Of a DNA stretch of 64,000 nt, positions 1-64,000 are shown in pieces. The notes beneath the pieces are model-generated. The model saw nothing but the letters and a program-made list of their open reading frames with translations, was not told where the DNA came from and ran no database searches. The stretch covers positions 48,062-112,061 of the IMG/VR virus record IMGVR_UViG_3300001199_000002. The stretch is one strand, 5' to 3'. Source of the stretch: a virus. Its lineage: Duplodnaviria > Heunggongvirae > Uroviricota > Caudoviricetes. Each line of letters starts with the position of its first letter. Position 1 is the stretch's first letter. The position numbers were made by a program, and so were the translations under genes.

Positions 1-2
1 AC

Positions 3-1472
3 TATTGGGTGATGATGCTCAATCAGCGCGACGTTGCTCCGCTGTCGAAGTTCATGAGCTATCGATACTACACCGATATCTCAACAACGAAGATCAATCT
101 ACCAGAAATCTTCAAGGGCAAGCTCAATCCAGTCGCCAAGAACAAGCAGCAAGCTGGCTACGCCGCAGAACTGCAACTAGATGAATCACGTTTGTCGGTT
201 ATCCAAGACGTGACGAAGGCTGACTACGAAGATTGGGCAACTCCACAAATCTATCCTGCTCACAAGGAAGTGATGTTCAAGCGCATGATGCGCCAGGGTG
301 AGATTTCAGCGATGGAATCGCTCAAGCACATGATCACGCTGATCAAGGTCGGTGATACGAAGGAAGGGTTTGCGCCAACAGAAGCACAACTAGAGCGCGT
401 AGCAGCGGCTTTGGCTGGCGGCTCACAGACGCACCACCTTGTATGGGACGACTTGATTGAGGGTCAGGTTCTACAACCCAATCTTCAAAATATCTTTGAT
501 CCTGCTAAGTACGAAGAGATCAACAAGGACATCTACGCAGCGCTAGGTATTTCTGAGTCAGTAATGACTGGACAGGGAAGCTATGCAAACAGCTTCCTTT
601 CGATCAAATTGCTGCTTGAGAAGCTAGAGACGCTACGTGAAATCATTGAAGATTGGTTGCGCGTAGAACTCAAGAAGATCGCCGAAGTAATGAAGTTCAA
701 GAGACTCCCACAAATCAAGTGGGGTCTGATGTCGCTTCGTGATGAGAACGCAGAGCGTAAACTATGGCTGGATCTCTACGATCGTGGCATTATCTCTGAC
801 ACTACGATGTTGGAGCAGTTTGGTGAAGACTTTGATGTTGAGCTTGAGCGCCAGAAGCTTGAGAAAGAAATCAAGAAGGTTGAGAACCCAGGTCTTCTCA
901 AGACTGACAAGCAGTATCGCCCACCAGTCATGGTTTCGAAGGGTCCATTCAATAAGGATCCAGCGCCACCTAAGCCACTTCCAAAGAAGAAACCACTCAA
1001 GAAGGGTGGTCGTCCGGTCAAGACTGGAAAGCCACAAACCAAGAAGCGAAACACCAAACCTAAGGGTATGGGAACGCTGATTACTGCGCGCCAGCACTAT
1101 GACTTTGCCAAAGCAGCATTTGCGATGGTGTCAGAGCTTACAACAAAGCGTGTAGTTGAGGCACAGAAGGTTAAGGACGTACGCGGATTGAGCAAGGCTC
1201 ACAAATCACAACTAGACGAAATGGTATTGTGGATTGTGGCTGCGCTTAACCCAAATGAACCTCTAACTTCCGATTTAGTGTATAAGCTCATGGATAGTTC
1301 CGAGAGCGAGGCGTTCGATTCAGATGAATGTCGCACCGTGATCGAGATTTTCCAAGCGGAGGCTGGTGCAAACACTTCTCGTGAAGAGAAGATTGAAGTA
1401 CTAGCTAATGCAATCGCCTTGGTTCATTCTGGTCTAGAACAAAAAACAGAAGACGAGGAAGATGATGAGTAA
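3..1472 (+). CDS. Portal protein, C-terminal part (open at window edge)
   Basis: Frame is open from nt 3. First gene upstream of protease/capsid. Portal-like helical body (DDLIEGQVLQPNL..DPAKYEEINKDIYAALG, LEKLETLREIIEDWL, IISDTTMLEQFGEDFDVELER) followed by a Lys/Pro-rich tail with GGRP. Confidence 0.7.
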   Translation, partial: YWVMMLNQRDVAPLSKFMSYRYYTDISTTKINLPEIFKGKLNPVAKNKQQAGYAAELQLDESRLSVIQDVTKADYEDWATPQIYPAHKEVMFKRMMRQGEISAMESLKHMITLIKVGDTKEGFAPTEAQLERVAAALAGGSQTHHLVWDDLIEGQVLQPNLQNIFDPAKYEEINKDIYAALGISESVMTGQGSYANSFLSIKLLLEKLETLREIIEDWLRVELKKIAEVMKFKRLPQIKWGLMSLRDENAERKLWLDLYDRGIISDTTMLEQFGEDFDVELERQKLEKEIKKVENPGLLKTDKQYRPPVMVSKGPFNKDPAPPKPLPKKKPLKKGGRPVKTGKPQTKKRNTKPKGMGTLITARQHYDFAKAAFAMVSELTTKRVVEAQKVKDVRGLSKAHKSQLDEMVLWIVAALNPNEPLTSDLVYKLMDSSESEAFDSDECRTVIEIFQAEAGANTSREEKIEVLANAIALVHSGLEQKTEDEEDDE

Positions 1473-1545
1473 GCAGGGTTTACTAAACATACTGAAGAAC
1501 GATTGTTCTTTTCTGCCTGCACTCATTGTGTGATTAAGGTGAAGC

Positions 1546-1974
1546 ATGCCAGTACATCTAGCTGAAAGAGATGGTAAGTTTTGTGTTGTAGAACCAAATG
1601 GTACCGTCAAAAAGTGCTATGATTCGCGAGAATCAGCATTAAAATATCTGAGAGCAATCAATATGCATCTGAAGAAATCAAAGGGATTTGAAGAGATTGC
1701 AAGCGCAGCCCACGCGCCCGCATTACAGATCATTTCAGATGGCACAGCTTCTGGTACAAAACTACTCATTCATGGAGTCGAAGTTCAGTTTACTGGAATC
1801 GATTTCTATTGCAATGACAGCGAAGACTACAAGAGTTGCTCAATGTCTGTTCGGACACGAGAGCAAGGTCCAAATGGTCTAGTTGTCGAACGTTCATTCA
1901 ATCTTCGTCACAGTCCACCACCATCCGAAGTCAAAGCAGAGGTAAAAAAACAATGGCTGATGCATCCCCAATGA
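1546..1974 (+). CDS. Hypothetical head-module protein
   Basis: 142-aa ORF with RBS-like AAGGTG. N-terminus MPVHLAERDGKFCVVEPNGTVKKCYDSRESALKYLRAIN resembles a short motif I recall from phage head-module proteins. Confidence 0.6.
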   Translation: MPVHLAERDGKFCVVEPNGTVKKCYDSRESALKYLRAINMHLKKSKGFEEIASAAHAPALQIISDGTASGTKLLIHGVEVQFTGIDFYCNDSEDYKSCSMSVRTREQGPNGLVVERSFNLRHSPPPSEVKAEVKKQWLMHPQ

Positions 1975-2147
1975 CCAATAGAGTAGATCGCGTCACTTTC
2001 TGCATCGGTGCAGTAAAGACAGCATGTCATCTACCATCGTACCGATCAGGTGCAGATCCAGGTTTCACAAAGGTTCGGACAGACGCTATTGACAACGAAA
2101 ACGTGTCTAAGCCTCTAGAGAACCGATACGTTACCAAGGAAAGCTAA
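1953..2147 (+). CDS. Small hypothetical protein
   Basis: Fills the gap before the protease. ATG 1953 follows GAGGT; alternative ATG 1971 overlaps the upstream TGA (ATGA). Confidence 0.45.
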   Translation: MADASPMTNRVDRVTFCIGAVKTACHLPSYRSGADPGFTKVRTDAIDNENVSKPLENRYVTKES

Positions 2148-2152
2148 CGTAT

Positions 2153-2165
2153 TTTAGTGTATAAC
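2153..2165 (+). promoter_or_regulatory. Candidate late promoter TTTAGTGTATAAC (copy 1)
   Basis: Recurrent intergenic motif ending in a TATAAT-like hexamer; sits 6 nt before ATG 2172. Confidence 0.6.
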
Positions 2166-2171
2166 ACTAGC

Positions 2172-3908
2172 ATGAGCAATAACACACCTAAACTACGCGC
2201 CCTTGCTTTTAGAGAGGTTAGGCTTTCGAAGCCTTCCGAATCTATGGCAGCTAAGGCTACTGCCGCGCTAGCGAAGCTTGACCTATCTGAGGTTCACAAG
2301 CAGGTTGACTTGCTCCACGTCGAGGCTGTTCTAGTCTCCGAAGGCATCAACGACAACGACGATGCCTTTACACACGCCGAACTGAAGCGCGCACTTTCTT
2401 CACCAATTCTAAAGCCAATGAATTGGCAACACAAGGATAGTGATATTCTTGGTGTAATGTATTCGGTTGAAGCGCGCGATCTGAATGGAAAGGTTCTGGC
2501 TGAGATTGGGGACGAGCCCGTAGAGTTGGTAGTCCAAGGTGCAATTTGGCACCACCTGCCTCACATCAAGGTGACGGCAAACGAAATCATGAAGCGAATC
2601 GAGAAGTCAAATCTCTTCGTTTCAATGGAATGCTGGTTCGACGATTTCGACTATGCGCTCTATACGAGTGCTGGCGAGTTGTTCGATATCATCAAGCGTA
2701 ACGACGACACTGCTTTCCTAGATGGAAGTCTACGAGTTTGCGGTGGAACTGGTCGGTACAATGGTATGCGAATTGGAAGAGCCCTCTCTGGAATCAACTT
2801 TGGTGGCGTTGCCTTTGTTGACCGTCCAGCGAACAAGCGCTCTCTAATCCTTAATTCTTTCGCTTTCAATCCTCTTCAATCAACCGAAGCGGTGGAAGCA
2901 AAGCAGGATGGCTCTGATCAAGGTTTAGATCGGACCGTCATCAACAACGTTGTAGATGTCAAAAACCATAACATGGAGGTTCGTATGAACGATCTGAATC
3001 GCGCTGCTGCAAGCGATGAGCAGATCCAGAAGGCACTTGAAGGTGCTCTAGCGTCGCGCGACCGCGTGGCTGCTGAGGCACGTATGAAGGCTGATCTGGA
3101 AGTTGCTCAGAAGGCGCTTGCCACAAAGGAGACAGAAGTGGCTGAAGCCAAGTCTGCCCTAGAAGTACTCAAGGCTGCGATCGATCGTGCTTTCGAGAGT
3201 GCAAAGGCTGCTGCCGTCCCTACCGAAATCGCTAAGATTGACCAAGCACTTAAGGTGACTGGTCCTGGTGCGGGCGACGCTGTATTTGCTGCTAAGATCG
3301 CATGGATCGAGGATAGCCGCAGAGCCGCTGCTTCAAAGCCAGAGGGCGTAGACGCCAAGTCTGTCGAGAAGCTCACTGAGGAGAAGGCCCTTCTAACGAA
3401 GGAACTTGCTTCTCTAAAGAACGATATCCGTCAAGCAGAGATTGAACACCTATTCGCCAACATCCTAGAGATGTCGCCCGAAGAAGTGGCAACCTTCGTT
3501 AAGGCTGGCCTAGCTCAGGCAACCGACGAAGCCTACACTGTTTGGATGGACGAGAAGAAGCTCTTCGCCAAGAAGCTCTTCGAGAAGATGGGCAAGAAGG
3601 GAAAGAAGGAAGAGACTTCTGCATCTGAGGATGCCGAGGCTGGTCTTCTATCGCCTTCAGACCGCGAAACTCCCGTAGAGGATCGTGGTGCAGTTCTGCG
3701 TCCTATTCATGGACGTGTTCCTAGCGATGTGCGTCGTGTACCTCGTAGCAAGCTCACTGCGGCTCAAGCTCTCGACAAGATGTTCGAGGAAGTTGTTGAG
3801 CCTAACCTAGCTGGCGCAAGCGCTGGCGAAGGTAAGAACGAGAGCCCAATGAAGGGTCTCGTAGCGGGTCTTCTAGGAAAGCAAGCCGACAACAAGGAAG
3901 CAAAGTAA
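2172..3908 (+). CDS. Prohead protease with C-terminal scaffold region
   Basis: Between portal and capsid genes. N-terminal domain with MNWQH, VSMECWFDD and FGGVAFVDRPAN motifs, followed by an Ala/Glu/Lys-rich coiled-coil region. Confidence 0.75.
   Translation: MSNNTPKLRALAFREVRLSKPSESMAAKATAALAKLDLSEVHKQVDLLHVEAVLVSEGINDNDDAFTHAELKRALSSPILKPMNWQHKDSDILGVMYSVEARDLNGKVLAEIGDEPVELVVQGAIWHHLPHIKVTANEIMKRIEKSNLFVSMECWFDDFDYALYTSAGELFDIIKRNDDTAFLDGSLRVCGGTGRYNGMRIGRALSGINFGGVAFVDRPANKRSLILNSFAFNPLQSTEAVEAKQDGSDQGLDRTVINNVVDVKNHNMEVRMNDLNRAAASDEQIQKALEGALASRDRVAAEARMKADLEVAQKALATKETEVAEAKSALEVLKAAIDRAFESAKAAAVPTEIAKIDQALKVTGPGAGDAVFAAKIAWIEDSRRAAASKPEGVDAKSVEKLTEEKALLTKELASLKNDIRQAEIEHLFANILEMSPEEVATFVKAGLAQATDEAYTVWMDEKKLFAKKLFEKMGKKGKKEETSASEDAEAGLLSPSDRETPVEDRGAVLRPIHGRVPSDVRRVPRSKLTAAQALDKMFEEVVEPNLAGASAGEGKNESPMKGLVAGLLGKQADNKEAK
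2985..3908 (+). CDS. Probable nested in-frame scaffolding protein (internal start MNDLNRAAAS)
   Basis: GGAGGT at 2975-2980 precedes an in-frame ATG at 2985, exactly where the coiled-coil region begins. Confidence 0.5.
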   Translation: MNDLNRAAASDEQIQKALEGALASRDRVAAEARMKADLEVAQKALATKETEVAEAKSALEVLKAAIDRAFESAKAAAVPTEIAKIDQALKVTGPGAGDAVFAAKIAWIEDSRRAAASKPEGVDAKSVEKLTEEKALLTKELASLKNDIRQAEIEHLFANILEMSPEEVATFVKAGLAQATDEAYTVWMDEKKLFAKKLFEKMGKKGKKEETSASEDAEAGLLSPSDRETPVEDRGAVLRPIHGRVPSDVRRVPRSKLTAAQALDKMFEEVVEPNLAGASAGEGKNESPMKGLVAGLLGKQADNKEAK

Positions 3909-3921
3909 GGAGGAACCTACT

Positions 3922-4380
3922 ATGGCTCTAAGAGGCACATCACACAAGCACGAGACCACGATGGACTATATCCTCAACCGGGCTGCTGAGCCTGGAACGA
4001 TGGTAGTTGCATCAGGTACCGCAGGCTTGGTTGACGTTGTGGGAACAGTACAGCTTTCTGGCTCAGGTATCTGGCCAGTCGGTATGTTGCTTAACACCCG
4101 CGAAGAGTTCAACTACGCAAAGGAACTGGAGCGCGTCCAGTACGACACCGATGATATCGGTACCGTCGTAACTCTACTACGTCGTGGAGAGGTTAACACC
4201 AATCTCGTCGTAGCAAACGGTGGCGTTGCAATCGCCGCAGGTCAGCCAGCCTATCTCGCAGGAAACGGTCAAATTGGCAACGCCAATTCGGCACCATCCG
4301 GCGGAAATCAGAAGGTTGGTCAATTCATGTCAGCAGTCGATGCAGACGGGTACGCCCGAGTTCGCATCGAGTTGCAGTAA
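3922..4380 (+). CDS. Capsid decoration/cement-type protein
   Basis: Strong RBS AGGAGG. Small beta-rich Gly-rich protein immediately upstream of the major capsid gene, with PAYLAGNGQI...KVGQFMS...GYARVRIEL. Confidence 0.6.
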   Translation: MALRGTSHKHETTMDYILNRAAEPGTMVVASGTAGLVDVVGTVQLSGSGIWPVGMLLNTREEFNYAKELERVQYDTDDIGTVVTLLRRGEVNTNLVVANGGVAIAAGQPAYLAGNGQIGNANSAPSGGNQKVGQFMSAVDADGYARVRIELQ

Positions 4381-4398
4381 CAATAGGAGGCAGATAAC

Positions 4399-5430
4399 AT
4401 GGCTTACGAAAAGCACGAAGAGGCGACTCTTCAACTTCTACGGGACATGGCCTCAGGCGACAAGCGCAAGGCAGAAGCAGCCCGTCAGGCGTTTGCAGCG
4501 GAACTAGTATCACCACTACGTCGTGGCATCTTTGATGCAGACAATCTTGGTGACATCTATGTTCCTCAGGTCATCCCAATGGGCAGCACAGCTAGCTATC
4601 CGCTAGACTTCGTTCGTCCGGGCGAAGAGGATCTCTACACCGCGTACACACTAGCTGAGCAGGGTCGCCTGCCAGAGCGTCGTGTCGAGGCGTCTGAGAT
4701 CAACGTTCCAACCTTCAAGATCGGTAACTCGATCGACTGGGACATCAAGTTCATGAAGGAAGCACGATGGGACGTTGTAAAGCGCGCGTTGCAAGTCTTC
4801 GAGGCTGGCTTCGTTCGCAAGATCAACAGCGATGGTTGGCGCACTGTCCTAGCGGCAGGTGCAGACCGTGGTCTATTGGTCGAAGCATCGGGCACCGCAG
4901 TGTTGACTGGCGCAACGTCGCCAATCTCAACTCCTCCTTCACCAGGAATGTTCACGAAGGAACTAGTGTCACGTCTCCACACCGCCATGACTCGTGGCGC
5001 GGGTGGTAACGGAAACGCTGGTCGCCTGACGGACCTCTACCTGTCGCTAGAAGCGATGGAGTGTGTGAGAGCGTGGGACGCGAACCGAGTAGACGAATTC
5101 ACTCGCCGTGAAATCTTCATGAGCGCAGAGAAGGGCCTTGCCCAAGTCTACGGCGTGATCCTACACCCAATGACTGAGTTCGGCATCGGTCAGGAGTATC
5201 AGGACTTCCTAGTGAACGTTCTGTCTCTTGGTCTGCCAGTGAACACCGCAGAGTTCTGCGTTGGTCTCGACCTCAGCCAGAAGGACTCGTTCGTAATGCC
5301 AATCAAGGAAGAACTTGAGGTATACGACGATGAGGCGCTAGTTCGCTTCCAGCGAATGGGCGTGTTCGGTTGGATGAGACACGGCTTCGCATGCCTTGAC
5401 AACCGTCGAGTGCTGCTAGGCGCGTTCTGA
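4399..5430 (+). CDS. Major capsid protein (HK97-fold inferred)
   Basis: 343 aa, strong RBS AGGAGG, follows protease and decoration genes, followed by a strong terminator. C-terminal ...GVFGWMRHGFACLDNRRVLLGAF is capsid-like. Confidence 0.8.
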   Translation: MAYEKHEEATLQLLRDMASGDKRKAEAARQAFAAELVSPLRRGIFDADNLGDIYVPQVIPMGSTASYPLDFVRPGEEDLYTAYTLAEQGRLPERRVEASEINVPTFKIGNSIDWDIKFMKEARWDVVKRALQVFEAGFVRKINSDGWRTVLAAGADRGLLVEASGTAVLTGATSPISTPPSPGMFTKELVSRLHTAMTRGAGGNGNAGRLTDLYLSLEAMECVRAWDANRVDEFTRREIFMSAEKGLAQVYGVILHPMTEFGIGQEYQDFLVNVLSLGLPVNTAEFCVGLDLSQKDSFVMPIKEELEVYDDEALVRFQRMGVFGWMRHGFACLDNRRVLLGAF

Positions 5431-5449
5431 TCTGATCTGAACCAAGAAG

Positions 5450-5473
5450 AGGGGTGGGCAGCCACCCCTTTTT
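5450..5473 (+). terminator. Rho-independent terminator after the capsid gene
   Basis: Stem AGGGGTGG / CCACCCCT, loop GCAG, followed by a T run. Confidence 0.85.
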
Positions 5474-5496
5474 CATACCCTTTAGGGACACTTCGA

Positions 5497-5811
5497 ATGA
5501 ATAACGCGGAACACCTAGAGATTGTAAGGTTGTATAACAGCGACCATACAGTCACTATCAAACAGCTTGCAAAACAGTTTCGACGCAAGCCAACGACCAT
5601 CTCTCGTATTCTACGCGAGCATGGCGTGACCCCGCAATACAATCGCACACGGATGCTTGATCCAACTGTGCGCAAAACCGTGCTCACCTTGACGCTTCAA
5701 GGCTTGACCATGGAGCAAATCGCCGAGCGACTCAAGATCGCTGATGGTTCTGTTTGTAACATTGTCCACGCTCACGAAGAGGAGCTATCATGCCTGACGG
5801 ACGCATTCTAA
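5497..5811 (+). CDS. Small protein with two helix-turn-helix motifs
   Basis: VTIKQLAKQFRRKPTTISRIL and LTMEQIAERLKIADGSVCNIV are both HTH-like. Confidence 0.65.
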   Translation: MNNAEHLEIVRLYNSDHTVTIKQLAKQFRRKPTTISRILREHGVTPQYNRTRMLDPTVRKTVLTLTLQGLTMEQIAERLKIADGSVCNIVHAHEEELSCLTDAF

Positions 5812-6731
5812 CTGTCGGAACCACAGCCGACGAACTTGACATCTTCCTGACAGCAGGAGAAAATGGACAAGCAATCAATCCATCACGGATTGTGTTTCGC
5901 CTATTTGATCCAACCGGCGCTCAGGCTGTTGGAGAGACTAGTGGCACCCTCGTAGCAACCGGACGCTATAATGGTTCTGCCGCAACGATTCCTGCTGGTT
6001 TCGTCATTGGTGAAGACTGGCGCATCAAATGGGATGTCGTCCTTCCAGGTGGCGCTTCTGGTCAGTTCATCGAGGATTTTAGCGTAGCCCTGCCGTCACT
6101 TGCGGCATCCTTTAGCGCTAACACCGGAAATAACGTTGAGTCTATCTTTGACAGAGTTCGCCTTGATATTGGCGACCCTGACGGCAGGATCTTTGTTGAT
6201 GGTCTATTGCGTCGCACACTAAAGAAGGCAGTAACGAGAGTCAACAGACGCCTAGGTCTCGTGAATGTCACTAGCAACAACGAATTCATCTTTCTAATTG
6301 CGTTCATGGGTTCGGTGAATACACCAACACTTACGCTAGACCTAACACTTGGCACTATCACGCCTGATACCGATCCATATGTGGATATCGTGATCATGCA
6401 AATGGAAGAAATCCTACTCCAGTCTGAGCTAGTTGCGCTGCAAAGGCTCAATCCAGCGACTGCGGGATCTTTCGGCAGTGGAATTGTCGGTGCCGCTGGC
6501 GACGGTGTATCTATCACCAACGCTGACGGAGTATCGATCACTACATCACCAACTCGCCTTACGATGAGATCAGACCTTGGTAAGTTCAACCTAGGTGCTC
6601 TGAGTGAGCAATTGGAAAGAGCTATTAAGGACATGCGTTGGAGACTAAGCGGAGCAAATGGTAAGGATGTTACTATGCCTCGTTATTTGAATCGCGGCAA
6701 TGGTCCATTTTTCGGTGGTCGGTGGTACTGA
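5790..6731 (+). CDS. Putative head-tail adaptor/neck protein with N-terminal beta domain
   Basis: Position after the capsid gene. The motif IFDRVRLDIGDPD...LLRRTLKKAVTRVN is adaptor-like. Confidence 0.5.
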   Translation: MPDGRILTVGTTADELDIFLTAGENGQAINPSRIVFRLFDPTGAQAVGETSGTLVATGRYNGSAATIPAGFVIGEDWRIKWDVVLPGGASGQFIEDFSVALPSLAASFSANTGNNVESIFDRVRLDIGDPDGRIFVDGLLRRTLKKAVTRVNRRLGLVNVTSNNEFIFLIAFMGSVNTPTLTLDLTLGTITPDTDPYVDIVIMQMEEILLQSELVALQRLNPATAGSFGSGIVGAAGDGVSITNADGVSITTSPTRLTMRSDLGKFNLGALSEQLERAIKDMRWRLSGANGKDVTMPRYLNRGNGPFFGGRWY

Positions 6732-7063
6732 TGTTTGTATTCTTCAACTCTCCATACGGATCGACGATCATTAATGGTCAGCGTATCTACGGCTATCTTG
6801 AAAAGCATCCTGCTGCACGAGTAACGTGGGATACGTTTCGAGCATATCAAGGGAATTTGATTCAGGCATCATACACAGCAGATAGACTTAAGCTACTTTT
6901 TCCTAACGCTGAATTTCCACAGGTATCATTTGTCTATAGTGACTTGCGCTATCTTACGTGGGAACAAATGTGTGGACTATGCAAGGGCTTCGGTCTTACT
7001 ACAGCCCGCACAAACTCTGAACGCCGTAAGGCACTTCGTAACTTCTTGAAAGAAAATTGCTGA
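6731..7063 (+). CDS. Hypothetical protein (possible C-terminal SAP/HeH-like helical motif)
   Basis: TGATG overlap with the upstream stop; C-terminus LTWEQMCGLCKGFGLTTARTNSERRKALRNFL. Confidence 0.55.
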   Translation: MFVFFNSPYGSTIINGQRIYGYLEKHPAARVTWDTFRAYQGNLIQASYTADRLKLLFPNAEFPQVSFVYSDLRYLTWEQMCGLCKGFGLTTARTNSERRKALRNFLKENC

Positions 7064-7581
7064 TGAAAACCGGAGTCTATCAAATCCAGAATACGATAGA
7101 TGGCAAGCGTTATATTGGTAGCGCTGCTCGATCAATCATCAACAGATGGTCAAATCATAAGACACGGCTATCTCAAGGAAGTCATTATGCCAAACATCTA
7201 CAGAACGCATGGAATAAGTATGGTGCCGATACATTTGTATTCGAGATCCTGCTCTATTGCAATCCAGAGAATTGTTTGATGTATGAGCAGATCGCACTTG
7301 ATCACTTCAAGCCTGAATACAACACATGCATGATTGCTGGAAGCTCGCTTGGTACTATTCGTAAGCGTGGTCAGCAAAATCCATGGTATGGTAGAAAGCA
7401 CAAACAAGAGACTCTAACTAAGATGACGTATCAGAGTGCCAAACTAACACTTGAACAGAAACAATCAATTGAGACTCTTTTGAGTCAGGGTATTTCACAA
7501 ACTAAGATTGCCCTACAATTCGGCATCGCACAGACTACGGTTAGTGCAATAAAGAGACATACAACTTGGAGGAATTGCTAA
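7063..7581 (+). mobile_element. Free-standing GIY-YIG homing endonuclease with NUMOD3-like motif and C-terminal HTH
   Basis: GVYQIQNTIDGKRYIGS...RWSNH; NPWYGRKH; C-terminal ISQTKIALQFGIAQTTVSAIKRHTTW. Confidence 0.85.
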
Positions 7582-8126
7582 TGGCACTTGGATTTGACAT
7601 GCAGATTGCAGACAAGCGCTGCCAATTTGTGAATCCGTTCCATTGTGAGCGAGGCGGAATCCTGTCACTGACTACTCTAAGTGGTATTCAGTATGCCACC
7701 TACGTAAGCAATCCAACGGAAGCTACGGTTCCACTTGGTCTAATGATGCACGATCAGGAAGCTGTTGATCTTTACAGAGCAAATGTGCCATGGTCAACGC
7801 ATCGCGCCTATCCTCCATATACCAACTATCCATACCTTATTCTCGGGACTGTTATTACAAACGCAGTCCATCCTGCGGCTGATCCAGCAGCAATCATGCC
7901 CGGTGCGCCCGCGTATCTGGCCCCATCTGGTCTCATTACGGTTTCTCCCACCTACTGCTCCCGTCGAATCGGTACGTTCATGAGTATGCTTAACCAAGCG
8001 AACCTACGAGTTCCTGGGGTGCTTGGAGCATCGTTTCTTCGAGTCGGTGGAGATGAGAAGATTGTTAATCCCGTGAGAGTGATGGCAAATACTGCTGGTT
8101 GGGTCAAAATCAACATTCATATCTGA
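7581..8126 (+). CDS. Second decoration-type protein (paralog of 3922-4380)
   Basis: TAATG overlap. Shares PAYLAPSGLI / RIGTFMS / GWVKINI with the first decoration gene. Confidence 0.6.
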   Translation: MALGFDMQIADKRCQFVNPFHCERGGILSLTTLSGIQYATYVSNPTEATVPLGLMMHDQEAVDLYRANVPWSTHRAYPPYTNYPYLILGTVITNAVHPAADPAAIMPGAPAYLAPSGLITVSPTYCSRRIGTFMSMLNQANLRVPGVLGASFLRVGGDEKIVNPVRVMANTAGWVKINIHI

Positions 8127-8133
8127 GGATCTA

Positions 8134-8673
8134 ATGGTAAACAAACGTGACATTGCTCCAAAGGGCACACCACCCGATGGTACATTTCCTTGGCCACAGC
8201 CAGTTTTTGAGCAGTTGTATAACAATGCGATGGATGCTTCGTTTGCTGCTTTAGGTCGCGATATTGTTTTGCATCTAACGCCAGAAAAGTATGTGGCGTC
8301 TGGTATTCTACAGGCAAATTCTCCAGCGCTTCAATACAATCCATTCCAGGGTCGTGCGGCACGTCCAGCACCAAATATCATCTCAACTTCAAGACAGCCA
8401 GCGACTGAGTTCATTCATCGCGATGTAACCTATAAAGCTCATATTCGCCATGGTCCTAAGGATGATGATGAGTCTGGTGGTGTAGCACTATCAAGGGATG
8501 AGATTCATACAACTACAGTAATTGAATCACTTGACCATCTTCAGGCTGCTGAATCTGCTACAATTGATGGTCTTCGATGCAAACTAGAGACCATTCGTCA
8601 AATTGGATTACAAAGCACTCGTTATGTGATTGCAAAATGGAAGATCATTAACGAAACAGAGAATAGAACGTGA
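8134..8673 (+). CDS. Putative head closure/neck protein
   Basis: 179 aa in the neck position of the morphogenesis operon; assignment from synteny only. Confidence 0.4.
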   Translation: MVNKRDIAPKGTPPDGTFPWPQPVFEQLYNNAMDASFAALGRDIVLHLTPEKYVASGILQANSPALQYNPFQGRAARPAPNIISTSRQPATEFIHRDVTYKAHIRHGPKDDDESGGVALSRDEIHTTTVIESLDHLQAAESATIDGLRCKLETIRQIGLQSTRYVIAKWKIINETENRT

Positions 8674-9683
8674 CAAAGCCACAAGTAGAACTATCAGTTG
8701 AGCCAACGGTTCGAAACACAATCCAGGCAATGGAGCGTGTTACATCTGCTATTTTGGCTGGTAATCCCGCTGGTGCTGGAACCATATCTGGCAAGAAAGT
8801 AACTGCACAGTTTACGTTCAATATGCGCGATCCAAGTATGAAGCAGTCAATTGAAGAAGCTGCTCATCGTAAGATGGTAGCAGAAGTCTTTGGTAAGAAT
8901 GCTGTCATGCTAGAGAATGCAATTAGAAAAGCCGTAGAGATGGTGATTGAAAATATGGCTGGCCACGGGATGAATAATATCACCGTTCTTGGTCGTTCTT
9001 TAGGAAGAATGTCATCTAGAACAAGATTGACAGATGAACCATTTGCTCGTTACATTAAAAGTAAGGCTGGCGCTGGTGAAGTCGGCTTGCCTGATCCTAA
9101 TGAATCACTAGACCAACTCAAGATTGCTCTAATCGCAGCAATCACTGTAGATGTCGTAGTTCGCAAGAATGGTCCACAGGTAAAATTCAGATTCGATCAA
9201 CGAAAGTTGCTCAAGTTGACTCCACATCCAGATCAGTTTGAGGGCGGACCAAAGGGTGCATTCTATTCATGGCTGAGTCTTGTGACAGGACCAGACTTTG
9301 TAAGTAGCATTCCTGGATACGCCCTAGTGCGTGTTGGAGATATGCAGAAGGAAAAACGTAAAGCATCATCAAAAACATCTGGCCTAACTAGTGTAAAAGC
9401 CCTACGTGGCATGAAGAAAGTTGAATTCATTCAGAATGTAATCAGTGTCTCGCGCACGCGCGGATATGCGGGCGAAATGGCTGGTGTAATGCTTAGAACC
9501 AATCGAAAAGGCACTTCAAAGAAGTCATCTGCCGAGTTTTTCGGTGGCAAGTCACAAGACTATAAGCCAAGCAAGAACTTCAGTGGATTTTGGGATAAAT
9601 GGTGGGTTCAAAGAAAGCAAGAACTCGCTGTATTTGTGCGTCGTATTATGGGAGCCGCAGTTAAGGCAATACTCAAAGGATAG
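8670..9683 (+). CDS. Putative neck/tail completion protein (basic)
   Basis: GTGA overlap, 337 aa, Lys/Arg-rich; function from synteny only. Confidence 0.4.
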   Translation: MTKPQVELSVEPTVRNTIQAMERVTSAILAGNPAGAGTISGKKVTAQFTFNMRDPSMKQSIEEAAHRKMVAEVFGKNAVMLENAIRKAVEMVIENMAGHGMNNITVLGRSLGRMSSRTRLTDEPFARYIKSKAGAGEVGLPDPNESLDQLKIALIAAITVDVVVRKNGPQVKFRFDQRKLLKLTPHPDQFEGGPKGAFYSWLSLVTGPDFVSSIPGYALVRVGDMQKEKRKASSKTSGLTSVKALRGMKKVEFIQNVISVSRTRGYAGEMAGVMLRTNRKGTSKKSSAEFFGGKSQDYKPSKNFSGFWDKWWVQRKQELAVFVRRIMGAAVKAILKG

Positions 9684-9686
9684 GTT

Positions 9687-10751
9687 ATGTTCCACAAGCT
9701 AAGATATCTACTGAAGACAAGTATGCGGTTCTTTCTAGAGCAAGAACTGCTCCGCGATGGCAACTATGACGTAGTAACGTCTGGACTTCAATTCTATGAC
9801 GGCTCTGATATGAGTTTGCTAGTTGCAGATACTGGAGATGAGGTATTGGCTGAGGCTGGCGGACTCGTCGCTGGTCAAGTATGGCAATCTGCATTCAAGA
9901 ACTGGGTCTATGAAGACGTTCCAGCGCTTAATCCTTCAGTGGTCCTAAGAAGATGGCCAACTGCATTCAGAGCAAGTGGTGTCTATATTAACGGTGCCTT
10001 CAGAACGCCAACTGATGCCGTCTATCCACACACAATTGACTACATTAATGGAAGAGTTATCTTTCACTCACCCCTTCCACTCACAACTAGAGTTCATGCG
10101 GACTTTACTTACAAGACAGTAAGTATTCTTGGTTTGCGCGAATTCAATAACCAGCTAAGAGGAGCTACGCTAGAACAACAGTATCTAAACAATCCAAGAA
10201 CTGCTAATCAGTTAGTTTATCCATCTGGAAGTACACGTATCGCTCCACTACCAATCATCTTCATTGAAGACGTTGGCCGTAAGTTTGGAGCATATCAGAT
10301 TGGCGATAGGTCTCTTGTATGCCATGACGAACTAAGCTTTGAGATTTGGACTCTAGATGAAAGCACTAGAGATAATCTTATCGATGTAGTATCGTTTCAG
10401 CAACGTAAGAGCTTCCCAATCATTAACTACAACATTGTGCCACTGCCATTATCTGGCTTGTGGAATACCATTAGCCCGGAGTTTGTGCCATATAGCGGCT
10501 TGGCATTAAATCAACCACTCCCAGGACCACAATTTTCTGGTCTTAACCCAGTCGCTTTCCGTGGCTTTATCGAAGAAACTGAGCTTCAAGACCTAGATTC
10601 GCTATTTAGCGAAAGCGTCACTCAAAGCCCAGTATTCGAAAGAGCTACAATTAAGATGAGAGTAGTTACCTACCCGATTATGCCTACAACCCCGTTCGGG
10701 TTCGATGTGGTCCTTGAGGGCTTTAATGGCTCTGAGGGTAATCCACTTTAG
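9687..10751 (+). CDS. Putative tail terminator/neck protein
   Basis: Directly upstream of the tail tube gene. LPIIFIEDV...FEIWTLDESTRDNLIDVV resembles tail-terminator folds. Confidence 0.45.
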   Translation: MFHKLRYLLKTSMRFFLEQELLRDGNYDVVTSGLQFYDGSDMSLLVADTGDEVLAEAGGLVAGQVWQSAFKNWVYEDVPALNPSVVLRRWPTAFRASGVYINGAFRTPTDAVYPHTIDYINGRVIFHSPLPLTTRVHADFTYKTVSILGLREFNNQLRGATLEQQYLNNPRTANQLVYPSGSTRIAPLPIIFIEDVGRKFGAYQIGDRSLVCHDELSFEIWTLDESTRDNLIDVVSFQQRKSFPIINYNIVPLPLSGLWNTISPEFVPYSGLALNQPLPGPQFSGLNPVAFRGFIEETELQDLDSLFSESVTQSPVFERATIKMRVVTYPIMPTTPFGFDVVLEGFNGSEGNPL

Positions 10752-10759
10752 TGTATAAT
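10747..10759 (+). promoter_or_regulatory. Candidate late promoter TTTAGTGTATAAT (copy 2)
   Basis: Upstream of the tail tube gene; its TAG doubles as the stop codon of 9687-10751. Confidence 0.65.
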
Positions 10760-10822
10760 CAGTTTGGGTGTTCAACCCATCATGATGCATCTGATCAGAC
10801 ACGCAAATAGGAGAAAAACACA

Positions 10823-12205
10823 ATGGTAAATCGCAGAACATTTTACGCTATCGAGCAGGTAGCGATCAAGGATAATGCTGCGGCTCCGACAAACAGCGTG
10901 GCTCCACTCAACTCGCGCGAGTACGTGTCAGGTTTGTTCGCAAGAAGCTCAGTAGATGAAGTAAATGGCCTTTGGGAGATTCCTCGTGGTCTACAATCGA
11001 TCACGATGTCAACGAATTTCAATCGTGAGACAGTCTTCCAGCTAGGACAAGTAGAACTCTATGAGTATTCAGAGCGTCAGCCTGAAATTGAAGTTACCCT
11101 CGAAAAGATTATCGATGGTACAAAGCCACTCTGGTTCATGTTGACCGATCCAGCATTCACGGATCTAGTCGGAAAGACCGCTTTCTATCGCAGTGATATC
11201 CTTCTCAGTATCTATTCTGATACACGCTTCCGTGCAGGAAACGTAACACCACTTTCGACGGTACTTGCCTCTGGTATGTATCTATCGACGGTGACGTACA
11301 CGTTCCCAGTCGATGGCGCTGTAACGGAATCGATCACACTAGTTGGCAACGATAAGCGTTGGGCAAACTTTGACTCAGCACTTTCGGGTCAAACCGTAAG
11401 CACATATCCACCAGCCCTCACCCCACCAGCGGCACTGACACCAGTCGGTATCCCATCAGGTGTGTTTGGTCACGAGGACATCGGTGGTCTACAAGAGCTA
11501 GCGGGTGGCGATGGTGGATTCGGAGTTCTAGTAGTAGGCTCTGGTGTCCAGCGTCGTGAAGAGGTCGAGATTTCTCGATCTGTTCTTCCTGCTGACATTC
11601 CTGGTGTTATCACGCCTGTTGGATCTGGCACAACGATCAATAACATGATCAATGCTGGATACTTCTCGGCTGGTGTATCGGGCGCTGTCAACTCGGGTGG
11701 AACTTTGCTACAACAGCAGGTTGCAACAGCAAACACTGACAACATCGCAGAGCACATTCAGTCGATTACAATCACTGCCGACATCGGTCGTGAGGATATC
11801 TTCGAGCTAGGTTCGAAGCGTCCATATGCCAAGTTCGTGACCTTCCCAGTGGAGATCACAACTGCAATTGAAGTAATCACGTCACAAGGTGACCTTGTGA
11901 ATGCTCACTCAGCGATTGACTGTGGACCAGACAACTCTCGCGCCAACAACTCAATCATCCTGCGCACCTGCGAAGGTCTACAGGTTGACGTAGGTGACAC
12001 GAACGTTCTAACGAGCGTCGAGGTCGGTGGTGGCGAAGCTGGTGGCGACAACATGACCGTAACTTACAACTTCAGCACCTTCAACGTGTTGTATGTAACG
12101 CACGATCGGTTCCAGCCAAACCACAGAGTGCTAGTGTTCAGCACTGGACGTAGCCGCTTCAACTATGGATGCCCAGGTTACAGAAACCGTCTGACCGGCG
12201 TCTGA
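10823..12205 (+). CDS. Major tail (tube) protein
   Basis: Own promoter, RBS AGGAG and 3' hairpin. Two internal repeats (GLQSITMSTNFNRETVFQLG / HIQSITITADIGREDIFELG). Upstream of chaperones and tape measure. Confidence 0.7.
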   Translation: MVNRRTFYAIEQVAIKDNAAAPTNSVAPLNSREYVSGLFARSSVDEVNGLWEIPRGLQSITMSTNFNRETVFQLGQVELYEYSERQPEIEVTLEKIIDGTKPLWFMLTDPAFTDLVGKTAFYRSDILLSIYSDTRFRAGNVTPLSTVLASGMYLSTVTYTFPVDGAVTESITLVGNDKRWANFDSALSGQTVSTYPPALTPPAALTPVGIPSGVFGHEDIGGLQELAGGDGGFGVLVVGSGVQRREEVEISRSVLPADIPGVITPVGSGTTINNMINAGYFSAGVSGAVNSGGTLLQQQVATANTDNIAEHIQSITITADIGREDIFELGSKRPYAKFVTFPVEITTAIEVITSQGDLVNAHSAIDCGPDNSRANNSIILRTCEGLQVDVGDTNVLTSVEVGGGEAGGDNMTVTYNFSTFNVLYVTHDRFQPNHRVLVFSTGRSRFNYGCPGYRNRLTGV

Positions 12206-12226
12206 TAGTTAGCTAGTTTGGATTTT

Positions 12227-12254
12227 GAGCCCGCTCTCTTCGGAGGGCGGGCTT
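12227..12254 (+). terminator. Stable cUUCGg hairpin after the tail tube gene (terminator or 3' stabiliser)
   Basis: GAGCCCGCTCTC-TTCG-GAGGGCGGGCTT; the U-tract is short. Confidence 0.7.
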
Positions 12255-12270
12255 CGCATAGGGTAGGATT

Positions 12271-13512
12271 GTGGATCAGGATATTACCGAAGTTTTAGAT
12301 GCCATTGCGTGGGCACACAGAATTGTTCCAACGCCTAATGGACAGTATGTTTTTCGTCCTCTATCATTGCAGGATCGAAACATATCGAACCACATCTATA
12401 CTGAAGCATTGCGCTCTGGAAAATCTAACGGTCTTAAGACAAAAGAAGAGTTGAAGAAACAAGCTCTTCAGAAAGGCATCTGGAAGTCTCACTTCGATAA
12501 CGATCTCAAGTTGTTGCGGGAAGAGCTAAAAACTGCTCTGAAAGAACAAGAGAAGCTAGAAGAACAAATGAGAATCAAGAAGCAGAGGAACGAACCATCT
12601 GCATTGATTTCTCTACGCAAGAGAACTACATTCCTGCACGAAACCATTGAGCAACTAGAGAAGACACAAGCATCATGCATCGAATTGCCAAGCTTGGAGT
12701 ATTTTGCCGAACAGCAGAGGGCACACTTCGCCGTTGCGCAATGCACTCTTTGCTTTCCAGGCATGAATAAGAAGTGGCCAACATACAACGATCTTCTAGA
12801 AGAATCAGACACTACACTTGTCCATACTCTAATCAACGCATACTATCGTCAGGAGATCGCTGACGAATCAACTATTCGCGCAGCAGCACGATCTGCAATC
12901 TGGCGCATTAAATGGGTTGGATCAAAGAAGAATGGCGGTGTCAAAACACTATTCGGACGAGATATGTATGATCTTACCTTGGATCAATTTCGTCTTATCT
13001 ACTGGTCTCAAATTTATGACTCTGCATTCGAGGCAATGGAGCCACCAACAGACGAGGTTCTTGCAGATGACAAGTTGTTTGATGCTTGGCTAGACGAACA
13101 AGCAGAGAAGCGTAAGCAAGCAAAGACTAAGGCGGCGTTTGATAAGAAGCTACAGAAGACCAAAGATGGCCAAGAAGTTGGCATGACGGTGAATGGCTTC
13201 TTCTCAACAGAATGCACATGTGGAATCAAGGAAAAGGGAAGAGATGCCAAGTTGGCGCGACATGCTAATTCATGTCCTCATGGCGTCTTCTTTTACTATG
13301 ACGAAGATAACAAAAAGAAGCAACAAGAGGTCGAGACAATTCAGTCCGCCAATCCAGAACACGTTAGAAAGCTGCTAGCCAGAGAACAAGAGCTAGTTGC
13401 TAAGAAAGGCGTGGTTGCAGAACAAGATTTACGTAGGGATGATACGAGAGCGGTTCTCGGTATGCCTACGAAGCTAGTAGGACGGGATGGTCCAAGAGGA
13501 AGGGCAAGATGA
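12271..13512 (+). CDS. Tail assembly chaperone-like protein, long form
   Basis: Between tube and tape measure. The N-terminal half is homologous to 14045-14716. Confidence 0.5.
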   Translation: MDQDITEVLDAIAWAHRIVPTPNGQYVFRPLSLQDRNISNHIYTEALRSGKSNGLKTKEELKKQALQKGIWKSHFDNDLKLLREELKTALKEQEKLEEQMRIKKQRNEPSALISLRKRTTFLHETIEQLEKTQASCIELPSLEYFAEQQRAHFAVAQCTLCFPGMNKKWPTYNDLLEESDTTLVHTLINAYYRQEIADESTIRAAARSAIWRIKWVGSKKNGGVKTLFGRDMYDLTLDQFRLIYWSQIYDSAFEAMEPPTDEVLADDKLFDAWLDEQAEKRKQAKTKAAFDKKLQKTKDGQEVGMTVNGFFSTECTCGIKEKGRDAKLARHANSCPHGVFFYYDEDNKKKQQEVETIQSANPEHVRKLLAREQELVAKKGVVAEQDLRRDDTRAVLGMPTKLVGRDGPRGRAR

Positions 13513-14048
13513 ACGAGTTGAATGACGTAATAGGCAAGAGACTGCGTGGTATGGCAGTCCGTGTTCTTGCCTGTATTGAACATACTATCAAGGCTGATCT
13601 AGATGGGATTCAGGATGGTGAGAGATTCACAGTTATGGGTGGAGACCTAAAGGTCATTCGCTCTGAGATCCTAAATGCTGCTGGAGACACCACAAGGTCT
13701 CTAGGAAGTCTACTAGAACAGCCAATCAGTGGCAAAAGAACTATCTCAAGAGAGACTATTTTAGCGCTAAACAATGCTAAGCTAGAAATCTTGGAGTTCG
13801 AAGATGAATCCGTGCCTGTTTTTACCGCTACCGGAGATTTCGGTGTGTTACGTAAAATCAGGGATGAGGTTAAGGCTGGAATAGTGTATAATGCTATGTA
13901 TAAGTGTGCTGGCATTGAAGATGTGGTTAGTCATCTCATCCCATTTCTTGACGTAGCAGTTTTGACTGGTGTAAGAATCGCGGGTGGTGACTATAAGGTA
14001 TGGAGGGATCAGGTATGCAAACTCTATCTGGAGGGGTTGGAACAATGA
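13509..14048 (+). CDS. Hypothetical protein
   Basis: ATGA overlap; 179-aa ORF with genome-typical codon usage. Confidence 0.7.
   Translation: MNELNDVIGKRLRGMAVRVLACIEHTIKADLDGIQDGERFTVMGGDLKVIRSEILNAAGDTTRSLGSLLEQPISGKRTISRETILALNNAKLEILEFEDESVPVFTATGDFGVLRKIRDEVKAGIVYNAMYKCAGIEDVVSHLIPFLDVAVLTGVRIAGGDYKVWRDQVCKLYLEGLEQ
13882..13892 (+). promoter_or_regulatory. Possible internal copy of the promoter motif (TAGTGTATAAT)
   Basis: 11-nt match inside a CDS, about 150 nt upstream of the chaperone/tape measure genes. Confidence 0.4.
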
Positions 14049-14716
14049 CTGCTAAGGGAATCGAATTCAAGTCAGTGATTGATGGCCAAGAGGTCAAACT
14101 TCGCATGAAAGAAGAGACCATGGACATTGAGCGTAAGTGCGATGCAGAATACCATCTAGCATATACGCAACTTATGGTCAAGGGAATTATGCCACGGGCA
14201 ACCCTTGAGAAATACATGATCGAGAAGCAAATCTGGACAAGCGACGACGAGAAGAAGTTGAAAGAGCTTCAGTCTGAGATTGTCAAGCTTCAGATCAAAC
14301 TCGAAGACGCCAAGACTCACGATCAGGGATTGACAATTGCCAAGTCGATGGGTGAACTTCGCGGTCAATGTCTACGCCTTGTAGAAGTCAAGGCGAATGT
14401 GCTATCTAACTCATGCGAGTCGCTTGCTGATCAAATCAGACGCGATTCCTACATTGCCTTTGCCACCGTCTATGCAGATACAAACAAGCCGGTGTTCAAA
14501 GACTATCACGACTTCCTACGCCGGGCTGGTGACAGCGAACAGGTTGTTCTAGATGCACGTCAGGTCATCCTTGAGCTATCTACGTCTACCTTCAATGAAT
14601 CTCTCACTGGACTTCCCGAAGTTCACTATGTGAAGGGTGTTGAAAAGCAGATCCTAGAAGAGGCATCGAAGGCTGTGGAAGAAGGTAAGAAGGCAAAGAA
14701 GGCAAAGAAGGAGTAA
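14045..14716 (+). CDS. Tail assembly chaperone-like protein
   Basis: ATGA overlap; directly upstream of the tape measure; charged and helical. Confidence 0.55.
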   Translation: MTAKGIEFKSVIDGQEVKLRMKEETMDIERKCDAEYHLAYTQLMVKGIMPRATLEKYMIEKQIWTSDDEKKLKELQSEIVKLQIKLEDAKTHDQGLTIAKSMGELRGQCLRLVEVKANVLSNSCESLADQIRRDSYIAFATVYADTNKPVFKDYHDFLRRAGDSEQVVLDARQVILELSTSTFNESLTGLPEVHYVKGVEKQILEEASKAVEEGKKAKKAKKE

Positions 14717-14721
14717 CTTAA

Positions 14722-17700
14722 ATGGCAGGAGAAGACTTTACAATCGAAACGAAGCTAAAGATTGCTGGTGTCATAGCGACTGGCAACCTTGATGCTGGCA
14801 CGTTGAAATTCAAGGTCGATACTTCTGCATTAAAGAAGCTCGTCAAGGATGCAGCTAAGGCTGCCGAATCCGTAAAGACCAAGTTTGACAACATCAAGCT
14901 AAACAAGATCAAGCTTGAGATCAATCAGGCAAGTCTTCGTCAGATTGAAGCTCAAATTCGTGGAGCAATCAAGAATGCCGTAGGTAAGGCTAAGATTGTA
15001 ATCGACACGTCTCTTGGTAAAGGTCTCCAGGGTGATCCATTCAAGGCACAGCGCAACGCTGCTGACAAATCAGCCGAGTCGTTGAGAAATATGCACCAGT
15101 TGACCAAGGATGTCAACCAGGGTCTCCGTTCCTTGATGAACACACTAGCTAAGTTTGGTGGAATGGGACCAGCCGGTCCTGTAATCCAAGCCAATGCTCC
15201 TGGTGCAGGACTTCCACTTCCTCCTGGCGCTAAAGTAGTTGATCTATCATCTATCCAGCAGGAGATTAAGGCAAAGCAACGTCTAGGTGACTTCACGGAA
15301 CTTCTCAATCAGAAGCAGCGTGATGGTATCAAGATTTCACAAGCACAAGAGGCTCAGTTCTCTAAGGTTGAACGTGCGCGTCTACAGCGTATTCAGCAAC
15401 TACAGAAAGAGATTGAAGCACTCGGTCGTAAGGAGCAGCAACTAACCGGCGGCGGCGCATTTGGCTCTGGCCCACCCGGTGGTGGAGGCGGTGGCTTCGG
15501 CGGCGGTGGTGGAGGCGGTCGCGGTGGACGTGGCGGTTCAGGTGGCTTCAGCGGTGGCGGGGGCGGGGCAAGCTCTGTTCAGCAACTAGCATCAGCAATG
15601 TCAGAGGTCGAAAAGGCGACCAATAGGGCTGGTGAGGAGATGAACGAACTTGAGAGAATCGCCTTCGAGGTTGGTCGTAAGGCCGCAACATTCCGTGGCG
15701 TAGCTATTGCTATCAACACGGTAGTTAACGCATCTCAGGCCGCAATCAAATTCGTCATTCAATATAACGACTCATTGAAGGAACTAAATAAGGTTCTTCA
15801 AGTCAATGATAGCGTTCTTCAACTCATTGGCGACAAGCTATTCGGTCTTGCTAAGTCTTCAGGCTTTGCAGTTGATCAAACTGTTGCTATTGCTACAGAG
15901 TTTGCTCGTGCTGGTTTGGAAGGACGTGGTTATGGCAACGTTATTGAACTAACAGAAAAGGCACTGCTTGGTGTTCAGGGAACAAGCCTTGATACTGCAC
16001 AGGCTACTGAAATTATCATTCAGACCATCCAACAGCTAGAGGGTGGTGCGCGTGGTCTCGGCAAGGAACTAATCACAACAACTAAGTTGTTTGACATCCT
16101 TGGTAAGGCAGAGGATATTACCGCTTCAAAGGCATCAGACGTTCAAGATGCATTCAAGCGATCACTAGCATCTCTAAGTGCTACTGGTGCTTCTATGGAA
16201 GAACTAGTCGCCATTGTGTCTGTTCTACAAGAAAGAACACAACGTGGTGGCGACGTTATCGGTACTGCACTAAAGACCCTAGCGTCTCGTATTGGTAGTT
16301 CATCATCAGAAGCTGCTGTGGCACTTAAGTCAATCGGTGTTGAAACAGTTGACTCTGAAGGTAAGTTGCGTAACATCTTTGATGTGTTGCGTGATACATC
16401 ACAGGCTTTCGAAGGTCTAAGTGAAGTTGAGCAGGCGAATATCTCAGTCAAGGCTGCTGGTATCCGTCAGGTTGAAATCTTCCGCGCTGCCCTACTTGAC
16501 TTCAATCGTGTTCAAGAGGTCGCAACGGCGGGTGCTTTGGCAGAAGGCGATGCTCGCCGTAAGCAAAAGCTAGAACAAGAGAAGTTGGGTAGTGCAATTA
16601 TTCGTATTCAGGGTAGTCTCCAACAACTAGTAAAGACTGCTAGCGAGGGCGCTCTTGGAAAGTTGTTTGCTGGCGCGATTACTGCTGCCGATCAGGCTCT
16701 TAAGTTCATCTCTGATCTAGATGCCGCTGCTGGTGGATTCCTATCTACTTTTGCTGGTGGAGCTATCCTAATTGGTGGCTTTAAGGCCCTGATCCCAATC
16801 GTAAAGGGTATCTTCAAGGCATTCCAACTCTTCGTAGGTTCTACTCACGAAGCAAATAAGAATATCGTTTCATTCAATTCAGGTGCTGGTATGGCATCTG
16901 TGACGATCAACTCTAAGATGAACCCAGCCTTGGCAACAACGGCTGCAACCATGGTTCAGTTGAATCGCGAGATGGCTGCATACAACCAAGCCCAGGAACT
17001 CGCTGCTATTAGAGCGCAGCGTATGGCAAAGGCTCAGGAGCAAGCCGTAAGAGAACTTGGCGCAAGGGGTGTTACCGACCCAAGACGAATTGGAGCACGC
17101 ACAAGTCAGATCCTAGCTGCTGATGACGAAAAGAGAAACCGCGCAAGAAGCGAGGCTATTACTTCCGTTGTTCATCAAGGTGGAGCAAAAGGACTAATCA
17201 CTGCTGCAAAGACAGCGCCAGATCAGTTCTCTGACACTGAGCGTAAGCGTATTCTGGCACTTGAGAAGGTAACAGAGCAGGCAAAGGGTAAGATTACCGC
17301 TGGATTTACAGCAATCGGCAAGACGTTCACAACGCTAGCCAATCATCCAATCTTGACATCTATTGGATTTTCACTTCTTGCTGGTGGTCTAGATATGATC
17401 GCAGAGAAGACTGGATCCACTACAGCGAAGGTTGCATCTTCAGCAGCACAGTTTGCTGGTCTAGGTGCAATGTTCGGACCATGGGGTATCGCCATCGGAG
17501 CAGTTGGTGGCGCTCTTGGTCAACTCTTTGTTGAAATGAGAAAGGGTACTGGCACTATCGAGGAACTAACAAAGAAGTATACTCAACTTGGCCTAATCCA
17601 GACAGAGAATGGACAGGTCGGTGTTGATGCTGCTGAAAAGATCGATAAGGCATTCAAGAACATTGCAGCATTGAAGGGATTCCAACTTAGCGTTCAGCAA

Positions 17701-20700
17701 ACGGGTGCCGCGCGAGAAAAGGCTGCCAATACTCCTGGTGCAGTAGAGATTCCAGATTTTACATCAATCTTCCAAGAGGCTTCTAGAGCACTTAAGGAGC
17801 AGACTGGTGTTATTATGGATCTATCAGATGAAACTCTGGGCCAAATCGGTTCAGAGGCAAATAGATTTGTTGGTAGTCGTGAACTTGATGCTATTGTTGC
17901 AGCATATGCAGCTATCGCACCAAGTAAGGATGATGCGGCAAGACTCCAAGAGAGAGTCAATCAAATCATTCAAGAAACTGCTGACTCGATGCCACTAGAT
18001 GAACTTCGTGCGGAAAGAAGCAAGGTTAAGGATAAGGTAACTGAATTCCTTAACAATGTAAACGAAGTATTGGATAACGCTAGAACTGGCATGGACTCTT
18101 CGTTTGAGGACGCGCTACAAAGCATGGCGGCGGGTGACTTCTCAGAGGGAGTCAAGAAGGCTATTACAGACGCTATGCAGAATGCCGCTGCTGGTTCTGG
18201 TCCACAAACAAGACAGGGAACAACTCTAAGAACTGCTGGCGTAGAGAACTTGGTTTCTCAGGCTCGCGCTCTTGGAAATCGTAGCAATGAATTAAACCAG
18301 TCCGGTGGTCCATCTAAGAATGCACGAGTACTTGCTCAGGTTCAGAAAGAAGCACCTGAGATGCTTGACGCTGCCAAGAAACTTGCAATAGCCGAAAAGA
18401 ACGCAGCAGCAAGACAGGCACAGCTAGAAAGTCAATTGGCTGCATTCAGCAGTATCTCAACGGAGATGCTAACTGGAGCAGTTCAAATTGGCAAGTCGCT
18501 TGGTAGACCAATCGATCAACTACAACTATCGATGCGTGAATTCATTTCTGGATTCGCCAACGAAGTGATGCGTCTAAAGGAAGTCACAGTAACTGCCGCA
18601 ACTCCACAAAGGGAGATGGCTGCGGCTATGAAGAAGCTTGCCGAAGAGGATCTTGCAAACGCCCTGGCTAAGACTGGACTAGAGGGAGGCGACGCACGAC
18701 TTAAGTTCGAGAGCGAAATCCAGAAGTTGGTTTCATCTCCTGAAAAGCTTCTAGATGAAGGTGGTAAGGCTCTTGGTCAAGAAGATCAAAGAAAGGTCAT
18801 TGACGCAGTAAGAGAGATGGCTACCGGACTTAATCTAGCAGTTGAGCAGATTAGAACTCAGCAGGTTACCGATCCTCGTCAGCAACGTGAGATGCTTGAG
18901 GCAACTCTTCCAAAGGGCAATATCAGAAATGCTCTTAGCAAGGAGTTGCTTGATGGTATCGTTGAAAATGCTAAAGAGTTCGGCACAAAGATGATCGAAC
19001 TTGATACTGGCGTTGCCGAGAAGCGAATCAAGCTCAATCAGGCTGCTGTTGATGATCTAAAGGAAACTCTATCACAACAGAATAAGGAGCTATCTGTAAA
19101 TCGTCAACGTAGAGAGATCATTGCGCAAAATGCAGCAGCGGTCCTCGAAGAATTGACTGGAATGAGACAGCTAGTAACTGCTCGTGTTCTAGAATCACGT
19201 CAGGCTCAGGCAAATATCGCTGAAGCTAATAATCGTGTCGCAACTCTTGATAAGATGATTGCAGCAGAGAAGGCTGCCATTGCATCTACAAAGGATAATA
19301 CTGCTGCTAAGAATAGACTTATCATCCTAGAAGAAGAACAGACAAAGGAAGCTATTTCTCTAGAAGAGATGCTAGCCTCAGAACGCATCGCGTCCATCAA
19401 GAATACCTTGGCGGTTGCGCAAGAGGCAATTTCTGTAGGTCAACGTGAAGCTGACTTCCAAAAGACGATCATGTCAGGTCGTGGTGATCTAGTCGATCTA
19501 CTAATTGTTGGAGAAAAGCAGATCGATCAATTCAATCGTAAACTAGAGCAAAACGCTCAGACATATAGAGTAACTCAGGCTTCTTTGGCGTCAGAGATGG
19601 CTATTGTAAACGCAACGATTCAGGATGGTGCTGAGAAAGAGGCACGTCTGTCCGAAATCAGAAAGCGTGGAGCAATCGCCGCGATCGATGCAGCTAAGGC
19701 TGAGGCACAAATTGTTGCAGAGCGCCGTGCAGCAGCACAACAGCTTATTCAAGAGGGACTTGCCAATCAGGACGAGCAGGTTGCGGCACAAAAGGCTGTA
19801 ATTGATGCTACGGCAGCGCTATCAGACGCCTTCACTACATACAGAGAGGCGATTCAGGGCGCGATTATGGCAACGACTCAGTATCGACTAGGTTTGAGAC
19901 TAGCCGAAGTTGAGACGACAAGAATCACTGGTGGATTCTCTGGAATTAAGGAACAGCTATCGGCTGTAACTGATGCATTCCGTAGTTCTGAGAAGCTTGC
20001 TAGAGAGATGGGCTCTTCTGAGAAGACTCTAGTTGAAATTCGTAGACAGTCTATTGACGCTCAGCTATCTCTATTCAACCAACTACTATCACAGCAGTCA
20101 GGTCTAGCACGACAGTTCTTCCAGAGCAGTGCTGAAGATCAAGCTAGTCTATTCCAGGGTATCCAATCAGCCAAGGGCGTTGCCGATCTGCTTGGAGGAA
20201 GCTTTGCTAACTTCCAGAAGATGGGTGAGGGCGCAATCAACGATCTTGGCGCTCAACTACTCTCACTACCACAGGAAACACGCCAGCAGGTTGTTCGCTC
20301 ACTAGAAACCCTAGGTCAGGTAGGTGGAGCAACAGTTGGTGGCTTCACCCCAGATCAGCTACTAACTGCTATCGAGACAGCCTCGCTTGGCGTAAGTGAG
20401 GAAGGTCTTGATGTTGATCCACTATTTGAGGTCCAGAAGAGAATCGCTGACCTAACTGAACAGCAGGCATTCATTGCTACTGAACAGCTAATTGCATCTC
20501 AGCAGTCAGTCGAAGAGGCAAAGAAGCAGGTTGAGGAAGCCCAGGCAACTAAGGATCTAGCCGAGATTCAGCTAGAGCGTATTAAGGAAGAGGGCGCGGA
20601 GATTCGTGCTAAGCTCGCCGAGGTTAACTCTGACTTGCGCACTGTCCTTCTACAACAGGATGCCAATGCCAAGAATGGCTTCAATATGGTTACAGGAATC

Positions 20701-21372
20701 ATTGGTAGAAGCAATGAGATCCTAACTAACGTTCTACCTGATGCATTAAGCGCACGTATCGCCCAGGCGTTCCGTGATGCTCTAAATACCGCCAAGATGA
20801 CCGTTCCAGGGCTAACTGGTCCTGCGGGCGGAACTCCAACTGTGCAAGATCGTGGAACGGAGATGGCTCAAAACCTTCGTCAGGAAGGAAGCAATAAGGC
20901 TCTACAGCAACAAATCGCTAATCAAGCCGGAACCGCTCCTGCCGTAATGGGTAGTGCGTTCGGCAATGTCCAGGGCAAGGACTCTAACCTGCCAGATTCG
21001 ACTGGTCAGGGTGAGGTCAACAAGAACCTAGCTGACATCCTTAGTGAACTAAAGAGTATCAATACACTGACAACAACTAACAACGAAGTTCTAACCGAGA
21101 TCCGTGATACTTCTGGAGAAACCGTAGGAACCGCGTCTGCGACAGTCGGCGGAACCCAGGCAGCACCAGAGATTACCATCAATATCAACGGAGAGAATCG
21201 CGTTACGGTTACTGGCTTCGAGGCTGGTGTTACACGTATCGCAACTTCACTTAGCGAGACCTTTGGTGGCTTTGCAACCGAGGCTGAGGCGCGCGAAATC
21301 GCAAATCAGGTGGTCGAGGCAATCAGAACTGAGCTACAAAGACTAGGCATTCTACAGCGTAACCAACTCTAA
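14722..21372 (+). CDS. Tape measure protein (2216 aa)
   Basis: Very long Ala/Gln/Glu-rich helical protein with a TP901-type core (ASDVQDAFKRSLASLSATGASMEELVAIV...GDVIGTALKTLASRI) and a hydrophobic AxxGxxFGPWG segment. Confidence 0.9.
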   Translation: MAGEDFTIETKLKIAGVIATGNLDAGTLKFKVDTSALKKLVKDAAKAAESVKTKFDNIKLNKIKLEINQASLRQIEAQIRGAIKNAVGKAKIVIDTSLGKGLQGDPFKAQRNAADKSAESLRNMHQLTKDVNQGLRSLMNTLAKFGGMGPAGPVIQANAPGAGLPLPPGAKVVDLSSIQQEIKAKQRLGDFTELLNQKQRDGIKISQAQEAQFSKVERARLQRIQQLQKEIEALGRKEQQLTGGGAFGSGPPGGGGGGFGGGGGGGRGGRGGSGGFSGGGGGASSVQQLASAMSEVEKATNRAGEEMNELERIAFEVGRKAATFRGVAIAINTVVNASQAAIKFVIQYNDSLKELNKVLQVNDSVLQLIGDKLFGLAKSSGFAVDQTVAIATEFARAGLEGRGYGNVIELTEKALLGVQGTSLDTAQATEIIIQTIQQLEGGARGLGKELITTTKLFDILGKAEDITASKASDVQDAFKRSLASLSATGASMEELVAIVSVLQERTQRGGDVIGTALKTLASRIGSSSSEAAVALKSIGVETVDSEGKLRNIFDVLRDTSQAFEGLSEVEQANISVKAAGIRQVEIFRAALLDFNRVQEVATAGALAEGDARRKQKLEQEKLGSAIIRIQGSLQQLVKTASEGALGKLFAGAITAADQALKFISDLDAAAGGFLSTFAGGAILIGGFKALIPIVKGIFKAFQLFVGSTHEANKNIVSFNSGAGMASVTINSKMNPALATTAATMVQLNREMAAYNQAQELAAIRAQRMAKAQEQAVRELGARGVTDPRRIGARTSQILAADDEKRNRARSEAITSVVHQGGAKGLITAAKTAPDQFSDTERKRILALEKVTEQAKGKITAGFTAIGKTFTTLANHPILTSIGFSLLAGGLDMIAEKTGSTTAKVASSAAQFAGLGAMFGPWGIAIGAVGGALGQLFVEMRKGTGTIEELTKKYTQLGLIQTENGQVGVDAAEKIDKAFKNIAALKGFQLSVQQTGAAREKAANTPGAVEIPDFTSIFQEASRALKEQTGVIMDLSDETLGQIGSEANRFVGSRELDAIVAAYAAIAPSKDDAARLQERVNQIIQETADSMPLDELRAERSKVKDKVTEFLNNVNEVLDNARTGMDSSFEDALQSMAAGDFSEGVKKAITDAMQNAAAGSGPQTRQGTTLRTAGVENLVSQARALGNRSNELNQSGGPSKNARVLAQVQKEAPEMLDAAKKLAIAEKNAAARQAQLESQLAAFSSISTEMLTGAVQIGKSLGRPIDQLQLSMREFISGFANEVMRLKEVTVTAATPQREMAAAMKKLAEEDLANALAKTGLEGGDARLKFESEIQKLVSSPEKLLDEGGKALGQEDQRKVIDAVREMATGLNLAVEQIRTQQVTDPRQQREMLEATLPKGNIRNALSKELLDGIVENAKEFGTKMIELDTGVAEKRIKLNQAAVDDLKETLSQQNKELSVNRQRREIIAQNAAAVLEELTGMRQLVTARVLESRQAQANIAEANNRVATLDKMIAAEKAAIASTKDNTAAKNRLIILEEEQTKEAISLEEMLASERIASIKNTLAVAQEAISVGQREADFQKTIMSGRGDLVDLLIVGEKQIDQFNRKLEQNAQTYRVTQASLASEMAIVNATIQDGAEKEARLSEIRKRGAIAAIDAAKAEAQIVAERRAAAQQLIQEGLANQDEQVAAQKAVIDATAALSDAFTTYREAIQGAIMATTQYRLGLRLAEVETTRITGGFSGIKEQLSAVTDAFRSSEKLAREMGSSEKTLVEIRRQSIDAQLSLFNQLLSQQSGLARQFFQSSAEDQASLFQGIQSAKGVADLLGGSFANFQKMGEGAINDLGAQLLSLPQETRQQVVRSLETLGQVGGATVGGFTPDQLLTAIETASLGVSEEGLDVDPLFEVQKRIADLTEQQAFIATEQLIASQQSVEEAKKQVEEAQATKDLAEIQLERIKEEGAEIRAKLAEVNSDLRTVLLQQDANAKNGFNMVTGIIGRSNEILTNVLPDALSARIAQAFRDALNTAKMTVPGLTGPAGGTPTVQDRGTEMAQNLRQEGSNKALQQQIANQAGTAPAVMGSAFGNVQGKDSNLPDSTGQGEVNKNLADILSELKSINTLTTTNNEVLTEIRDTSGETVGTASATVGGTQAAPEITININGENRVTVTGFEAGVTRIATSLSETFGGFATEAEAREIANQVVEAIRTELQRLGILQRNQL

Positions 21373-22859
21373 TGGCTGACCCAAGAAGCACACTACCAGG
21401 ACTGAACCCAACGCACCTAACAGTAAGTTATGGTGGGTCTATCCTCGTACCTTCACCGCTAATTGCACACTCAGTTCAAATTGAACGTGCTGAGTCTGGT
21501 GACCGTGAGCTTATCAGAACTACGAGAACTCTGACTGGTCAGATTCTGACATCAGGTATCGGCTATCACTACGTTCGTCAAAAGCAACGCGAACTAGAAG
21601 ATGCATTCTCGCTGGACGGTCTAGAATTCAAGATCATTGCAGCGGCAAATCACCCATGTTTGGTTCCAGGGACGCCAATTGAAAGTGGTATCTTTCCAAA
21701 CGTTACATCGATTGAGATTAGAGAAGACACTCAATTCAATCGTCTAGACTATACAATTGTTCTAGAGGATGAGACCGCACCAAGTGGAGTTTCTGGTCTT
21801 GTTCAGAGTCTAAGCAATACATGGACATACGCAGAGAACGATGATGAAGTAGTCATCGACATCACTCATAGCGTTAGTGCCCAAGGTATCAATACTGCTG
21901 TCTCTGGATTGCCATCAAATGCAACTACGAACGCAGTAGCGCGAGTTCGTCAACTACTTGGACTGGCAAATGCACCATCTGGCTTCCCATATTATGCTCA
22001 ACCAGCAAGCGGAAGTAGTGTTCGCTTTTATGAGGTAACAACCTCTCGCGAAGAAAGCATCAATACAGAGGATGCAACATATAACGTAACAGAAAGTTTC
22101 AAGCTTGTTTCTGGTCTGCTACCTTTTAGAGATGAGAGAACTTCTCAATGGCAGCGTGACTCGGAGGGCATTACAACTGTAAGCTTGCAGGGAACCGTTC
22201 GTGGATTCGGAAGAACTAACGATGGTTCAGATGAAGGTAGTAGTCGCTCAAGTGGTGGTACTGGCTTTATCAATGCACTAAGTGGATTCAATAACCTAGT
22301 TCGTCCAGCTTGGACAACCGATGCGTTGTTGGTCTATGGGCGTTATACAGGCTCTGGATCACTAGCTGTCAACAATCCGCAGTCGATCTCGATCACTCAG
22401 AATCCTGGCAATGCCTCAATCGCCTACTCTGTAACCTATACAGACGATGCATCTGAGAACTTACCAAGCGGCATTACAGATATGTCTGTCACGGTTCAGC
22501 GCACCGATCCAGTGGTTGCAAACGCAATCATTGCGGTGCCATTCCGCGCTCTAGGCCCTGTTTTCCAGCGCTTGTGTACAACGACAGAGGGAACATACAC
22601 GATTCAGTGTAACGTAACAGCAACCAACACCGGAAATGAAGTTGTTAACACCAACCGCGCTCTTGAGGTTGCTGAATACGAGATGATTCGTCTACAGCCA
22701 AATCCAGCCGATTACACAGCGCTAAGACTTACTGGTCGCCAGCAGACTATCGATCGAATTAATCGTAGCGTTCAAGTATCGTTTACATGGACGTTTGCAC
22801 AGGACATTGCAACTGTCCCAAGTGACACGGCACCAGTTTCACTAGGACGTATCTCATGA
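21372..22859 (+). CDS. Tail tip/distal tail protein
   Basis: TAATG overlap directly after the tape measure; beta-rich and S/T/G-rich. Confidence 0.5.
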   Translation: MADPRSTLPGLNPTHLTVSYGGSILVPSPLIAHSVQIERAESGDRELIRTTRTLTGQILTSGIGYHYVRQKQRELEDAFSLDGLEFKIIAAANHPCLVPGTPIESGIFPNVTSIEIREDTQFNRLDYTIVLEDETAPSGVSGLVQSLSNTWTYAENDDEVVIDITHSVSAQGINTAVSGLPSNATTNAVARVRQLLGLANAPSGFPYYAQPASGSSVRFYEVTTSREESINTEDATYNVTESFKLVSGLLPFRDERTSQWQRDSEGITTVSLQGTVRGFGRTNDGSDEGSSRSSGGTGFINALSGFNNLVRPAWTTDALLVYGRYTGSGSLAVNNPQSISITQNPGNASIAYSVTYTDDASENLPSGITDMSVTVQRTDPVVANAIIAVPFRALGPVFQRLCTTTEGTYTIQCNVTATNTGNEVVNTNRALEVAEYEMIRLQPNPADYTALRLTGRQQTIDRINRSVQVSFTWTFAQDIATVPSDTAPVSLGRIS

Positions 22860-23383
22860 TCCTACCAACAGTACAATTCATCCAGTTCAACAAGGACGTA
22901 AATCCGTCTGGCTACCGTCACATCGCAGCCAGCGGCATTAAGACCCTTGATACTAGCATCACTGGATGCCTTGAATTTGGCAATGTGAACACTACGACAT
23001 CTGGTCGTATTAGCGATACTAAGATGGCAATTTTCAGAGTCTCAAACTTTGGAAGCGCCTCTGGTGTGTTCAATATGAGGTTCTTCCTCATCAATACGAA
23101 TGCGTTTAATCTTGGTAACTATCGATTCCTAAATCGCATCTCAACACACTGGCAGGGTAATGGCTTTACGCTAAGTCTTGCCGATGCGGATCTTCCTACA
23201 TCAGTTCCAGTTCAGAACGTTCTTTCTACAAGCGGACAACCTGTTCTAAGTGGATTGTTTGATGGCCATGTAAGCCAATACATCTACCTAGCAACCTATG
23301 TTGATACTGACGTGCCTTTCGGTACCTATGGTGGTGCAACAAATGGAACGTTCAGATACCGCATGCTGTATGATTTCTCATAG
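22856..23383 (+). CDS. Minor tail protein (paralog of 23387-23977)
   Basis: ATGA overlap; C-terminus VSQYIYLATYVDTDVPFGTYGG...YDFS. Confidence 0.6.
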   Translation: MILPTVQFIQFNKDVNPSGYRHIAASGIKTLDTSITGCLEFGNVNTTTSGRISDTKMAIFRVSNFGSASGVFNMRFFLINTNAFNLGNYRFLNRISTHWQGNGFTLSLADADLPTSVPVQNVLSTSGQPVLSGLFDGHVSQYIYLATYVDTDVPFGTYGGATNGTFRYRMLYDFS

Positions 23384-23386
23384 CCA

Positions 23387-23977
23387 ATGCCACTCACAGT
23401 CCCAGTCCCGACAATTAGATTCTCTAGTTGGAATAACTCTGAACTAGCAGATCCAGCAGGCACGAGACATCTTGTTTCGGGCGCATTTGCGTATGACAAG
23501 GAACTTGGTCTTGGATGCTCAAACGCTATGTCGTTCAGCAATCTTGTCTTAAGTCTTGCTAATGACGATCCCTATGTTGGATCTAGTGTGGCGGTAGTTA
23601 ACGTATCAGTGCCGAACTTTGGAACACTACAAGCTTCTGGGCTAAATGCCGTCTACAACTTTAGATTGTGGATTCCATCAGGATCTGGAACAGCAATCAA
23701 TCTACCGGGCGCAAGTCTTCAATTCATTACAAGTGGTGTATGGATACCAAACCTAACGTTTCCAAGTGGCTTTGGTCAGACATTCCTTACAACACTGCCT
23801 ACGCAATTTAACCTTAGACGAATCGATGGCAGGTCAGAGCTTGTAAGCTTTAACGATGCCAACGTGAGTGAATGGATCTATATGCGTCTCTTCCTGGACA
23901 GAGATTTTCCAGTAGGAACATATGGTGCCTGTGGGAGTGGATCGCTTAGACCTAGACTCACATTTGATTTCTACTGA
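23387..23977 (+). CDS. Minor tail protein (paralog of 22856-23383)
   Basis: C-terminus VSEWIYMRLFLDRDFPVGTYGA...FDFY. Confidence 0.6.
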   Translation: MPLTVPVPTIRFSSWNNSELADPAGTRHLVSGAFAYDKELGLGCSNAMSFSNLVLSLANDDPYVGSSVAVVNVSVPNFGTLQASGLNAVYNFRLWIPSGSGTAINLPGASLQFITSGVWIPNLTFPSGFGQTFLTTLPTQFNLRRIDGRSELVSFNDANVSEWIYMRLFLDRDFPVGTYGACGSGSLRPRLTFDFY

Positions 23978-23991
23978 TACACCTCGTCTGG

Positions 23992-24004
23992 TTTAGTGTA
24001 TAAC
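23992..24004 (+). promoter_or_regulatory. Candidate late promoter TTTAGTGTATAAC (copy 3)
   Basis: Intergenic, upstream of the 61-aa gene. Confidence 0.65.
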
Positions 24005-24052
24005 TAAACATGGGTTTCCCAGTTCAGAACTAGTTCTTAGGAGGACAATAAC

Positions 24053-24238
24053 ATGGCAACAATTAATGCTGCTGTAAGCAACAACCGTGTCAACCGTATG
24101 CGCATGTCAAAGAGCCGTACACTTTTGCTCTATAGCGATCGTGTAACTGCGACAGATGCATTCGTCGGTGTTGCGCAGTTCGTATCTCGTACTTCGGTAA
24201 CGGAGTTCAAGAGCACGAACCCATTCACGATTGCGTAA
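24053..24238 (+). CDS. 61-aa basic protein in its own transcription unit
   Basis: Strong RBS AGGAGG, own promoter motif and terminator, codon usage like the capsid gene. Confidence 0.75.
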   Translation: MATINAAVSNNRVNRMRMSKSRTLLLYSDRVTATDAFVGVAQFVSRTSVTEFKSTNPFTIA

Positions 24239-24265
24239 GCGGTCTGAGTGGAGAATGGATCTCAT

Positions 24266-24297
24266 ACGGCTACTCCTCACGGGGTAGCCGTCTTTTT
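24266..24297 (+). terminator. Rho-independent terminator
   Basis: ACGGCTACTCC-TCAC-GGGGTAGCCGT followed by CTTTTT. Confidence 0.85.
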
Positions 24298-24312
24298 GGA
24301 TAGGTGGGTAGG

Positions 24313-24831
24313 ATGAAGAGTTGGCTGCTAGATGCAACTATGGAATTAGTGCATTCTCATGATGAGAGTGATACTAGTATCTACACTGTGATCCTGAAGT
24401 TTAAGGATCTATTCGGCAATGACCGAAAGCATTTTGCCACAGCAGAACTTCCGAAATCTCAAGTCCTTCAGACAAGGGTATCGTTTACGGCAATGTCAAG
24501 CATCAGCGCAAGACTAGCATTGGTTGAAGCTGTCATGGATGGAAAAGTCCGTGTCATGTTTTCCGATCGTACCGTAGATGCTTTGAATCCTTACAATTTT
24601 CAAATCAAACGTGGACAACTAGTACATCTAGTAGAACATCTAGATATCGTAGCAAACGAGGGAACACTATGTGATGTTGTAGTCCCACACAACATTCCAT
24701 TCTCACCAGAAGCTCTTTGTCTTCAGTCTGTGAACGCTGATCTATTGGATGACGCAGGTAATCTTCTCTATCGTCTAAGTGCTGATTCTCTCCCAGGAGG
24801 ATGTTTCGGCGCACGAGTGATCAATCAATGA
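24313..24831 (+). CDS. Hypothetical protein
   Basis: 172-aa ORF, ATGA-coupled to the next gene. Confidence 0.65.
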   Translation: MKSWLLDATMELVHSHDESDTSIYTVILKFKDLFGNDRKHFATAELPKSQVLQTRVSFTAMSSISARLALVEAVMDGKVRVMFSDRTVDALNPYNFQIKRGQLVHLVEHLDIVANEGTLCDVVVPHNIPFSPEALCLQSVNADLLDDAGNLLYRLSADSLPGGCFGARVINQ

Positions 24832-27800
24832 CAAGAGAATGGCAACCAAACGGCAGCAACTATGACTACTGGCGCAGTGACAATCCACTGATCCAGGGTT
24901 GGTGGCGTTTCGGCGGTGTTAATCCAAAGAACAACTTCCAGACTCCAGAAGAGAAGAGTGCGACTAACTACCTCTCTGGTTTGCTAGTTGACTCTGGTCC
25001 ACAAAAGCATCACCTTAAGCCATACTTCTTCGGAACACAGCCAGCCGACTCACAGGTTTTGGTTCCTGTTGCAAGTATTGCACCTTGGGATCCAACCGGA
25101 AGCGGTCTTCAGTTTAGATGGCTTAACACAGCAGACAATAAGATGTTGTTTGTTGATCCATCTACCGTATTAGAGCAAAACTCATCCACTCATGGTACGT
25201 TTGGTCACGGCGCACCAATGTATTCTGGTTTTACTGCTATTGCTTGGCTAAAGCTTACAGAGAAAATACCAGAGAATCTTGGAGAGCAATTTATCTTTGG
25301 TAAGTCAGATCAAGATAACGGCGGTGGTGCTGCTGGTGTTTGTTGGCGTATGACATGGCAGCAAAATACTGGTGACTATGCGCTAAACTTTACTTGGCTT
25401 AGTGCTGCAAACTATATCTTTCCACCAGGAGCTACTCAGGTAGCATCAACAAGACTTACTAGTAGTCTTGCAAAATTTCCATCTGCTGGTAACGTAACAG
25501 TAATTCAATCTCCTAATTTTCCCAAAGATAGAACACAGGCATTTTTTGTTGCATGTCAATTTCGTAGAGAGAATGTAGAGACGAACAGATCGTTTACCAA
25601 TAACGGTAGTGGTATTCTTACGGTCTATATTGGCACGGCAGCCAGTGGTATCATACAAACCAATACTCAGTTTGTACGCGGAAGTGATATTTCTAACATC
25701 TTCAGATCGCCAACACTAGCTGGAAGACCAATTACCATTGGTTCTGAGGGCCATCCAAGAACAAATAGCACAGCTAGCAATAGACATCTTGCTAGTGGTT
25801 CTATTATTGACGAATTCGTATACGTGTCCGATGGCTATCTATCTAATGATCGTATTGCATATTATGCATTGAGCGGTATTCGAAATATCGAAACATCAAA
25901 TCCAGAATCTAGTGGATTCGTACCACAGTTTCCTGCTGACGATGGACTAGTAGCATATTGGAGCTTCGATGAAAATGATGGTGCCAATACCGCCCCAGCT
26001 ACAGCAAATGATCCAAGACTATATCTCTCACTAAGCGGTGTAACAACTTTCGTAGATGGTATTCGTGAAGGTCGCGCTGTAAGAGTAACAAGTAGCAATA
26101 CAGTAAGTAACACATCTGATGGTGGAACGCTACTAGCTTCTAATAGCTATCCAGCAATTCCTCCACAAAGTGGTTTGTCACTTCTTTTCCCAAGTGGACA
26201 AAGTATAGACGAAGGCATGACCATCATTGGATGGATGCGATCTGTTCCTACTGGAAGTAACCTTGGTGGCGGCGGCTTTGGATGGCTTGGTACTGCTGGA
26301 AGACACAACGCATTCTTCGCAGAGAGCATCACAGGAACCGTAACATCTAATAGAAACGTTTTGTCAGTGCAGGCTCACGTAAGTGGTGCTGGTTTTTCCC
26401 CACTTCCAAACTCACGAATGACTAGCTATGCCTCAACTGCATCTGCTAACGATCGTCCTGGGTCAGCACTTGGTTTGACTAACGCATCTACTATTGTAGA
26501 ACAAGAATTTGATCGCGGCGATGATGGTTGGCACCTATGGGCTGGTGTGTATGACCTAAAGGCTGGTCAGATGTATATGGTGCGCGACGCTAAACATCTA
26601 ATCCAGATGACCCAGCAGATTCCTTCAGCGTCTGGATGGTCTTCTACTGGTCTAGGAATGAATGGTGGTTTCTTTGGATTCTTCAATGTTACCAGCACTC
26701 GATCAGTAGAGTTCGATGACTTTGCAGTCTATAATCGTATTCTAACTATTCCAGAAATGTCTGGATATGGCCTGCAAGGAATCTTGAGTGATGCGCCAGA
26801 TCCATTCATGTCTACTCCAATGAAGTCTCTAGTTGGTTACTGGCCAATGGATGAGATTGTCAACTATGATCCAACTGGTGTGTCTGGATATCGAATTGAT
26901 GACCATAGTTGGTATCGCCACCATCTAACAAATCTAAGTGGCACATTTTCAACTAGCACTCGCCTCAATACAGAACAGGCAGAATTCACATCTTCACTCC
27001 AGATTGGCCTAAGTGGTTCAATGGTTTCTCTTGAGAGGGTATTCACAGGATCGAATCTAGATGGTTCGAATTCAGACACCTTCTCATTGAGTGGTATATC
27101 TTTCGGAACGTGGCTCTATCTACCATCTGGAGACCTAGGAACTCTAGGTCAGGGAAGTAGCGGACTATATGGAGATCATATGGTTATGGGCTCTTGGTCT
27201 CAAGAGCTTGCAGAGCGCTCTTGGTTCCTCGGTATTAGAGACAATAAACCACACATCAAGATCGTTACGGATTCATTGTCAGAACTTGAATACACAGGTA
27301 ATGATACTGTGCCATTCAATACTCCATTCTTTCTTGGAGCTAATATTGGACCGTCTGGATTGACTCTTCGTGCTCAGGTTGTAATTGCTGAAATTGCAGA
27401 AATTGACGCAGTAAGATATACAATTGATGAAGTATTTGGTTTGGACTCAACCGTATTGAATCCATGTGGCGCAAGTGGTATTAGCTTCCTAAATGCACCA
27501 AATCTAAACTATGGATTCCCACAGACAACTAGAATTGGTATCGCATTTGTCCATATCGGAACGCAAAATGCTGGTCAGTGGATCGCAACCAAGCGTTCTG
27601 GTGCAGATGATATTGTTCTAGGAAGTGGTGCAGTATCAACATCAGATCCAGCGAATATCTCATTGTGGCATCTAGATACTCAACTTCAGCCGCTGCATGA
27701 CTTTGGTAGAGAACAAAACAGACTAACTCTCATCAACCTAGATGCACACGGAGTTGGACTCTCTAGAGCGATTCATACTAGCGGTGTTATCATTCGTCAA

Positions 27801-29420
27801 CCAGAGTATCTTGATACACTTGCTAGCAATCCAGGATCTAGAAGACTAGACCTTGGCTCTGGAACTCAATCATGGACACTCTTGGGTTGGGTAAGACCAA
27901 ACGAGACTCCTTCAAATACCGATCGCCACGTTATCATGAATAAGGGTGGTGGTGATGATGATACTGGTTCTGGTATTCAGGTCTATACACCAGCAGATGC
28001 GCTAACCTTAGTTTCACACGCTAAGGACGCGGATGTTGCTAGTCAAAACGGTGACCTAATTCCAGGTGCATGGAACCACATTGCAGTTGTGTTCGATCGC
28101 GATAACAATCAGTTTACAAACGTTATCAATGGTCGCTATGCTGGTTTGACGCAAAAAACACTAGTTGAAACACCACCAAACAACTCAGGATTCATTCTCG
28201 GTGGTCGTGGCGACCAAGAGAGTAATGCACTTGCGGGCGGCAGTGCTTTCTCTGGTATCCTAGATGACTTCATGATCTTTGCTAGAGCGCTAACACTACC
28301 AGAGATTTCAGGTCTTGCAGCAAACTCGTACAACTATGCAGAATCACCAAACGATCCAGTAACTGGATACTTCGGTGGCTATCTAAGTGGTCTAGAGCAA
28401 CAATTGGTATCTGGCCTAATAGGTTCATTCTTGCACGGTCAAGCTCAAGACTTGGCGTTGTTCGGCGGTTATCTCAGTGGTGTGTCTGGTCATATGGACC
28501 ATATTGGTGGATTCATTCACGGAATGGGTCAGGTAAGTGGCTTGTTCGGTGGCTATCTACACGGTCTTGGTCAAGTAAGCGGACTATTTGGTGGCTTCTT
28601 GCACGGCATGAATATCGCAAGCGGAATCATAGGCTCATACCTAATTGGCGCTGGCGAAGCTCTATCCGAGTTCGATATCACCTTCAATTTCCAGATTGTT
28701 GCCGCCAGAGATTTCGATAGCCGACTAGAAGTTCTAAAGAGTGCTCATCATAACTTCGACGCTATGCTTGGTGTCGTAAGAATCACACAACCACCAGAAT
28801 GCGCGCTACAACTACCTCTTGTTGGTCTAGTTGCATCTGGCGTACCATATACTCTAACAGTATCTGGAAGTGGATGGGCATACGAAGATAAGAGTCTATC
28901 GAAGGTAAGATTTACGTTCGCCGACTTCAAGGGCGCTGAGAGTGGTATCCATATTGGCGGACTGCCTAATAGCGGTCTATACATGGCGACCAGAACATTC
29001 GACACTCCAGGTTGGTATACAATTAAGATGGAATTGACAGACAGCTACGGTTATCGCCATAGTTGTGTTCGTCCATTCTTGCTTGTTCCATCAGGATCTA
29101 CGTCTGGTGCGTATCTAGCAACACTACCAGGAGTCGCATTCTCTGCAACTCCAACTACAGGAAGCACTATCCAAAGGGTGCTCTTCACCTATGGATTGTC
29201 GGGTTTGGCAACTACAAGTGGATTCCTAGAATACACCGACTTTGCCGATCAGCAAGAGAGTTTATTGAATGGACTGGAAATGCCATCAGGCACACAATTC
29301 GTGAGCTTCGTGCGCGAGCATGATTACACGATGCCTGGACAGTACCGCCCAGTGTGGGCTGTCAGCGGCTCATGGGGAGTGGTTTCTGATTCAATCTCTG
29401 CTGGTATCGACTACACATGA
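24828..29420 (+). CDS. Large tail/virion protein with about four LamG/concanavalin-like domains and a C-terminal PKD/Ig-like region
   Basis: Domain starts LIQGWWRF, LVAYWSFDE, LVGYWPMDE, ISLWHLD. Domain ends FDDFAVYNRILT and LDDFMIFARALT; also WNHIAVVFDR. C-terminal HDYTMPGQYRP. Confidence 0.8.
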   Translation: MTREWQPNGSNYDYWRSDNPLIQGWWRFGGVNPKNNFQTPEEKSATNYLSGLLVDSGPQKHHLKPYFFGTQPADSQVLVPVASIAPWDPTGSGLQFRWLNTADNKMLFVDPSTVLEQNSSTHGTFGHGAPMYSGFTAIAWLKLTEKIPENLGEQFIFGKSDQDNGGGAAGVCWRMTWQQNTGDYALNFTWLSAANYIFPPGATQVASTRLTSSLAKFPSAGNVTVIQSPNFPKDRTQAFFVACQFRRENVETNRSFTNNGSGILTVYIGTAASGIIQTNTQFVRGSDISNIFRSPTLAGRPITIGSEGHPRTNSTASNRHLASGSIIDEFVYVSDGYLSNDRIAYYALSGIRNIETSNPESSGFVPQFPADDGLVAYWSFDENDGANTAPATANDPRLYLSLSGVTTFVDGIREGRAVRVTSSNTVSNTSDGGTLLASNSYPAIPPQSGLSLLFPSGQSIDEGMTIIGWMRSVPTGSNLGGGGFGWLGTAGRHNAFFAESITGTVTSNRNVLSVQAHVSGAGFSPLPNSRMTSYASTASANDRPGSALGLTNASTIVEQEFDRGDDGWHLWAGVYDLKAGQMYMVRDAKHLIQMTQQIPSASGWSSTGLGMNGGFFGFFNVTSTRSVEFDDFAVYNRILTIPEMSGYGLQGILSDAPDPFMSTPMKSLVGYWPMDEIVNYDPTGVSGYRIDDHSWYRHHLTNLSGTFSTSTRLNTEQAEFTSSLQIGLSGSMVSLERVFTGSNLDGSNSDTFSLSGISFGTWLYLPSGDLGTLGQGSSGLYGDHMVMGSWSQELAERSWFLGIRDNKPHIKIVTDSLSELEYTGNDTVPFNTPFFLGANIGPSGLTLRAQVVIAEIAEIDAVRYTIDEVFGLDSTVLNPCGASGISFLNAPNLNYGFPQTTRIGIAFVHIGTQNAGQWIATKRSGADDIVLGSGAVSTSDPANISLWHLDTQLQPLHDFGREQNRLTLINLDAHGVGLSRAIHTSGVIIRQPEYLDTLASNPGSRRLDLGSGTQSWTLLGWVRPNETPSNTDRHVIMNKGGGDDDTGSGIQVYTPADALTLVSHAKDADVASQNGDLIPGAWNHIAVVFDRDNNQFTNVINGRYAGLTQKTLVETPPNNSGFILGGRGDQESNALAGGSAFSGILDDFMIFARALTLPEISGLAANSYNYAESPNDPVTGYFGGYLSGLEQQLVSGLIGSFLHGQAQDLALFGGYLSGVSGHMDHIGGFIHGMGQVSGLFGGYLHGLGQVSGLFGGFLHGMNIASGIIGSYLIGAGEALSEFDITFNFQIVAARDFDSRLEVLKSAHHNFDAMLGVVRITQPPECALQLPLVGLVASGVPYTLTVSGSGWAYEDKSLSKVRFTFADFKGAESGIHIGGLPNSGLYMATRTFDTPGWYTIKMELTDSYGYRHSCVRPFLLVPSGSTSGAYLATLPGVAFSATPTTGSTIQRVLFTYGLSGLATTSGFLEYTDFADQQESLLNGLEMPSGTQFVSFVREHDYTMPGQYRPVWAVSGSWGVVSDSISAGIDYT
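28364..28650 (+). repeat. Seven degenerate ~14-aa repeats, consensus SGxFGGYLxG
   Basis: GYFGGYLSG, GLIGSFLHG, LFGGYLSG, HIGGFIHG, GLFGGYLHG, GLFGGFLHG, GIIGSYLIG. Confidence 0.8.
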
Positions 29421-31582
29421 CGGGTTTTGAATATCTACCTAGACCATATCCATATGGAAGAGAACCATTCCTTGTTGCTTCTGGCGAGAAGGTGGGGTTT
29501 GAGGCTCGTTTCTTTTCAATTCCTGCCTTCGCGGCTCAGGCGGATCGGCGGCTGTTTACAGTATCAGCGAGCCATCCAGTTGCTAACGTTTTCAAACTAT
29601 ACGTCAACCGTAGCTCAAACACAACCATCTCACTAGAGCCTACGATTAGTGCTAGTGGATATGAAAGAGGAACGCCACACTACGCAGATGTCATTCTAGA
29701 CATTCGCGATACATTAGCACTAGCTTGGGCTAAGCACGCAGAAGATAGTGACCACACTGCGCAAGATTTCAAAGTCGCACATCTAGAAAGACAGCGTGAA
29801 CCGTACAACATGCTGTCCTCATCAAGGCCCGATGTAATTCCAGGTGACTACACTCATAAAGAGTCAGTTACTCTTACCCCATCAGGTAATGAGCTAGGTG
29901 CTATTGGACTACAAGATATAGATATCGATGAAGTTCAGTGGCAACCATTCACTAGACCAAAAAAGATCGCAACTCTTACTGGCATGCCATTCGAGCCATG
30001 CTTTCCTGCTGTTCTAAAGACAGACGGTTCGCTGCCAGACTTTTCTTCACTTGACGAAGAAAGATTCGGTCAATTGGGACTAGGAGGAGCGGCTTCTGGT
30101 GGCCTAGTAATCACTGGAGATAAACTACTTGACGGAACTACAATAAAGCTACTTACTGGCTCTGGTGCAACAATCACAAGTGAGGGTAGTTTCAACCAAC
30201 TAGTTCCATGGGCTCTTTATCCTGCTCAAAACAAGCTGAATCTCTACTATACAACAGAGAACTCTGGCGTCATCACTGCGTCAGGACGACAAGCTGTTTA
30301 CAACATACCATCTACAGTAGATGAGGGCGTGCTATTACTAAATGTTGCAGATGCAGGAACAAGTGGACGACTAATTCAGAACTGGCCAGGAAACTATCAT
30401 GCGACTAGTGGAGTTGGTGCAACTGGAAAAGCGCACAATGGAGTTCACGTAGCAGATAGTCTAATCTACAACCTGTATGAAGGTAACGCTGGCAATCTCA
30501 TCTTTGGTAGAAGCAAAATCAATGGTAAAAAGGTATTTGGACACTTCGTTGGAACAGAGGTAAATTCTAAGGGCATTTCTTGGGGTGGGTCACAAAAACA
30601 CAGTAATGGAAATACGGTTTATGGATGGGGTGGTGTCATCAATCCAAACCTTGGTGGATTCGCACAATCATCAGTTTCTTGGTTCACAACCGACAATACA
30701 TTTTCGCCAATCAACTGGACAGTTCGCAATACAAGTGTTTGGCAGCCCCGCACTGGTCTCTTTGGAGCACCATCAAGCACGACATGGACGCTAGGTGACA
30801 TTCAGTCGTCATCAAACAGAACCATCACGTATAAAGCCTATGCGCAGTGGGGCTATATGGATCGTGTCATCACGCCAGATGACGACTTTGCATCACTTGG
30901 TGTAAAAAAACAAGATGTCATTAGTTACGAAACGCATGTCTATAGAGAGGGAACAGATCCGGCAACTGGATCTTTTGCGTGGGTAGAACTACCACCGCCA
31001 GAATCTCCATATTTTAGTACACAGACACTAAACTACTATGAGAATACGTTCCAATGCAATAACTTCATTTCATTGTTCTTTCTAAGAAAGTTGAATCATG
31101 GAATGATACATGTGAATGGACAGATTGGATATCAATGGAGCGAACCTGGATCTTTTGGTCCAGTTCCTAAGCCAACACATAATAGGTTTTCGTTTTTTGG
31201 CAATACCTCTACTACGTTGACACCAGCAACAGCGTATTCTTCATCTACATACGTGGTTGGATTTTTTCCATCGTGGAGTATCCGATTGTCAGTGACAACC
31301 AATAATCAAGTAACTGTTCCAAATCAGATTCAGATTGATGGAACTTTTAGTGCCATCTCGTTTGCTCCAGATGTGCCTATGACAACATCTGTTGTAGATA
31401 CTTTTGGACCAGCAGTCTGGGATCCTAATGATGGTGTAAACTACCTATACTTTTCGACGATACACTCTCCACAAAGAGTCTATTTTGCCAAAATGAATAC
31501 GTCTTTTGTCATTACCCATATAAACCAAGTAGACTCTACGGACGCTATACTAAGTGGTCGTCCTGCTATCCTAAGCATTTAG
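29417..31582 (+). CDS. Tail tip/structural protein (beta-rich)
   Basis: ATGA overlap, 721 aa, aromatic/S/T/G-rich, within the tail module. Confidence 0.55.
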   Translation: MTGFEYLPRPYPYGREPFLVASGEKVGFEARFFSIPAFAAQADRRLFTVSASHPVANVFKLYVNRSSNTTISLEPTISASGYERGTPHYADVILDIRDTLALAWAKHAEDSDHTAQDFKVAHLERQREPYNMLSSSRPDVIPGDYTHKESVTLTPSGNELGAIGLQDIDIDEVQWQPFTRPKKIATLTGMPFEPCFPAVLKTDGSLPDFSSLDEERFGQLGLGGAASGGLVITGDKLLDGTTIKLLTGSGATITSEGSFNQLVPWALYPAQNKLNLYYTTENSGVITASGRQAVYNIPSTVDEGVLLLNVADAGTSGRLIQNWPGNYHATSGVGATGKAHNGVHVADSLIYNLYEGNAGNLIFGRSKINGKKVFGHFVGTEVNSKGISWGGSQKHSNGNTVYGWGGVINPNLGGFAQSSVSWFTTDNTFSPINWTVRNTSVWQPRTGLFGAPSSTTWTLGDIQSSSNRTITYKAYAQWGYMDRVITPDDDFASLGVKKQDVISYETHVYREGTDPATGSFAWVELPPPESPYFSTQTLNYYENTFQCNNFISLFFLRKLNHGMIHVNGQIGYQWSEPGSFGPVPKPTHNRFSFFGNTSTTLTPATAYSSSTYVVGFFPSWSIRLSVTTNNQVTVPNQIQIDGTFSAISFAPDVPMTTSVVDTFGPAVWDPNDGVNYLYFSTIHSPQRVYFAKMNTSFVITHINQVDSTDAILSGRPAILSI

Positions 31583-31590
31583 TGTATACT
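31578..31590 (+). promoter_or_regulatory. Candidate late promoter TTTAGTGTATACT (copy 4)
   Basis: Its TAG is the stop of 29417-31582; upstream of RBS AAGGAG and GTG 31622. Confidence 0.55.
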
Positions 31591-31621
31591 ACAACTAGAC
31601 TAGTCATCTAAGGAGCGGATT

Positions 31622-32278
31622 GTGAACACTTTAACCTTCATTGCGCCATCGGGTGCTCCCGCCAGCGGGACCATCATCGAGCAACTAACGATTCCGGGTA
31701 ACACCAGCGGAGCAAACTTTCTAGGTTTCTTCGGCACTGGTGGTCCTCAGGGTGCTCCATTTGCAGTCATTATTGACCGCTATCAAGACAAGACGTTCAT
31801 TACTAACATGAGCGGTACTAATCTTGGTGTAGCCCCGTGGGGACTCCGAGCCAGTGGTCAACTCATTAACAACAAATACGTGACCTCTAATACGGTTAAC
31901 GTTAATGGCCAAGGCGCTGTTGCGATCAGTACGGTTCCAATCGCCTCTGGCACTCTTCTGATTCGTTTCGTACCTTCTGGATCTATTTCTGTAGTGACAC
32001 AGAATGCTGCTCTACGAGCAGTTGTTCTAAACTCAACTAGCGGTGTTAACGATGTAACATCAGTTGTCACTGGTATGAAAATTCAGGGATTTGAACCAAT
32101 CAACGATGCAACGTGGACACAAATGGCTGGTGCTGGTGCGATTGATAATCAGCTACAGTTTAATGACCACAATACATCAAGTAATCGGCACGACTTCTTT
32201 GCGTGCCTGTCAGCATCACCAGAGGCAACTGGTCAGAGAAACAACTTTGGTTTCTTTATGATCATTGAGTTCCTCTAA
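31622..32278 (+). CDS. Structural (tail) protein, SG-rich
   Basis: RBS AAGGAG, GTG start, beta-rich S/G/T composition. Confidence 0.6.
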   Translation: MNTLTFIAPSGAPASGTIIEQLTIPGNTSGANFLGFFGTGGPQGAPFAVIIDRYQDKTFITNMSGTNLGVAPWGLRASGQLINNKYVTSNTVNVNGQGAVAISTVPIASGTLLIRFVPSGSISVVTQNAALRAVVLNSTSGVNDVTSVVTGMKIQGFEPINDATWTQMAGAGAIDNQLQFNDHNTSSNRHDFFACLSASPEATGQRNNFGFFMIIEFL

Positions 32279-32289
32279 AAGGATAGGGT

Positions 32290-32751
32290 ATGAATACGAA
32301 GGATGTCGCAAGGGACTCCTACCATCTCGCTACGAGATTGGAGGAGTGCCCATTCAATAGTTTTTGGGTTGTTCTTCTAGATGATGGCACGGAAGTATAT
32401 CAATCAGACGATAGGGCTGATCTTCCAGAGGCTAGTCCATGGATGCGCCTCAAAAGATTATGCTTAGAACATGGACGTAAAATCTGTCACATGGCATACG
32501 CATATCGTGATGGAAGTGGCGAACAGATCAATTGTGTACCAGACTCAGCAGGTTACTTCTTTGCAAAAAGAATTCGAAAACTTGGAGCGCTAGATCCTAA
32601 CGTTTGTGGATATACCGATCATGCCATTGGTGTGGGCTATCTTAGACATAACATTCTAACTATCAAGTGGCTAAGAGATGATGGCGTAATAGAACATGAA
32701 GATAGAAATATGTCAGATCGAGAATTACCACTCACACTAATCAGTAATTGA
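32290..32751 (+). CDS. Hypothetical protein
   Basis: 153-aa ORF with RBS AAGGA. Confidence 0.7.
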   Translation: MNTKDVARDSYHLATRLEECPFNSFWVVLLDDGTEVYQSDDRADLPEASPWMRLKRLCLEHGRKICHMAYAYRDGSGEQINCVPDSAGYFFAKRIRKLGALDPNVCGYTDHAIGVGYLRHNILTIKWLRDDGVIEHEDRNMSDRELPLTLISN

Positions 32752-35700
32752 TGCCAAACTTCAATCTTAACGGAAGCGCAATTGATGTAGCAGGGCTCGG
32801 TCTAGGTGACTGTCGCCCCGTTATCACGTTTCCATCAGGATTGATTCCAGCAGGACAGCCTGGACGTGATCTAGAAGCCGCACTGATTCAGATCAATGCC
32901 ACCTTCGGATTTAATACGACGCCACATGGATTTGCTACGACGTGGGTTCCAACACGAGACGATCCAAAGGCATTTCACGGCGCTAGTGGTCAAGCACCAA
33001 GCGTAGGTCGCATTATCGGATTCACCGTAGGTGAATTCTTGGTTAGCGGCGAGATTACCCACTCAGAATATAGCGTAGATGCTAACGGTGGTACAATTCT
33101 CAACGTGAACATCAGCGATACGCGGCGTTGTATCGATAGAATTCGCATCATCACAGAAGACCTTGGTCCAGTCAATCCAGGCTCTGGTGCGATCTCTGTT
33201 GCAAGAGCAATCCGTATCATTGACGGTTTCCAAGACCTAAATGGTCAGGTTTCGGAAGAGAAGTTCAAAGAGTATCGCAAGATTCTAGAGCAAGGTGCCA
33301 CATACCCTCAAATTGTACGAGCTATTCAACTAGCTATCGATCAGGGCGAAATTCGGTTTGACATCAATACGATTCCAACCGTAGCAATGCTTGAGGCAAA
33401 CCTTGGAGGAACTGCATCTGCAATTCGTTTCCAGTTTGATGCTACGCCACTTAGCGAAGTAATCACTCGTGTGCTAGAGGCTACTGCATACGATTGGTAT
33501 TGGAGCATGTCTGATCAGGCAATCAAGCTCATCAATCGTCGGGTTCCATTTGCCTTGCGTGAGAGTGATCTTCTAAACATTGTGTCAGAACTTGGTGCTG
33601 TAAGCGGACTAGATAACACTATCAGACTAGCATATGGCGACGACCTAATCAATCAGCCACGTAGAGTTCGTCTACTTGGTGCCCACCAAGAGGGATGGAT
33701 CAATTCGCCACTACTTGCTCCTCTAGATGGTCTGGATACACCAGCTTCAGGTATTGTATTCCAACCAGCATGGACAAACTTCTCTGTTCAGTTTACAGAT
33801 TCTGTTGGTGTTCTGCGTTCATATAAGCCCGGTGATCTTGAACTCAAGGCTGCTCTTAAGGGTATTGAGCATTGGACATACTTCAAGAAGTATCAATCAG
33901 CGCCACTGAACCTTAGCTTGACATCGCCAGGATTCGGATTAGCGCCTGATATTGGTAGCATTGCCGCACAGCATCCAGACTTCCAGAGTCGTATTGATCC
34001 AGCAATGCCGTTGGCAAATCTTGGTGGTAACGAGTCTGGTTCGCTCCGTCTCATTAACAATAGAAGAGATGCTGCCCAAAATTGGGTGCTAAACTTCTAC
34101 AATAGGGTAAGAGATCACGCAACTCGCTTCTATGGAAAAGCGTATATCGCTTCAGGAATCCTCGTAAACTCTGCGTCGGGCGCATTCAAACTAGCGACAT
34201 CTGCCTGGGGTAACGTAGAGAATCAAATTGAAGGCCAGCCGCTAAGTGTCACAGGATCTAGCGGTCAATTCATCAATGACTACGAGATCAATAGAGACCT
34301 GGGTCCACTAGCTCCATTTAAGGGAACTGACGATAAGATTTCTGCTTACGTCGTTCTGCCTTCTGGCACGGTCTATGGTTCGGAGGGTGACGAATCGCCA
34401 GCAGGATTTAGCCAATGGACAGAAGACTACAATATCGGTAATACTCCAGCTACTTCTGGTCGTCGTTGGCGAACGGGTGAACACTATCTACCAGTGACAC
34501 TTACTGAAGTTGGCCAACTTACGATCGATCCTCGTGATCCTCTACGCGCATTCGAAGAGTATCCAGAGGGAACGCTACTAGCCGAACTGCCAATCATTGC
34601 AGGATCTGGTTTATCATCAGACTTCATTTTCCGCAATCTAGTAACACTAGCCGAACAAGCACTAGACTCAACAAGTTCAGGTCTGGTTGATGTTGTTGAT
34701 CCAAGTCTTCTAATTGCGCCTTACCTAAGGCTATCTGGCGTGGCGATCCCAATCTTGTCACCAACAAGATACGGCATGTCGTTCCCATCTACTTGGGTAA
34801 GTGGATCGCTACTAACTGATTGTGATTCTGAGTCAATCGTGATTGACGATCAGTTTGGTCCATGGAATTTTCCACCACAAGGAACCACAACATCGCTTCG
34901 TCTTATGGAAGACAGAGCCATGCGTCGTCTACAGGGTCTGATTGCGCCAGCGGCAACATCTACGTTTGCTCAAGTAGAAGTAGTTGGTATGCCAACCATC
35001 TCGTTTGACGGCTTCTCTAACAACGAACCAGATGCAAGTGGTAGAATTGGTATCAGAAACCATGGCATTACTGATATCAATTTCAGCTTGGGATCAAATG
35101 GTATCAGATGCAACTATCGTGTTGCAAGCTTCTTTGCTAAGTTCGGTGAGGAGGTTCCACTTGGTGAGCGCCAAAGAGCTATTCTAAACGGCATCATCAA
35201 TCCCATCGATACTGATGTCCTGCAACTTACGCCAGGAACAAGAACACCCTCACGTCCAACTCCACCACAACCGATCCTGACTGGAGCATCAAGCCGTGGA
35301 GAGGTTACGCGCAAGGTGACGATCACGACAGTAAATAACGCCTTGACGTTTACCAATACTCCAAATGAAGGAACTCAAGAACGCTATCGTGGATTGAGCG
35401 ATCAAGACTACAATTGCCCACCAATTCGTCCAGGCAGCAACGATCCAGACTTTGAAGGAACTGGTGGGGCTATCTGCGTAGACGGATTCTTGAACATTGG
35501 CGATGAAGCGATCTATCACGTAAACGAATTCAAACTTGAAAATGGTCGTAGAGAGATTGCGCGTTTCTTTACTGGTGGTCGTGCGTTTGCCAATGGCACA
35601 GTAGTTTTCGTAAGTGGTATTGGCTCAGCAAGCAATGTTTACGACGTTGCAATTGCTAACACTGATCCTGTTCGTCGTCTAGCTGACGTTCCACTACTTA

Positions 35701-36110
35701 ACGGAGCGGTAAATATCGGAGAGCTAACGACTCTTGCTTCGGAGGCTGGTGAATCAACCCCACGTACGCTAGGCCGCGCTGGTGCCTCACTTGCGCTTGA
35801 GGGTATCTACCTGAATCCAGGTGGTAGCGTTACAGTTCCAGTACAAGTTGTTTCGATCACCAACCCTGGCACGTCTGGTGCCATTGTGGCAGTGCGCGAA
35901 CTTAATAGTCGTGGTGACGTTAATACTGCGGCAACTCTTATCACTGGTCTGCGTCCTATTCCTAATCCAGAATTTGTGATCGTAGGTGATAAAGGCGCAT
36001 ATTTCTCATCGGCAGTTTTGAACACAAGTCCATCGACACCGGGAGATGGATCTGAGATCACTGGTAACTTCTTCTTGAGCAACCGACAGAACTTCTTGAA
36101 GTTTACGTAG
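32748..36110 (+). CDS. Large tail tip/hub-like protein
   Basis: 1120 aa, last gene of the tail module; hub-like N-terminus (EVITRVLEATAYDWYW). Function inferred. Confidence 0.5.
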   Translation: MMPNFNLNGSAIDVAGLGLGDCRPVITFPSGLIPAGQPGRDLEAALIQINATFGFNTTPHGFATTWVPTRDDPKAFHGASGQAPSVGRIIGFTVGEFLVSGEITHSEYSVDANGGTILNVNISDTRRCIDRIRIITEDLGPVNPGSGAISVARAIRIIDGFQDLNGQVSEEKFKEYRKILEQGATYPQIVRAIQLAIDQGEIRFDINTIPTVAMLEANLGGTASAIRFQFDATPLSEVITRVLEATAYDWYWSMSDQAIKLINRRVPFALRESDLLNIVSELGAVSGLDNTIRLAYGDDLINQPRRVRLLGAHQEGWINSPLLAPLDGLDTPASGIVFQPAWTNFSVQFTDSVGVLRSYKPGDLELKAALKGIEHWTYFKKYQSAPLNLSLTSPGFGLAPDIGSIAAQHPDFQSRIDPAMPLANLGGNESGSLRLINNRRDAAQNWVLNFYNRVRDHATRFYGKAYIASGILVNSASGAFKLATSAWGNVENQIEGQPLSVTGSSGQFINDYEINRDLGPLAPFKGTDDKISAYVVLPSGTVYGSEGDESPAGFSQWTEDYNIGNTPATSGRRWRTGEHYLPVTLTEVGQLTIDPRDPLRAFEEYPEGTLLAELPIIAGSGLSSDFIFRNLVTLAEQALDSTSSGLVDVVDPSLLIAPYLRLSGVAIPILSPTRYGMSFPSTWVSGSLLTDCDSESIVIDDQFGPWNFPPQGTTTSLRLMEDRAMRRLQGLIAPAATSTFAQVEVVGMPTISFDGFSNNEPDASGRIGIRNHGITDINFSLGSNGIRCNYRVASFFAKFGEEVPLGERQRAILNGIINPIDTDVLQLTPGTRTPSRPTPPQPILTGASSRGEVTRKVTITTVNNALTFTNTPNEGTQERYRGLSDQDYNCPPIRPGSNDPDFEGTGGAICVDGFLNIGDEAIYHVNEFKLENGRREIARFFTGGRAFANGTVVFVSGIGSASNVYDVAIANTDPVRRLADVPLLNGAVNIGELTTLASEAGESTPRTLGRAGASLALEGIYLNPGGSVTVPVQVVSITNPGTSGAIVAVRELNSRGDVNTAATLITGLRPIPNPEFVIVGDKGAYFSSAVLNTSPSTPGDGSEITGNFFLSNRQNFLKFT

Positions 36111-36154
36111 AAAACTGAACAAGTGGGTTTTAGCTCCACAAACTAGCTAGACCT

Positions 36155-36631
36155 ATGGAACAAAAGCTAAGATTTCAAAGTCCATCGACAGACGATGTGG
36201 CTCACGACGTATACAACCTATTGGTTGAAGCCATCATGATCAATCGATACGGATTGATCCCAAGTGGAGCATGGCGGAAAGGATCTACACTTCAGCTTGA
36301 ATGGTCTGAAGCTGTGAAGGTTATCAAGCGACTTTGTAAGTCAATGCAGATTGAGCCTATGAGGCTAGCTTGGTATATCAAAAAATACAGGGTCACAAAT
36401 CTCAACTACAACGAATTTGGATTGGTGCGCTATCGCGTCAATAAGTCGTTTGGATTCGCGAGATTGGATGAATTCCAACAACACTACTCAACTATCTACA
36501 AAAGTCAGATTGGTGAGTCGAGTGCGTATGTAGAGAACGCAACTAACTACAAAGTCAAAGAACCAGCGCCACAACGTAAGACGCTACAAGAGATTCTACA
36601 GGAGATTGAGAATGGCACAGACGCGGGATAA
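36155..36631 (+). CDS. Hypothetical protein heading the replication block
   Basis: 158-aa ORF overlapping the RecA start. Confidence 0.7.
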   Translation: MEQKLRFQSPSTDDVAHDVYNLLVEAIMINRYGLIPSGAWRKGSTLQLEWSEAVKVIKRLCKSMQIEPMRLAWYIKKYRVTNLNYNEFGLVRYRVNKSFGFARLDEFQQHYSTIYKSQIGESSAYVENATNYKVKEPAPQRKTLQEILQEIENGTDAG

Positions 36632-37673
36632 GGATGTCGAACTCTTCAAGAAGACGCTTCAGAAGCAGTTTGAAGATACAAAGTTCATTACGGGCGAAGA
36701 CCTGCCACCAGTTGTTCCCAACTTCACTGGAAGTTTGCGGCTCGACATTATGCTTCATGGTCCCTTCTTCGAAGGTGCAATCGTAGAGCTATTCGGTGAA
36801 AGTGGTAGTGGCAAGACAACACTAGCTCTATCCGTGCTAAATGAGGCGATCATCAATAAGCCCGATAAGAAGATTCTTTACGTTGATCAAGAAATGCGCC
36901 TGCGCGATACACTCCTCGCTACCTTCCCAGCGCTTAAGGATAAGATCGAGATCGTTCAGGCTCCCAACGGGACAGCAGCTTTGAAGGTCGTAGAGCTTTG
37001 GGTCAATCAATTTCCAGGTTCGATCGTGGTAGTTGACTCAGTAGATGCTCTAATTCCAGAGACCATCAGTGACAACGACATCGGTGACTCGTCAGTAGGT
37101 GGATTGCCACGACTCATGAGTGATGCTTGTCGTCGTCTAACTCGGGCGTGTGCCATGGCTAATGGCACGATCATCTTCCTAAATCAGATACGAAACAAGA
37201 TTGGTGGCTACGGCAATCCAGACACGACCAGCGGTGGCAAGGCCCTAACTTTCTATGCTTCGCAGCGTATTCAACTTCTGCCCATCAACAAGGATGGCAG
37301 AATTCTCGATGCTAACGGCAACATCATCGGTCATCGCGCACGATTCAAGGTCGCCAAGAACTCGGTTACGGTGCCCTTCGTAGAGGGTGAGTTTCCACTA
37401 ATCTATGGCAAGGGCATCGATAAGGTAGACGAACTAGTCGATCTAGCTTGTGATCTAGATGTTCTGCATAAGGATGGAACTAACATCCTGATGGCCGACG
37501 AGAAGGGAGTAGAGAAGAAGAGACCTCCTAAGACCGTAAAGGACATGATGAAGGCAGATCCAGCACTTTATGCTAAGGTGCTCGCCGAAGTCAAGGCTTT
37601 GTATCCAGACATCTTTAGTGGTAAAGCAGTTACCCAAACGAATGTAGCTGATGCTGTAAAGATTGATGAGTAA
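36612..37673 (+). CDS. recA: RecA-like recombinase
   Basis: Walker A FGESGSGKTT, Walker B VVDSVDAL, IIFLNQIRNKIGGYGNPDTTSGGKALTFYASQRI, YGKGID. Confidence 0.95.
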   Translation: MAQTRDKDVELFKKTLQKQFEDTKFITGEDLPPVVPNFTGSLRLDIMLHGPFFEGAIVELFGESGSGKTTLALSVLNEAIINKPDKKILYVDQEMRLRDTLLATFPALKDKIEIVQAPNGTAALKVVELWVNQFPGSIVVVDSVDALIPETISDNDIGDSSVGGLPRLMSDACRRLTRACAMANGTIIFLNQIRNKIGGYGNPDTTSGGKALTFYASQRIQLLPINKDGRILDANGNIIGHRARFKVAKNSVTVPFVEGEFPLIYGKGIDKVDELVDLACDLDVLHKDGTNILMADEKGVEKKRPPKTVKDMMKADPALYAKVLAEVKALYPDIFSGKAVTQTNVADAVKIDE

Positions 37674-38019
37674 GGGTTGCGAAGAGCTACTTACAATTGT
37701 TCGAACGATTTTTCCGAATCAACGGATCGTTCTGGAACACAATGTAGCCGAGACTGGTGCGCTGTTCTTGGATATCTACTTGCCACAGCTTGGCGTGGCG
37801 TTCGAGTTTGATGGGGAGCAGCACTTTACCTATAGCGAGCACTTTCATGGTTCGTTAGATGCATTTCGAGCTTCGAAGAAGCGTGATGCTCTAAAAACCG
37901 CCCGATGTCACCATCTTGGTATCTCTCTCGTTAGGGTAAGATACGACGAAGAGATGACAAAGGATCTGGTGCTTAGCAAACTACAACAAGCACTCGACAA
38001 CAAGGAAAACGATGAGTAA
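37666..38019 (+). CDS. Vsr/DUF559-like PD-(D/E)XK endonuclease
   Basis: LFLDIYLPQLGVAFEFDGEQHF...KKRDALK...LVRVRYDE. Confidence 0.75.
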   Translation: MSKGCEELLTIVRTIFPNQRIVLEHNVAETGALFLDIYLPQLGVAFEFDGEQHFTYSEHFHGSLDAFRASKKRDALKTARCHHLGISLVRVRYDEEMTKDLVLSKLQQALDNKENDE

Positions 38020-39544
38020 CGTAGCAGCAGAATTCGGACTACTTGCTGGTTTGTGTCGGAATCCAGACACGTATTTCGACATTCAGCAATATCTGTCGAT
38101 CGACGATTTTACGAGTAGGGCTCATCGCGACTTCTTTATCGTTCTACAGCGGCTGCTAATGAACTCGCAACAGCAGCTAGTCGTAACTCAGCCAGGACTC
38201 TTGGCGGAAGCCTCAACCCTAGGGCTTAAGGATTTCTACACAGTTTGCGGCGATGGCGAACTAATCGAAGCATGTCTAACGCATACGGCATCCAAAGAGG
38301 ATACGATGCGCTCTTTCGCACAGGTAAAGCGCGAGAGTGTTAAGCGCCAATACAACGAGTTGTGCAAGCAGAACATTAAGTATCTAGGTGAAACAGCAGA
38401 TAGCACAAACGACATCATCACCAAGATAGATAGCGGTCTGATTAGCCTTGGAAACAAGCTACAGGGCGTGGTTAGCGATGAAATCATCAACCTGCCTGAG
38501 CGTGCCCAGAACATTATCATGGACCTAGCTGCGCGCCCTGGCGAGCTTGGAGTAGACATTGGCTTCCCAATCTGGCAGCGAAGTATTGGTGGTATTCGTA
38601 ATGGTGCCGTTACGTTTATCGCAGCGACGGCGAAGGCTGGTAAGTCACAAATTGGAGCTAGGGGCGCTGTCGAACTCTCAAAGTACATACCAGTTCTCTA
38701 TTGCGATAGCGAGTTGAATGAGATTTCTCAAAGCGTTAGAGCTTTCGGTATGTTCTCAGAAATCAACTATGAAATTCTAGAGACTGGATACTGGAAGTGC
38801 GACTATCAGAAGATTCTGGCTGATGGATACGATAAAACCTTTGCCCTACAATGCAAGACGGCTCGTCCAATCTTGGAAGACCCAAAGATGTGGGAAAACT
38901 TCAAGAAGCGTGAACTCTTCTATAAGAAGATGACTGGTATGACAGCGCGTGAGATGATCCCATTTTTGCGTAGATGGGTAATGCAGCATGTTGGCATGGA
39001 TAAAGATGGCCGATCGCCACGCTGTTTAATCATATGGGACTATATCAAGCTAGCAAGAATTGATGAAGTCCAAAAGATGGGAGTAGGAGCACACGATATT
39101 CTTGGTGATACCTGTTCGGCGCTGCATGACTTTGCAGAAGAATACAATCTACCTATCCTTGCCTTTGGTCAGACTAATCGCCAGATTGACAAGGATATCA
39201 ACATGATCGCTGGCGCAAAGAAGATTGTTGAGCTAGTTGACTCTGTTTCTCTATGGAGACGTAAAGACCCAGACGACCTAGTGGTCGATCCGAATGGAAC
39301 GCACGAAATCCATCAACTAGTAAGTAGATATGGTAAGGGTGTTAGCACATACATCAACGTGCAGGCAGACCTAGGAATTGGTAAGTTTAAGGAACTTGGA
39401 GTAGCTAATCCAAGAGCGCCTACACCGACACAACAAACACAGCAGGGCGGTAAGTGGGGAAAGAAGGCGACTGGTTCGTCAGCATCTTCACCGACATCAG
39501 CATCAGTACCAGCAAGCGGTAACAACAATGACGACGATACCTGA
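38012..39544 (+). CDS. dnaB: DnaB-like replicative helicase
   Basis: AEFGLLAGL N-terminus, Walker A ATAKAGKS, IIWDYIKL, PILAFGQTNR. Confidence 0.85.
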   Translation: MSNVAAEFGLLAGLCRNPDTYFDIQQYLSIDDFTSRAHRDFFIVLQRLLMNSQQQLVVTQPGLLAEASTLGLKDFYTVCGDGELIEACLTHTASKEDTMRSFAQVKRESVKRQYNELCKQNIKYLGETADSTNDIITKIDSGLISLGNKLQGVVSDEIINLPERAQNIIMDLAARPGELGVDIGFPIWQRSIGGIRNGAVTFIAATAKAGKSQIGARGAVELSKYIPVLYCDSELNEISQSVRAFGMFSEINYEILETGYWKCDYQKILADGYDKTFALQCKTARPILEDPKMWENFKKRELFYKKMTGMTAREMIPFLRRWVMQHVGMDKDGRSPRCLIIWDYIKLARIDEVQKMGVGAHDILGDTCSALHDFAEEYNLPILAFGQTNRQIDKDINMIAGAKKIVELVDSVSLWRRKDPDDLVVDPNGTHEIHQLVSRYGKGVSTYINVQADLGIGKFKELGVANPRAPTPTQQTQQGGKWGKKATGSSASSPTSASVPASGNNNDDDT

Positions 39545-40619
39545 AAACAAACTAACAAAGACGAAGCTAGAAGGCATTAGAAAGCAGGCGCACAAGAATA
39601 TGCGATTGCTACTAAAGCACATGGCTTTTAAGGGATCAGACTTTGGCGATAGAGTTGTTGGATGTTGCCCAATTCCACACAAGTCATCTGGTTCGCCAAA
39701 CGACAACAATAAGGCGTTTAGCTGGGACTTTACTCGCCAGATGTGGCAGTGCTTTACGCATAGGTGTCATACGATCTATGGCGCTGATGTCTTCGCATTG
39801 GTAAGAGCGCACAAGAACTGCGGCTTTAAGCAGGCGGTTGAGTGGGTGCTTGGAGTCCTAAACCAGGATATCGATGCAATTAAGGAGATTGATTCAGCCG
39901 AAGCTAAGGAGATTCAGAGTTTTATCCAGAAGAAATCCGAGCTTGTAAGACACAAACAAGCAGAGGACGATATGATGAAGCATCTTGCACCTAGTAAGTA
40001 TCTTCTCAATCGTGGCTTCTCACAGGCTGTTATCAACGAGTTTCGCGCTGGTGGAGAATGGCATAAGGCTGGAACCTACGGCGAGCGTCGTGCTATAGTT
40101 CCTATCTATGATCCTCTAGATGGTTATCTTATTGCATTCACATGTCGTCTACTAGATGATAGCGAAATCGAACAGTGGAGACCTAAGTGGTGTCACGCGC
40201 TTAATTTTGCTGATATCCGTAAGAAGTCTGTAGATAGAACAGATGAAGAGCGATTCCATGCATCGTCAGTTTTGTTTAACCTACATAGAGCTAAAGAGCA
40301 TATGGGTGAGGCAAAAACTATCATCCTAACAGAGGGTCCGCTCGATGTTATGAGGCTTTGGGAGGCTGGAATCAAGAATGCTGTGGCAATTTTAGGAACA
40401 GGATTCTCTAAACAGCACAAACTACTTCTTCATAAGGTGGGTTGTCAGCGTATCGTCTGCGTTCTAGATTCAGACGAGGCTGGTCAGAAGGCCACTGGTG
40501 GAGTTGAAAAAATGTGTAAGGGCTACTTCGACTACAGAACTTTGACGTTGCCAGATAGTAAAGATCCAGGAGAGATGGATCCGGCACAACTAAGACTAAT
40601 CTTCAAGGAATATCTATGA
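39528..40619 (+). CDS. dnaG: DnaG-type DNA primase
   Basis: CHC2-like Zn finger (CCPIPH...WQCFTHRC); TOPRIM IILTEGPLDV...AVAILGT...LDSDEAGQ. Confidence 0.9.
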   Translation: MTTIPENKLTKTKLEGIRKQAHKNMRLLLKHMAFKGSDFGDRVVGCCPIPHKSSGSPNDNNKAFSWDFTRQMWQCFTHRCHTIYGADVFALVRAHKNCGFKQAVEWVLGVLNQDIDAIKEIDSAEAKEIQSFIQKKSELVRHKQAEDDMMKHLAPSKYLLNRGFSQAVINEFRAGGEWHKAGTYGERRAIVPIYDPLDGYLIAFTCRLLDDSEIEQWRPKWCHALNFADIRKKSVDRTDEERFHASSVLFNLHRAKEHMGEAKTIILTEGPLDVMRLWEAGIKNAVAILGTGFSKQHKLLLHKVGCQRIVCVLDSDEAGQKATGGVEKMCKGYFDYRTLTLPDSKDPGEMDPAQLRLIFKEYL

Positions 40620-41356
40620 CAAAAACACAGTGGGTCATTTTTGATATGGATAATACTCTGATAAATACAGAGCCACTCTATGTCAATGCATCAAATCAGT
40701 TTGCCAAACTAATGGAGGAGTATGGCAGATGTGATCGTGAAGAGGTAAAGAGAGTTCAAAACAAAATTGATGCCGAACTCTTCACCCAATTCGGATATTC
40801 TACTGATCGTTTTGCTGAGTCATTCGAGCGCACTGTTCGTGAAATGTTGAGTATCGGTATCTATAGAAGCAATGACAACTTTAGAGAACTTCATAGAGAA
40901 GAGCTAATCAAGCTAGCTCGAAAAATCGCAATGTCGGTATTTGATCAGAAGTCAATCGAGTATTCATACTCAGCCGATGTTGTTAGAAAGATAGCAGAAG
41001 CTGGCTATAAGGTAGCGGTTATTACTGCTGGAGAAAGATGGGTTCAAATCAAGAGATTTGACGATCTAACTATACGCAATCTATTTCATGACTGCTGGGT
41101 TGTCCTAAGAAAGGATGAGCGCGTATTCTCTGATTTTTGCATCAAACATGATGTAGACATTCTAAATTCATGGATGATTGGCGATAGCCTCAAGAGCGAT
41201 ATCATTCCAGCTTCTAATATTGGACTGAATGCAATCCATCTACAAACATCAAATTGGGAATCCCGTGACGGAAAACTAAAGGTGCCACCTGGGGTGCCTA
41301 GTGTTCAGGATCTGTCGAAAGTCCCATCACTCATTCTAGGAATAAAGCATGCCTAA
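40616..41356 (+). CDS. HAD-superfamily hydrolase (nucleotidase-like)
   Basis: IFDMDNTL motif I; WMIGDSLKSDI motif IV. Confidence 0.9.
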   Translation: MTKTQWVIFDMDNTLINTEPLYVNASNQFAKLMEEYGRCDREEVKRVQNKIDAELFTQFGYSTDRFAESFERTVREMLSIGIYRSNDNFRELHREELIKLARKIAMSVFDQKSIEYSYSADVVRKIAEAGYKVAVITAGERWVQIKRFDDLTIRNLFHDCWVVLRKDERVFSDFCIKHDVDILNSWMIGDSLKSDIIPASNIGLNAIHLQTSNWESRDGKLKVPPGVPSVQDLSKVPSLILGIKHA

Positions 41357-42044
41357 GTTTATCACGCTAGCTGGAAGAAAACAGGTTGGTAAGGATACCA
41401 GCGCTCAGATAATCTCAAAAATCATAAAGAGTGAATATGATGGGATTGTTGCCATAGATGCCGATTACAATCCAAAGGAAGTTCACATCGTCCACTTCGC
41501 TGATGCACTTAAGGAAGCATGTGTCCTAATCTTTGGTATTGATCGCCAAGACATGGAAACCGAAGAGGGTAAGAAGAAGAAGACTGATATCGGATGGCCA
41601 CATCCTGTATTTGATACCGAAGGTGATGGTCCGCTTGGGCATCGCCCACCAGATGGTATCACATATCATGATCAAAATGGAAAACTGTATCCACCACAGA
41701 ACATGACGGTTCGAGAAGTTCTACAGTTTGTAGGCACCGATCTATTTCGTAATCAGATGGATCCAGACATTTGGGTCAAGTCTGTATTTAGACGCAAGTA
41801 TGGAGAGCGTGATATTGTGATCATCGCAGATGCCAGATTTCCCAATGAGTGTGCATTTGCAAAACAAAACGGACTTTTGGTCAAGATCGAAAGAGAGAAC
41901 GGTCTTGGTGGAGACATGCACATCTCCGAGCGAGCATTGGACAACTACACCGATTACGATTTTGTTGTAGACAATAACTCTGATCTAGTTGTTCTCAGAG
42001 AGAAGTGGGTCGAAATCCTTCGAGGACAAAAGATCATTGCATGA
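41349..42044 (+). CDS. Deoxynucleoside monophosphate kinase
   Basis: LAGRKQVGKDT, HFADALKE, TVREVLQFVGTDLFR, IIADARFPNE, HISERAL. Confidence 0.85.
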   Translation: MPKFITLAGRKQVGKDTSAQIISKIIKSEYDGIVAIDADYNPKEVHIVHFADALKEACVLIFGIDRQDMETEEGKKKKTDIGWPHPVFDTEGDGPLGHRPPDGITYHDQNGKLYPPQNMTVREVLQFVGTDLFRNQMDPDIWVKSVFRRKYGERDIVIIADARFPNECAFAKQNGLLVKIERENGLGGDMHISERALDNYTDYDFVVDNNSDLVVLREKWVEILRGQKIIA

Positions 42045-43009
42045 GAATTACGACAGTCAGTCCGTCGCGGCTCAAAACCGCAATGAAGTGTGATTTCAAA
42101 TACTTCCTAACTTACGAGTGGGGATGGGCTGACGAGCTATTTACCTACACATTCTCTAGCGATTTTGGTACAGCAGTCCATGCGACATTAGAGGAATATG
42201 CCAAGGCAAAGGGACAAATAGATGTAAAAGCTGAATACCTAAAGCAGCTTGGAATACATAACCCATTTCTGGAAGATATGATGAAAGCGCCCTCTCGGGC
42301 GCGTGCGTCTTACTTCGTTGATAAGGTGTGCCAAACCTGTCCGTTTTTCAATCCAGAAAATGCCAAATGTGGGTTAGTGAATAAGCATGTAGAGCACTTC
42401 GAGGGTTGTCCAAAAGGACTCTACGAAGATGGCCTAAAGATGATCAATACTGCAATTGCGCGCTATGACATCTATTTCCGCACTGGCATCAAGAGCGCGG
42501 AAAATCCAAACGGTAAGGTCATTGGTGTAGAACTCCCAGTTGGAATCTCGTGGGGAAAAGATCAAGATGGCGAAGACATCAAAATGAATGGCTTCATCGA
42601 TCTTGTGATTGAGTATGATCCAGAAACGATTATGATCGTTGACTATAAGACTGGATACTCAACCCCAACTCATGAAGAATTCATTGATGATTTGCAACCT
42701 AGAATGTATTCGTATTCTGCGAAAGTCATGTTTCCAGACTATAAGTTCATTTGGGTTCAGTTTGACTACTTCCGTGGTGTTCCACTGGAATATGCCTTCA
42801 CTCATAGCGACGACGAGAAAACAAGACAAGATGTTGTTGGTCTCTATAATCGTGTAAAGCAGGCTAGAAAAATCAAGCGCCGCGCGCAGGATCATTACTG
42901 CAAGCACTTGTGTAACAGACCACTTTGCGACCAGAAGTGGGCTGAGCTTCTACAAGGCATTGATGGTTCTAATCCTGCGAAAAAGGAGAAGCCAAAAGAA
43001 GATGACTGA
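42041..43009 (+). CDS. PD-(D/E)XK (RecB/AddB/Cas4-like) exonuclease
   Basis: SPSRL..AMKC, FGTAVHATLE, GFIDLV...IVDYKTG, QPRMY, C-terminal CKHLCNRPLC. Confidence 0.85.
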   Translation: MRITTVSPSRLKTAMKCDFKYFLTYEWGWADELFTYTFSSDFGTAVHATLEEYAKAKGQIDVKAEYLKQLGIHNPFLEDMMKAPSRARASYFVDKVCQTCPFFNPENAKCGLVNKHVEHFEGCPKGLYEDGLKMINTAIARYDIYFRTGIKSAENPNGKVIGVELPVGISWGKDQDGEDIKMNGFIDLVIEYDPETIMIVDYKTGYSTPTHEEFIDDLQPRMYSYSAKVMFPDYKFIWVQFDYFRGVPLEYAFTHSDDEKTRQDVVGLYNRVKQARKIKRRAQDHYCKHLCNRPLCDQKWAELLQGIDGSNPAKKEKPKEDD

Positions 43010-43391
43010 ACAAGTAGAAGATGAGCGTTGCAAGTACATGCACGGACAGCCAACGCTGAACGTGGAACAGCAATTTCGTCTCCTATTAAGGATGCTACGT
43101 GAGGATTTTCCTCCAGATCATCCAGTTAAAGTTCGCAGAGTCGCACTTCCTTCTAGTGGCCCTAAAGCATGTCAAGGAATGTGTGGATTGTCCAATAGTC
43201 ACAAGCCAAAAGCAGAACGGTATTTTAGTATACATCTACGTAAGTCAGATCCATGGACAACACAGCGAGATACGTTGATCCATGAATGGGCTCATGCTTT
43301 GACTTGGTTTCAACTTGGAGAAGGGAAGGATCATGGCGATGTGTTCGCTAGAAAATACGGTGTGCTATACAGAGCATACATAGAGGACTAG
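43002..43391 (+). CDS. HExxH metallopeptidase-like (SprT-like) protein
   Basis: DTLIHEWAHA...DHGDVF. Confidence 0.65.
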   Translation: MTEQVEDERCKYMHGQPTLNVEQQFRLLLRMLREDFPPDHPVKVRRVALPSSGPKACQGMCGLSNSHKPKAERYFSIHLRKSDPWTTQRDTLIHEWAHALTWFQLGEGKDHGDVFARKYGVLYRAYIED

Positions 43392-43802
43392 ATGCTTTAC
43401 AGCTTTTCTTGTAAGACATGTGGAAAAATGCACGAGTTGTCATTTCTAATGTCTCAGTATGACCAACATGTTCATAACGAGAATGATGAACTGGATGGAT
43501 GTCATCGTACAGAGCTTTGTGAGAAATGCAAGACGAAGACTTTGTATAGACACATAAGTGCAGATACAATGCCAATGGCTGGTGGCGGCACCAATGGTTA
43601 CATGAGTATGGATCGCTATTGGGCACAAAACCCTGGTGAAGTCCGTCGCAAAGAGGACGCACTAGCTAAGACACTCGCGCAGCGACATGCTGATCGAGTA
43701 ACGTCAAACATTGACAAACAACAACCGAGGCAAAGCCGTGACAAACGAAATGAAGGATATGGAAAAGGTCAAAGTGAGCGTAGGCTCAAGTCAGACGACT
43801 AA
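43392..43802 (+). CDS. Zinc-ribbon protein (FmdB-like)
   Basis: YSFSCKTCGKMHE...CEKC. Confidence 0.65.
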   Translation: MLYSFSCKTCGKMHELSFLMSQYDQHVHNENDELDGCHRTELCEKCKTKTLYRHISADTMPMAGGGTNGYMSMDRYWAQNPGEVRRKEDALAKTLAQRHADRVTSNIDKQQPRQSRDKRNEGYGKGQSERRLKSDD

Positions 43803-46800
43803 CGAGATTGTTCATCTACACAATCACTCAAGTCACTCGTTCCTAGACGGTCAGGCTGCTATCACCGACATGGTGAAGCGCGCGAAAGAACTAAAGCTCG
43901 ATACGTTGGCGCTCACTAACCATGGTAATATCTTTGGTTGGGTTGAGTTCTATAAGGAATGCAAAAAGGCTGGTATTAAGCCGATTCTTGGTTGTGAGTT
44001 TTATCTCACTGATGAGCACGATAAGAAAGATCGTCATGCACATCACCTAGTTGTACTTCCAGAGAACGATGTGGGGATGAATAATATCATCCGACTAACG
44101 ACCATCGCCAATAAGAAGTTTCACTACAAGCCACGTATTGATCTAGCGGATCTTGAGAAACACAGTGAAGGATTGATCGTTCTAACTGCATGTATGCACG
44201 GACCGATCTCCTACTGGTTGTTTGATAAGATGACCTGGGCTCAGGATGGCGAGGAATCACAACTAAAGGAAGCTGCTAACATTCCAGAGGCGTATCGTTA
44301 TGCGCGAGCGTTGATTCGAATCTTGGGGAATAAGCACTTGTTCTTTGAGGTTCAAGACGGTGGTATTCCAGAACAGAAGATCATCAACAAGCGCGTGCGC
44401 GAAATGGCAGCAGAGCTTGGAATCCAAACAGTCGCCACGCAAGATGCACACTACGTGCTAAAGGAAGACTCAAAGGCTCACAGCTTTCTAAAGGCAATGG
44501 CTTTTGGCAAATCGGCTGTAGAAGAGGGATCACATGGATTCTCAACAGAAGAATTCTATCTCAAGAATCGAGAGTTAGTTCTAAATGGAACTGATATCCT
44601 TCCAGAAGAAGTAGATCGGACAAGAGAAATCGCAGCTAGATGCAATGTTGGATTGAGTCTAGGACAAATGCGGTTGCCACAGTATCCAGGTGATGGCACC
44701 ATGTCATCTATGGATCAACTCAAGAAGAAATTGCGTGAGGGTTGGAAGCGTCGTGGTATCGATGTTTCAAAGCAAGAATACTCTGTGCGCGTCAATCATG
44801 AGCTAGTTGATATTGAATCCGCAGGACTTGCGGACTACTTCCTCATTGTGTCAGACATCACAGACTACTGCCGCACTAACAACATCACGCTTGGTCCATC
44901 AAGAGGATCAGCCGGTGGTTCGTTGGTTAGTTATCTACTGGGTATCACGCAGATTGACCCAATCCAGTATGGCTTGATCTGGGAGCGATTCTATAACGCT
45001 GGTCGTAAGGGCTCGATGCCAGATATCGATACAGACGTTGAGAAGAGTCGCCGTGACGAAGTGATTGCCTACATTCGCAAGCGTTTCGGCGATCAACGAG
45101 TTGCCCAGCTTGTCACTCTCTCTTCTCTAGGTGCCAAACAGGTTCTAAAGGACGTATTCCGCGTCGCAGGTATCGATGAAAACACCAAGAGTCTTATTTC
45201 AGGACTAATCCCAGCAAAGAACGATGACCACGCTTCAATCTCTTTGGAAGAAGCCATTGCTGCTGTTCCAAAGCTTAAGGAAATCTCTAGTGACACTAAG
45301 CCGATCAACATTGAACGCAATGGACGAATCATTAGAACAACTTCCTACAAAGAACTCTTCGACATTGCTGCAAGACTTGAAGGATGTTACAAAACGTCGG
45401 GCGTTCACGCTGCTGCTGTGGTTATTGCTGATCGTGATTTTGATCAAGCTGGCATCCCTCTAGTTAAGGGTGCTCACAAAGAAGAACTCATCTGTGGATG
45501 GGATATGGACGCTGTAGATGCGTTCGGACTACTTAAGGTAGATATTCTAGGTATCGCAACCTTGGACGTGCTGCGTACTGCACTGGAAATGGTAGAGAAG
45601 CGTCATGGTAAGAAGTTTGATCTTCTGAATCTACCACTACAAGACGCTAAGGTGTTTGATATGCTTGGGGAAGGCCATAACTGTGGCGTCTTCCAGCTAG
45701 AGTCTCAACTTGGTCGTGCGTGGTCAAAGAAATGCAAGCCTCGCACGGTTGAAGAGATCGGCGAGCTAGTTGCTATCATTCGTCCTGCGTGTTTGGATAC
45801 CGGCATGGCGGATACCTATGCTAAGATTAAGAGTGGTGAACAACAGCCAACTTATATTCATCCGATCCTTGAGCCAATTCTAAAACCAACCAAGGGTATC
45901 TTGCTCTATCAGGAGCAGGTAATGGAAATCTGTCAGAAGATTGCAGGTATGGACTTGAAGGAAGCTGATGCGGTTAGAAAGGTGATCGGCAAGAAGAAGC
46001 CAGAAGAGTTGCGTGAAAAGCAGAAGCAATTCATGGATGGTGCTTCAAAGTCTGTGCCGATTGAGATTGCAGAACAAATCTGGTCATGGATTGAGAAGCA
46101 GGCTGGATACGGCTTCAATAAGTCACACGCTGTAGGTTATGCGGTAATGGCATACTGGACTGCGTGGGTGAAGGCAAACTACTATACTGAGTTCCTATGC
46201 GCGAATCTAATCCACGCTAAGGATAAGGCAAATCAACAGAGAACTCCTCAGGATGTAATTGCATCCTTTGTGAATGATGGTAAGTTGTTCGGTGTAGATG
46301 TTGTTCCACCTAGACTAAGTAGTAGTCAGAACGATTTCTGCATCATCAACGATAGTACGATTTCTTTCGGATTCTCACACATTCGTGGTGTCGGCGATGC
46401 GGCTATGAAGGCTGTCGAAGCTTGTCGATCGGCGAAGACGTTTGAAGAATTCATTACGCTAGCAGCAGAAAGTAAGATGAAGCGTCCCGTGATCGATGCA
46501 TTCGTCGCTGCTGGTGTGTTGGATGAGTTCAATATTGCACGTCGCCTAATGCGCGCTCAGTATGCGCTAGTTGAGGGCATCACAGATAAGGAATACGAGA
46601 TGCTCGCTGATTACAAGGGATCGGTCGCCGAGAGAATCGCAGCAATCGCTGACGAGTCTACTGTAGAGGATCGCCGCAAGGCAAAGCAGAAGATGCCTAA
46701 CGTAAAGCGACGTGAGGTACTACGTAACCTAGTTGCAACATTCAACGCTGAGTCATATAGGGACTCGATCCCACAGATTTTACAGTGGGAGAAGTTCTTC

Positions 46801-47151
46801 TTGGGTGCTACTCTTTCTGGTAGTATGGCTGATCTTAACCGAGCAATGTCTGGCGCAAGACATACCTGTAAGCAGGTAGGTGCCAACGAACTCGGTGCTG
46901 GTGCTAACGTAGAACTATGTGTTGTGATTGAAGAAATGAGAGAGGTTGTTGTCAAGAAGGGTAAGACCCAGGGTCGCTCTATGGCATTCATCAATCTCAG
47001 TGACTCAACTTACGCACTTGAAGGCGCGTGTGCTTTCCCTGATACGCTAGATGTCATTAAATCTCTAGGTGCTCAGATTGGCGATGTCATATTCGTCAAC
47101 GGAAAGACTTCGGATCGTGGTTTAATCATTAACCGGGTGAGGCTTGTATGA
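43774..47151 (+). CDS. dnaE: DNA polymerase III alpha subunit (C-family)
   Basis: PHP domain (HLHNHSSHSFLDG, ALTNHGN, GIKPILGCE), RGSAGGSL, MPDIDTD, GFNKSHA, C-terminal OB fold. Start uncertain: ORF open from 43711; GTG 43774 chosen. Confidence 0.95.
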   Translation: MSVGSSQTTNEIVHLHNHSSHSFLDGQAAITDMVKRAKELKLDTLALTNHGNIFGWVEFYKECKKAGIKPILGCEFYLTDEHDKKDRHAHHLVVLPENDVGMNNIIRLTTIANKKFHYKPRIDLADLEKHSEGLIVLTACMHGPISYWLFDKMTWAQDGEESQLKEAANIPEAYRYARALIRILGNKHLFFEVQDGGIPEQKIINKRVREMAAELGIQTVATQDAHYVLKEDSKAHSFLKAMAFGKSAVEEGSHGFSTEEFYLKNRELVLNGTDILPEEVDRTREIAARCNVGLSLGQMRLPQYPGDGTMSSMDQLKKKLREGWKRRGIDVSKQEYSVRVNHELVDIESAGLADYFLIVSDITDYCRTNNITLGPSRGSAGGSLVSYLLGITQIDPIQYGLIWERFYNAGRKGSMPDIDTDVEKSRRDEVIAYIRKRFGDQRVAQLVTLSSLGAKQVLKDVFRVAGIDENTKSLISGLIPAKNDDHASISLEEAIAAVPKLKEISSDTKPINIERNGRIIRTTSYKELFDIAARLEGCYKTSGVHAAAVVIADRDFDQAGIPLVKGAHKEELICGWDMDAVDAFGLLKVDILGIATLDVLRTALEMVEKRHGKKFDLLNLPLQDAKVFDMLGEGHNCGVFQLESQLGRAWSKKCKPRTVEEIGELVAIIRPACLDTGMADTYAKIKSGEQQPTYIHPILEPILKPTKGILLYQEQVMEICQKIAGMDLKEADAVRKVIGKKKPEELREKQKQFMDGASKSVPIEIAEQIWSWIEKQAGYGFNKSHAVGYAVMAYWTAWVKANYYTEFLCANLIHAKDKANQQRTPQDVIASFVNDGKLFGVDVVPPRLSSSQNDFCIINDSTISFGFSHIRGVGDAAMKAVEACRSAKTFEEFITLAAESKMKRPVIDAFVAAGVLDEFNIARRLMRAQYALVEGITDKEYEMLADYKGSVAERIAAIADESTVEDRRKAKQKMPNVKRREVLRNLVATFNAESYRDSIPQILQWEKFFLGATLSGSMADLNRAMSGARHTCKQVGANELGAGANVELCVVIEEMREVVVKKGKTQGRSMAFINLSDSTYALEGACAFPDTLDVIKSLGAQIGDVIFVNGKTSDRGLIINRVRLV

Positions 47152-47360
47152 AGAAGATGGAATTTAAGGAAATGCGTATCCCAGATGATATTCTAGCTAA
47201 ACTTGAAGCAGGAGTTCAGGCTGGAACACCAATTACTCTTGGAGCGTCTGGTGTTTTTGAATGGCTAACTAAGCTTTCGGCATTAGAGGGTTGGCGACCA
47301 GTTTGGCAAGCATTCAATTTTCCATTTGTTGTACTTGAACGAGAAGTTGGAAAAAGCTGA
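47148..47360 (+). CDS. Hypothetical protein
   Basis: ATGA overlap; 70 aa. Confidence 0.65.
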   Translation: MKKMEFKEMRIPDDILAKLEAGVQAGTPITLGASGVFEWLTKLSALEGWRPVWQAFNFPFVVLEREVGKS

Positions 47361-47392
47361 CCGAAATAGCCACATAGCCACACATATAAAGC

Positions 47393-47896
47393 ATGGCTGA
47401 ACTAACAGTAACTCTGGATGGGGTGCATGGAGATGTGAAGATGAACCTCACGACTCCTAATGGTGTTCAAAACTTGAGGTTTAGATGGTATAAGGCAGAC
47501 GATGAGTCTACCGGCTTTACCTCAAACGTAACACAATCTCCTATTCCAGTCACAGAACTTGCTGCTGAGATGATGTTAAAGCTCATCGTGGCAAGCCTAA
47601 TCAAAGTAATGGACGTTACTCCTGGTAGCTTAAAGGTGTTCAATCATCTTGGCGAACAGCTAGACGACATTGAATTTATGCCTCCTACCTTTGATGGTAA
47701 GGAAGCAGAAATACAGAAATTTGTTGCTCAGCAAGACTCTTTGAAAAACTTGTACTCGGCGTATGAGGAAGAACAACAGCTAAATTCAGGGCTGCTTTCA
47801 GCCTGTGAACAAGCAGATGTTCTAGATGACTTTTTGAGTCTTGTTCAGTTTCAATTAACGAAGGTAGTGTTTACTTTTTCAACTCCAAAGGAGTAG
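47393..47896 (+). CDS. Hypothetical protein
   Basis: 167-aa acidic ORF. Confidence 0.65.
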   Translation: MAELTVTLDGVHGDVKMNLTTPNGVQNLRFRWYKADDESTGFTSNVTQSPIPVTELAAEMMLKLIVASLIKVMDVTPGSLKVFNHLGEQLDDIEFMPPTFDGKEAEIQKFVAQQDSLKNLYSAYEEEQQLNSGLLSACEQADVLDDFLSLVQFQLTKVVFTFSTPKE

Positions 47897-47900
47897 TAGT

Positions 47901-48365
47901 ATGGATAACGGTGTAGCATTTGTGACGGGTCGCCTTACTCGGGATCCTCAGTTCTTCGGTGAGGGCGAAAAGCGCCGTGTAGTATTCTCGATTGCGTTCA
48001 ATCGTGGTAAGGATGAGCGTCGTAAGACGACCTTCATCGACTGCATTGCGTGGGGTCGGCGTGCTGACATTCTGGAGAGTTTCCAGAAGGGATCAGGGGT
48101 ATCGGTAAGTGGAGATTTGGAGACCGATACTTGGGAAGACAAGGAGGGCAATAAGCAGAGCCGCCTTCGTTTGAACATCACCACTATTACTGCAACGACT
48201 TCTAATCGTCGTGACGCAGAAGGTGGTGAAGAGGGTGGTGAAGCTCAGCCAGCAGCGGCAGCGGCTGGTAAGGGTGCGGGTCGAGCACCAGCAGCTTCCG
48301 GCAAGGGTGCCCAGGGCGCTCGTGGCGGAAAGGGTGAGGGCGAAGAAGCCAACATCCCCTTCTGA
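47901..48365 (+). CDS. ssb: Single-stranded DNA-binding protein
   Basis: TGRLTRDP, FIDCIAWG, VSGDLETDTWEDKEG, flexible tail ending NIPF. Confidence 0.95.
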   Translation: MDNGVAFVTGRLTRDPQFFGEGEKRRVVFSIAFNRGKDERRKTTFIDCIAWGRRADILESFQKGSGVSVSGDLETDTWEDKEGNKQSRLRLNITTITATTSNRRDAEGGEEGGEAQPAAAAAGKGAGRAPAASGKGAQGARGGKGEGEEANIPF

Positions 48366-48371
48366 TCTACC

Positions 48372-49001
48372 ATGATTGACTCTCAGGAATCGCTTGAGAA
48401 ATTGTATGCGCGTCACAAGGGCCTAATAGGGTCTTTGATCAAGTCGATCGTAATCAACAACAAGTCAGTAGTATCTACTGCTGACCTACAGCAGGTTGGT
48501 GCGATGGCCTTGATTGTGGCGTTGAAGTCGTACGATTCGTCACTCGGTTCACTGAGTGCGTATGTGAGAAAGTGCATCAGAAACGCCCTACTGGAGGAAG
48601 CTAATTCCTTCAGTGGGGTTTTTACTGTAGACGAAAAACTTAGACGACAAGCTAATAAAGCATATCAAATGCGAAGAGAAGGTAAACCTGATCAAGTGAT
48701 CATGGAAACCTTAGGCATAAAGACAGAAGCCACATATCGATCATTACTCAACCTAGTTGAAAATAAGACAGTTGATATTGAACAAATAGAACATCTGGCC
48801 TCAATCTCTCTAGATGAAGAGAACATACTCCGAGTCCTTGATGATATTGGATTGTCAAAGATAGAGAGGCGTGTCGTTAGCCTACTAATGGGTCAGGCTA
48901 CCCTCGATCAAATCGAGCAAGAGACCGGACTCACAAGAAGCGAAATTACTAACATCAAAGTCGTTGTAAGTGACAAGATCACACATTGGGGAAGTTCATG
49001 A
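48372..49001 (+). CDS. Sigma-70 family RNA polymerase sigma factor
   Basis: Region 2-like ADLQQVGAMALIVALKSYDSSLGSLSAYVRKCIRNALLE; region 4-like LSKIERRVVSLL...TLDQIEQETGLTRSEI. Confidence 0.8.
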   Translation: MIDSQESLEKLYARHKGLIGSLIKSIVINNKSVVSTADLQQVGAMALIVALKSYDSSLGSLSAYVRKCIRNALLEEANSFSGVFTVDEKLRRQANKAYQMRREGKPDQVIMETLGIKTEATYRSLLNLVENKTVDIEQIEHLASISLDEENILRVLDDIGLSKIERRVVSLLMGQATLDQIEQETGLTRSEITNIKVVVSDKITHWGSS

Positions 49002-50869
49002 CTGAGGAATACAAGAAGAGGGTTCTGTTTGTTGGAGAAGCCTCATTCCTAAACACCGGATTCTCTACCTACTATCGAGAACTCCTACCGCGCCTAGCCG
49101 AAACTGGCAAGTATGAGATTGCGGAGTTCGGTTCATACGCACATACTGCCGATCCTCGCGCTGCTGCGTTCATTAAAGGTAGATGGAAGTTCTACGGCAA
49201 TAATCCTGATAGCGAAGAGGAGCAGCAACTATTCAATCAGGGTGATGATGCACAGCCCGGTCAAAACACTAACCAATTTGGTAAGTGGCGATTTGAGAAG
49301 GTACTATCCGACTTCCGTCCTGATATCGTAATCGATATTCGTGACTGGTGGATGGTTGCATACCAAGAGCGTAGCCCATTCCGTAAGTATTTCAAGTGGG
49401 TTGTGATGCCAACAGTAGACTCGATTCCACAGAAAGAAGAGTGGATCCAAACGTATCGCAATGCGAATTACGTAATGGCATACTCTGACTTTGGTATCGA
49501 CTCGTTGCGCAAGTCTCACTCTTCTCTAGAAGTCCGAATGGATCCTCCTGGTAAGAGAGGATTTGTAGGTGTGGATAAGGTTCCAGGAAGACTACACCCA
49601 GTAGCTATGCGCCCAGGCGTAGACATGAAGACGTTCAAAGTGCCCACTCCCGAAGAGAAGGGTGCGCTACGTCAGAAGTGGGGTATTCGTGCTGATGTTC
49701 CCGTCATCTTGCTAGTCCAGCGAAATCAGTCGCGTAAGCGTATCTCTGAGGTAATTCGTTCCTTCGCGATGATGAAGGAGAAATACCCAAAGGACGAGGC
49801 TATCCAGAAGTGCATTCTATTGCTTCATACTGCTTGGCCAGACAATCAAATGTCGATTGACTTCCCAAGAGCGATTGCGCGTATCCAGGCTGGCTATCAC
49901 GGAACGCCAGTAAAGCGCAAGGGTATCATTCATGAAGTATGCTCTACATTCATGTGTCATAACCAGCAGTGCGGTGACACATTCATTGCGCCATCTATCC
50001 ACCTTCGTCAAAGTCCTGTCATTAATTGTCCTAAGTGCGGACAGCGTAGCTGTCGAACACCAACGACTGGTGCTGGACTAACCAGAGAGCAGCTTGCAGA
50101 AGTTTACGGGATGGCGGATCTAATGGTTCAAATGTCAATCGCCGAAGGCTGCGGCATGCCAGTGCAAGAAGCTAAGGCGTGTGGTGTCCCAGTCCTCGTG
50201 ACTGATTATGCAGCTATTGCTGAGAAGGGCAAACTGCCAAACTACGAACATATCGACAAGGCAAACTATACTGTTCATCTAGGTGGACAAACTATGGATG
50301 TTGCCTATCTATACGAAGAGCCAGAAACTACTTGTTGGCGAGCAATGACCTCTATGGAGGATTGCTGTGATAAGATGGCTGAGTTGATGCGCAACAAGGA
50401 ACGTCTAGCAAAGATGTCTATCGATGCACGTAAGTGCGCAGAACTGAACTACGATTGGGATAAGAACTGGAAGGAATGGGAGTGGGTTCTGGACCACGTT
50501 TCCGTCATGGATAGATCGCAGACATGGGATCGTCCAATGACTCTTATCAACATCGATCCAGTGGATCCAATCGCAGCACCCACTGACGAAGAGTTCGTGA
50601 TTAGATGCTATATTGGTCTGCTTGGATATAAGACACCAGCGGATATCGACGAAGATGGATTCAAGAACTGGATGGGTAAGCTGAAGTATGAAGCCCAACA
50701 GGGAGTTCCACCAGCAAAAACAAGACAAGAAGTCGCAAACTTCTTCCGCAATCAGGCTATGGCAATCAATACCATAGAACTTCTGCGGTGTGAGCCACAG
50801 ATGAAGAATGCGGCGCAAGAAAACAAGCCATCAGATCCTAAGGCAACATTCGAGGCAATGGTACTATGA
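48998..50869 (+). CDS. GT-B (GT4-like) glycosyltransferase with Cys-rich insertion and C-terminal DUF4214-like domain
   Basis: VLFVGEASFLNTGFSTY, VQRNQSRKR, SIAEGCGMPVQEAKACGVPV. Confidence 0.85.
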   Translation: MTEEYKKRVLFVGEASFLNTGFSTYYRELLPRLAETGKYEIAEFGSYAHTADPRAAAFIKGRWKFYGNNPDSEEEQQLFNQGDDAQPGQNTNQFGKWRFEKVLSDFRPDIVIDIRDWWMVAYQERSPFRKYFKWVVMPTVDSIPQKEEWIQTYRNANYVMAYSDFGIDSLRKSHSSLEVRMDPPGKRGFVGVDKVPGRLHPVAMRPGVDMKTFKVPTPEEKGALRQKWGIRADVPVILLVQRNQSRKRISEVIRSFAMMKEKYPKDEAIQKCILLLHTAWPDNQMSIDFPRAIARIQAGYHGTPVKRKGIIHEVCSTFMCHNQQCGDTFIAPSIHLRQSPVINCPKCGQRSCRTPTTGAGLTREQLAEVYGMADLMVQMSIAEGCGMPVQEAKACGVPVLVTDYAAIAEKGKLPNYEHIDKANYTVHLGGQTMDVAYLYEEPETTCWRAMTSMEDCCDKMAELMRNKERLAKMSIDARKCAELNYDWDKNWKEWEWVLDHVSVMDRSQTWDRPMTLINIDPVDPIAAPTDEEFVIRCYIGLLGYKTPADIDEDGFKNWMGKLKYEAQQGVPPAKTRQEVANFFRNQAMAINTIELLRCEPQMKNAAQENKPSDPKATFEAMVL

Positions 50870-52029
50870 CGCGGATTCTTTACATCGCTCCTGTCAGAGA
50901 CTTTTCTGGCTATGCGGCAGCAGCCCGTGGCTACATCAACGCTCTACATCGGGCGGGCGCTGATGTTGTTGTGCGCGCTATCAGATACGATCGCGCGGAC
51001 GCTGGATCTGAATACAAGGTAACGGATCTTGAAAAGCAACTCTTATCGAAACCACTAGAGAATATCGATGTGGTAATTCAACACACAACACCAAACGAAT
51101 TGCGACCAGTCCCCGGAAAGGTGAATATCGCTATTGTTGCGTGGGAGACAGATCGAATCCCTGAATACTGGGCAAAGAAGTTGAACCAGTTTGATTCGGT
51201 TATCACTTTCTGTGAGACTAGCGTGCAGGCGTTCAAAAACTCGGGCGTAACTGTTCCTGTAGTAAAGATTCCTCATACGTTCAACATTCCATCTTATACT
51301 CTAGATGGTGTCGATAAGATTGACTCACCAAGCGTACCAGACTTCTTCAAAGACAAGTTCGTCTTCTATAACATCAGTCAACTCTCAACAAAGAAAGGTA
51401 TTGATCTTTTGTTGCGCGCATACCTAACCGAGTTCCATGGTAAGGACAAGGATAAGGTAATGCTAGTATTGAAGACATACATTGATATGTCGAATCGTGG
51501 CTCTGAACGTGAGCGTATTAAGGCTTTCGTTGCGAGCGTGAAGAATGGTCTACGTCTTCCTGCTGATGGATATCCACCAATTATGGTAATCTCCAACACG
51601 CTCTCAGATGAGCAGATCAAGAAGATTCACTGCACTGGTGACGCTTATGTTTGCTCAAGTCGCGCCGAGGGATGGTGTATTCCAGCATTTGAAGCACTGG
51701 CATATGGAAAGAAGCTAGTTACTACAACCTGGGGTGGCATGGGTGAATTTGCCCTTACTGATGGTTGTCGCAATCTATTCGAGGTAGAATACTCGCTAGA
51801 ACCACTGGTTGGTCAGCAACATGGTGATCCAGAGCTATACACCGCTCGTGATAAGATTGCAGAGCCATCTGTTCGCTCTATGATGCTTGAAATGAGACGA
51901 GCAATGGATACAAAGCCAGAGCCAAAGCCTGACTTGATGGAATTTGACTACTCTAGCGTAGGACCAACAATGCTAACCGCGATTGAGATGGTTGTTGCAG
52001 CTAACAAGAAGGAGACAGCGAATGTCTAA
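50866..52029 (+). CDS. GT-B (GT4-like) glycosyltransferase
   Basis: FSGYAAAARGY, AWETDRIP, KKGIDLLLRAY, SRAEGWCIPAFEALAYG. Confidence 0.9.
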   Translation: MTRILYIAPVRDFSGYAAAARGYINALHRAGADVVVRAIRYDRADAGSEYKVTDLEKQLLSKPLENIDVVIQHTTPNELRPVPGKVNIAIVAWETDRIPEYWAKKLNQFDSVITFCETSVQAFKNSGVTVPVVKIPHTFNIPSYTLDGVDKIDSPSVPDFFKDKFVFYNISQLSTKKGIDLLLRAYLTEFHGKDKDKVMLVLKTYIDMSNRGSERERIKAFVASVKNGLRLPADGYPPIMVISNTLSDEQIKKIHCTGDAYVCSSRAEGWCIPAFEALAYGKKLVTTTWGGMGEFALTDGCRNLFEVEYSLEPLVGQQHGDPELYTARDKIAEPSVRSMMLEMRRAMDTKPEPKPDLMEFDYSSVGPTMLTAIEMVVAANKKETANV

Positions 52030-53062
52030 TCCGTTTGATCACAACCTGCCAAATCAGGTTTCAGCTATTTGTGACGCGATTGGGAAAAAGCCACGTATCA
52101 TTCAATGCATTCAGGCTTGTAATGAAGAAGCCTTGATTGAAGCATGCATCCTACAAGTCTACAACAAGGTAGATAAGATCATCGTGATCGAAGGTGCTGT
52201 TCAAAACAAGGTTGACGCTAAACAAGCTACACCAGACGGACATTCACTTGATCGCACTGTTGAGATCATCAAGGACGTAAAGAAGAACAAGGATCCAGAT
52301 CGTAAGATCATCTTCGTTCAAATTGATCGCCCATGGAGGGATCTAGAAGAACTAAAGAGCACCTTCTTCCAATACATGCAGGAAGGAGACTGGATGCTTA
52401 TCACAGATGCTGATGAGTTCGTATTTCCTGAGGTAGTTGACAATCTACGTGCGGCAGTCTCGGCAGAGCCATGGGCAACCGAGTTTGTGCCATCTAGATT
52501 CTATCACTTCTGGCGTGATGCTTGGCATATGCGTAAACCAAGCGGTGATTGGGGTCAGCAGCATCAAAGATTCATCAAGTTCCAGAATGGACTTCACTAT
52601 GTGAATCATCCAGTAGCACGAGATGCATCTAACCAATGCACATACTTTAGTCCGCAATATCTAATGCGCCGCTTCGTGCTACCATCATTTGTTATTTACC
52701 ACTACTCCTATTGTCGTCTAGGTGCTAATGACGTAGCCCAGAAAAAGGAATTCTACGACAAGGAACTTGGGCAAGCTAAACACGCAGACGTTGGTGCATA
52801 CGCCCGTGGTGGTCAGACTGAAGAATTCACGAACAAGACAGAAGACCTGTCAACTGTTTTACGATTTGACGGACTGCATCCGCCAGCGATGGCCACACAT
52901 CCAATCGTTCAGCGCAAGGATGAGTTCCTAACGTCTAAGGAACCGCTAGTGAGTCATATGGAAGTCGAACCATACAACCTAGAAAGAACTCCACTTATTT
53001 GGGTATGGGCGAAAGAAGGTAAGGAACCATATACACGCCTCTACAACACAGTAGAGGTATGA
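52022..53062 (+). CDS. GT-A (GT2-like) glycosyltransferase
   Basis: ACNEEALI, SLDRTVEII, WMLITDADEF (DxD), HQRF, YHYSY. Confidence 0.8.
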   Translation: MSNPFDHNLPNQVSAICDAIGKKPRIIQCIQACNEEALIEACILQVYNKVDKIIVIEGAVQNKVDAKQATPDGHSLDRTVEIIKDVKKNKDPDRKIIFVQIDRPWRDLEELKSTFFQYMQEGDWMLITDADEFVFPEVVDNLRAAVSAEPWATEFVPSRFYHFWRDAWHMRKPSGDWGQQHQRFIKFQNGLHYVNHPVARDASNQCTYFSPQYLMRRFVLPSFVIYHYSYCRLGANDVAQKKEFYDKELGQAKHADVGAYARGGQTEEFTNKTEDLSTVLRFDGLHPPAMATHPIVQRKDEFLTSKEPLVSHMEVEPYNLERTPLIWVWAKEGKEPYTRLYNTVEV

Positions 53063-53298
53063 TGATTAAGCCAAGCAAACATAAGTGGATTACAGAGGCA
53101 ATCAAAGCGAAAGAAGACACTCTGTCGGTTTGGCCTTCAAAAGAAGAACTTGAATCGAAGGTTAAGATGACAAAGTTCTTTGACGCTATTGAAAAAATTG
53201 GTAGCGACCCAAGGGTAATTGACGTTAATAGAACTGAACACAGAGAACATAAAGTGGTGTTCGTATTCACAATCGATGTAAACGCAGATGAGACCTAA
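53059..53298 (+). CDS. Hypothetical protein
   Basis: ATGA overlap; 79 aa. Confidence 0.6.
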   Translation: MMIKPSKHKWITEAIKAKEDTLSVWPSKEELESKVKMTKFFDAIEKIGSDPRVIDVNRTEHREHKVVFVFTIDVNADET

Positions 53299-54094
53299 GC
53301 TATCTTACGTTAATAGCTGTTACAACGCCGAACCATTCCTCGATGGACTAATTGAGAATCTGCTTTCTCAAGACCTGGAAGAGTTTGAACTTATCATCGT
53401 AGATAGCAAGTCAACTGATGGTAGTTTGGCCATTGCCAAAATGTGGGCAGAGCGCGACCAGCGTATCAAAATCATCGAGCAGAGCAAGCGTACTCCATAT
53501 GGAGTATCGTGGCTAGATGGATGGAAAGAGGCTATTGGATTTGTGGTAGGTAATAGCAATAGCGACGATAGATCGTATCAATGGCGTGGACGTAAAGTTT
53601 TAGACGCCAAACAAGTAAGAGGCATTACTAGAGATGTAAAGCCACCTGCATTTTACTATGGTGGATACGAAACAAGAGTTAATGGTGTGACACGCGCCAA
53701 AGGTGTGCCACCACCGTTCTCTATAGATGATATGTCACAGTTCTTTCGTTGTGGCGTGCATGTCCATTGGGATAACAATATACGCACAATCGTTGACTGG
53801 CATAGAATGTATGGGGCTGCACACGAATACAAGTCGGCTTTCGACTATTGGCTTGTTCTCTACTTTATGTCGTTAGGTGCGGAGGGTGTTCCAATCAATA
53901 GTTGTTTCTCGATCTACAATCAGAGAAGTGACTCGCTAGAACAGTCAGATAAAGAGCGAAATACTTTTGAATCGCTTCGTGCGATCGAAGAGTTCTATCC
54001 AGACGGTCCCTCAATCACCGCACTAGAGGTTGAAACGAAGATTAAGTCGCCAGAATTCTACGAACGCTATCGTGCTTTTTGCAATCAGTTTTGA
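53288..54094 (+). CDS. GT2 glycosyltransferase
   Basis: LSYVNSCYNAEPFL, IIVDSKSTDGS, NSNSDDR. Confidence 0.85.
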   Translation: MRPKLSYVNSCYNAEPFLDGLIENLLSQDLEEFELIIVDSKSTDGSLAIAKMWAERDQRIKIIEQSKRTPYGVSWLDGWKEAIGFVVGNSNSDDRSYQWRGRKVLDAKQVRGITRDVKPPAFYYGGYETRVNGVTRAKGVPPPFSIDDMSQFFRCGVHVHWDNNIRTIVDWHRMYGAAHEYKSAFDYWLVLYFMSLGAEGVPINSCFSIYNQRSDSLEQSDKERNTFESLRAIEEFYPDGPSITALEVETKIKSPEFYERYRAFCNQF

Positions 54095-54107
54095 AATAGG
54101 AACACAA

Positions 54108-54332
54108 ATGGAATTACATGTATCAGTTGCGCTTGCTAACTCAACTGTTCTCAATCTAAGAAAACTTCTAGTCGGACTGCGCTCTGGTAGCACTGTTCAG
54201 GCACAGGAAGTAGAGCTTATGATTTCTCGTGCGATCACGGACCTTGCTGGTCTTGTCGATTATGCAATGATGCTTGAGACCCAGCTTAGAGGTTTGGATG
54301 AAAAAGATCGTGGCGTTCAGTCTTTGGGGTGA
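54108..54332 (+). CDS. Hypothetical protein
   Basis: RBS AGGA, 74 aa, fills the gap. Confidence 0.55.
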   Translation: MELHVSVALANSTVLNLRKLLVGLRSGSTVQAQEVELMISRAITDLAGLVDYAMMLETQLRGLDEKDRGVQSLG

Positions 54333-55014
54333 GAACCCTAAGTATCTAGATGGCGCAATAGAGAATATGTTGCTAATGCCATCCATCTATCCTGGGTGGA
54401 CTGCTAGATTCTACATTCCACAAGAACAGTTAAGAACTTCATCAGGTCATACGATTCTGAGAACCTTCACAATGATTAATTATGAAGAAGAGTTTCTTAA
54501 GACCGGAACGAAAGTAGAGGTTATTGGTGTGGACGAGCCAGGAACTTGGCACGGTATGTTCTGGCGCTTTCTTCCAGCCAGCGAAGACGATGTAGATGTA
54601 TTCATCTCTCGTGACTGTGACTCACGCATTAGTCTTAGAGAAGCAGCGGCAGTAGATCAATGGATTAAGAGTCCATATCTAGTCCATTCGATGGCGGATC
54701 ATCCCTATCACTTTCACCCTAGGGCTGGACTGATGGGCGGCATGTTCGGTATGAAAAAGCACGCATGTCCGCAGATGCAAGACTTGATTGAAAAGTTCAA
54801 AGCCAAGTATCCTAACGCTTGGCAGTGCGATCAGGATTTTCTACGTGACTACGTGTTTCCACTAGTTGCACATAAGACATTTCCAACAAGTGACATCCAT
54901 CATGGGTGTAACAAGTTTCCACTTCCAAGAAAGGATGGAGCTTTTGTCGGAGAGATCATTGGCCCGAACAATGAAATCCTACACCCAGAACATAGGACAA
55001 TGAGAGATGCCTAA
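54298..55014 (+). CDS. Putative GT-A-like glycosyltransferase
   Basis: KKIVAFSLWGENPKY...YPGWTARFY, GMFWRF, FISRDCDSR (DxD), LMGGMFG, DQDFL. Confidence 0.6.
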   Translation: MKKIVAFSLWGENPKYLDGAIENMLLMPSIYPGWTARFYIPQEQLRTSSGHTILRTFTMINYEEEFLKTGTKVEVIGVDEPGTWHGMFWRFLPASEDDVDVFISRDCDSRISLREAAAVDQWIKSPYLVHSMADHPYHFHPRAGLMGGMFGMKKHACPQMQDLIEKFKAKYPNAWQCDQDFLRDYVFPLVAHKTFPTSDIHHGCNKFPLPRKDGAFVGEIIGPNNEILHPEHRTMRDA

Positions 55015-55435
55015 AAACGTCAAAGAAGAAACTCAGAAGAAGGTGGATATCGAATACAAGTTCATCCACAACAACACCTTCCACGCGCTACAGAAGCTAT
55101 ATCCACTATTGCCAAAGCATGGCACTATCGTAGTGTATGGTATTCCACGAGGCGGATTAATCCCAGCTACTATTCTTTCGCATGCCCTTGAGCGCGAGCG
55201 TCCTACACGCCTAGTAACATCGCTAAGTCAGCTAGATCCTAGCGACTGGCATCGTCTAGTGATCGTTGATGAGCTAGTTGACTCTGGTGACACGATCAGG
55301 TCGCTAAAGACTAGATTTCCAGAGGCGATTACAGTAGCTCTCTATCAGAGATACTCGGCAAGATATAGTGCAGACGTAGTTGGCCATACTGTTGATAATG
55401 ATGACTGGTTGGTATTTCCATGGGAGAGACTATGA
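55007..55435 (+). CDS. Type I purine phosphoribosyltransferase (Gpt-like)
   Basis: YGIPRGGLIPA, PRPP-binding VIVDELVDSGDT, WLVFPWE. Confidence 0.9.
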   Translation: MPKNVKEETQKKVDIEYKFIHNNTFHALQKLYPLLPKHGTIVVYGIPRGGLIPATILSHALERERPTRLVTSLSQLDPSDWHRLVIVDELVDSGDTIRSLKTRFPEAITVALYQRYSARYSADVVGHTVDNDDWLVFPWERL

Positions 55436-56484
55436 AGATTAGACAACAGCCAGCATATACATTTGATGACGTGCTTCTGGTTCCTCGTCATTCAAACATT
55501 GCATCTAGAGCAGATATTGATCTAACGACCCATTTGGGTAAGATGCTACTTAGACTACCTATCCTATCAGCTAATATGGATACGGTTACGGAAGCCAAAA
55601 TGGCAATTGCTATGGGGCGACGCGGCGGGGCTGGTGTATTACATCGCTTTGCTGATTCTATTACACAAATGGCATGGCTGAATGAAATGCTCAATGAGGA
55701 TGTAAATCCCAAGATTGTTTCGGTTGGTCTAGATGTTTCGGTAGAATGTCTAGCAAGTATGTGCGAAGAATGGAGCGTTAACGCAGTATGCATCGACGTT
55801 GCGCATGGAGACCACGATCGCGTGCTAGAGCTTCTCAAGAATATCAGAAACGAGATGCGTGCCATCGACATTATCGCTGGTAATGTGGCTACTGGCGAGG
55901 CGGCGATACGTCTCGTACGCGCTGGCGCAAATATCATCAAAGTTGGTGTCGGTCCTGGATCTGTATGCTCTACACGCATTATGACCGGACATGGCGTTCC
56001 ACAACTCTCTGCTATTCTAGATGTTGCGATGTCACTATCGCTTCAGAGTATTACTCCACACTATAGCATCATTGCCGATGGTGGAATCCGCAACTCTGGA
56101 GATATTGTTAAAGCGCTTGCGGCTGGTGCTGATGCTGTGATGCTCGGTTCGCTTCTTGCTGGAACTGAGGAATCGCCCGGTGATGTTGTTATGCAAGATG
56201 GACAAGCTTTTAAGTCCTATAGGGGCATGGCATCATATGATGTTCAGAAAGAAAAAAGGGCGGGTAAAATGCCACGAGTGGAAGGAGTCGCAGCAAAGGT
56301 TCCATTCAGGGGTGGGGTTGATCATACTCTCAATGTTCTTGAGAATGGTATTCGCAGTGGTCTTAGCTATAGTGGTGCTCGTAATCTTAGTGAATTACGT
56401 GATTCTGCCGAATTTGTGGTAGTTACTCAGAACGGAGTTAAGGAGAGTGGCACACACCATCCTTCGAGGCTATCATCAACATGA
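55432..56484 (+). CDS. IMP dehydrogenase/GMP reductase family protein (no CBS domains)
   Basis: [35 protein letters not shown] (catalytic Cys), IADGGIR, YRGMAS, EGV. Confidence 0.92.
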
Positions 56485-57059
56485 TCATTGCAGGAATTGG
56501 ATCGCGCAAAACACCACAAGAAGTTCTCGACATCTTTGAGAGCTTCGCCAGGAAAGTATCGGCTGGCAAGAATGGTTATGGCGCGTGGATTCGTTCGGGC
56601 CATGCTGATGGTGCTGATTATGCCTTTGAAAAGGGTGCGCGAGAGAAGTGTATTGTATATCTTCCGTGGGATAGTTTCAATCACGACAAGCCAATTCTTG
56701 GAAAAGCAAGCGCGCTCAACTTCATCGATGAAGACGCTTTCAATATCGTGCTAGAGCACGAGCCACATGCAGTTAGTTGCAGTAATGGCGTTAAGCTACT
56801 CAAGTGTCGTAATGTCTATCAAGTCCTTGGTAGAGATATGTGTAGTCACTCTGATCTAGTTGTTTGTTGGACGCCGGGTGGAACGAACTCAGGTGGAACT
56901 GGCCTCGCGGTTAAGATCGCCAGAGACTACAATATTCCAGTGATTGATATGGGACAATACCCGACTCCAGTCATCACTGAGAAGTTACTTTGGGACATCA
57001 TTGAAAAGAACTATCCTCATATTTGGAGTTCAATACCACATGAGACTATTCAAGAGTAG
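56481..57059 (+). CDS. SLOG/DprA-like Rossmann-fold protein
   Basis: IAGIGSRKTP, RSGHADGAD, VCWTPGG..SGGTGLAVKIA. Confidence 0.7.
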   Translation: MIIAGIGSRKTPQEVLDIFESFARKVSAGKNGYGAWIRSGHADGADYAFEKGAREKCIVYLPWDSFNHDKPILGKASALNFIDEDAFNIVLEHEPHAVSCSNGVKLLKCRNVYQVLGRDMCSHSDLVVCWTPGGTNSGGTGLAVKIARDYNIPVIDMGQYPTPVITEKLLWDIIEKNYPHIWSSIPHETIQE

Positions 57060-57561
57060 AATTGAGAAGGGCCTTGATAAGGGCAATTGGAGTTTATGGC
57101 GTTGGTATGATATCGTCATCAATGGCGAGTCGTATCTTACACGTTTGACGCTATTCAAGTGCCCATGGTTCAGCGTCAAGTTGCACTGGATTCACAAGCC
57201 AGATCCTGATCGTGATTTACACGATCATCCATGGCCATTCGCCTCATTCATTCTACGTGGATGGTACAAGGAATTAGAATGTAAGAAGCCAGGACATCGT
57301 GGGGCATGGATCGAACGATGTGTTGATGTCGAGCAACGAATGGAAGCCGATAATCGATTTCCAGTTAAGGAACGATTAGTGCGATGGTTCAATACTAAGG
57401 ACACTCGCGCCGCACACCGCATTACGGAAGCATCTCCAAAGTTGCTTACCTTGGTATTCACAGGAATCAAAAGCAAGGAATGGGGCTTCTATGATGAAGA
57501 CACATTCAAATACACAGACTGGGAAACATACATTGCTACACAGCAAAAGGCGAAGATGTAA
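57040..57561 (+). CDS. Cupin-like metal-binding protein
   Basis: KLHWIHKPDPDRDLHDHPWPFASFILRGWYKE...AHRI...TLVFTG. Confidence 0.7.
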   Translation: MRLFKSRIEKGLDKGNWSLWRWYDIVINGESYLTRLTLFKCPWFSVKLHWIHKPDPDRDLHDHPWPFASFILRGWYKELECKKPGHRGAWIERCVDVEQRMEADNRFPVKERLVRWFNTKDTRAAHRITEASPKLLTLVFTGIKSKEWGFYDEDTFKYTDWETYIATQQKAKM

Positions 57562-57902
57562 TGGAACATGATCTATCTTTTGGAGAACTGAGTGCTGCAA
57601 ATGCTGCACGTCACGCACAAGGTGGCGGCGGTGGAACAGAGGCTAGTTGGAATATCACCGACTGGACGAATGCCCTATGTGGTGAGGCTGGCGAGCTAGC
57701 TAACTTCGCAAAGAAGGTTCGACGAGCACGTCCAACAGATCCCACTCTAGATGAAGCAAAGGAAGACCTAGCTCACGAGTTGGCTGACATCGTTACATAC
57801 GCAGACTTGATCGCGACCAAGTTGGGTATCAATCTTGCCGAGGCTGTTAGAGCCAAGTTCAACATTGTATCTGATCGAGTAGGAAGTAATATCAAGCTAT
57901 GA
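57561..57902 (+). CDS. MazG-like nucleotide pyrophosphohydrolase
   Basis: ALCGEAGELANFAKK...LAHELADIVTY...AVRAKFN. Confidence 0.85.
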   Translation: MEHDLSFGELSAANAARHAQGGGGGTEASWNITDWTNALCGEAGELANFAKKVRRARPTDPTLDEAKEDLAHELADIVTYADLIATKLGINLAEAVRAKFNIVSDRVGSNIKL

Positions 57903-58858
57903 ATGACATGCTCGCCGACATGCGCGCTAAGATGGAAGCGCTAAAGAACAAGAAGCGCATCCTGGTGACTGGGCGCGCTATTCCACAACAACCAGATCGT
58001 TGCACTGGTCAACAACTTACTCATGGCTTCAAAGAAGCTGGTCATGATGCGTTGTTCTTCGGCTGCTTCTATGGACAGCCCATGAATTTCCTTGGATCTA
58101 AGGAATGTCAGTCGATGGATAAGTGGGATCTAGTTGTCGTTACGGAAATGAACGACGGCATGGCTGGATATGAGCCACTCTTTCAGTATCACAAATTGAA
58201 GGACGTGCCTAAAGTCTATTGGGACTTTGATGTTTCCTATAACGAAGCATATGGCTATCAACGCGCGGGATCTCATCCATACGATGGTTATCTAGTTGGT
58301 AACAAGAACTACGTTCAGGCATTTGCCGATAAGTTCAAGAAGCCAGCACTACATCTACCATACGCATGTTCGCCGATTATCCATCGCAGGATTGAAGGAA
58401 CCCTAAGAAATCACGTAGTTGGATTCGTTGGTAGTATGACGCCAGAACGCGAGGCTCTGCTACAGAACGTTCATTGCGTGCATGGTGTATTCGGTGATGC
58501 CCTCATTAGAGCCACAAACGAGCTATACACAATGATCCACATAAATCAAAATGCCTGTAAGGGATTAGTTCCTGGTCGTCCATGGGAGACGGCTGGATGT
58601 GGCGTTAATCTCTTGATGGATCGTGCAAGCTACGAAGACTTTAAGGAATTCCTGACTCCAGAACTTGACGGCATTGCTGTAGTTCCATTCGATAAGCCAG
58701 AAGAAATCCAAAAATACATCAAAGACAATCACGACAACCTATCTACTCTAGATGCCTCTGGTAAAAAGCTAATGGAGCATGTTCATACCAACCATAGTTA
58801 CAAGCACCGCGCAGAAACTATCTTGAAGTGGGCCAGGGAACAAGGGATTTTGAAGTGA
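57899..58858 (+). CDS. CgeB-like GT-B glycosyltransferase
   Basis: HLPYACSP, VGFVGSMTPER, GRPWETAGCG, HSYKHRAETI. Confidence 0.75.
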   Translation: MNDMLADMRAKMEALKNKKRILVTGRAIPQQPDRCTGQQLTHGFKEAGHDALFFGCFYGQPMNFLGSKECQSMDKWDLVVVTEMNDGMAGYEPLFQYHKLKDVPKVYWDFDVSYNEAYGYQRAGSHPYDGYLVGNKNYVQAFADKFKKPALHLPYACSPIIHRRIEGTLRNHVVGFVGSMTPEREALLQNVHCVHGVFGDALIRATNELYTMIHINQNACKGLVPGRPWETAGCGVNLLMDRASYEDFKEFLTPELDGIAVVPFDKPEEIQKYIKDNHDNLSTLDASGKKLMEHVHTNHSYKHRAETILKWAREQGILK

Positions 58859-59571
58859 ATAGACCACTGGTTAGTATTTGCGTTCCTACGTATCACGCTA
58901 ATGGTCAGCAGGAACGAATCCTCAAGCGACTTGTAAAATCAGTTAGAGAACAGGTCTATCCCAATATCGAGTTGGTGATTAGCGATCAGGACGCCGCGCC
59001 CGAAAAAGGCCAGTCTCTTCATGAGTTTATGGACGGCAAGGTTCGCGTCAAGTATCTAGCTTTTGAGGACGAAAGCGGCATCTCGGCACATAATACCAAC
59101 AACGCTATCCTAAATGCCTCTGGTGAGCTAATCCACATCTTAAACCACGACGACTTTTATTATCACGAGAACGCCTTGCGCGATATGGTTGCCCAGTTAG
59201 AGGCGCAGAAGCGTAGTTGGCTCGCAGCAGCCTGCCTGCATACAGACGCTAACGAGACCAAGCTGGAGCGCGTCCATAGCCCTTCCTGGCCTGGGGAGCA
59301 TGCTTTGGTGGAGGGTGTCAATCGGATTGGGTGTCCTTCAGTTGTGCTGTACCGCCGGGAGTTGAACTTGCGATGCAGCGAACAGATCACTTACGCGATG
59401 GATTGCGATCTTTGGATCCAAGCGTTTAGAGCCGGTGGCGAACCGGCAATTCTTCCCAGTGTGGCGGTAGTTATCCGCATGTGGGACCAGCAGTTCACTG
59501 CTCAGATGAACTCTGCAAGACAGTTAGAATTAGACAAGATTGCCCTAAGAGCCAAATATGGATACAAGTAA
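58855..59571 (+). CDS. GT2 glycosyltransferase
   Basis: GTGA overlap; PLVSICVPTY, LVISDQ, NTNNAILNASGELIHILNHDD, MDCDLW. Confidence 0.88.
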   Translation: MNRPLVSICVPTYHANGQQERILKRLVKSVREQVYPNIELVISDQDAAPEKGQSLHEFMDGKVRVKYLAFEDESGISAHNTNNAILNASGELIHILNHDDFYYHENALRDMVAQLEAQKRSWLAAACLHTDANETKLERVHSPSWPGEHALVEGVNRIGCPSVVLYRRELNLRCSEQITYAMDCDLWIQAFRAGGEPAILPSVAVVIRMWDQQFTAQMNSARQLELDKIALRAKYGYK

Positions 59572-59595
59572 CACTTTGAACAAAGGAGAAGAGTA

Positions 59596-59817
59596 ATGAA
59601 GCACCAGTATAAAAACATGAAGCTACTTCGTAGTGGAGACTTCCATATTCCAGTAGATCCTGGATATGGAGTGTTAATTGAAGGCGACGATGATTTTGTT
59701 GCTCTTATTTTAACACAAGAAAATCTAAAGGCATTAAGAGCAGCGCTCGACCCTTCAACTTGTGATATCGCGATTCAAATTGAGCAAGTAGCTAATGCTT
59801 ATATGGCAGATCAATGA
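59596..59817 (+). CDS. Hypothetical protein
   Basis: RBS AAGGAG; 73 aa. Confidence 0.6.
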   Translation: MKHQYKNMKLLRSGDFHIPVDPGYGVLIEGDDDFVALILTQENLKALRAALDPSTCDIAIQIEQVANAYMADQ

Positions 59818-59929
59818 GATTAGGTCAAAACTTAGGGATGGTATTCCTGGTACTGTAATTGCAAACCAACTTGGTATCGCAAAACAGACTGTTAACGCAA
59901 TCAAACTAGGACATATATGGAGCGAATAA
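59795..59929 (+). pseudogene. 44-codon HTH fragment resembling the C-terminus of the GIY-YIG endonuclease (not in the ORF track)
   Basis: MLIWQINEIRSKLRDGIPGTVIANQLGIAKQTVNAIKLGHIWSE; its TAA overlaps the ATG of the next gene (TAATG). Confidence 0.6.
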
Positions 59930-61062
59930 TGAATAACATACAAGTACTTAAACCTAAGTATAGAGTAGAGGAATGTCTAAAAGAGATTGAAATCTGTTTG
60001 CGCCAAGGATGGACTGGCCTGGGCTTTAAGACTACAGAGTTTGAAGAAGCCTGGAAGACCTATACTGGGTTGCCAAACGCGCACTTCGTATGCTCGGCGA
60101 CTGCCGGATTGCACTTAGCCACAAACATCTTGAAGTCCTTCTATGGCTGGAAGGACGACGACGAGGTTATCTCAACATCTCTAACCTTCATTTCGACTAA
60201 TCACGCTATCCTCTATGAGGGTCTAAAGCCGGTGTTCGCCGATGTAGATTCAGATACCCTATGTCTGGATCCTGTAGATGTCGAAAAGAAAATCACATCA
60301 AAGACAAGAGCAGTGATGTATGTAGGGCTCGGTGGTCGTTGTGGACATCTTAAGGAGATTTCAGAACTGTGCAAGAAGCACGGACTCAAGTTAATTCTTG
60401 ATGCTGCGCATATGGCTGGAACTCGCTCCTTATGGGGTCAGCATGTTGGACACGAGGCGGATGTGACCGTATTTAGTTTTCAGACTGTCAAGAACCTACC
60501 TACAGCAGATGGCGGCATGATATGCTTCAGAGACCAAGAGCTTGATGCTCGCGCACGAAAGATGAGTTGGCTTGGAATCGACAAAGATACATACGCTAGG
60601 AGTCAACAGGATGGGACGTATAAGTGGAAGTATGACGTTCCCTATCTAGGATTCAAGTATCACGGCAACTCAATTATGGCGGCACTTGGTTTGGTTGGCC
60701 TTCGCTATCTGGATGGAGACAATCATAGGCGTCGAGCGATTGCTAGCATCTATGATGAAGAGCTTTCGAGAAAGAAGCTTTGGACGCCAACAGACCTACA
60801 TTGTTCACAGCAGTCTCAGCACATCTATCAGATCGTAGTTGAAGATAGGGATAATGTTTTGAACAAGTTGAATGAGAGAGGTATCTATCCAGGCGTCCAC
60901 TACATCGACAATACCAACTACTCGATGTATAGATATGGTTACGATGATTCTCGTTTTGCACACATTGTATCGCAAAAGCTATTGTCGCTTCCAATTCATC
61001 TAGAGATGACAGATGACGATGTGAAGAGAGTGGCGCAAGCCGTAAATGAGATTACACTATGA
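59929..61062 (+). CDS. DegT/DnrJ/EryC1/StrS family NDP-sugar aminotransferase
   Basis: SATAGLHLA, PVFADVD, ILDAAHMAG, PLP-Lys motif FSFQTVKNLPTADGGM, GVHY, LSLPIH. Confidence 0.95.
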   Translation: MNNIQVLKPKYRVEECLKEIEICLRQGWTGLGFKTTEFEEAWKTYTGLPNAHFVCSATAGLHLATNILKSFYGWKDDDEVISTSLTFISTNHAILYEGLKPVFADVDSDTLCLDPVDVEKKITSKTRAVMYVGLGGRCGHLKEISELCKKHGLKLILDAAHMAGTRSLWGQHVGHEADVTVFSFQTVKNLPTADGGMICFRDQELDARARKMSWLGIDKDTYARSQQDGTYKWKYDVPYLGFKYHGNSIMAALGLVGLRYLDGDNHRRRAIASIYDEELSRKKLWTPTDLHCSQQSQHIYQIVVEDRDNVLNKLNERGIYPGVHYIDNTNYSMYRYGYDDSRFAHIVSQKLLSLPIHLEMTDDDVKRVAQAVNEITL

Positions 61063-61727
61063 AAGACAGACTTGTAGAACTTGCAGTCCAGTATGGATCA
61101 GATAAGGCACAACTTGGATACATGCCCTTGTATGAGGAACACTTCCAACGCTTTGGACTAAGTGCCGACAACGTAAGAAACATTCTAGAGATTGGCACCA
61201 ACAAGGGCTCATCTCTTCGAATCTGGGCTGAGTTCTTTCCAAATGCACAAGTTCATGGAATCGATATTACTCGTCAGTATGAGATCGCTTCTAACCTAGA
61301 TCATCCACGAATTAATACGCATCTACTGAACCAGGGATCTAAGTCTGAGCTAGAAGCATTCGTAGATCATGTTGTCAAAGACACAAAGTTCGATATCATC
61401 ATTGATGACGGATCGCATGATCAGTATGATCAGCAGCTATCACTTAGTATGCTATTTGGGAGCCTAAGAAATGGTGGTCTCTATGTTGTTGAAGACATTA
61501 TTACTGGTGAAAACTGGTGGGACTCAAATCTCTACAACAAACGCAGAATTCGACCAACTAGAACGATCATGCAAGAATTCGAGCAGACTGGTAGATTGCC
61601 AGAAGGTTTCTTGAACGGAAAAGAAATTGAGGCACAAACAGCATACTGCGAATATCGCGAATCTTCAGTTGTGATTTACGAACGACATCATCCGCAGATT
61701 GCATTCATAGGAAAGACATGTCGATAG
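61059..61727 (+). CDS. Class I SAM-dependent (O-)methyltransferase
   Basis: YGSDK, ILEIGTNKGSSLRIWAEFFPNAQVHGIDI, FDIIIDDGSH, GGLYVVEDI. Confidence 0.88.
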   Translation: MKDRLVELAVQYGSDKAQLGYMPLYEEHFQRFGLSADNVRNILEIGTNKGSSLRIWAEFFPNAQVHGIDITRQYEIASNLDHPRINTHLLNQGSKSELEAFVDHVVKDTKFDIIIDDGSHDQYDQQLSLSMLFGSLRNGGLYVVEDIITGENWWDSNLYNKRRIRPTRTIMQEFEQTGRLPEGFLNGKEIEAQTAYCEYRESSVVIYERHHPQIAFIGKTCR

Positions 61728-62449
61728 CAATACTATGTGGGAGACATAATGTGTCGTGGACTTTTACGCGGCACATGATGGAGAATTTTGCTTTCAACAC
61801 TGCATTTGTTGAAGTAGAAACTTCAAACGATATTCTCTCACGAGTATCCATGAATCAACAAGTTCATCTAAGTGAATATCAATCAGAGGATGAGACTGTT
61901 AGAAAGATCAAAGAATTTGGCGTTACAACGGTTGTGTTGGCTTGGTGGCCAAAGATCGTTCACAAGCTTAACAAGCTAGGCATTAACGTCATTAATACCC
62001 ATCCGAGCTACTTGCCATACAATCGTGGTAAGTATCCTTACTATTGGGCTCTAGTAGATGGTACGCCATTCGGCGCGACTATCCATAGAGTAGACGATGG
62101 TATCGATACAGGAGAAATCCTATGGCAGAAGAGAGTGCAGCTAGATCCAACAGATACTGGACAGACCGCCTACCACAAGGCTGCTGAAGCCATGGTGGAA
62201 CTTTTGCGCGAACATGCAGAGGACATAGCGCTGGGTCGTTTCCCAGTAAGCATCAAGCAAGATGGTGACAAAGCAAATCACCACTTTGCCAAAGAACTAG
62301 AAGCGCCACCGATTCAGAATAAGACAGAGATCGCATTCATCAATGATCTAAGAGCCAGAACGTTTGACAATAGCAACTCTGGTCGAAAGGTGGTAATTGA
62401 TGGAGTCACATATCGTGTTCATCTCAAACTCGTAGAGGATGGTTCATGA
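61718..62449 (+). CDS. Sugar N-formyltransferase (formyl-THF dependent)
   Basis: LAWWPKIV, INTHPSYLPYNRG, GATIHRVDDGIDTG, FINDLRARTF. Confidence 0.85.
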   Translation: MSIAILCGRHNVSWTFTRHMMENFAFNTAFVEVETSNDILSRVSMNQQVHLSEYQSEDETVRKIKEFGVTTVVLAWWPKIVHKLNKLGINVINTHPSYLPYNRGKYPYYWALVDGTPFGATIHRVDDGIDTGEILWQKRVQLDPTDTGQTAYHKAAEAMVELLREHAEDIALGRFPVSIKQDGDKANHHFAKELEAPPIQNKTEIAFINDLRARTFDNSNSGRKVVIDGVTYRVHLKLVEDGS

Positions 62450-62799
62450 AAAAGGAATGGCAACAATCAGCACACGATTGCTTTGGAGCATGTATTGCCT
62501 CTATAGTTGGAATCTCTACTAAAGACGTTCCACTCTTTGTCACCATGCCAATGACATACATCCAGCGCGCACGTCGATGGCTTCGTAGACGCGGTTTTGT
62601 TCTTTCGCAAATGAAGGATATCGATCAGCTAGATCGTAGACGTAACGCGATTGTTGCTGTAGATCCTTTCATGTATGAAGGCTTCCAACTTGCACATGCC
62701 ACCGTAGTTAGAAATAAGCGCGTAGTTCATGATCCAGCACGAAAAAATCCCAAGAAGCATTACAAGCTAATCTGTGGTTGGGAAATCAGAAAAGTATGA
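62446..62799 (+). CDS. Papain-fold (C39-like) peptidase-like protein
   Basis: QQSAHDCFGACIASIVG (Q..C), AHATVV (H), VVHDP (D). Confidence 0.5.
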   Translation: MKKEWQQSAHDCFGACIASIVGISTKDVPLFVTMPMTYIQRARRWLRRRGFVLSQMKDIDQLDRRRNAIVAVDPFMYEGFQLAHATVVRNKRVVHDPARKNPKKHYKLICGWEIRKV

Positions 62800-63182
62800 T
62801 GGATACAACTAAGTTTATCTCAGAAGAAGACCTAGATAAACACTCAGATTGGATATTCGTCTTTGGTGACAATCTAATTCGTAGGGGTTATGGTGGCGCT
62901 GCAAGATTGCGCGATCATGCTCAGTCATATGGTTTCATTACCAAGAAGTATCCAGACTGGAGAGAATCAAGCTTTTATACTCCAGAAGAATACAAGCCAG
63001 TATTTGAAGTTGAGTATGCAAAGCTGATAGCACTGATTGAAGCAAATCCAACCAAGATGTTCATCGTATCAAAGCTTGGATCCAATCTAGCAAACAAGTT
63101 TGGAATCTACGAAGCCATCATTCGCGATCGACTTCTTGAACTAAAAGAAGCATACGGTAACGTAGTGCTAATGGAAGTATGA
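62796..63182 (+). CDS. Hypothetical phage protein of the IFVFGxN..G.GGAA type
   Basis: WIFVFGDNLIRRGYGGAA...GFITKK. Confidence 0.6.
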   Translation: MMDTTKFISEEDLDKHSDWIFVFGDNLIRRGYGGAARLRDHAQSYGFITKKYPDWRESSFYTPEEYKPVFEVEYAKLIALIEANPTKMFIVSKLGSNLANKFGIYEAIIRDRLLELKEAYGNVVLMEV

Positions 63183-63481
63183 AAAAACCACTCAATCTCA
63201 CGGTAATAGACGGTGTGCTAAGAATAGAGATAGGTCTAGATGTTCTTGCGTTTGCTGCACAGTCAAAGTTAGATGATGAACATTTCTTTGCCACAAGCGG
63301 CGAAGAGGTAAAATCACCGGATCGTATTGTAGACAATGCTGGCTTTGCTAAAGCTCTCATTAGACAACTAAGCAAAGAAGGAGATATGGACGGATCGACC
63401 CCATTAACGCGACTGATTGACGATATGACCATGGAAGTTTTTGAAAGTGGCGACGAATCAATTAGCTGTTCAGATGACTAA
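63179..63481 (+). CDS. Hypothetical protein
   Basis: ATGA overlap; acidic, 100 aa. Confidence 0.65.
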   Translation: MKKPLNLTVIDGVLRIEIGLDVLAFAAQSKLDDEHFFATSGEEVKSPDRIVDNAGFAKALIRQLSKEGDMDGSTPLTRLIDDMTMEVFESGDESISCSDD

Positions 63482-63482
63482 G

Positions 63483-63536
63483 ATGAAACCAGACGAAGCA
63501 TATTGGATTGGATTTATGTTAAAGGAAGTTCGCTAA
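63483..63536 (+). pseudogene. Possible LAGLIDADG endonuclease stub (MKPDEAYWIGFMLKEVR)
   Basis: EAYWIGFM matches the lead-in of a phage LAGLIDADG first helix; the ADG is missing. Confidence 0.35.
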
Positions 63537-63538
63537 CA

Positions 63539-64000
63539 ATGTCATCTAAAAAACCAAAAGTATTACTTGCTTGCTTATTTGCCGATTTTGGACAAAATGG
63601 AAATATGCTTCCAGATTTCTCAAATGCAAGCTGGGAGTATCACAACATCTACAAGCCATGGAAGCAACTGGCGGATGAGGGTGTAGTTGATCTAGAGACC
63701 CACTGGTTCGATACGCAAAATAACAAGGATGGATTTGACAGACTCCTAGCGATTGCCAAAGATTGCGACTTCATCTTTCAGGTGGCAGTCAATCATGGAT
63801 TGTCGATCTGTAAGCCATATTGCGATACAATCCGTGCGGCAAACATTCCGATCGTAGACTACCCACCTGATGTGTGGGCGCGCTTCGATCATCACTCACC
63901 AGAGAATTGGATTGTGGGACGCTTTAAGGAAGGATATGTTTCGCACTTCCTAAGTCCTGCAAAGCACTGCATTCCTCTAATGGAACAACATGGACTACCA
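63539..64000 (+). CDS. N-terminus of a probable CgeB-like glycosyltransferase (runs off the window; not in the ORF track)
   Basis: Open 154-codon frame MSSKKPKVLLACLFADFG...EYHNIYKPWKQL...DYPPDVWARF, located in the glycosyltransferase cluster. Confidence 0.55.
   Translation, partial: MSSKKPKVLLACLFADFGQNGNMLPDFSNASWEYHNIYKPWKQLADEGVVDLETHWFDTQNNKDGFDRLLAIAKDCDFIFQVAVNHGLSICKPYCDTIRAANIPIVDYPPDVWARFDHHSPENWIVGRFKEGYVSHFLSPAKHCIPLMEQHGLP

Follow-up and report, generated by a model that had tools for sequence, protein, structure and literature searches.

Ser-Gly enrichment in the tail proteins of an uncultured phage: a possible acceptor motif for phage-encoded virion glycosylation

Described systems and the locus compared

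Mycobacteriophages Che8, Corndog and Myrna reportedly O-glycosylate their virions with phage-encoded glycosyltransferases (GTs); by the same report, the sugars go onto Ser/Thr-rich extensions at the C termini of capsid and tail tube subunits. Chlorovirus PBCV-1 glycosylates its capsid by means of virus-encoded soluble GTs and rare-sugar pathways, without a lipid carrier, the glycans being N-linked at atypical sequons. Animal xylosyltransferase, with Ser-Gly as its acceptor motif, and EOGT, with Ser/Thr-Gly, both require a Gly directly after the acceptor residue, and xylosyltransferase also needs acidic flanks. Glycine-ending tight beta-turns and G1 bulges are known turn types of general protein structure. 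The bacterial autotransporter heptosyltransferases TibC and AAH are soluble cytoplasmic enzymes of the GT-B type that hyperglycosylate Ser, not Thr, on the beta-rich, fibrous proteins TibA and AIDA-I, at sites that are short loops preceding beta-strands, one mapped site being N-S-G-G-A-V-I (PMC4358343). No Ser-Gly (SG) sequon of phages was found in a literature search, in which the Douge, Claus/Corndog and marine proteomics papers dealt with glycan binding or other modifications.

The sequence examined here is from an uncultured phage with a complete genome of 176 kb, of which the window, a stretch of 64,000 nucleotides, is a part. Like the mycobacteriophages, this phage encodes GTs; unlike them, its candidate acceptors are SG pairs dispersed inside folded tail proteins, and its GT cluster is far larger. 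As for the capsid and tube subunits that serve as acceptors in those phages, the major capsid protein shows no excess here (2 SG against 1.4 expected) and the tube candidate holds 8 against 3.6. The likeness to TibC and AAH, which is one of sequence and models only, lies in a bias for Ser over Thr (observed/expected ratio, O/E, about 2.6 for SG and 0.89 for TG), in the placing of SG before hydrophobic strands, and in the predicted solubility of the GTs. Unlike TibC and AAH, the phage GTs are GT4, GT2 and GT1-like enzymes and not of the heptosyltransferase (Glyco_transf_9-like) family, and the candidate acceptors are many unrelated tail proteins instead of a single beta-helix. A Gly directly after the acceptor is shared with xylosyltransferase and EOGT and makes an S-G sequon enzymatically reasonable, but those two enzymes belong to families unrelated to the phage GTs and act in other compartments, and the proteoglycan (xylosylation) analogy drawn in the first-pass annotation breaks down at the acidic flanks, charged residues being depleted around SG. 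PBCV-1 is likewise a large virus with many soluble GTs; it is a virus of eukaryotes, and in the phage the glycans would be O-linked and on tails. The sites also resemble glycine-ending turns and G1 bulges in their location at strand borders, their invariant Gly and their partial exchange with NG and DG, whereas in eight control sets of phage tails such turns do not favour Ser. The SG pattern is consistent with attachment sites of the phage's own GTs, and the reading adopted here, tentatively and at somewhat less than an even chance, is that SG marks serines for glycosylation of the virion in the cytoplasm, as a Ser-specific acceptor motif of the TibC/AAH kind.

Ser-Gly counts in the tail block and the rest of the genome

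Expected SG counts were derived from each protein's own composition. Seven tail-block proteins, all encoded on the plus strand, contain 112 SG against 43.1 expected (O/E about 2.6, z 10.5), and SG stands alone among the 400 dipeptides, the runner-up in the same proteins reaching a z of 3.0. The hub or distal-tail-like protein of 495 aa (21372..22859), whose gene immediately follows that of the tape measure, has 13 SG against 3.8 (z 5.1), and two tail proteins of 175 aa (22856..23383) and 196 aa (23387..23977), paralogues with 28% identity, have 6 against 1.5 and 7 against 2.0. A tail protein of 1539 aa (24801..29420) carries 49 against 18.8, distributed over its entire length, together with 24 GS; it has a Laminin_G_3 (ConA-like) domain at residues 1022-1170 and a short repeat run at residues 1190-1280. 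The others are a tail protein of 721 aa (29417..31582; 10 against 6.2, of which 9 are within the first 331 residues), a beta-sandwich tail protein of 218 aa (31622..32278; 8 against 2.0) and a tail protein of 1120 aa (32748..36110; 19 against 8.8, z 3.8). The shuffle z was 3.7-8.2 in six of the seven, the 721-aa protein being the weakest member with 1.7, and regular spacing of the sites was significant in the hub alone. The hand counts of the first-pass annotation for these seven proteins and for the 8 SG of a 460-aa putative tube protein were all exact, as were its low-count comparators, 12 SG in the 2216-aa tape measure and 5 in the 1146-aa DnaE.

The composition-corrected comparison of SG with GS gave about 2.6 and 1.28 for the seven proteins, with NG at 0.79, DG at 0.93, TG at 0.89, GG at 0.68 and SS at 0.69; no enrichment of GS, NG, DG, TG, GG, SS or PG was seen in the tail proteins. 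Because GS, NG, DG, TG, GG and SS are not enriched, the SG excess cannot be put down to low complexity or to X-Gly pairs in general. SG-coding hexamers in the tail genes lie in frame in 113 cases against 5 and 22 in the other frames, and 16 different codon pairs are used, so the bias originates at the protein level. An artefactual origin, in composition, repeats or a bias of the DNA, might be argued from the Ser-rich (9.4%) and Gly-rich (10.2%) tail proteins and from the repeat run in the 1539-aa protein. Such an origin is extremely improbable, since the expectation already uses the composition of each protein, GS, SS and GG are not enriched, the SG hexamers are in frame, the proteins are mostly non-paralogous and the sites span the whole 1539-aa protein; its DNA-level and compositional forms are refuted by the dipeptide and hexamer-frame statistics. 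At least six of the SG-biased tail proteins are mutually non-homologous, and paralogy was rejected as a source of the excess because only the pair 22856/23387 and, weakly, the pair 29417/31622 are related.

In the remainder of the 176-kb genome the SG O/E is 1.16. The tape measure protein (14722..21372, plus strand), taken as an internal control, has 12 SG against 12.6 (0.95). Elsewhere on the plus strand of the window, SG is found above expectation in the putative tail tube protein (10823..12205; z 2.5), which is named by position and gave no family match, in a 354-aa virion-module protein (9687..10751; 6 against 1.8) and in a 152-aa head-module protein (3922..4380; 4 against 0.9). The z of 3.1 for RecA (36606) comes from only 4 sites and was set aside as chance. 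Outside the window, on the minus strand, the bias is shared by a tail-spike-like protein with an endosialidase tail-spike Pfam match (genome 131964-134231) and, by SG count, its neighbour (genome 134751-135218), whose genes lie about 50 kb from the tail block. SG density is centred on baseplate and fibre proteins. The contrast between exposed and internal proteins drawn in the first-pass annotation is confounded with that between beta-rich and helical proteins, and the hub, although not peripheral, is as enriched as the fibres. For neither the tail block nor the hub protein was a cultured relative found, and DnaE and the tape measure had remote matches only.

Setting and conservation of the sites

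The sites follow the consensus Pro/Ala, Ala, Ala/Pro/Val, Ser, Gly, Leu/Ile, Ile/Phe. Ala, Pro and Val are enriched 1.8-2.7x at position -1, and Leu, Ile and Phe about 2x in the two residues following the Gly, which bears out the earlier description of the context as A/V/L/P/T-S-G-hydrophobic. The background fraction of charged residues is 0.15, and from -3 to +3 it drops to 0.04-0.09; Asp occupies position -1 in 1 of 158 sites. The AF2 model of the hub (pLDDT 79) has predicted tandem tail-tube-like domains, with Foldseek matches to the Mu baseplate, SPP1 Dit and the lambda tube at probabilities of 0.8-1.0; the structure search of this model gave no PDB match at E <= 0.001, and none was obtained in fold identification of the 218-aa protein. 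In the hub model 9 of 13 SG serines are placed in coil, and in the two models together (hub and 218-aa protein) 16 of 21 lie in coil at strand borders, so that the sites, as modelled, are loops of the beta-turn or strand-entry kind, flanked by hydrophobic residues. Within the LamG domain of the 1539-aa protein, two of three SG place the Ser before a fold-conserved Gly, and PDB homologues carry K/G/Q or H/V in place of Ser at those two positions.

Conservation of SG serines is 0.89 against 0.50 for other serines in homologues of at least 55% identity, which is the level of Trp and Pro, and 0.67 against 0.36 in homologues of 35-55% identity; the Gly is 97% conserved. Among 99 homologues of the 218-aa protein, SG serines are kept in 96% against 46% for other serines (91% or more for seven of the SG and 59% for the eighth), and a change of Ser to Thr at SG is near absent. 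Thr, Asn and Asp seldom replace the Ser in homologues, and switches between the TCN and AGY codon families are present at conserved sites. By these alignments the SG serines are under strong, Ser-specific purifying selection. At 25-36% identity the positions turn over while SG density is maintained; in the hub family the SG O/E falls from 2.57 to 2.11 and 1.75 with growing distance.

In the main alternative, a structural one and only slightly less probable than the acceptor motif, SG would build tight turns or beta-bulges at strand entries in this lineage with no modification, and would replace NG and DG, perhaps since these deamidate or isomerise in long-lived virions. Several observations favour such a turn and count against a sequon: the coil location at strand borders in both models; the hydrophobic, uncharged flanks, as expected at strand edges; the near-invariance of both Ser and Gly at close range, as in structural turns; the equal enrichment of the hub, which would be largely buried in the baseplate; and the partial substitution of NG and DG by SG, seen in the 0.79 and 0.93 of the tail proteins against 1.28 in controls, in the NG of 0.65-0.73 and DG of 0.56-0.70 in far SG-rich lineages, and in a negative correlation of SG with NG/DG across 130 hub homologues (rho -0.27).

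Turn physics is universal, yet the eight control tail sets (T4 twice, T5, lambda, SPP1, Basilisk, S-CBS4 and Mae-JY09) show no SG preference, with pooled values over 28,751 aa of 1.23 for SG, 1.28 for NG and 1.28 for DG. The single sets range from 0.9 to 1.7 in SG O/E, so that the excess goes beyond that of generic beta-rich tail proteins and, on these sequences, is lineage-specific and not general to tail folds; generic beta-turn enrichment was rejected on the same controls and on the lack of NG, DG, PG and TG enrichment. About 23 NG/DG sites are missing, which would account for under half of the roughly 59 surplus SG, and NG, DG and SG combined reach 1.63 in the tail proteins against 1.26 in controls. 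Also against a mere turn are the rarity of Thr, Asn and Asp in place of the Ser, the occurrence of Ser ahead of a fold-conserved Gly at positions that in homologues accommodate K, H, V or Q, and the aquatic cyanophage S-CBS4, which retains NG at 1.37 and DG at 1.31. The controls also weigh on the acceptor motif: lambda has an SG O/E of 1.5-1.6 without a GT, and S-CBS4 (1.27 overall) and Mae-JY09 (1.68) are modest although the long GT4 described below has a weak homologue in each.

A further alternative is that the serines serve something besides a glycan of the GT cluster, either another Ser modification (phosphorylation, acylation or phosphoglycosylation) or recognition by an assembly factor. 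Ser-specific conservation and lineage specificity do demand some Ser-reading factor, and a trypsin-like protease gene lies near the gene of the SG-rich tail-spike-like protein. Family scans gave no kinase, acyltransferase or other candidate enzyme with the tail module, and the GT cluster is the sole large clade-wide modification module seen, which leaves this alternative improbable.

The glycosyltransferase cluster and its bearing on the motif

The GT cluster proposed in the first-pass annotation is real, with six GT-family genes within the window, all on the plus strand. Its first gene encodes a long GT4 of 627 aa (48986..50869), which is conserved across the clade, and is followed by a GT4 (387 aa) and two GT2 (359 and 268 aa) at 50866..54094, a Glyco_trans_1_2-like GT (319 aa) and a GT2 (247 aa) at 57899..59571, and a DegT-type sugar aminotransferase, a methyltransferase and a formyltransferase at 59917..62449, which would serve rare amino-sugar tailoring. 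Pfam and NCBIfam assigned the window GTs exclusively to Glycos_transf_1/GT4, Glycos_transf_2 and Glyco_trans_1_2. Hydrophobicity in 19-residue windows peaks at 1.26 over all the GTs, none reaching 1.6, and the enzymes, the long GT4 included, are predicted to be soluble and to have no transmembrane segment. Searches of the complete genome gave no match to Bac_transf, Glycos_transf_4 (WecA-type) or Wzy_C/PglL-type genes, which were detected in control genomes, or to Thymidylat_synt (ThyA-like dCMP/dUMP hydroxymethylase). Because these genes are absent, the phage itself does not encode lipid-carrier or hmC/hmU-DNA glycosylation routes, although host enzymes of the lipid-carrier route are possible.

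Of 10 related records, 9 contain GT families and the tenth ends just before the expected cluster; homologues of the long GT4 are present in all five distant relatives at 34-48% identity. A far lineage with a tail SG O/E of 2.0 has a long GT4 homologue (27% identity) beside its tail block, and GTs abut the tail block both there and in the distant relatives. The long GT4 groups with virus-specific GT4 clusters; for its acceptor specificity, a PDB sequence search, NCBIfam and the Atlas returned generic GT4 kinship only. The co-occurrence of SG bias and GTs, which had been put forward as a check, is thus seen in the related records, but it is clade-wide and therefore one phylogenetic event. The SG-low hub clade is intermediate (L045 1.31, L043 1.82), with a sugar epimerase near L045. 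The low-SG hub homologues P0147, P0156, P0134, P0203 and P0183 are on short contigs, and IMG/VR searches seeded with P0147 and P0203 gave no matches.

The first-pass annotation took the SG sites as acceptors for this cluster, to which the excess, the soluble GTs and their occurrence in related records, the Ser-specific selection and the mostly loop sites lend partial support. Under the acceptor-motif reading, SG pairs would mark short loops leading into beta-strands of tail, baseplate and fibre proteins, and the lineage would select Ser alone before these Gly because its hydroxyl accepts sugar from the phage's soluble GTs. In the cytoplasm, late in infection, an initiating enzyme, for which the long GT4 is the best candidate, would add the first sugar to Ser, and the Gly at +1 would meet a need of the active site for a flexible backbone or for a residue with no side chain. 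The remaining GTs would then lengthen the chain with rare sugars from the adjoining pathways, leaving a glycan-decorated tail. Sugar attachment, the identity of the starting GT and the role of the glycan are all putative. A broader proposal is considered rather unlikely: the virus-specific long GT4 would read SG before a hydrophobic strand as a Ser-specific sequon and start a coat of several sugars on the tail, and many large aquatic phages, all uncultured, would share this general and hitherto undescribed code for virion glycosylation, which would recur in lineages with little else in common.

The acceptor-motif hypothesis is directly testable with one small protein and one to a few GTs. Even if SG is structural only, a dipeptide conserved like Trp across unrelated tail proteins of an entire lineage would be an unexplained rule of tail architecture. 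If the serines are glycosylated, SG would be the first defined acceptor motif of phage virion glycosylation, glycan-coated phages would be predictable from sequence alone, and the large GT clusters of aquatic phages would gain a target that they otherwise lack. The glycans would then also bear on how a phage recognises its host, stays stable as a particle and escapes grazing or adsorption traps.

Serine-glycine enrichment in the tail proteins

The phage record (176,061 bp, of which the window spans bases 48062-112061) is complete, with direct terminal repeats, and no cultured relative was found in the phage collection searched. The genes of the window include the portal, the capsid and a 2216-aa tape measure, after which lies the tail block (21.4-36.1 kb); the replication genes DnaB, DnaE and RecA follow downstream, and then come the gene for a sigma factor and a cluster of glycosyltransferase (GT) genes. 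The tail-block proteins matched no Pfam or PHROG family, with the sole exception of one Laminin_G_3 (LamG) domain in the 1539-aa protein at 24801.

The Ser-Gly (SG) dipeptide was proposed in the first-pass annotation as an O-glycosylation sequon, and its hand counts were all exact on recount. With the expectation set by the composition of each protein itself, 112 SG occur in the seven tail proteins (genes at 21372, 22856, 23387, 24801, 29417, 31622 and 32748) where 43.1 would be expected (observed/expected, O/E, 2.60; z 10.5), and the runner-up among the 400 dipeptides reaches z 3.0. The SG excess is confirmed and unusual; an artefact is highly improbable. The tail-protein O/E is 1.28 for the reverse pair GS, 0.79 for NG, 0.93 for DG, 0.89 for TG, 0.94 for PG, 0.68 for GG and 0.69 for SS, so low-complexity sequence rich in Ser and Gly does not account for the excess, and nor does a general turn signal. 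The sites use 16 codon pairs, and SG-coding hexamers number 113 in the reading frame but 5 and 22 in the two remaining frames, so selection works at the protein level. The Ser codon TCA has a share of 0.11 in SG pairs of the 21372-36110 region against 0.29 at other Ser, with TCT and AGT over-used, perhaps owing to a codon-pair effect ahead of GGN.

Elsewhere, SG O/E is 1.16 in the remaining genome, 0.95 in the tape measure and 1.08 in DnaE. Paralogy among the tail proteins is limited to 22856/23387 and, weakly, 29417/31622. About 50 kb from the tail block, 19 SG (8.7 expected) occur in a protein of 755 aa that has an endosialidase tail-spike match, and 8 (1.9 expected) in its 155-aa neighbour. 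In the 721-aa tail protein (29417-31582), nine of the 10 SG sites lie within residues 1-331 and none within residues 332-712, as though the C-terminal half formed a module with another origin or role.

Comparison with control phages

Tail, baseplate and fibre proteins from eight sets (28,751 residues pooled) served as controls, with SG O/E values of 1.17 for T4 baseplate and tail (gp23 included), 0.96 for T4 long tail fibres, 1.18 for T5, 0.89 for SPP1 (tape measure and capsid included), 1.58 for lambda (tape measure, capsid and portal included), 1.37 for Basilisk, 1.27 for S-CBS4 and 1.68 for Mae-JY09. The pooled controls show equal, mild enrichment (SG 1.23, NG 1.28, DG 1.28). Relative to them the window phage rises in SG alone and is lower in NG and DG, so its excess differs from that of generic beta-turn-rich tails; equality with such tails was what the first-pass annotation named as telling against a sequon.

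A purely structural turn combined with NG/DG avoidance is a possible explanation, only a little less likely than an acceptor motif. SG partly stands in for NG/DG, and across 130 hub homologues it is anticorrelated with NG+DG (rho -0.27, p 0.0017), but the NG/DG deficit explains only ~23 of the ~59 surplus SG sites. The hydrophobic flanks, the invariant Gly and the equal enrichment of the largely buried hub also favour a turn, and the lambda O/E of ~1.5-1.6 without GTs counts against a sequon.

Setting and conservation of the SG serines

Taken over 158 sites, the sequence around the pair runs P (-3), A (-2), A/P/V (-1), S, G, L/I, I/F and I, and charged residues are scarce on either side. The proteoglycan sequon, which needs acidic residues, does not fit these charge-depleted flanks.

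The model of the 218-aa protein (31622) is a beta-sandwich (pLDDT 75) that matches nothing in the PDB. The 495-aa protein (21372) that follows the tape measure was modelled as tandem tail-tube-like domains (pLDDT 79), with Foldseek matches to the Mu baseplate, SPP1 Dit and lambda tube (probability 0.8-1.0, but E-values >0.001), and is read as a probable hub or distal tail protein. The secondary-structure strings of the two models place 16 of the 21 SG serines in coil (~10 expected), typically 1-3 residues ahead of a strand or in a hairpin.

Seven of the eight SG sites in the 218-aa protein recur in 91-100% of 99 homologues (50-94% identity), and the eighth in 59%; Ser conservation is 96% in SG against 46% at other Ser, and change to Thr at SG sites almost never occurs. 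When all tail proteins are compared with IMG/VR relatives, retention is 0.89 for SG-Ser and 0.50 for other Ser at identities of at least 55%, and 0.67 and 0.36 at 35-55%; SG-Ser matches Trp and Pro in this respect, and the Gly of SG is kept at 0.97. Both codon families, TCN and AGY, occur at conserved sites. At 25-36% identity about one third of SG positions persist while new sites arise and density remains high; hub-family SG O/E is 2.57, 2.11 and 1.75 with increasing distance, and related tail blocks give 1.5-2.45. At two of the three LamG SG sites the Ser precedes a Gly also found in PDB homologues, which have K, G, Q, H or V in place of the Ser, so Ser is a choice of the lineage and is not imposed by the fold. 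Some other Ser-directed function is unlikely.

The glycosyltransferase cluster and its relatives

The cluster comprises GT4 genes (starts 48986 and 50866), GT2 genes (51983, 53288 and 58828) and a GT1-like gene (57899), followed by DegT aminotransferase, methyltransferase and formyltransferase genes. A sigma-70 region-2 gene (48372-49001) lies immediately 5' of the first GT gene and overlaps its start, an arrangement suggesting that transcription of the glycan cluster is controlled separately. GT families occur in nine of 10 related records, the exception stopping where the cluster should start. The long GT4 (627 aa, 48986-50869), a member of virus-specific GT4 clusters, is kept in all five distant relatives tested at 34-48% identity, above the 26-36% of the 218-aa protein, the best-conserved tail protein tested. 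In distant relatives the GT genes adjoin the tail block. One relative's homologue (L034, G003:C1:96227-97936) has one in-frame TAG within the match. A far lineage reached via the hub family only, with a record of 208 kb at 95% completeness, combines tail O/E values of 2.02 for SG, 0.65 for NG and 0.70 for DG with a 651-aa long-GT4 homologue adjoining its tail genes. Because the association with GTs spans the whole clade, it counts as a single evolutionary event, which weighs against the sequon reading.

The cyanophages S-CBS4 and Mae-JY09, which each have a weak long-GT4 homologue and only scattered SG-rich proteins, also speak against it. Each of these cyanosiphoviruses has a GT4 gene in its head module, adjoining capsid genes; single tail proteins show strong SG excess (S-CBS4 30632-31039, 8 against 2.0, and 36207-37016, 9 against 3.0; Mae-JY09 20757-21413, 9 against 2.8), and the tail blocks taken whole are near normal. 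In a far lineage whose tape measure is 3474 aa long (L040, 1-8280, and L041), SG is up and NG/DG down in some tail proteins only (28 against 10.1 and 20 against 6.9), the others being at or under expectation. A distant phage (L045, 12353-21428) encodes a 3061-aa tape measure with an ADP-ribosylating toxin-like match (PF03496).

None of the cluster GTs contains hydrophobic segments. Genes for an initiating phosphoglycosyltransferase, a WecA-type enzyme, a Wzy_C/PglL-type transferase and a ThyA-like hydroxymethylase are all absent from the complete genome, so a lipid-carrier route is not encoded by the phage, and nor is the classical hmC/hmU pathway to glycosylated DNA. TibC/AAH offers the nearest working analogy: these soluble enzymes hyperglycosylate Ser, not Thr, in loops of a surface protein rich in beta structure, and one of the mapped sites is N-S-G-G-A-V-I (PMC4358343). 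The phage GTs are outside that enzyme family, so the likeness is one of working and not of membership. No SG sequon in phages was found in the literature searched. The nearest biological precedent is virion glycosylation in mycobacteriophages, which takes place on Ser/Thr-rich tails on capsid and tube.

SG may, on a tentative judgement somewhat short of even, be a glycosylation-acceptor motif; this interpretation has survived several tests and is plausible but unproven. In its simplest reading, sugars would be transferred one after another onto a cytoplasmic acceptor.

Follow-up and report, generated by a model that had tools for sequence, protein, structure and literature searches.

Soluble glycan assembly with its own rare-sugar synthesis, predicted from a gene cluster of an uncultured aquatic phage

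Glycan clusters similar to the one described here are already known in cyanophages. Those of Synechococcus phage S-SRM01 (MW015081, about 193-206 kb), the pelagimyophages and the cyanomyophages (PMC7029224) resemble it in that a lytic aquatic phage encodes many soluble glycosyltransferases (GTs) alongside Gmd and a reductase of the GDP-fucose-synthase type, and one gene of the S-SRM01 cluster is directly homologous to our GT-A gene at 54298 (31.5% identity, 96% coverage). The present phage, in contrast, belongs to a different, siphovirus-like lineage, with a 2216-aa tape measure, a DnaE-type polymerase and a capsid protein for which cultured phages offer no detectable relative; its cluster lies behind polymerase and sigma genes rather than in a tail-fibre island, and it is predicted to make a ColD-type 3,6-dideoxy sugar and an N-formyl amino sugar instead of fucose. 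Chloroviruses (PBCV-1 A64R, NY-2A B736L, viral Gmd) and Mimivirus (the viosamine cluster) likewise encode soluble cytoplasmic GTs and NDP-sugar enzymes, with a sequence identity to the phage proteins of only 12-15%. Unlike the present bacteriophage, these are eukaryotic viruses, and it is for them that attachment to the capsid has been demonstrated. The synthesis of methylated viosamine in Mimivirus parallels the phage trio of aminotransferase, methyltransferase and N-acyltransferase.

The virion O-glycosylation cassettes of mycobacteriophages (Freeman et al. 2023, Cell Host Microbe 31:1216) reportedly comprise two to four GTs but lack an NDP-sugar pathway. In these systems soluble phage-encoded GTs, sometimes accompanied by methyltransferases, modify the phage's own particle; the acceptors, according to the summary in PMC12619734, are C-terminal regions of capsid and tail-tube subunits. 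Among bacterial systems, the GDP-L-colitose pathway (Gmd, ColD/WbdK, ColC) resembles the Gmd and ColD-like enzyme of the phage, and the sugar N-formyltransferase pathways (VioF, WbkC, Rv3404c) resemble its formyltransferase; however, the phage enzymes all score below the NCBIfam equivalog cut-offs, and the phage cluster is found without the Wzx, Wzy or ligase context of the bacterial pathways.

We analyzed a window of 64,000 nucleotides from the complete 176-kb genome of this uncultured aquatic phage, which dedicates ~24 kb to a sugar module of nine or ten soluble GTs and rare-sugar pathways. Coordinates below are those of the window unless stated otherwise, and all listed genes lie on the + strand. 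Every item listed by an initial annotation of the window was recovered in place or within a few bases. The cluster follows a phage sigma-70-family (ECF/FliA-like) factor (48372..49001; PF04542 E=3.7e-7; TIGR02937 48 bits, above cut-off) and, as had been proposed, is coupled to it directly: the sigma stop codon, TGA at 48999-49001, shares bases with the ATG at 48998 that begins the first GT (ATGA). The predicted continuation past the window end also proved real, amounting to 8.2 kb more, up to genome position 120,255. This further stretch contributes another GT2 and a GT9-like lead, together with a GDP-colitose branch (Gmd, a ColD-type dehydratase and an Fcl-like reductase). The cluster sits in the replication/nucleotide module, between replication genes (PolIII-alpha, SSB) on one flank and nucleotide-metabolism genes (dUTPase, dCMP deaminase, RNR, ThyX) on the other, with the structural module elsewhere. 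The late-type TTTAGTGTATA motifs seen upstream of structural operons are absent from the cluster.

All eight GTs called in the window are real, six of them by Pfam. The module opens with a 623-aa GT-B/GT4-type enzyme (48998..50869; PF00534 E=4.9e-14), its best-conserved gene, with more than 1000 homologues, many from 165-183 kb contigs. Its AF2 model (pLDDT 88) is closest in the PDB to chlorovirus GT B736L (3oy2; E=7e-18, TM 0.81 on target), followed by GlgM, MshA, BshA and PimB; it carries a Cys4 zinc-ribbon insert (C320/C325/C344/C347, invariant in homologues) and a C-terminal helical domain that is DUF4214 in many homologues. A second GT4-type enzyme of 387 aa (50866..52029; PF00534 E=4.2e-10) has orthologues of 62-80% identity in three relatives (G001, G002 and G005). 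Two GT2-family enzymes follow: one of 346 aa (52022..53062; ATG at 52022 with GGAG upstream), whose Pfam score is marginal (PF00535, 23.8 bits vs a cut-off of 23.3) and whose assignment is backed by orthologues in L025 and L026 that also carry PF00535, and one of 268 aa (53288..54094; PF00535 E=1.9e-16). The 238-aa product at 54298..55014, flagged as a putative GT-A and without a match in Pfam and PHROG searches, belongs to an unnamed, mostly viral GT8/GT24/GT78-like family and has 4195 homologues. Its call is borne out by a confident AF2 model (pLDDT 90.6; Foldseek GT-A matches at E about 2e-6) and by a DxD motif (D106, D108) invariant across 28 homologues; the model fits mannosylglycerate synthase best, with the UGGT catalytic domain, GT8 and PBCV-1 A64R also among its matches. 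Farther along lie a 319-aa CgeB-like GT-B enzyme (57899..58858; PF13524 E=7.8e-12), a GT2 covering the full profile (58855..59571; PF00535 E=5.4e-15) and, cut off by the window end, another CgeB-like GT-B enzyme (5' part at 63539..64000; PF13524 E=5.7e-17 when the whole product is searched), whose gene ends at genome position 112,619, about 560 bases farther on. Counted to its end, the cluster holds two GT4, four GT2, one GT-A, two CgeB-like enzymes and one GT9-like lead.

A product other than a virion or envelope glycan, built on a non-virion phage or host protein, a small molecule or a lipid, or made as an unattached oligo- or polysaccharide that might serve storage or protection in the infected cell, is an unlikely but real candidate. 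After B736L, the nearest structures to the first GT act on small molecules or lipids, the GT-A model fits mannosylglycerate synthase best, conserved small proteins are interspersed among the GT genes, and sequence alone does not fix the acceptor. One such protein, of 79 aa (53059..53298), has no Pfam or PHROG match and recurs in four relatives, where 24 positions do not vary. On the other hand, nine to ten GTs with two rare-sugar branches exceed the needs of known small-molecule glycosylations, and cassette-like diversification among relatives suggests an exposed, recognized structure. Other small ORFs are not shared with relatives: a 73-aa ORF (59596..59817) has no family match and no tblastn match in relatives, and three accessory ORFs of 117, 134 and 100 aa (62446..63481; the middle one DUF7831) are missing from relatives.

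Family and structure matches also confirmed the aminotransferase, methyltransferase and formyltransferase of the initial annotation. The DegT-family NDP-ketosugar aminotransferase (59917..61062; PF01041 E=1.9e-83) resembles ArnB/TlmJ most closely in the PDB (5e-49), its ArnB/PseC-like scores exceeding that for perosamine synthase (1e-33), and it keeps the Schiff-base Lys, which aligns to His in its ColD-like paralogue. The SAM-dependent methyltransferase (61059..61727; PF13847/PF13578) is like the deoxysugar O-methyltransferases MycE/TylE (PDB 3ssm, E=2e-16; 8ia9, E=1e-14). The sugar N-formyltransferase (61718..62449; PF00551 E=1.2e-20), with N-x-H and Asp motifs visible in its translation, matches dTDP-Qui4N formyltransferase, PseJ, Rv3404c, VioF and WbkC. 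Past the window, Gmd matches TIGR01472 (E=4e-107), and the ColD-like enzyme, in which His replaces the Schiff-base Lys, is matched best by WbdK/ColD structures; an RfaE-domain-II-like nucleotidyltransferase is also counted in the enzyme set.

Transmembrane segments are absent from all proteins of the cluster, and neither its GTs nor its sugar-pathway enzymes contain a hydrophobic segment; marginal internal hydrophobicity was confined to the IMPDH-like enzyme, the GT9-like candidate and one discarded ORF call. The lack of membrane components noted for the window extends to the whole 176-kb genome, where we found no integrase, Bac_transf priming transferase, Gtr/Wzx/Wzy or membrane GT, and where no flagged protein has more than 3 hydrophobic segments or exceeds 341 aa. 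The argument against classical serotype conversion is thereby supported, as is the view that the cluster represents a phage-encoded, soluble, multi-enzyme glycan-assembly system with predicted rare-sugar synthesis of its own. Since O-antigen units, too, are assembled by soluble GTs on lipid carriers of the host, and O-unit GTs in Wzx/Wzy pathways are normally soluble or peripheral, the lack of a flippase says little against a target on the host surface. From the cytoplasmic side, the phage GTs might modify undecaprenyl-linked or lipid A-core intermediates of the host, whose own flippase and ligase would export the product; the infected-cell surface would then be altered, for example blocking superinfection or stopping re-adsorption of progeny. 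The enzyme set is of O-antigen/LPS-core type (Gmd, ColD, Fcl-like, DegT, N-formyltransferase, GT2, GT4, GT9-like and the RfaE-domain-II-like enzyme), placement among middle-type genes would fit an early surface change, S-SRM01 carries the 54298 homologue in a similar cluster, and a host-envelope function, favored as O-chain modification, was proposed for the comparable pelagimyophage and cyanomyophage clusters (PMC7029224). We nevertheless regard this as a minority possibility, if a serious one: a phage lacking an integrase does not fit classical lysogenic conversion, the membrane components are wholly missing from the genome, and export of a ~10-sugar glycan through unrelated host Wzx/Wzy enzymes would be demanding.

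Overlooked by the initial annotation were five nucleotide-metabolism-type genes within the cluster (55007-57902). A small xanthine-PRT-like phosphoribosyltransferase (55007..55435; PF00156 E=8.9e-6; NF006613 E=3e-16, below cut-off) precedes an IMPDH/GMP-reductase-family enzyme without a CBS domain (55420..56484; PF00478 E=2.8e-103), which occupies the same position in every relative examined, matches CBS-deleted IMPDHs (1e-77) better than GMP reductases (1e-57) in the PDB, and in alignment has a shortened flap and no Arg-Tyr dyad. Next come a 192-aa SLOG/DprA-like Rossmann protein (56481..57059; phrog_768 E=1.4e-44; orthologues in G001, G002 and G005), an accessory cupin protein labeled 'cysteine dioxygenase-like' (57040..57561; phrog_4786 E=8e-29; found only in G000 and G005) and a weakly called MazG-like nucleotide pyrophosphohydrolase (57561..57902; PF12643 E=2.8e-4, below cut-off; conserved in G001, G002 and L026). 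In this genome the cluster also holds an N6/N4 DNA methylase and DUF1643.

This company, the replication and nucleotide genes at the borders, and the zinc ribbon of the first GT would suit glycosylation of phage genome bases as a means of evading restriction, and LPS-enzyme-related phage GTs add up to three sugars, including heptose, to 5hmC (bioRxiv 10.1101/2023.12.21.572611). We consider it improbable here, in keeping with the earlier remark that DNA glycosylation lacks direct support: the handle-making enzymes of the known routes are missing. The genome has no ThyA-family enzyme, the family needed for the 5hmC, 5hmU and 5hoC routes (PMC13326640). Likewise absent are a C5 cytosine methylase, with which TET-type enzymes pair, and TGT/DpdA; a TET/JBP search, run without a positive control, gave no match. 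Besides, the presence of ThyX, dUTPase and dCMP deaminase suggests ordinary thymidine, relatives carry neither the DNA methylase nor DUF1643, and known DNA glycans carry at most three sugars. The region of the first GT that gave a weak PC4-like match proved, in the structural model, to be part of the Rossmann domain.

Conservation across relatives distinguishes a stable core from variable tailoring. The core order (PolIII-alpha, GT4, GT4, GT2, GT2, GT-A, IMPDH-like ... CgeB-like, GT2, DegT) is kept in relatives of about 170 kb as first-GT identity falls from 85% to about 47%. Were the acceptor specific to the host, one would expect it to vary across this range; the pattern thus favors a phage-made acceptor, and a five- to six-GT core kept over such deep divergence is hard to square with host-varying acceptors. 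Pfam intein domains confirm inteins in the first GT, and the length of the Fcl-like gene of one relative (708 vs 308 aa) hints that it may bear one too. Inteins typically occupy indispensable genes, and their presence suggests essentiality, which also counts against envelope remodeling. The module is old in the lineage, since its GC content matches the rest of the genome and its Gmd is 71-74% identical to phage relatives vs at most 51% to any bacterium. Tailoring cassettes, by contrast, are swappable: G002 lacks the methyl- and formyltransferase and has extra GT2 genes, differences that suggest diversification like that of surface glycans. Enzyme families, solubility, pathway logic and this conservation pattern are all directly supported.

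The initial annotation proposed stepwise cytoplasmic synthesis of a glycan on virion proteins. Its first part stands, as a soluble multi-GT system with its own rare sugars, and none of the results connects the glycan with a protein of the virion. The structural kinship with B736L, the best match, and A64R counts for a virion acceptor. The distal tail proteins are Ser/Thr-rich (113 SG dipeptides vs 44.5 expected from composition, and 56 GS), but SG-rich tail fibres are common without glycosylation. Mycobacteriophage acceptors have Ser/Thr-rich C-terminal extensions, whereas the major capsid protein here has no such acceptor-like extension. The replication/nucleotide location without TTTAGTGTATA motifs also counts against the virion, as do GT folds that match the lipid and small-molecule enzymes PimB, MshA, BshA and PglA.

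On balance, we tentatively favor, as a leading hypothesis and not a finding, and with slightly less than even confidence, that the block is a family-conserved, phage-autonomous cytoplasmic module glycosylating a phage-made acceptor, most likely the virion. Here we infer the sugar identities, the order of transfer and, above all, the acceptor. Host GDP-mannose would feed the phage enzymes, a host UDP- or dTDP-ketosugar probably being the second feed. One branch would run from Gmd through the ColD-type 3-dehydratase and the Fcl/ColC-like reductase to GDP-L-colitose; the other would yield an N-formylated 4-amino-deoxyhexose, O-methylated probably after transfer. The nine or ten soluble GTs would then add sugars stepwise to give a hetero-oligosaccharide on a phage-made acceptor, for which exposed proteins of the virion, one or several, are the likeliest candidates; this would parallel the chloroviruses, Mimivirus and some mycobacteriophages.

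The initial annotation had placed a glycan-assembly cluster directly behind a sigma gene, from window position 48998, and expected it to run past the window end. We found that it continues for a further 8.2 kb, to position 120,255 of the source genome, and that the sigma stop codon overlaps the ATG of the first glycosyltransferase (GT) gene, although this coupling is not universal, as the sigma gene is not adjacent in L026, one of the three loci from distant relatives. Beyond the window end lie, in order, the remainder of the second CgeB-like GT; three genes seen only in this genome, which encode a DUF1643 protein, an N6/N4 DNA methylase and a small nucleotidyltransferase resembling RfaE domain II; a GT2 followed by a homing endonuclease of the GIY-YIG type; a conserved protein of 299 aa, for which the protein atlas gives a GT9 lead; and, last, another DegT-family protein with an Fcl-like reductase and Gmd behind it. 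In total, nine GTs and the single GT9 lead occupy about 24 kb, or 14% of the genome. From the polymerase gene to Gmd, genes mostly overlap or abut, with only a few gaps of 100–320 bp, and between 44 and 64 kb of the window consensus promoter and terminator sites were fewer than in shuffles, with no internal transcription units definable. Genes for GIY-YIG and other homing endonucleases are scattered through the cluster (L001:4949-5503 and L001:10946-11704 in a stretch of this genome, and several places in L021 and L022, two loci of the closer relative G002), at positions that vary between relatives.

The source genome, an IMG/VR phage, is complete at 176,061 bp with direct terminal repeats, and the window spans its positions 48,062–112,061. 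Its structural, replication, glycan and nucleotide genes form one plus-strand block (genome 41–130 kb), which opens with terminase, portal and capsid, a tape measure of 2216 aa and the tail genes, passes through a UvsX-like recombinase, DnaB-like helicase, primase, exonuclease, DnaE-type PolIII-alpha and SSB, to the sigma factor and the glycan cluster, and ends with a Whirly-like protein, dUTPase, FAD oxidoreductase, class II RNR, dCMP deaminase and ThyX. The motif TTTAGTGTATA, allowing 0–1 mismatch, lies ahead of the plus-strand structural operons (genome 40904-79639) and, in both arms, of several minus-strand genes (genome 7831-8877 and 134755-175346); the same genome-wide scan found none in the 50-kb replication/glycan/nucleotide stretch (genome 79.7–130.5 kb). 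Two further observations concern the minus strand. A 755-aa protein with an endosialidase tailspike C-terminal domain, PF12219 (L002:1964-4231; genome 131964-134231), is encoded on the opposite strand to the tail module and distant from it, and may be a polysaccharide-targeting spike. Neighbouring genes for a NAMPT-type nicotinamide phosphoribosyltransferase and a NUDIX protein (L003:7821-10146; genome 157821-160146) form an NAD-salvage pair.

Metagenomes hold many relatives of 165–183 kb, and the first GT is present on more than 1000 contigs. No cultured relative was found by megablast of a 15-kb region or tblastn of the capsid protein (50,697 phage records); TerL matched only large Bacillus siphoviruses, at 24% identity, and the best cultured matches of DnaE reached only about 31–33%. 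The capsid protein had no relative among 185,579 prokaryote genomes, and the bacterial relatives of Gmd in the prokaryote genome search, at no more than 51% identity, were scattered over many phyla, so we rejected a host assignment from either protein. The only sequencing runs containing a substantial share of the words were two aquatic-metagenome DNA runs of one study, and no RNA run was listed.

All eight GT calls within the window were borne out, seven by Pfam scores above cut-off and the eighth by its fold and DxD motif, and they comprise GT4, GT2, GT-A-fold and CgeB-like GT-B enzymes in the CAZy sense. Pfam assigns the genes at 48998 and 50866 to Glycos_transf_1, those at 53288 and 58855 to Glycos_transf_2, and those at 57899 and 63539 to Glyco_trans_1_2, the CgeB-like family; the gene at 52022 is marginal (23.8 against a cut-off of 23.3 bits), with orthologues in the same family. 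The eighth protein (54298-55014), initially a putative call, has no match in Pfam or PHROG and belongs to a family of >4000 proteins, mostly viral. Its model, built with 28 homologues, is a confident GT-A domain (pLDDT 90.6), the DxD motif is invariant in the homologue alignment, and among solved structures the model comes closest to mannosylglycerate synthase, the UGGT catalytic domain, GT8 enzymes, Skp1 galactosyltransferase and PBCV-1 A64R. Some homologues carry the label "O-GlcNAc transferase / SPINDLY family" in JGI and other records; the fold is GT-A, not GT41, and we dropped these labels as evidence for a protein target. One labelled record of the phage collection, CAKLQH020000005.1 (locus L023, 'Acinetobacter phage MD-2021a'), itself appears to be a bacterial chromosome and not a phage, as recN, yqgF, coaE and type II secretion genes flank the match.

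The first GT (48998-50869, 623 aa) was modeled as a complete GT-B enzyme (pLDDT 88), with chlorovirus NY-2A B736L (3oy2) as its best solved match (TM 0.81). A Cys4 zinc ribbon (C320, C325, C344 and C347; residues 320–347, window 49955-50038), unchanged across 34 homologues, interrupts the C-terminal Rossmann domain and is followed by a C-terminal helical domain that scored as DUF4214 in many homologues; the ribbon or the helical domain may be an acceptor-recognition element. A weak PC4-like match of residues 93–135, suggestive of ssDNA binding (E = 0.007), looked like a lead to a DNA target until the confident model placed these residues inside the N-terminal Rossmann domain, and it was rejected.

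The sugar genes fall into two branches. All three components of a GDP-L-colitose pathway, namely Gmd, a PMP-dependent 3-dehydratase with His in place of Lys, and an epimerase/reductase, are encoded 5–8 kb beyond the window end: Gmd scored 368 bits with PF16363, the downstream DegT protein matched ColD/WbdK structures best and aligns a His to the Schiff-base Lys of aminotransferases, and the Fcl-like reductase scored 281 bits with NF047922, below cut-off. This combination points to a GDP-colitose-type branch. In the other branch, the in-window DegT aminotransferase keeps its Schiff-base Lys and is closer to ArnB, TlmJ and PseC than to perosamine synthase, the methyltransferase is similar to the catalytic domains of MycE and TylE, both deoxysugar O-methyltransferases, and the formyltransferase resembles dTDP-Qui4N formyltransferase, PseJ, Rv3404c, VioF and WbkC. 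That Lys and the Asn-x-His and Asp motifs of the formyltransferase are the features expected of these two enzymes in the N-formyl amino-sugar pathway (VioF/WbkC/Rv3404c class), and from these likenesses the product is probably an O-methylated, N-formylated amino-deoxyhexose. The pathway also needs a 4,6-dehydratase for the same nucleotide carrier; the only dehydratase of the phage is Gmd, whereas the aminotransferase scores higher with UDP/dTDP-sugar enzymes. No sugar-1-phosphate nucleotidyltransferase of the NTP_transferase family was found in the phage, which argues that host NDP-sugars are its starting point.

The stretch that separates the GT-A gene from the first CgeB-like GT (55007-57902) holds five nucleotide-metabolism-type genes that the initial annotation lacked: one for a xanthine-PRT-like phosphoribosyltransferase, one for an enzyme of the IMPDH/GMP-reductase family with no CBS domain and no Arg-Tyr dyad in its flap, and one each for a SLOG/DprA-like protein of 192 aa, a cupin and a MazG-like protein. 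Three of them, for the IMPDH-like, SLOG and MazG-like proteins, keep their place across the closer relatives; in the most distant relatives the fetched flank showed only the IMPDH-like gene. These three may simply be part of the adjoining nucleotide module. The set could serve either purine-pool rebalancing or guanine-nucleotide supply for GDP-sugars. The IMPDH-like and xanthine-PRT-like enzymes would both yield XMP, a possible link to the GDP-sugar branch; given the missing dyad, however, GMP reductase is at least as likely for the former.

We then weighed which acceptor such a glycan would be built on. Classical serotype conversion of the gtrABC, Wzy or Oac type belongs to temperate phages with an integrase and membrane components, neither of which was found, in keeping with the initial argument against it. 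The complete genome had no match to PF00589 (the one integrase family covered; the control search was positive in 14 of 14 genomes) and none to the Bac_transf priming transferases. A hydropathy scan of all 270 ORFs revealed no polytopic membrane protein of flippase or polymerase size and no hydrophobic segment in the GTs and sugar-pathway enzymes of the cluster, whose proteins are all soluble; marginal internal values were confined to the IMPDH-like enzyme, the GT9-like candidate and one discarded ORF call.

Glycosylation of the phage DNA would require an enzyme that creates a hydroxyl handle on a base, and the known routes depend on either a homologue of ThyA or a C5-methylase paired with a TET-type dioxygenase (PMC13326640; bioRxiv 10.1101/2023.12.21.572611). 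The absence of a hydroxymethylase noted for the window extends to the genome, in which neither the ThyA family (PF00303), C5-methylase (PF00145) nor DpdA was found; TET-type PF12851 had no match either, in a search without a positive control. The twenty large genes of the two minus-strand arms encode RNA repair, NAD salvage, AAA ATPases and the like, with no base-modifying enzyme among them, and ThyX, dUTPase and dCMP deaminase indicate an ordinary supply of thymidine. The one argument left for DNA is positional, and we consider it a very improbable acceptor.

Comparison with relatives bears on the choice between a host and a phage acceptor. Three close (G005, G001 and G002) and three distant relatives (L025–L027, first GT 47–54% identical) share the same core order behind the polymerase gene: GT4, GT4, GT2, GT2, the GT-A protein and the IMPDH-like gene, followed by the CgeB-like GT, GT2 and DegT wherever the fetched flank extended that far. 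Around this core the tailoring genes vary: G002 lacks the methyl- and formyltransferase and has a different aminotransferase and extra GT2 genes, and additional GT4 genes and a cupin occur in L025 and L027. Inteins split the first GT in homologues that have intein and LAGLIDADG Pfam domains (P0042, P0048 and P0053), and its G002 orthologue (L021:751-3774) has 1007 aa against 623 aa here. The G002 Fcl-like orthologue (L022:9005-11131) has 708 aa against 308, which suggests an intein there too, and the RNR orthologue of G001 (L020:8830-11943) has 1037 against 684. Inteins are unusual in glycosyltransferase and sugar-reductase genes, and their presence suggests that the genes bearing them are indispensable to the phage. 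GC content is uniform, and the Gmd of the phage relatives is far more similar to the one here than that of any bacterium. In this abundant, uncultured phage family, conservation of the core GT array equals that of the replication genes, which argues that the acceptor is made by the phage; if the acceptor travels with the phage, one would expect such a stable core, co-inherited with variable cassettes over long divergence, and the pattern also suggests that the product comes under diversifying selection. Modification of the host envelope, specifically of the O-chain, is the reading preferred for similar clusters in aquatic myophages (PMC7029224); here we regard the envelope as unlikely, and some other acceptor as slightly less likely still.

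Virion proteins, the acceptor initially proposed, come a little short of an even chance. The part of that proposal that stood is a set of virus-encoded soluble GTs, here with NDP-sugar enzymes, as in the virion glycosylation systems of mycobacteriophages, chloroviruses and Mimivirus. Against virion proteins, the capsid protein (4399-5430) ends in no Ser/Thr-rich, acceptor-like extension of the kind that mycobacteriophage acceptors have at the C-terminus, and the cluster lies outside the structural module, without the TTTAGTGTATA motif found ahead of the structural operons. In their favour, Ser, Thr and Gly are abundant in the tube protein (10823-12205) and the distal tail proteins, although with no defined sequon, and SG dipeptides are 2.5-fold over expectation: the distal tail proteins (21372-36110) contain 113 SG, where their own composition would give 44.5, against 56 GS, and the rest of the proteome, with 244 SG, 236 GS and 213 expected, has no such bias. 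Tail fibres are often Ser/Thr/SG-rich, and the bias is real without being established as a glycosylation sequon.

Our results confirm and extend the initial observation of the cluster. Among documented clusters, those for GTs and GDP-sugars in large cyanophages, themselves unstudied, come nearest to it; that of Synechococcus phage S-SRM01 includes a homologue of the GT-A gene alongside Gmd, GDP-fucose synthase, several fucosyltransferases, GT2, GT25 and a methyltransferase. In mechanism the present cluster is best compared with the autonomous glycosylation of chloroviruses and Mimivirus, together with mycobacteriophage cassettes, which are much smaller than the cluster here. To our knowledge, virion glycans are proven only for some mycobacteriophages and giant viruses, and large GT/rare-sugar clusters recur in big aquatic phages. 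We tentatively propose, at somewhat less than even confidence, a family of roughly 170-kb aquatic phages with autonomous virion glycosylation as complex as that of giant viruses, in which tail or capsid proteins would be the acceptors and the glycan, assembled by nine to ten soluble GTs, would include colitose and an O-methyl, N-formyl amino-deoxyhexose, and a fixed core with serotype-like variable cassettes would diversify the particle surface. If the virion is not the target, the case helps to tell host-surface from DNA readings; if it is, glycan coats that are complex and diversifying would be a trait of phages in general, with a bearing on adsorption, grazing, immune recognition and the annotation of "auxiliary LPS genes".
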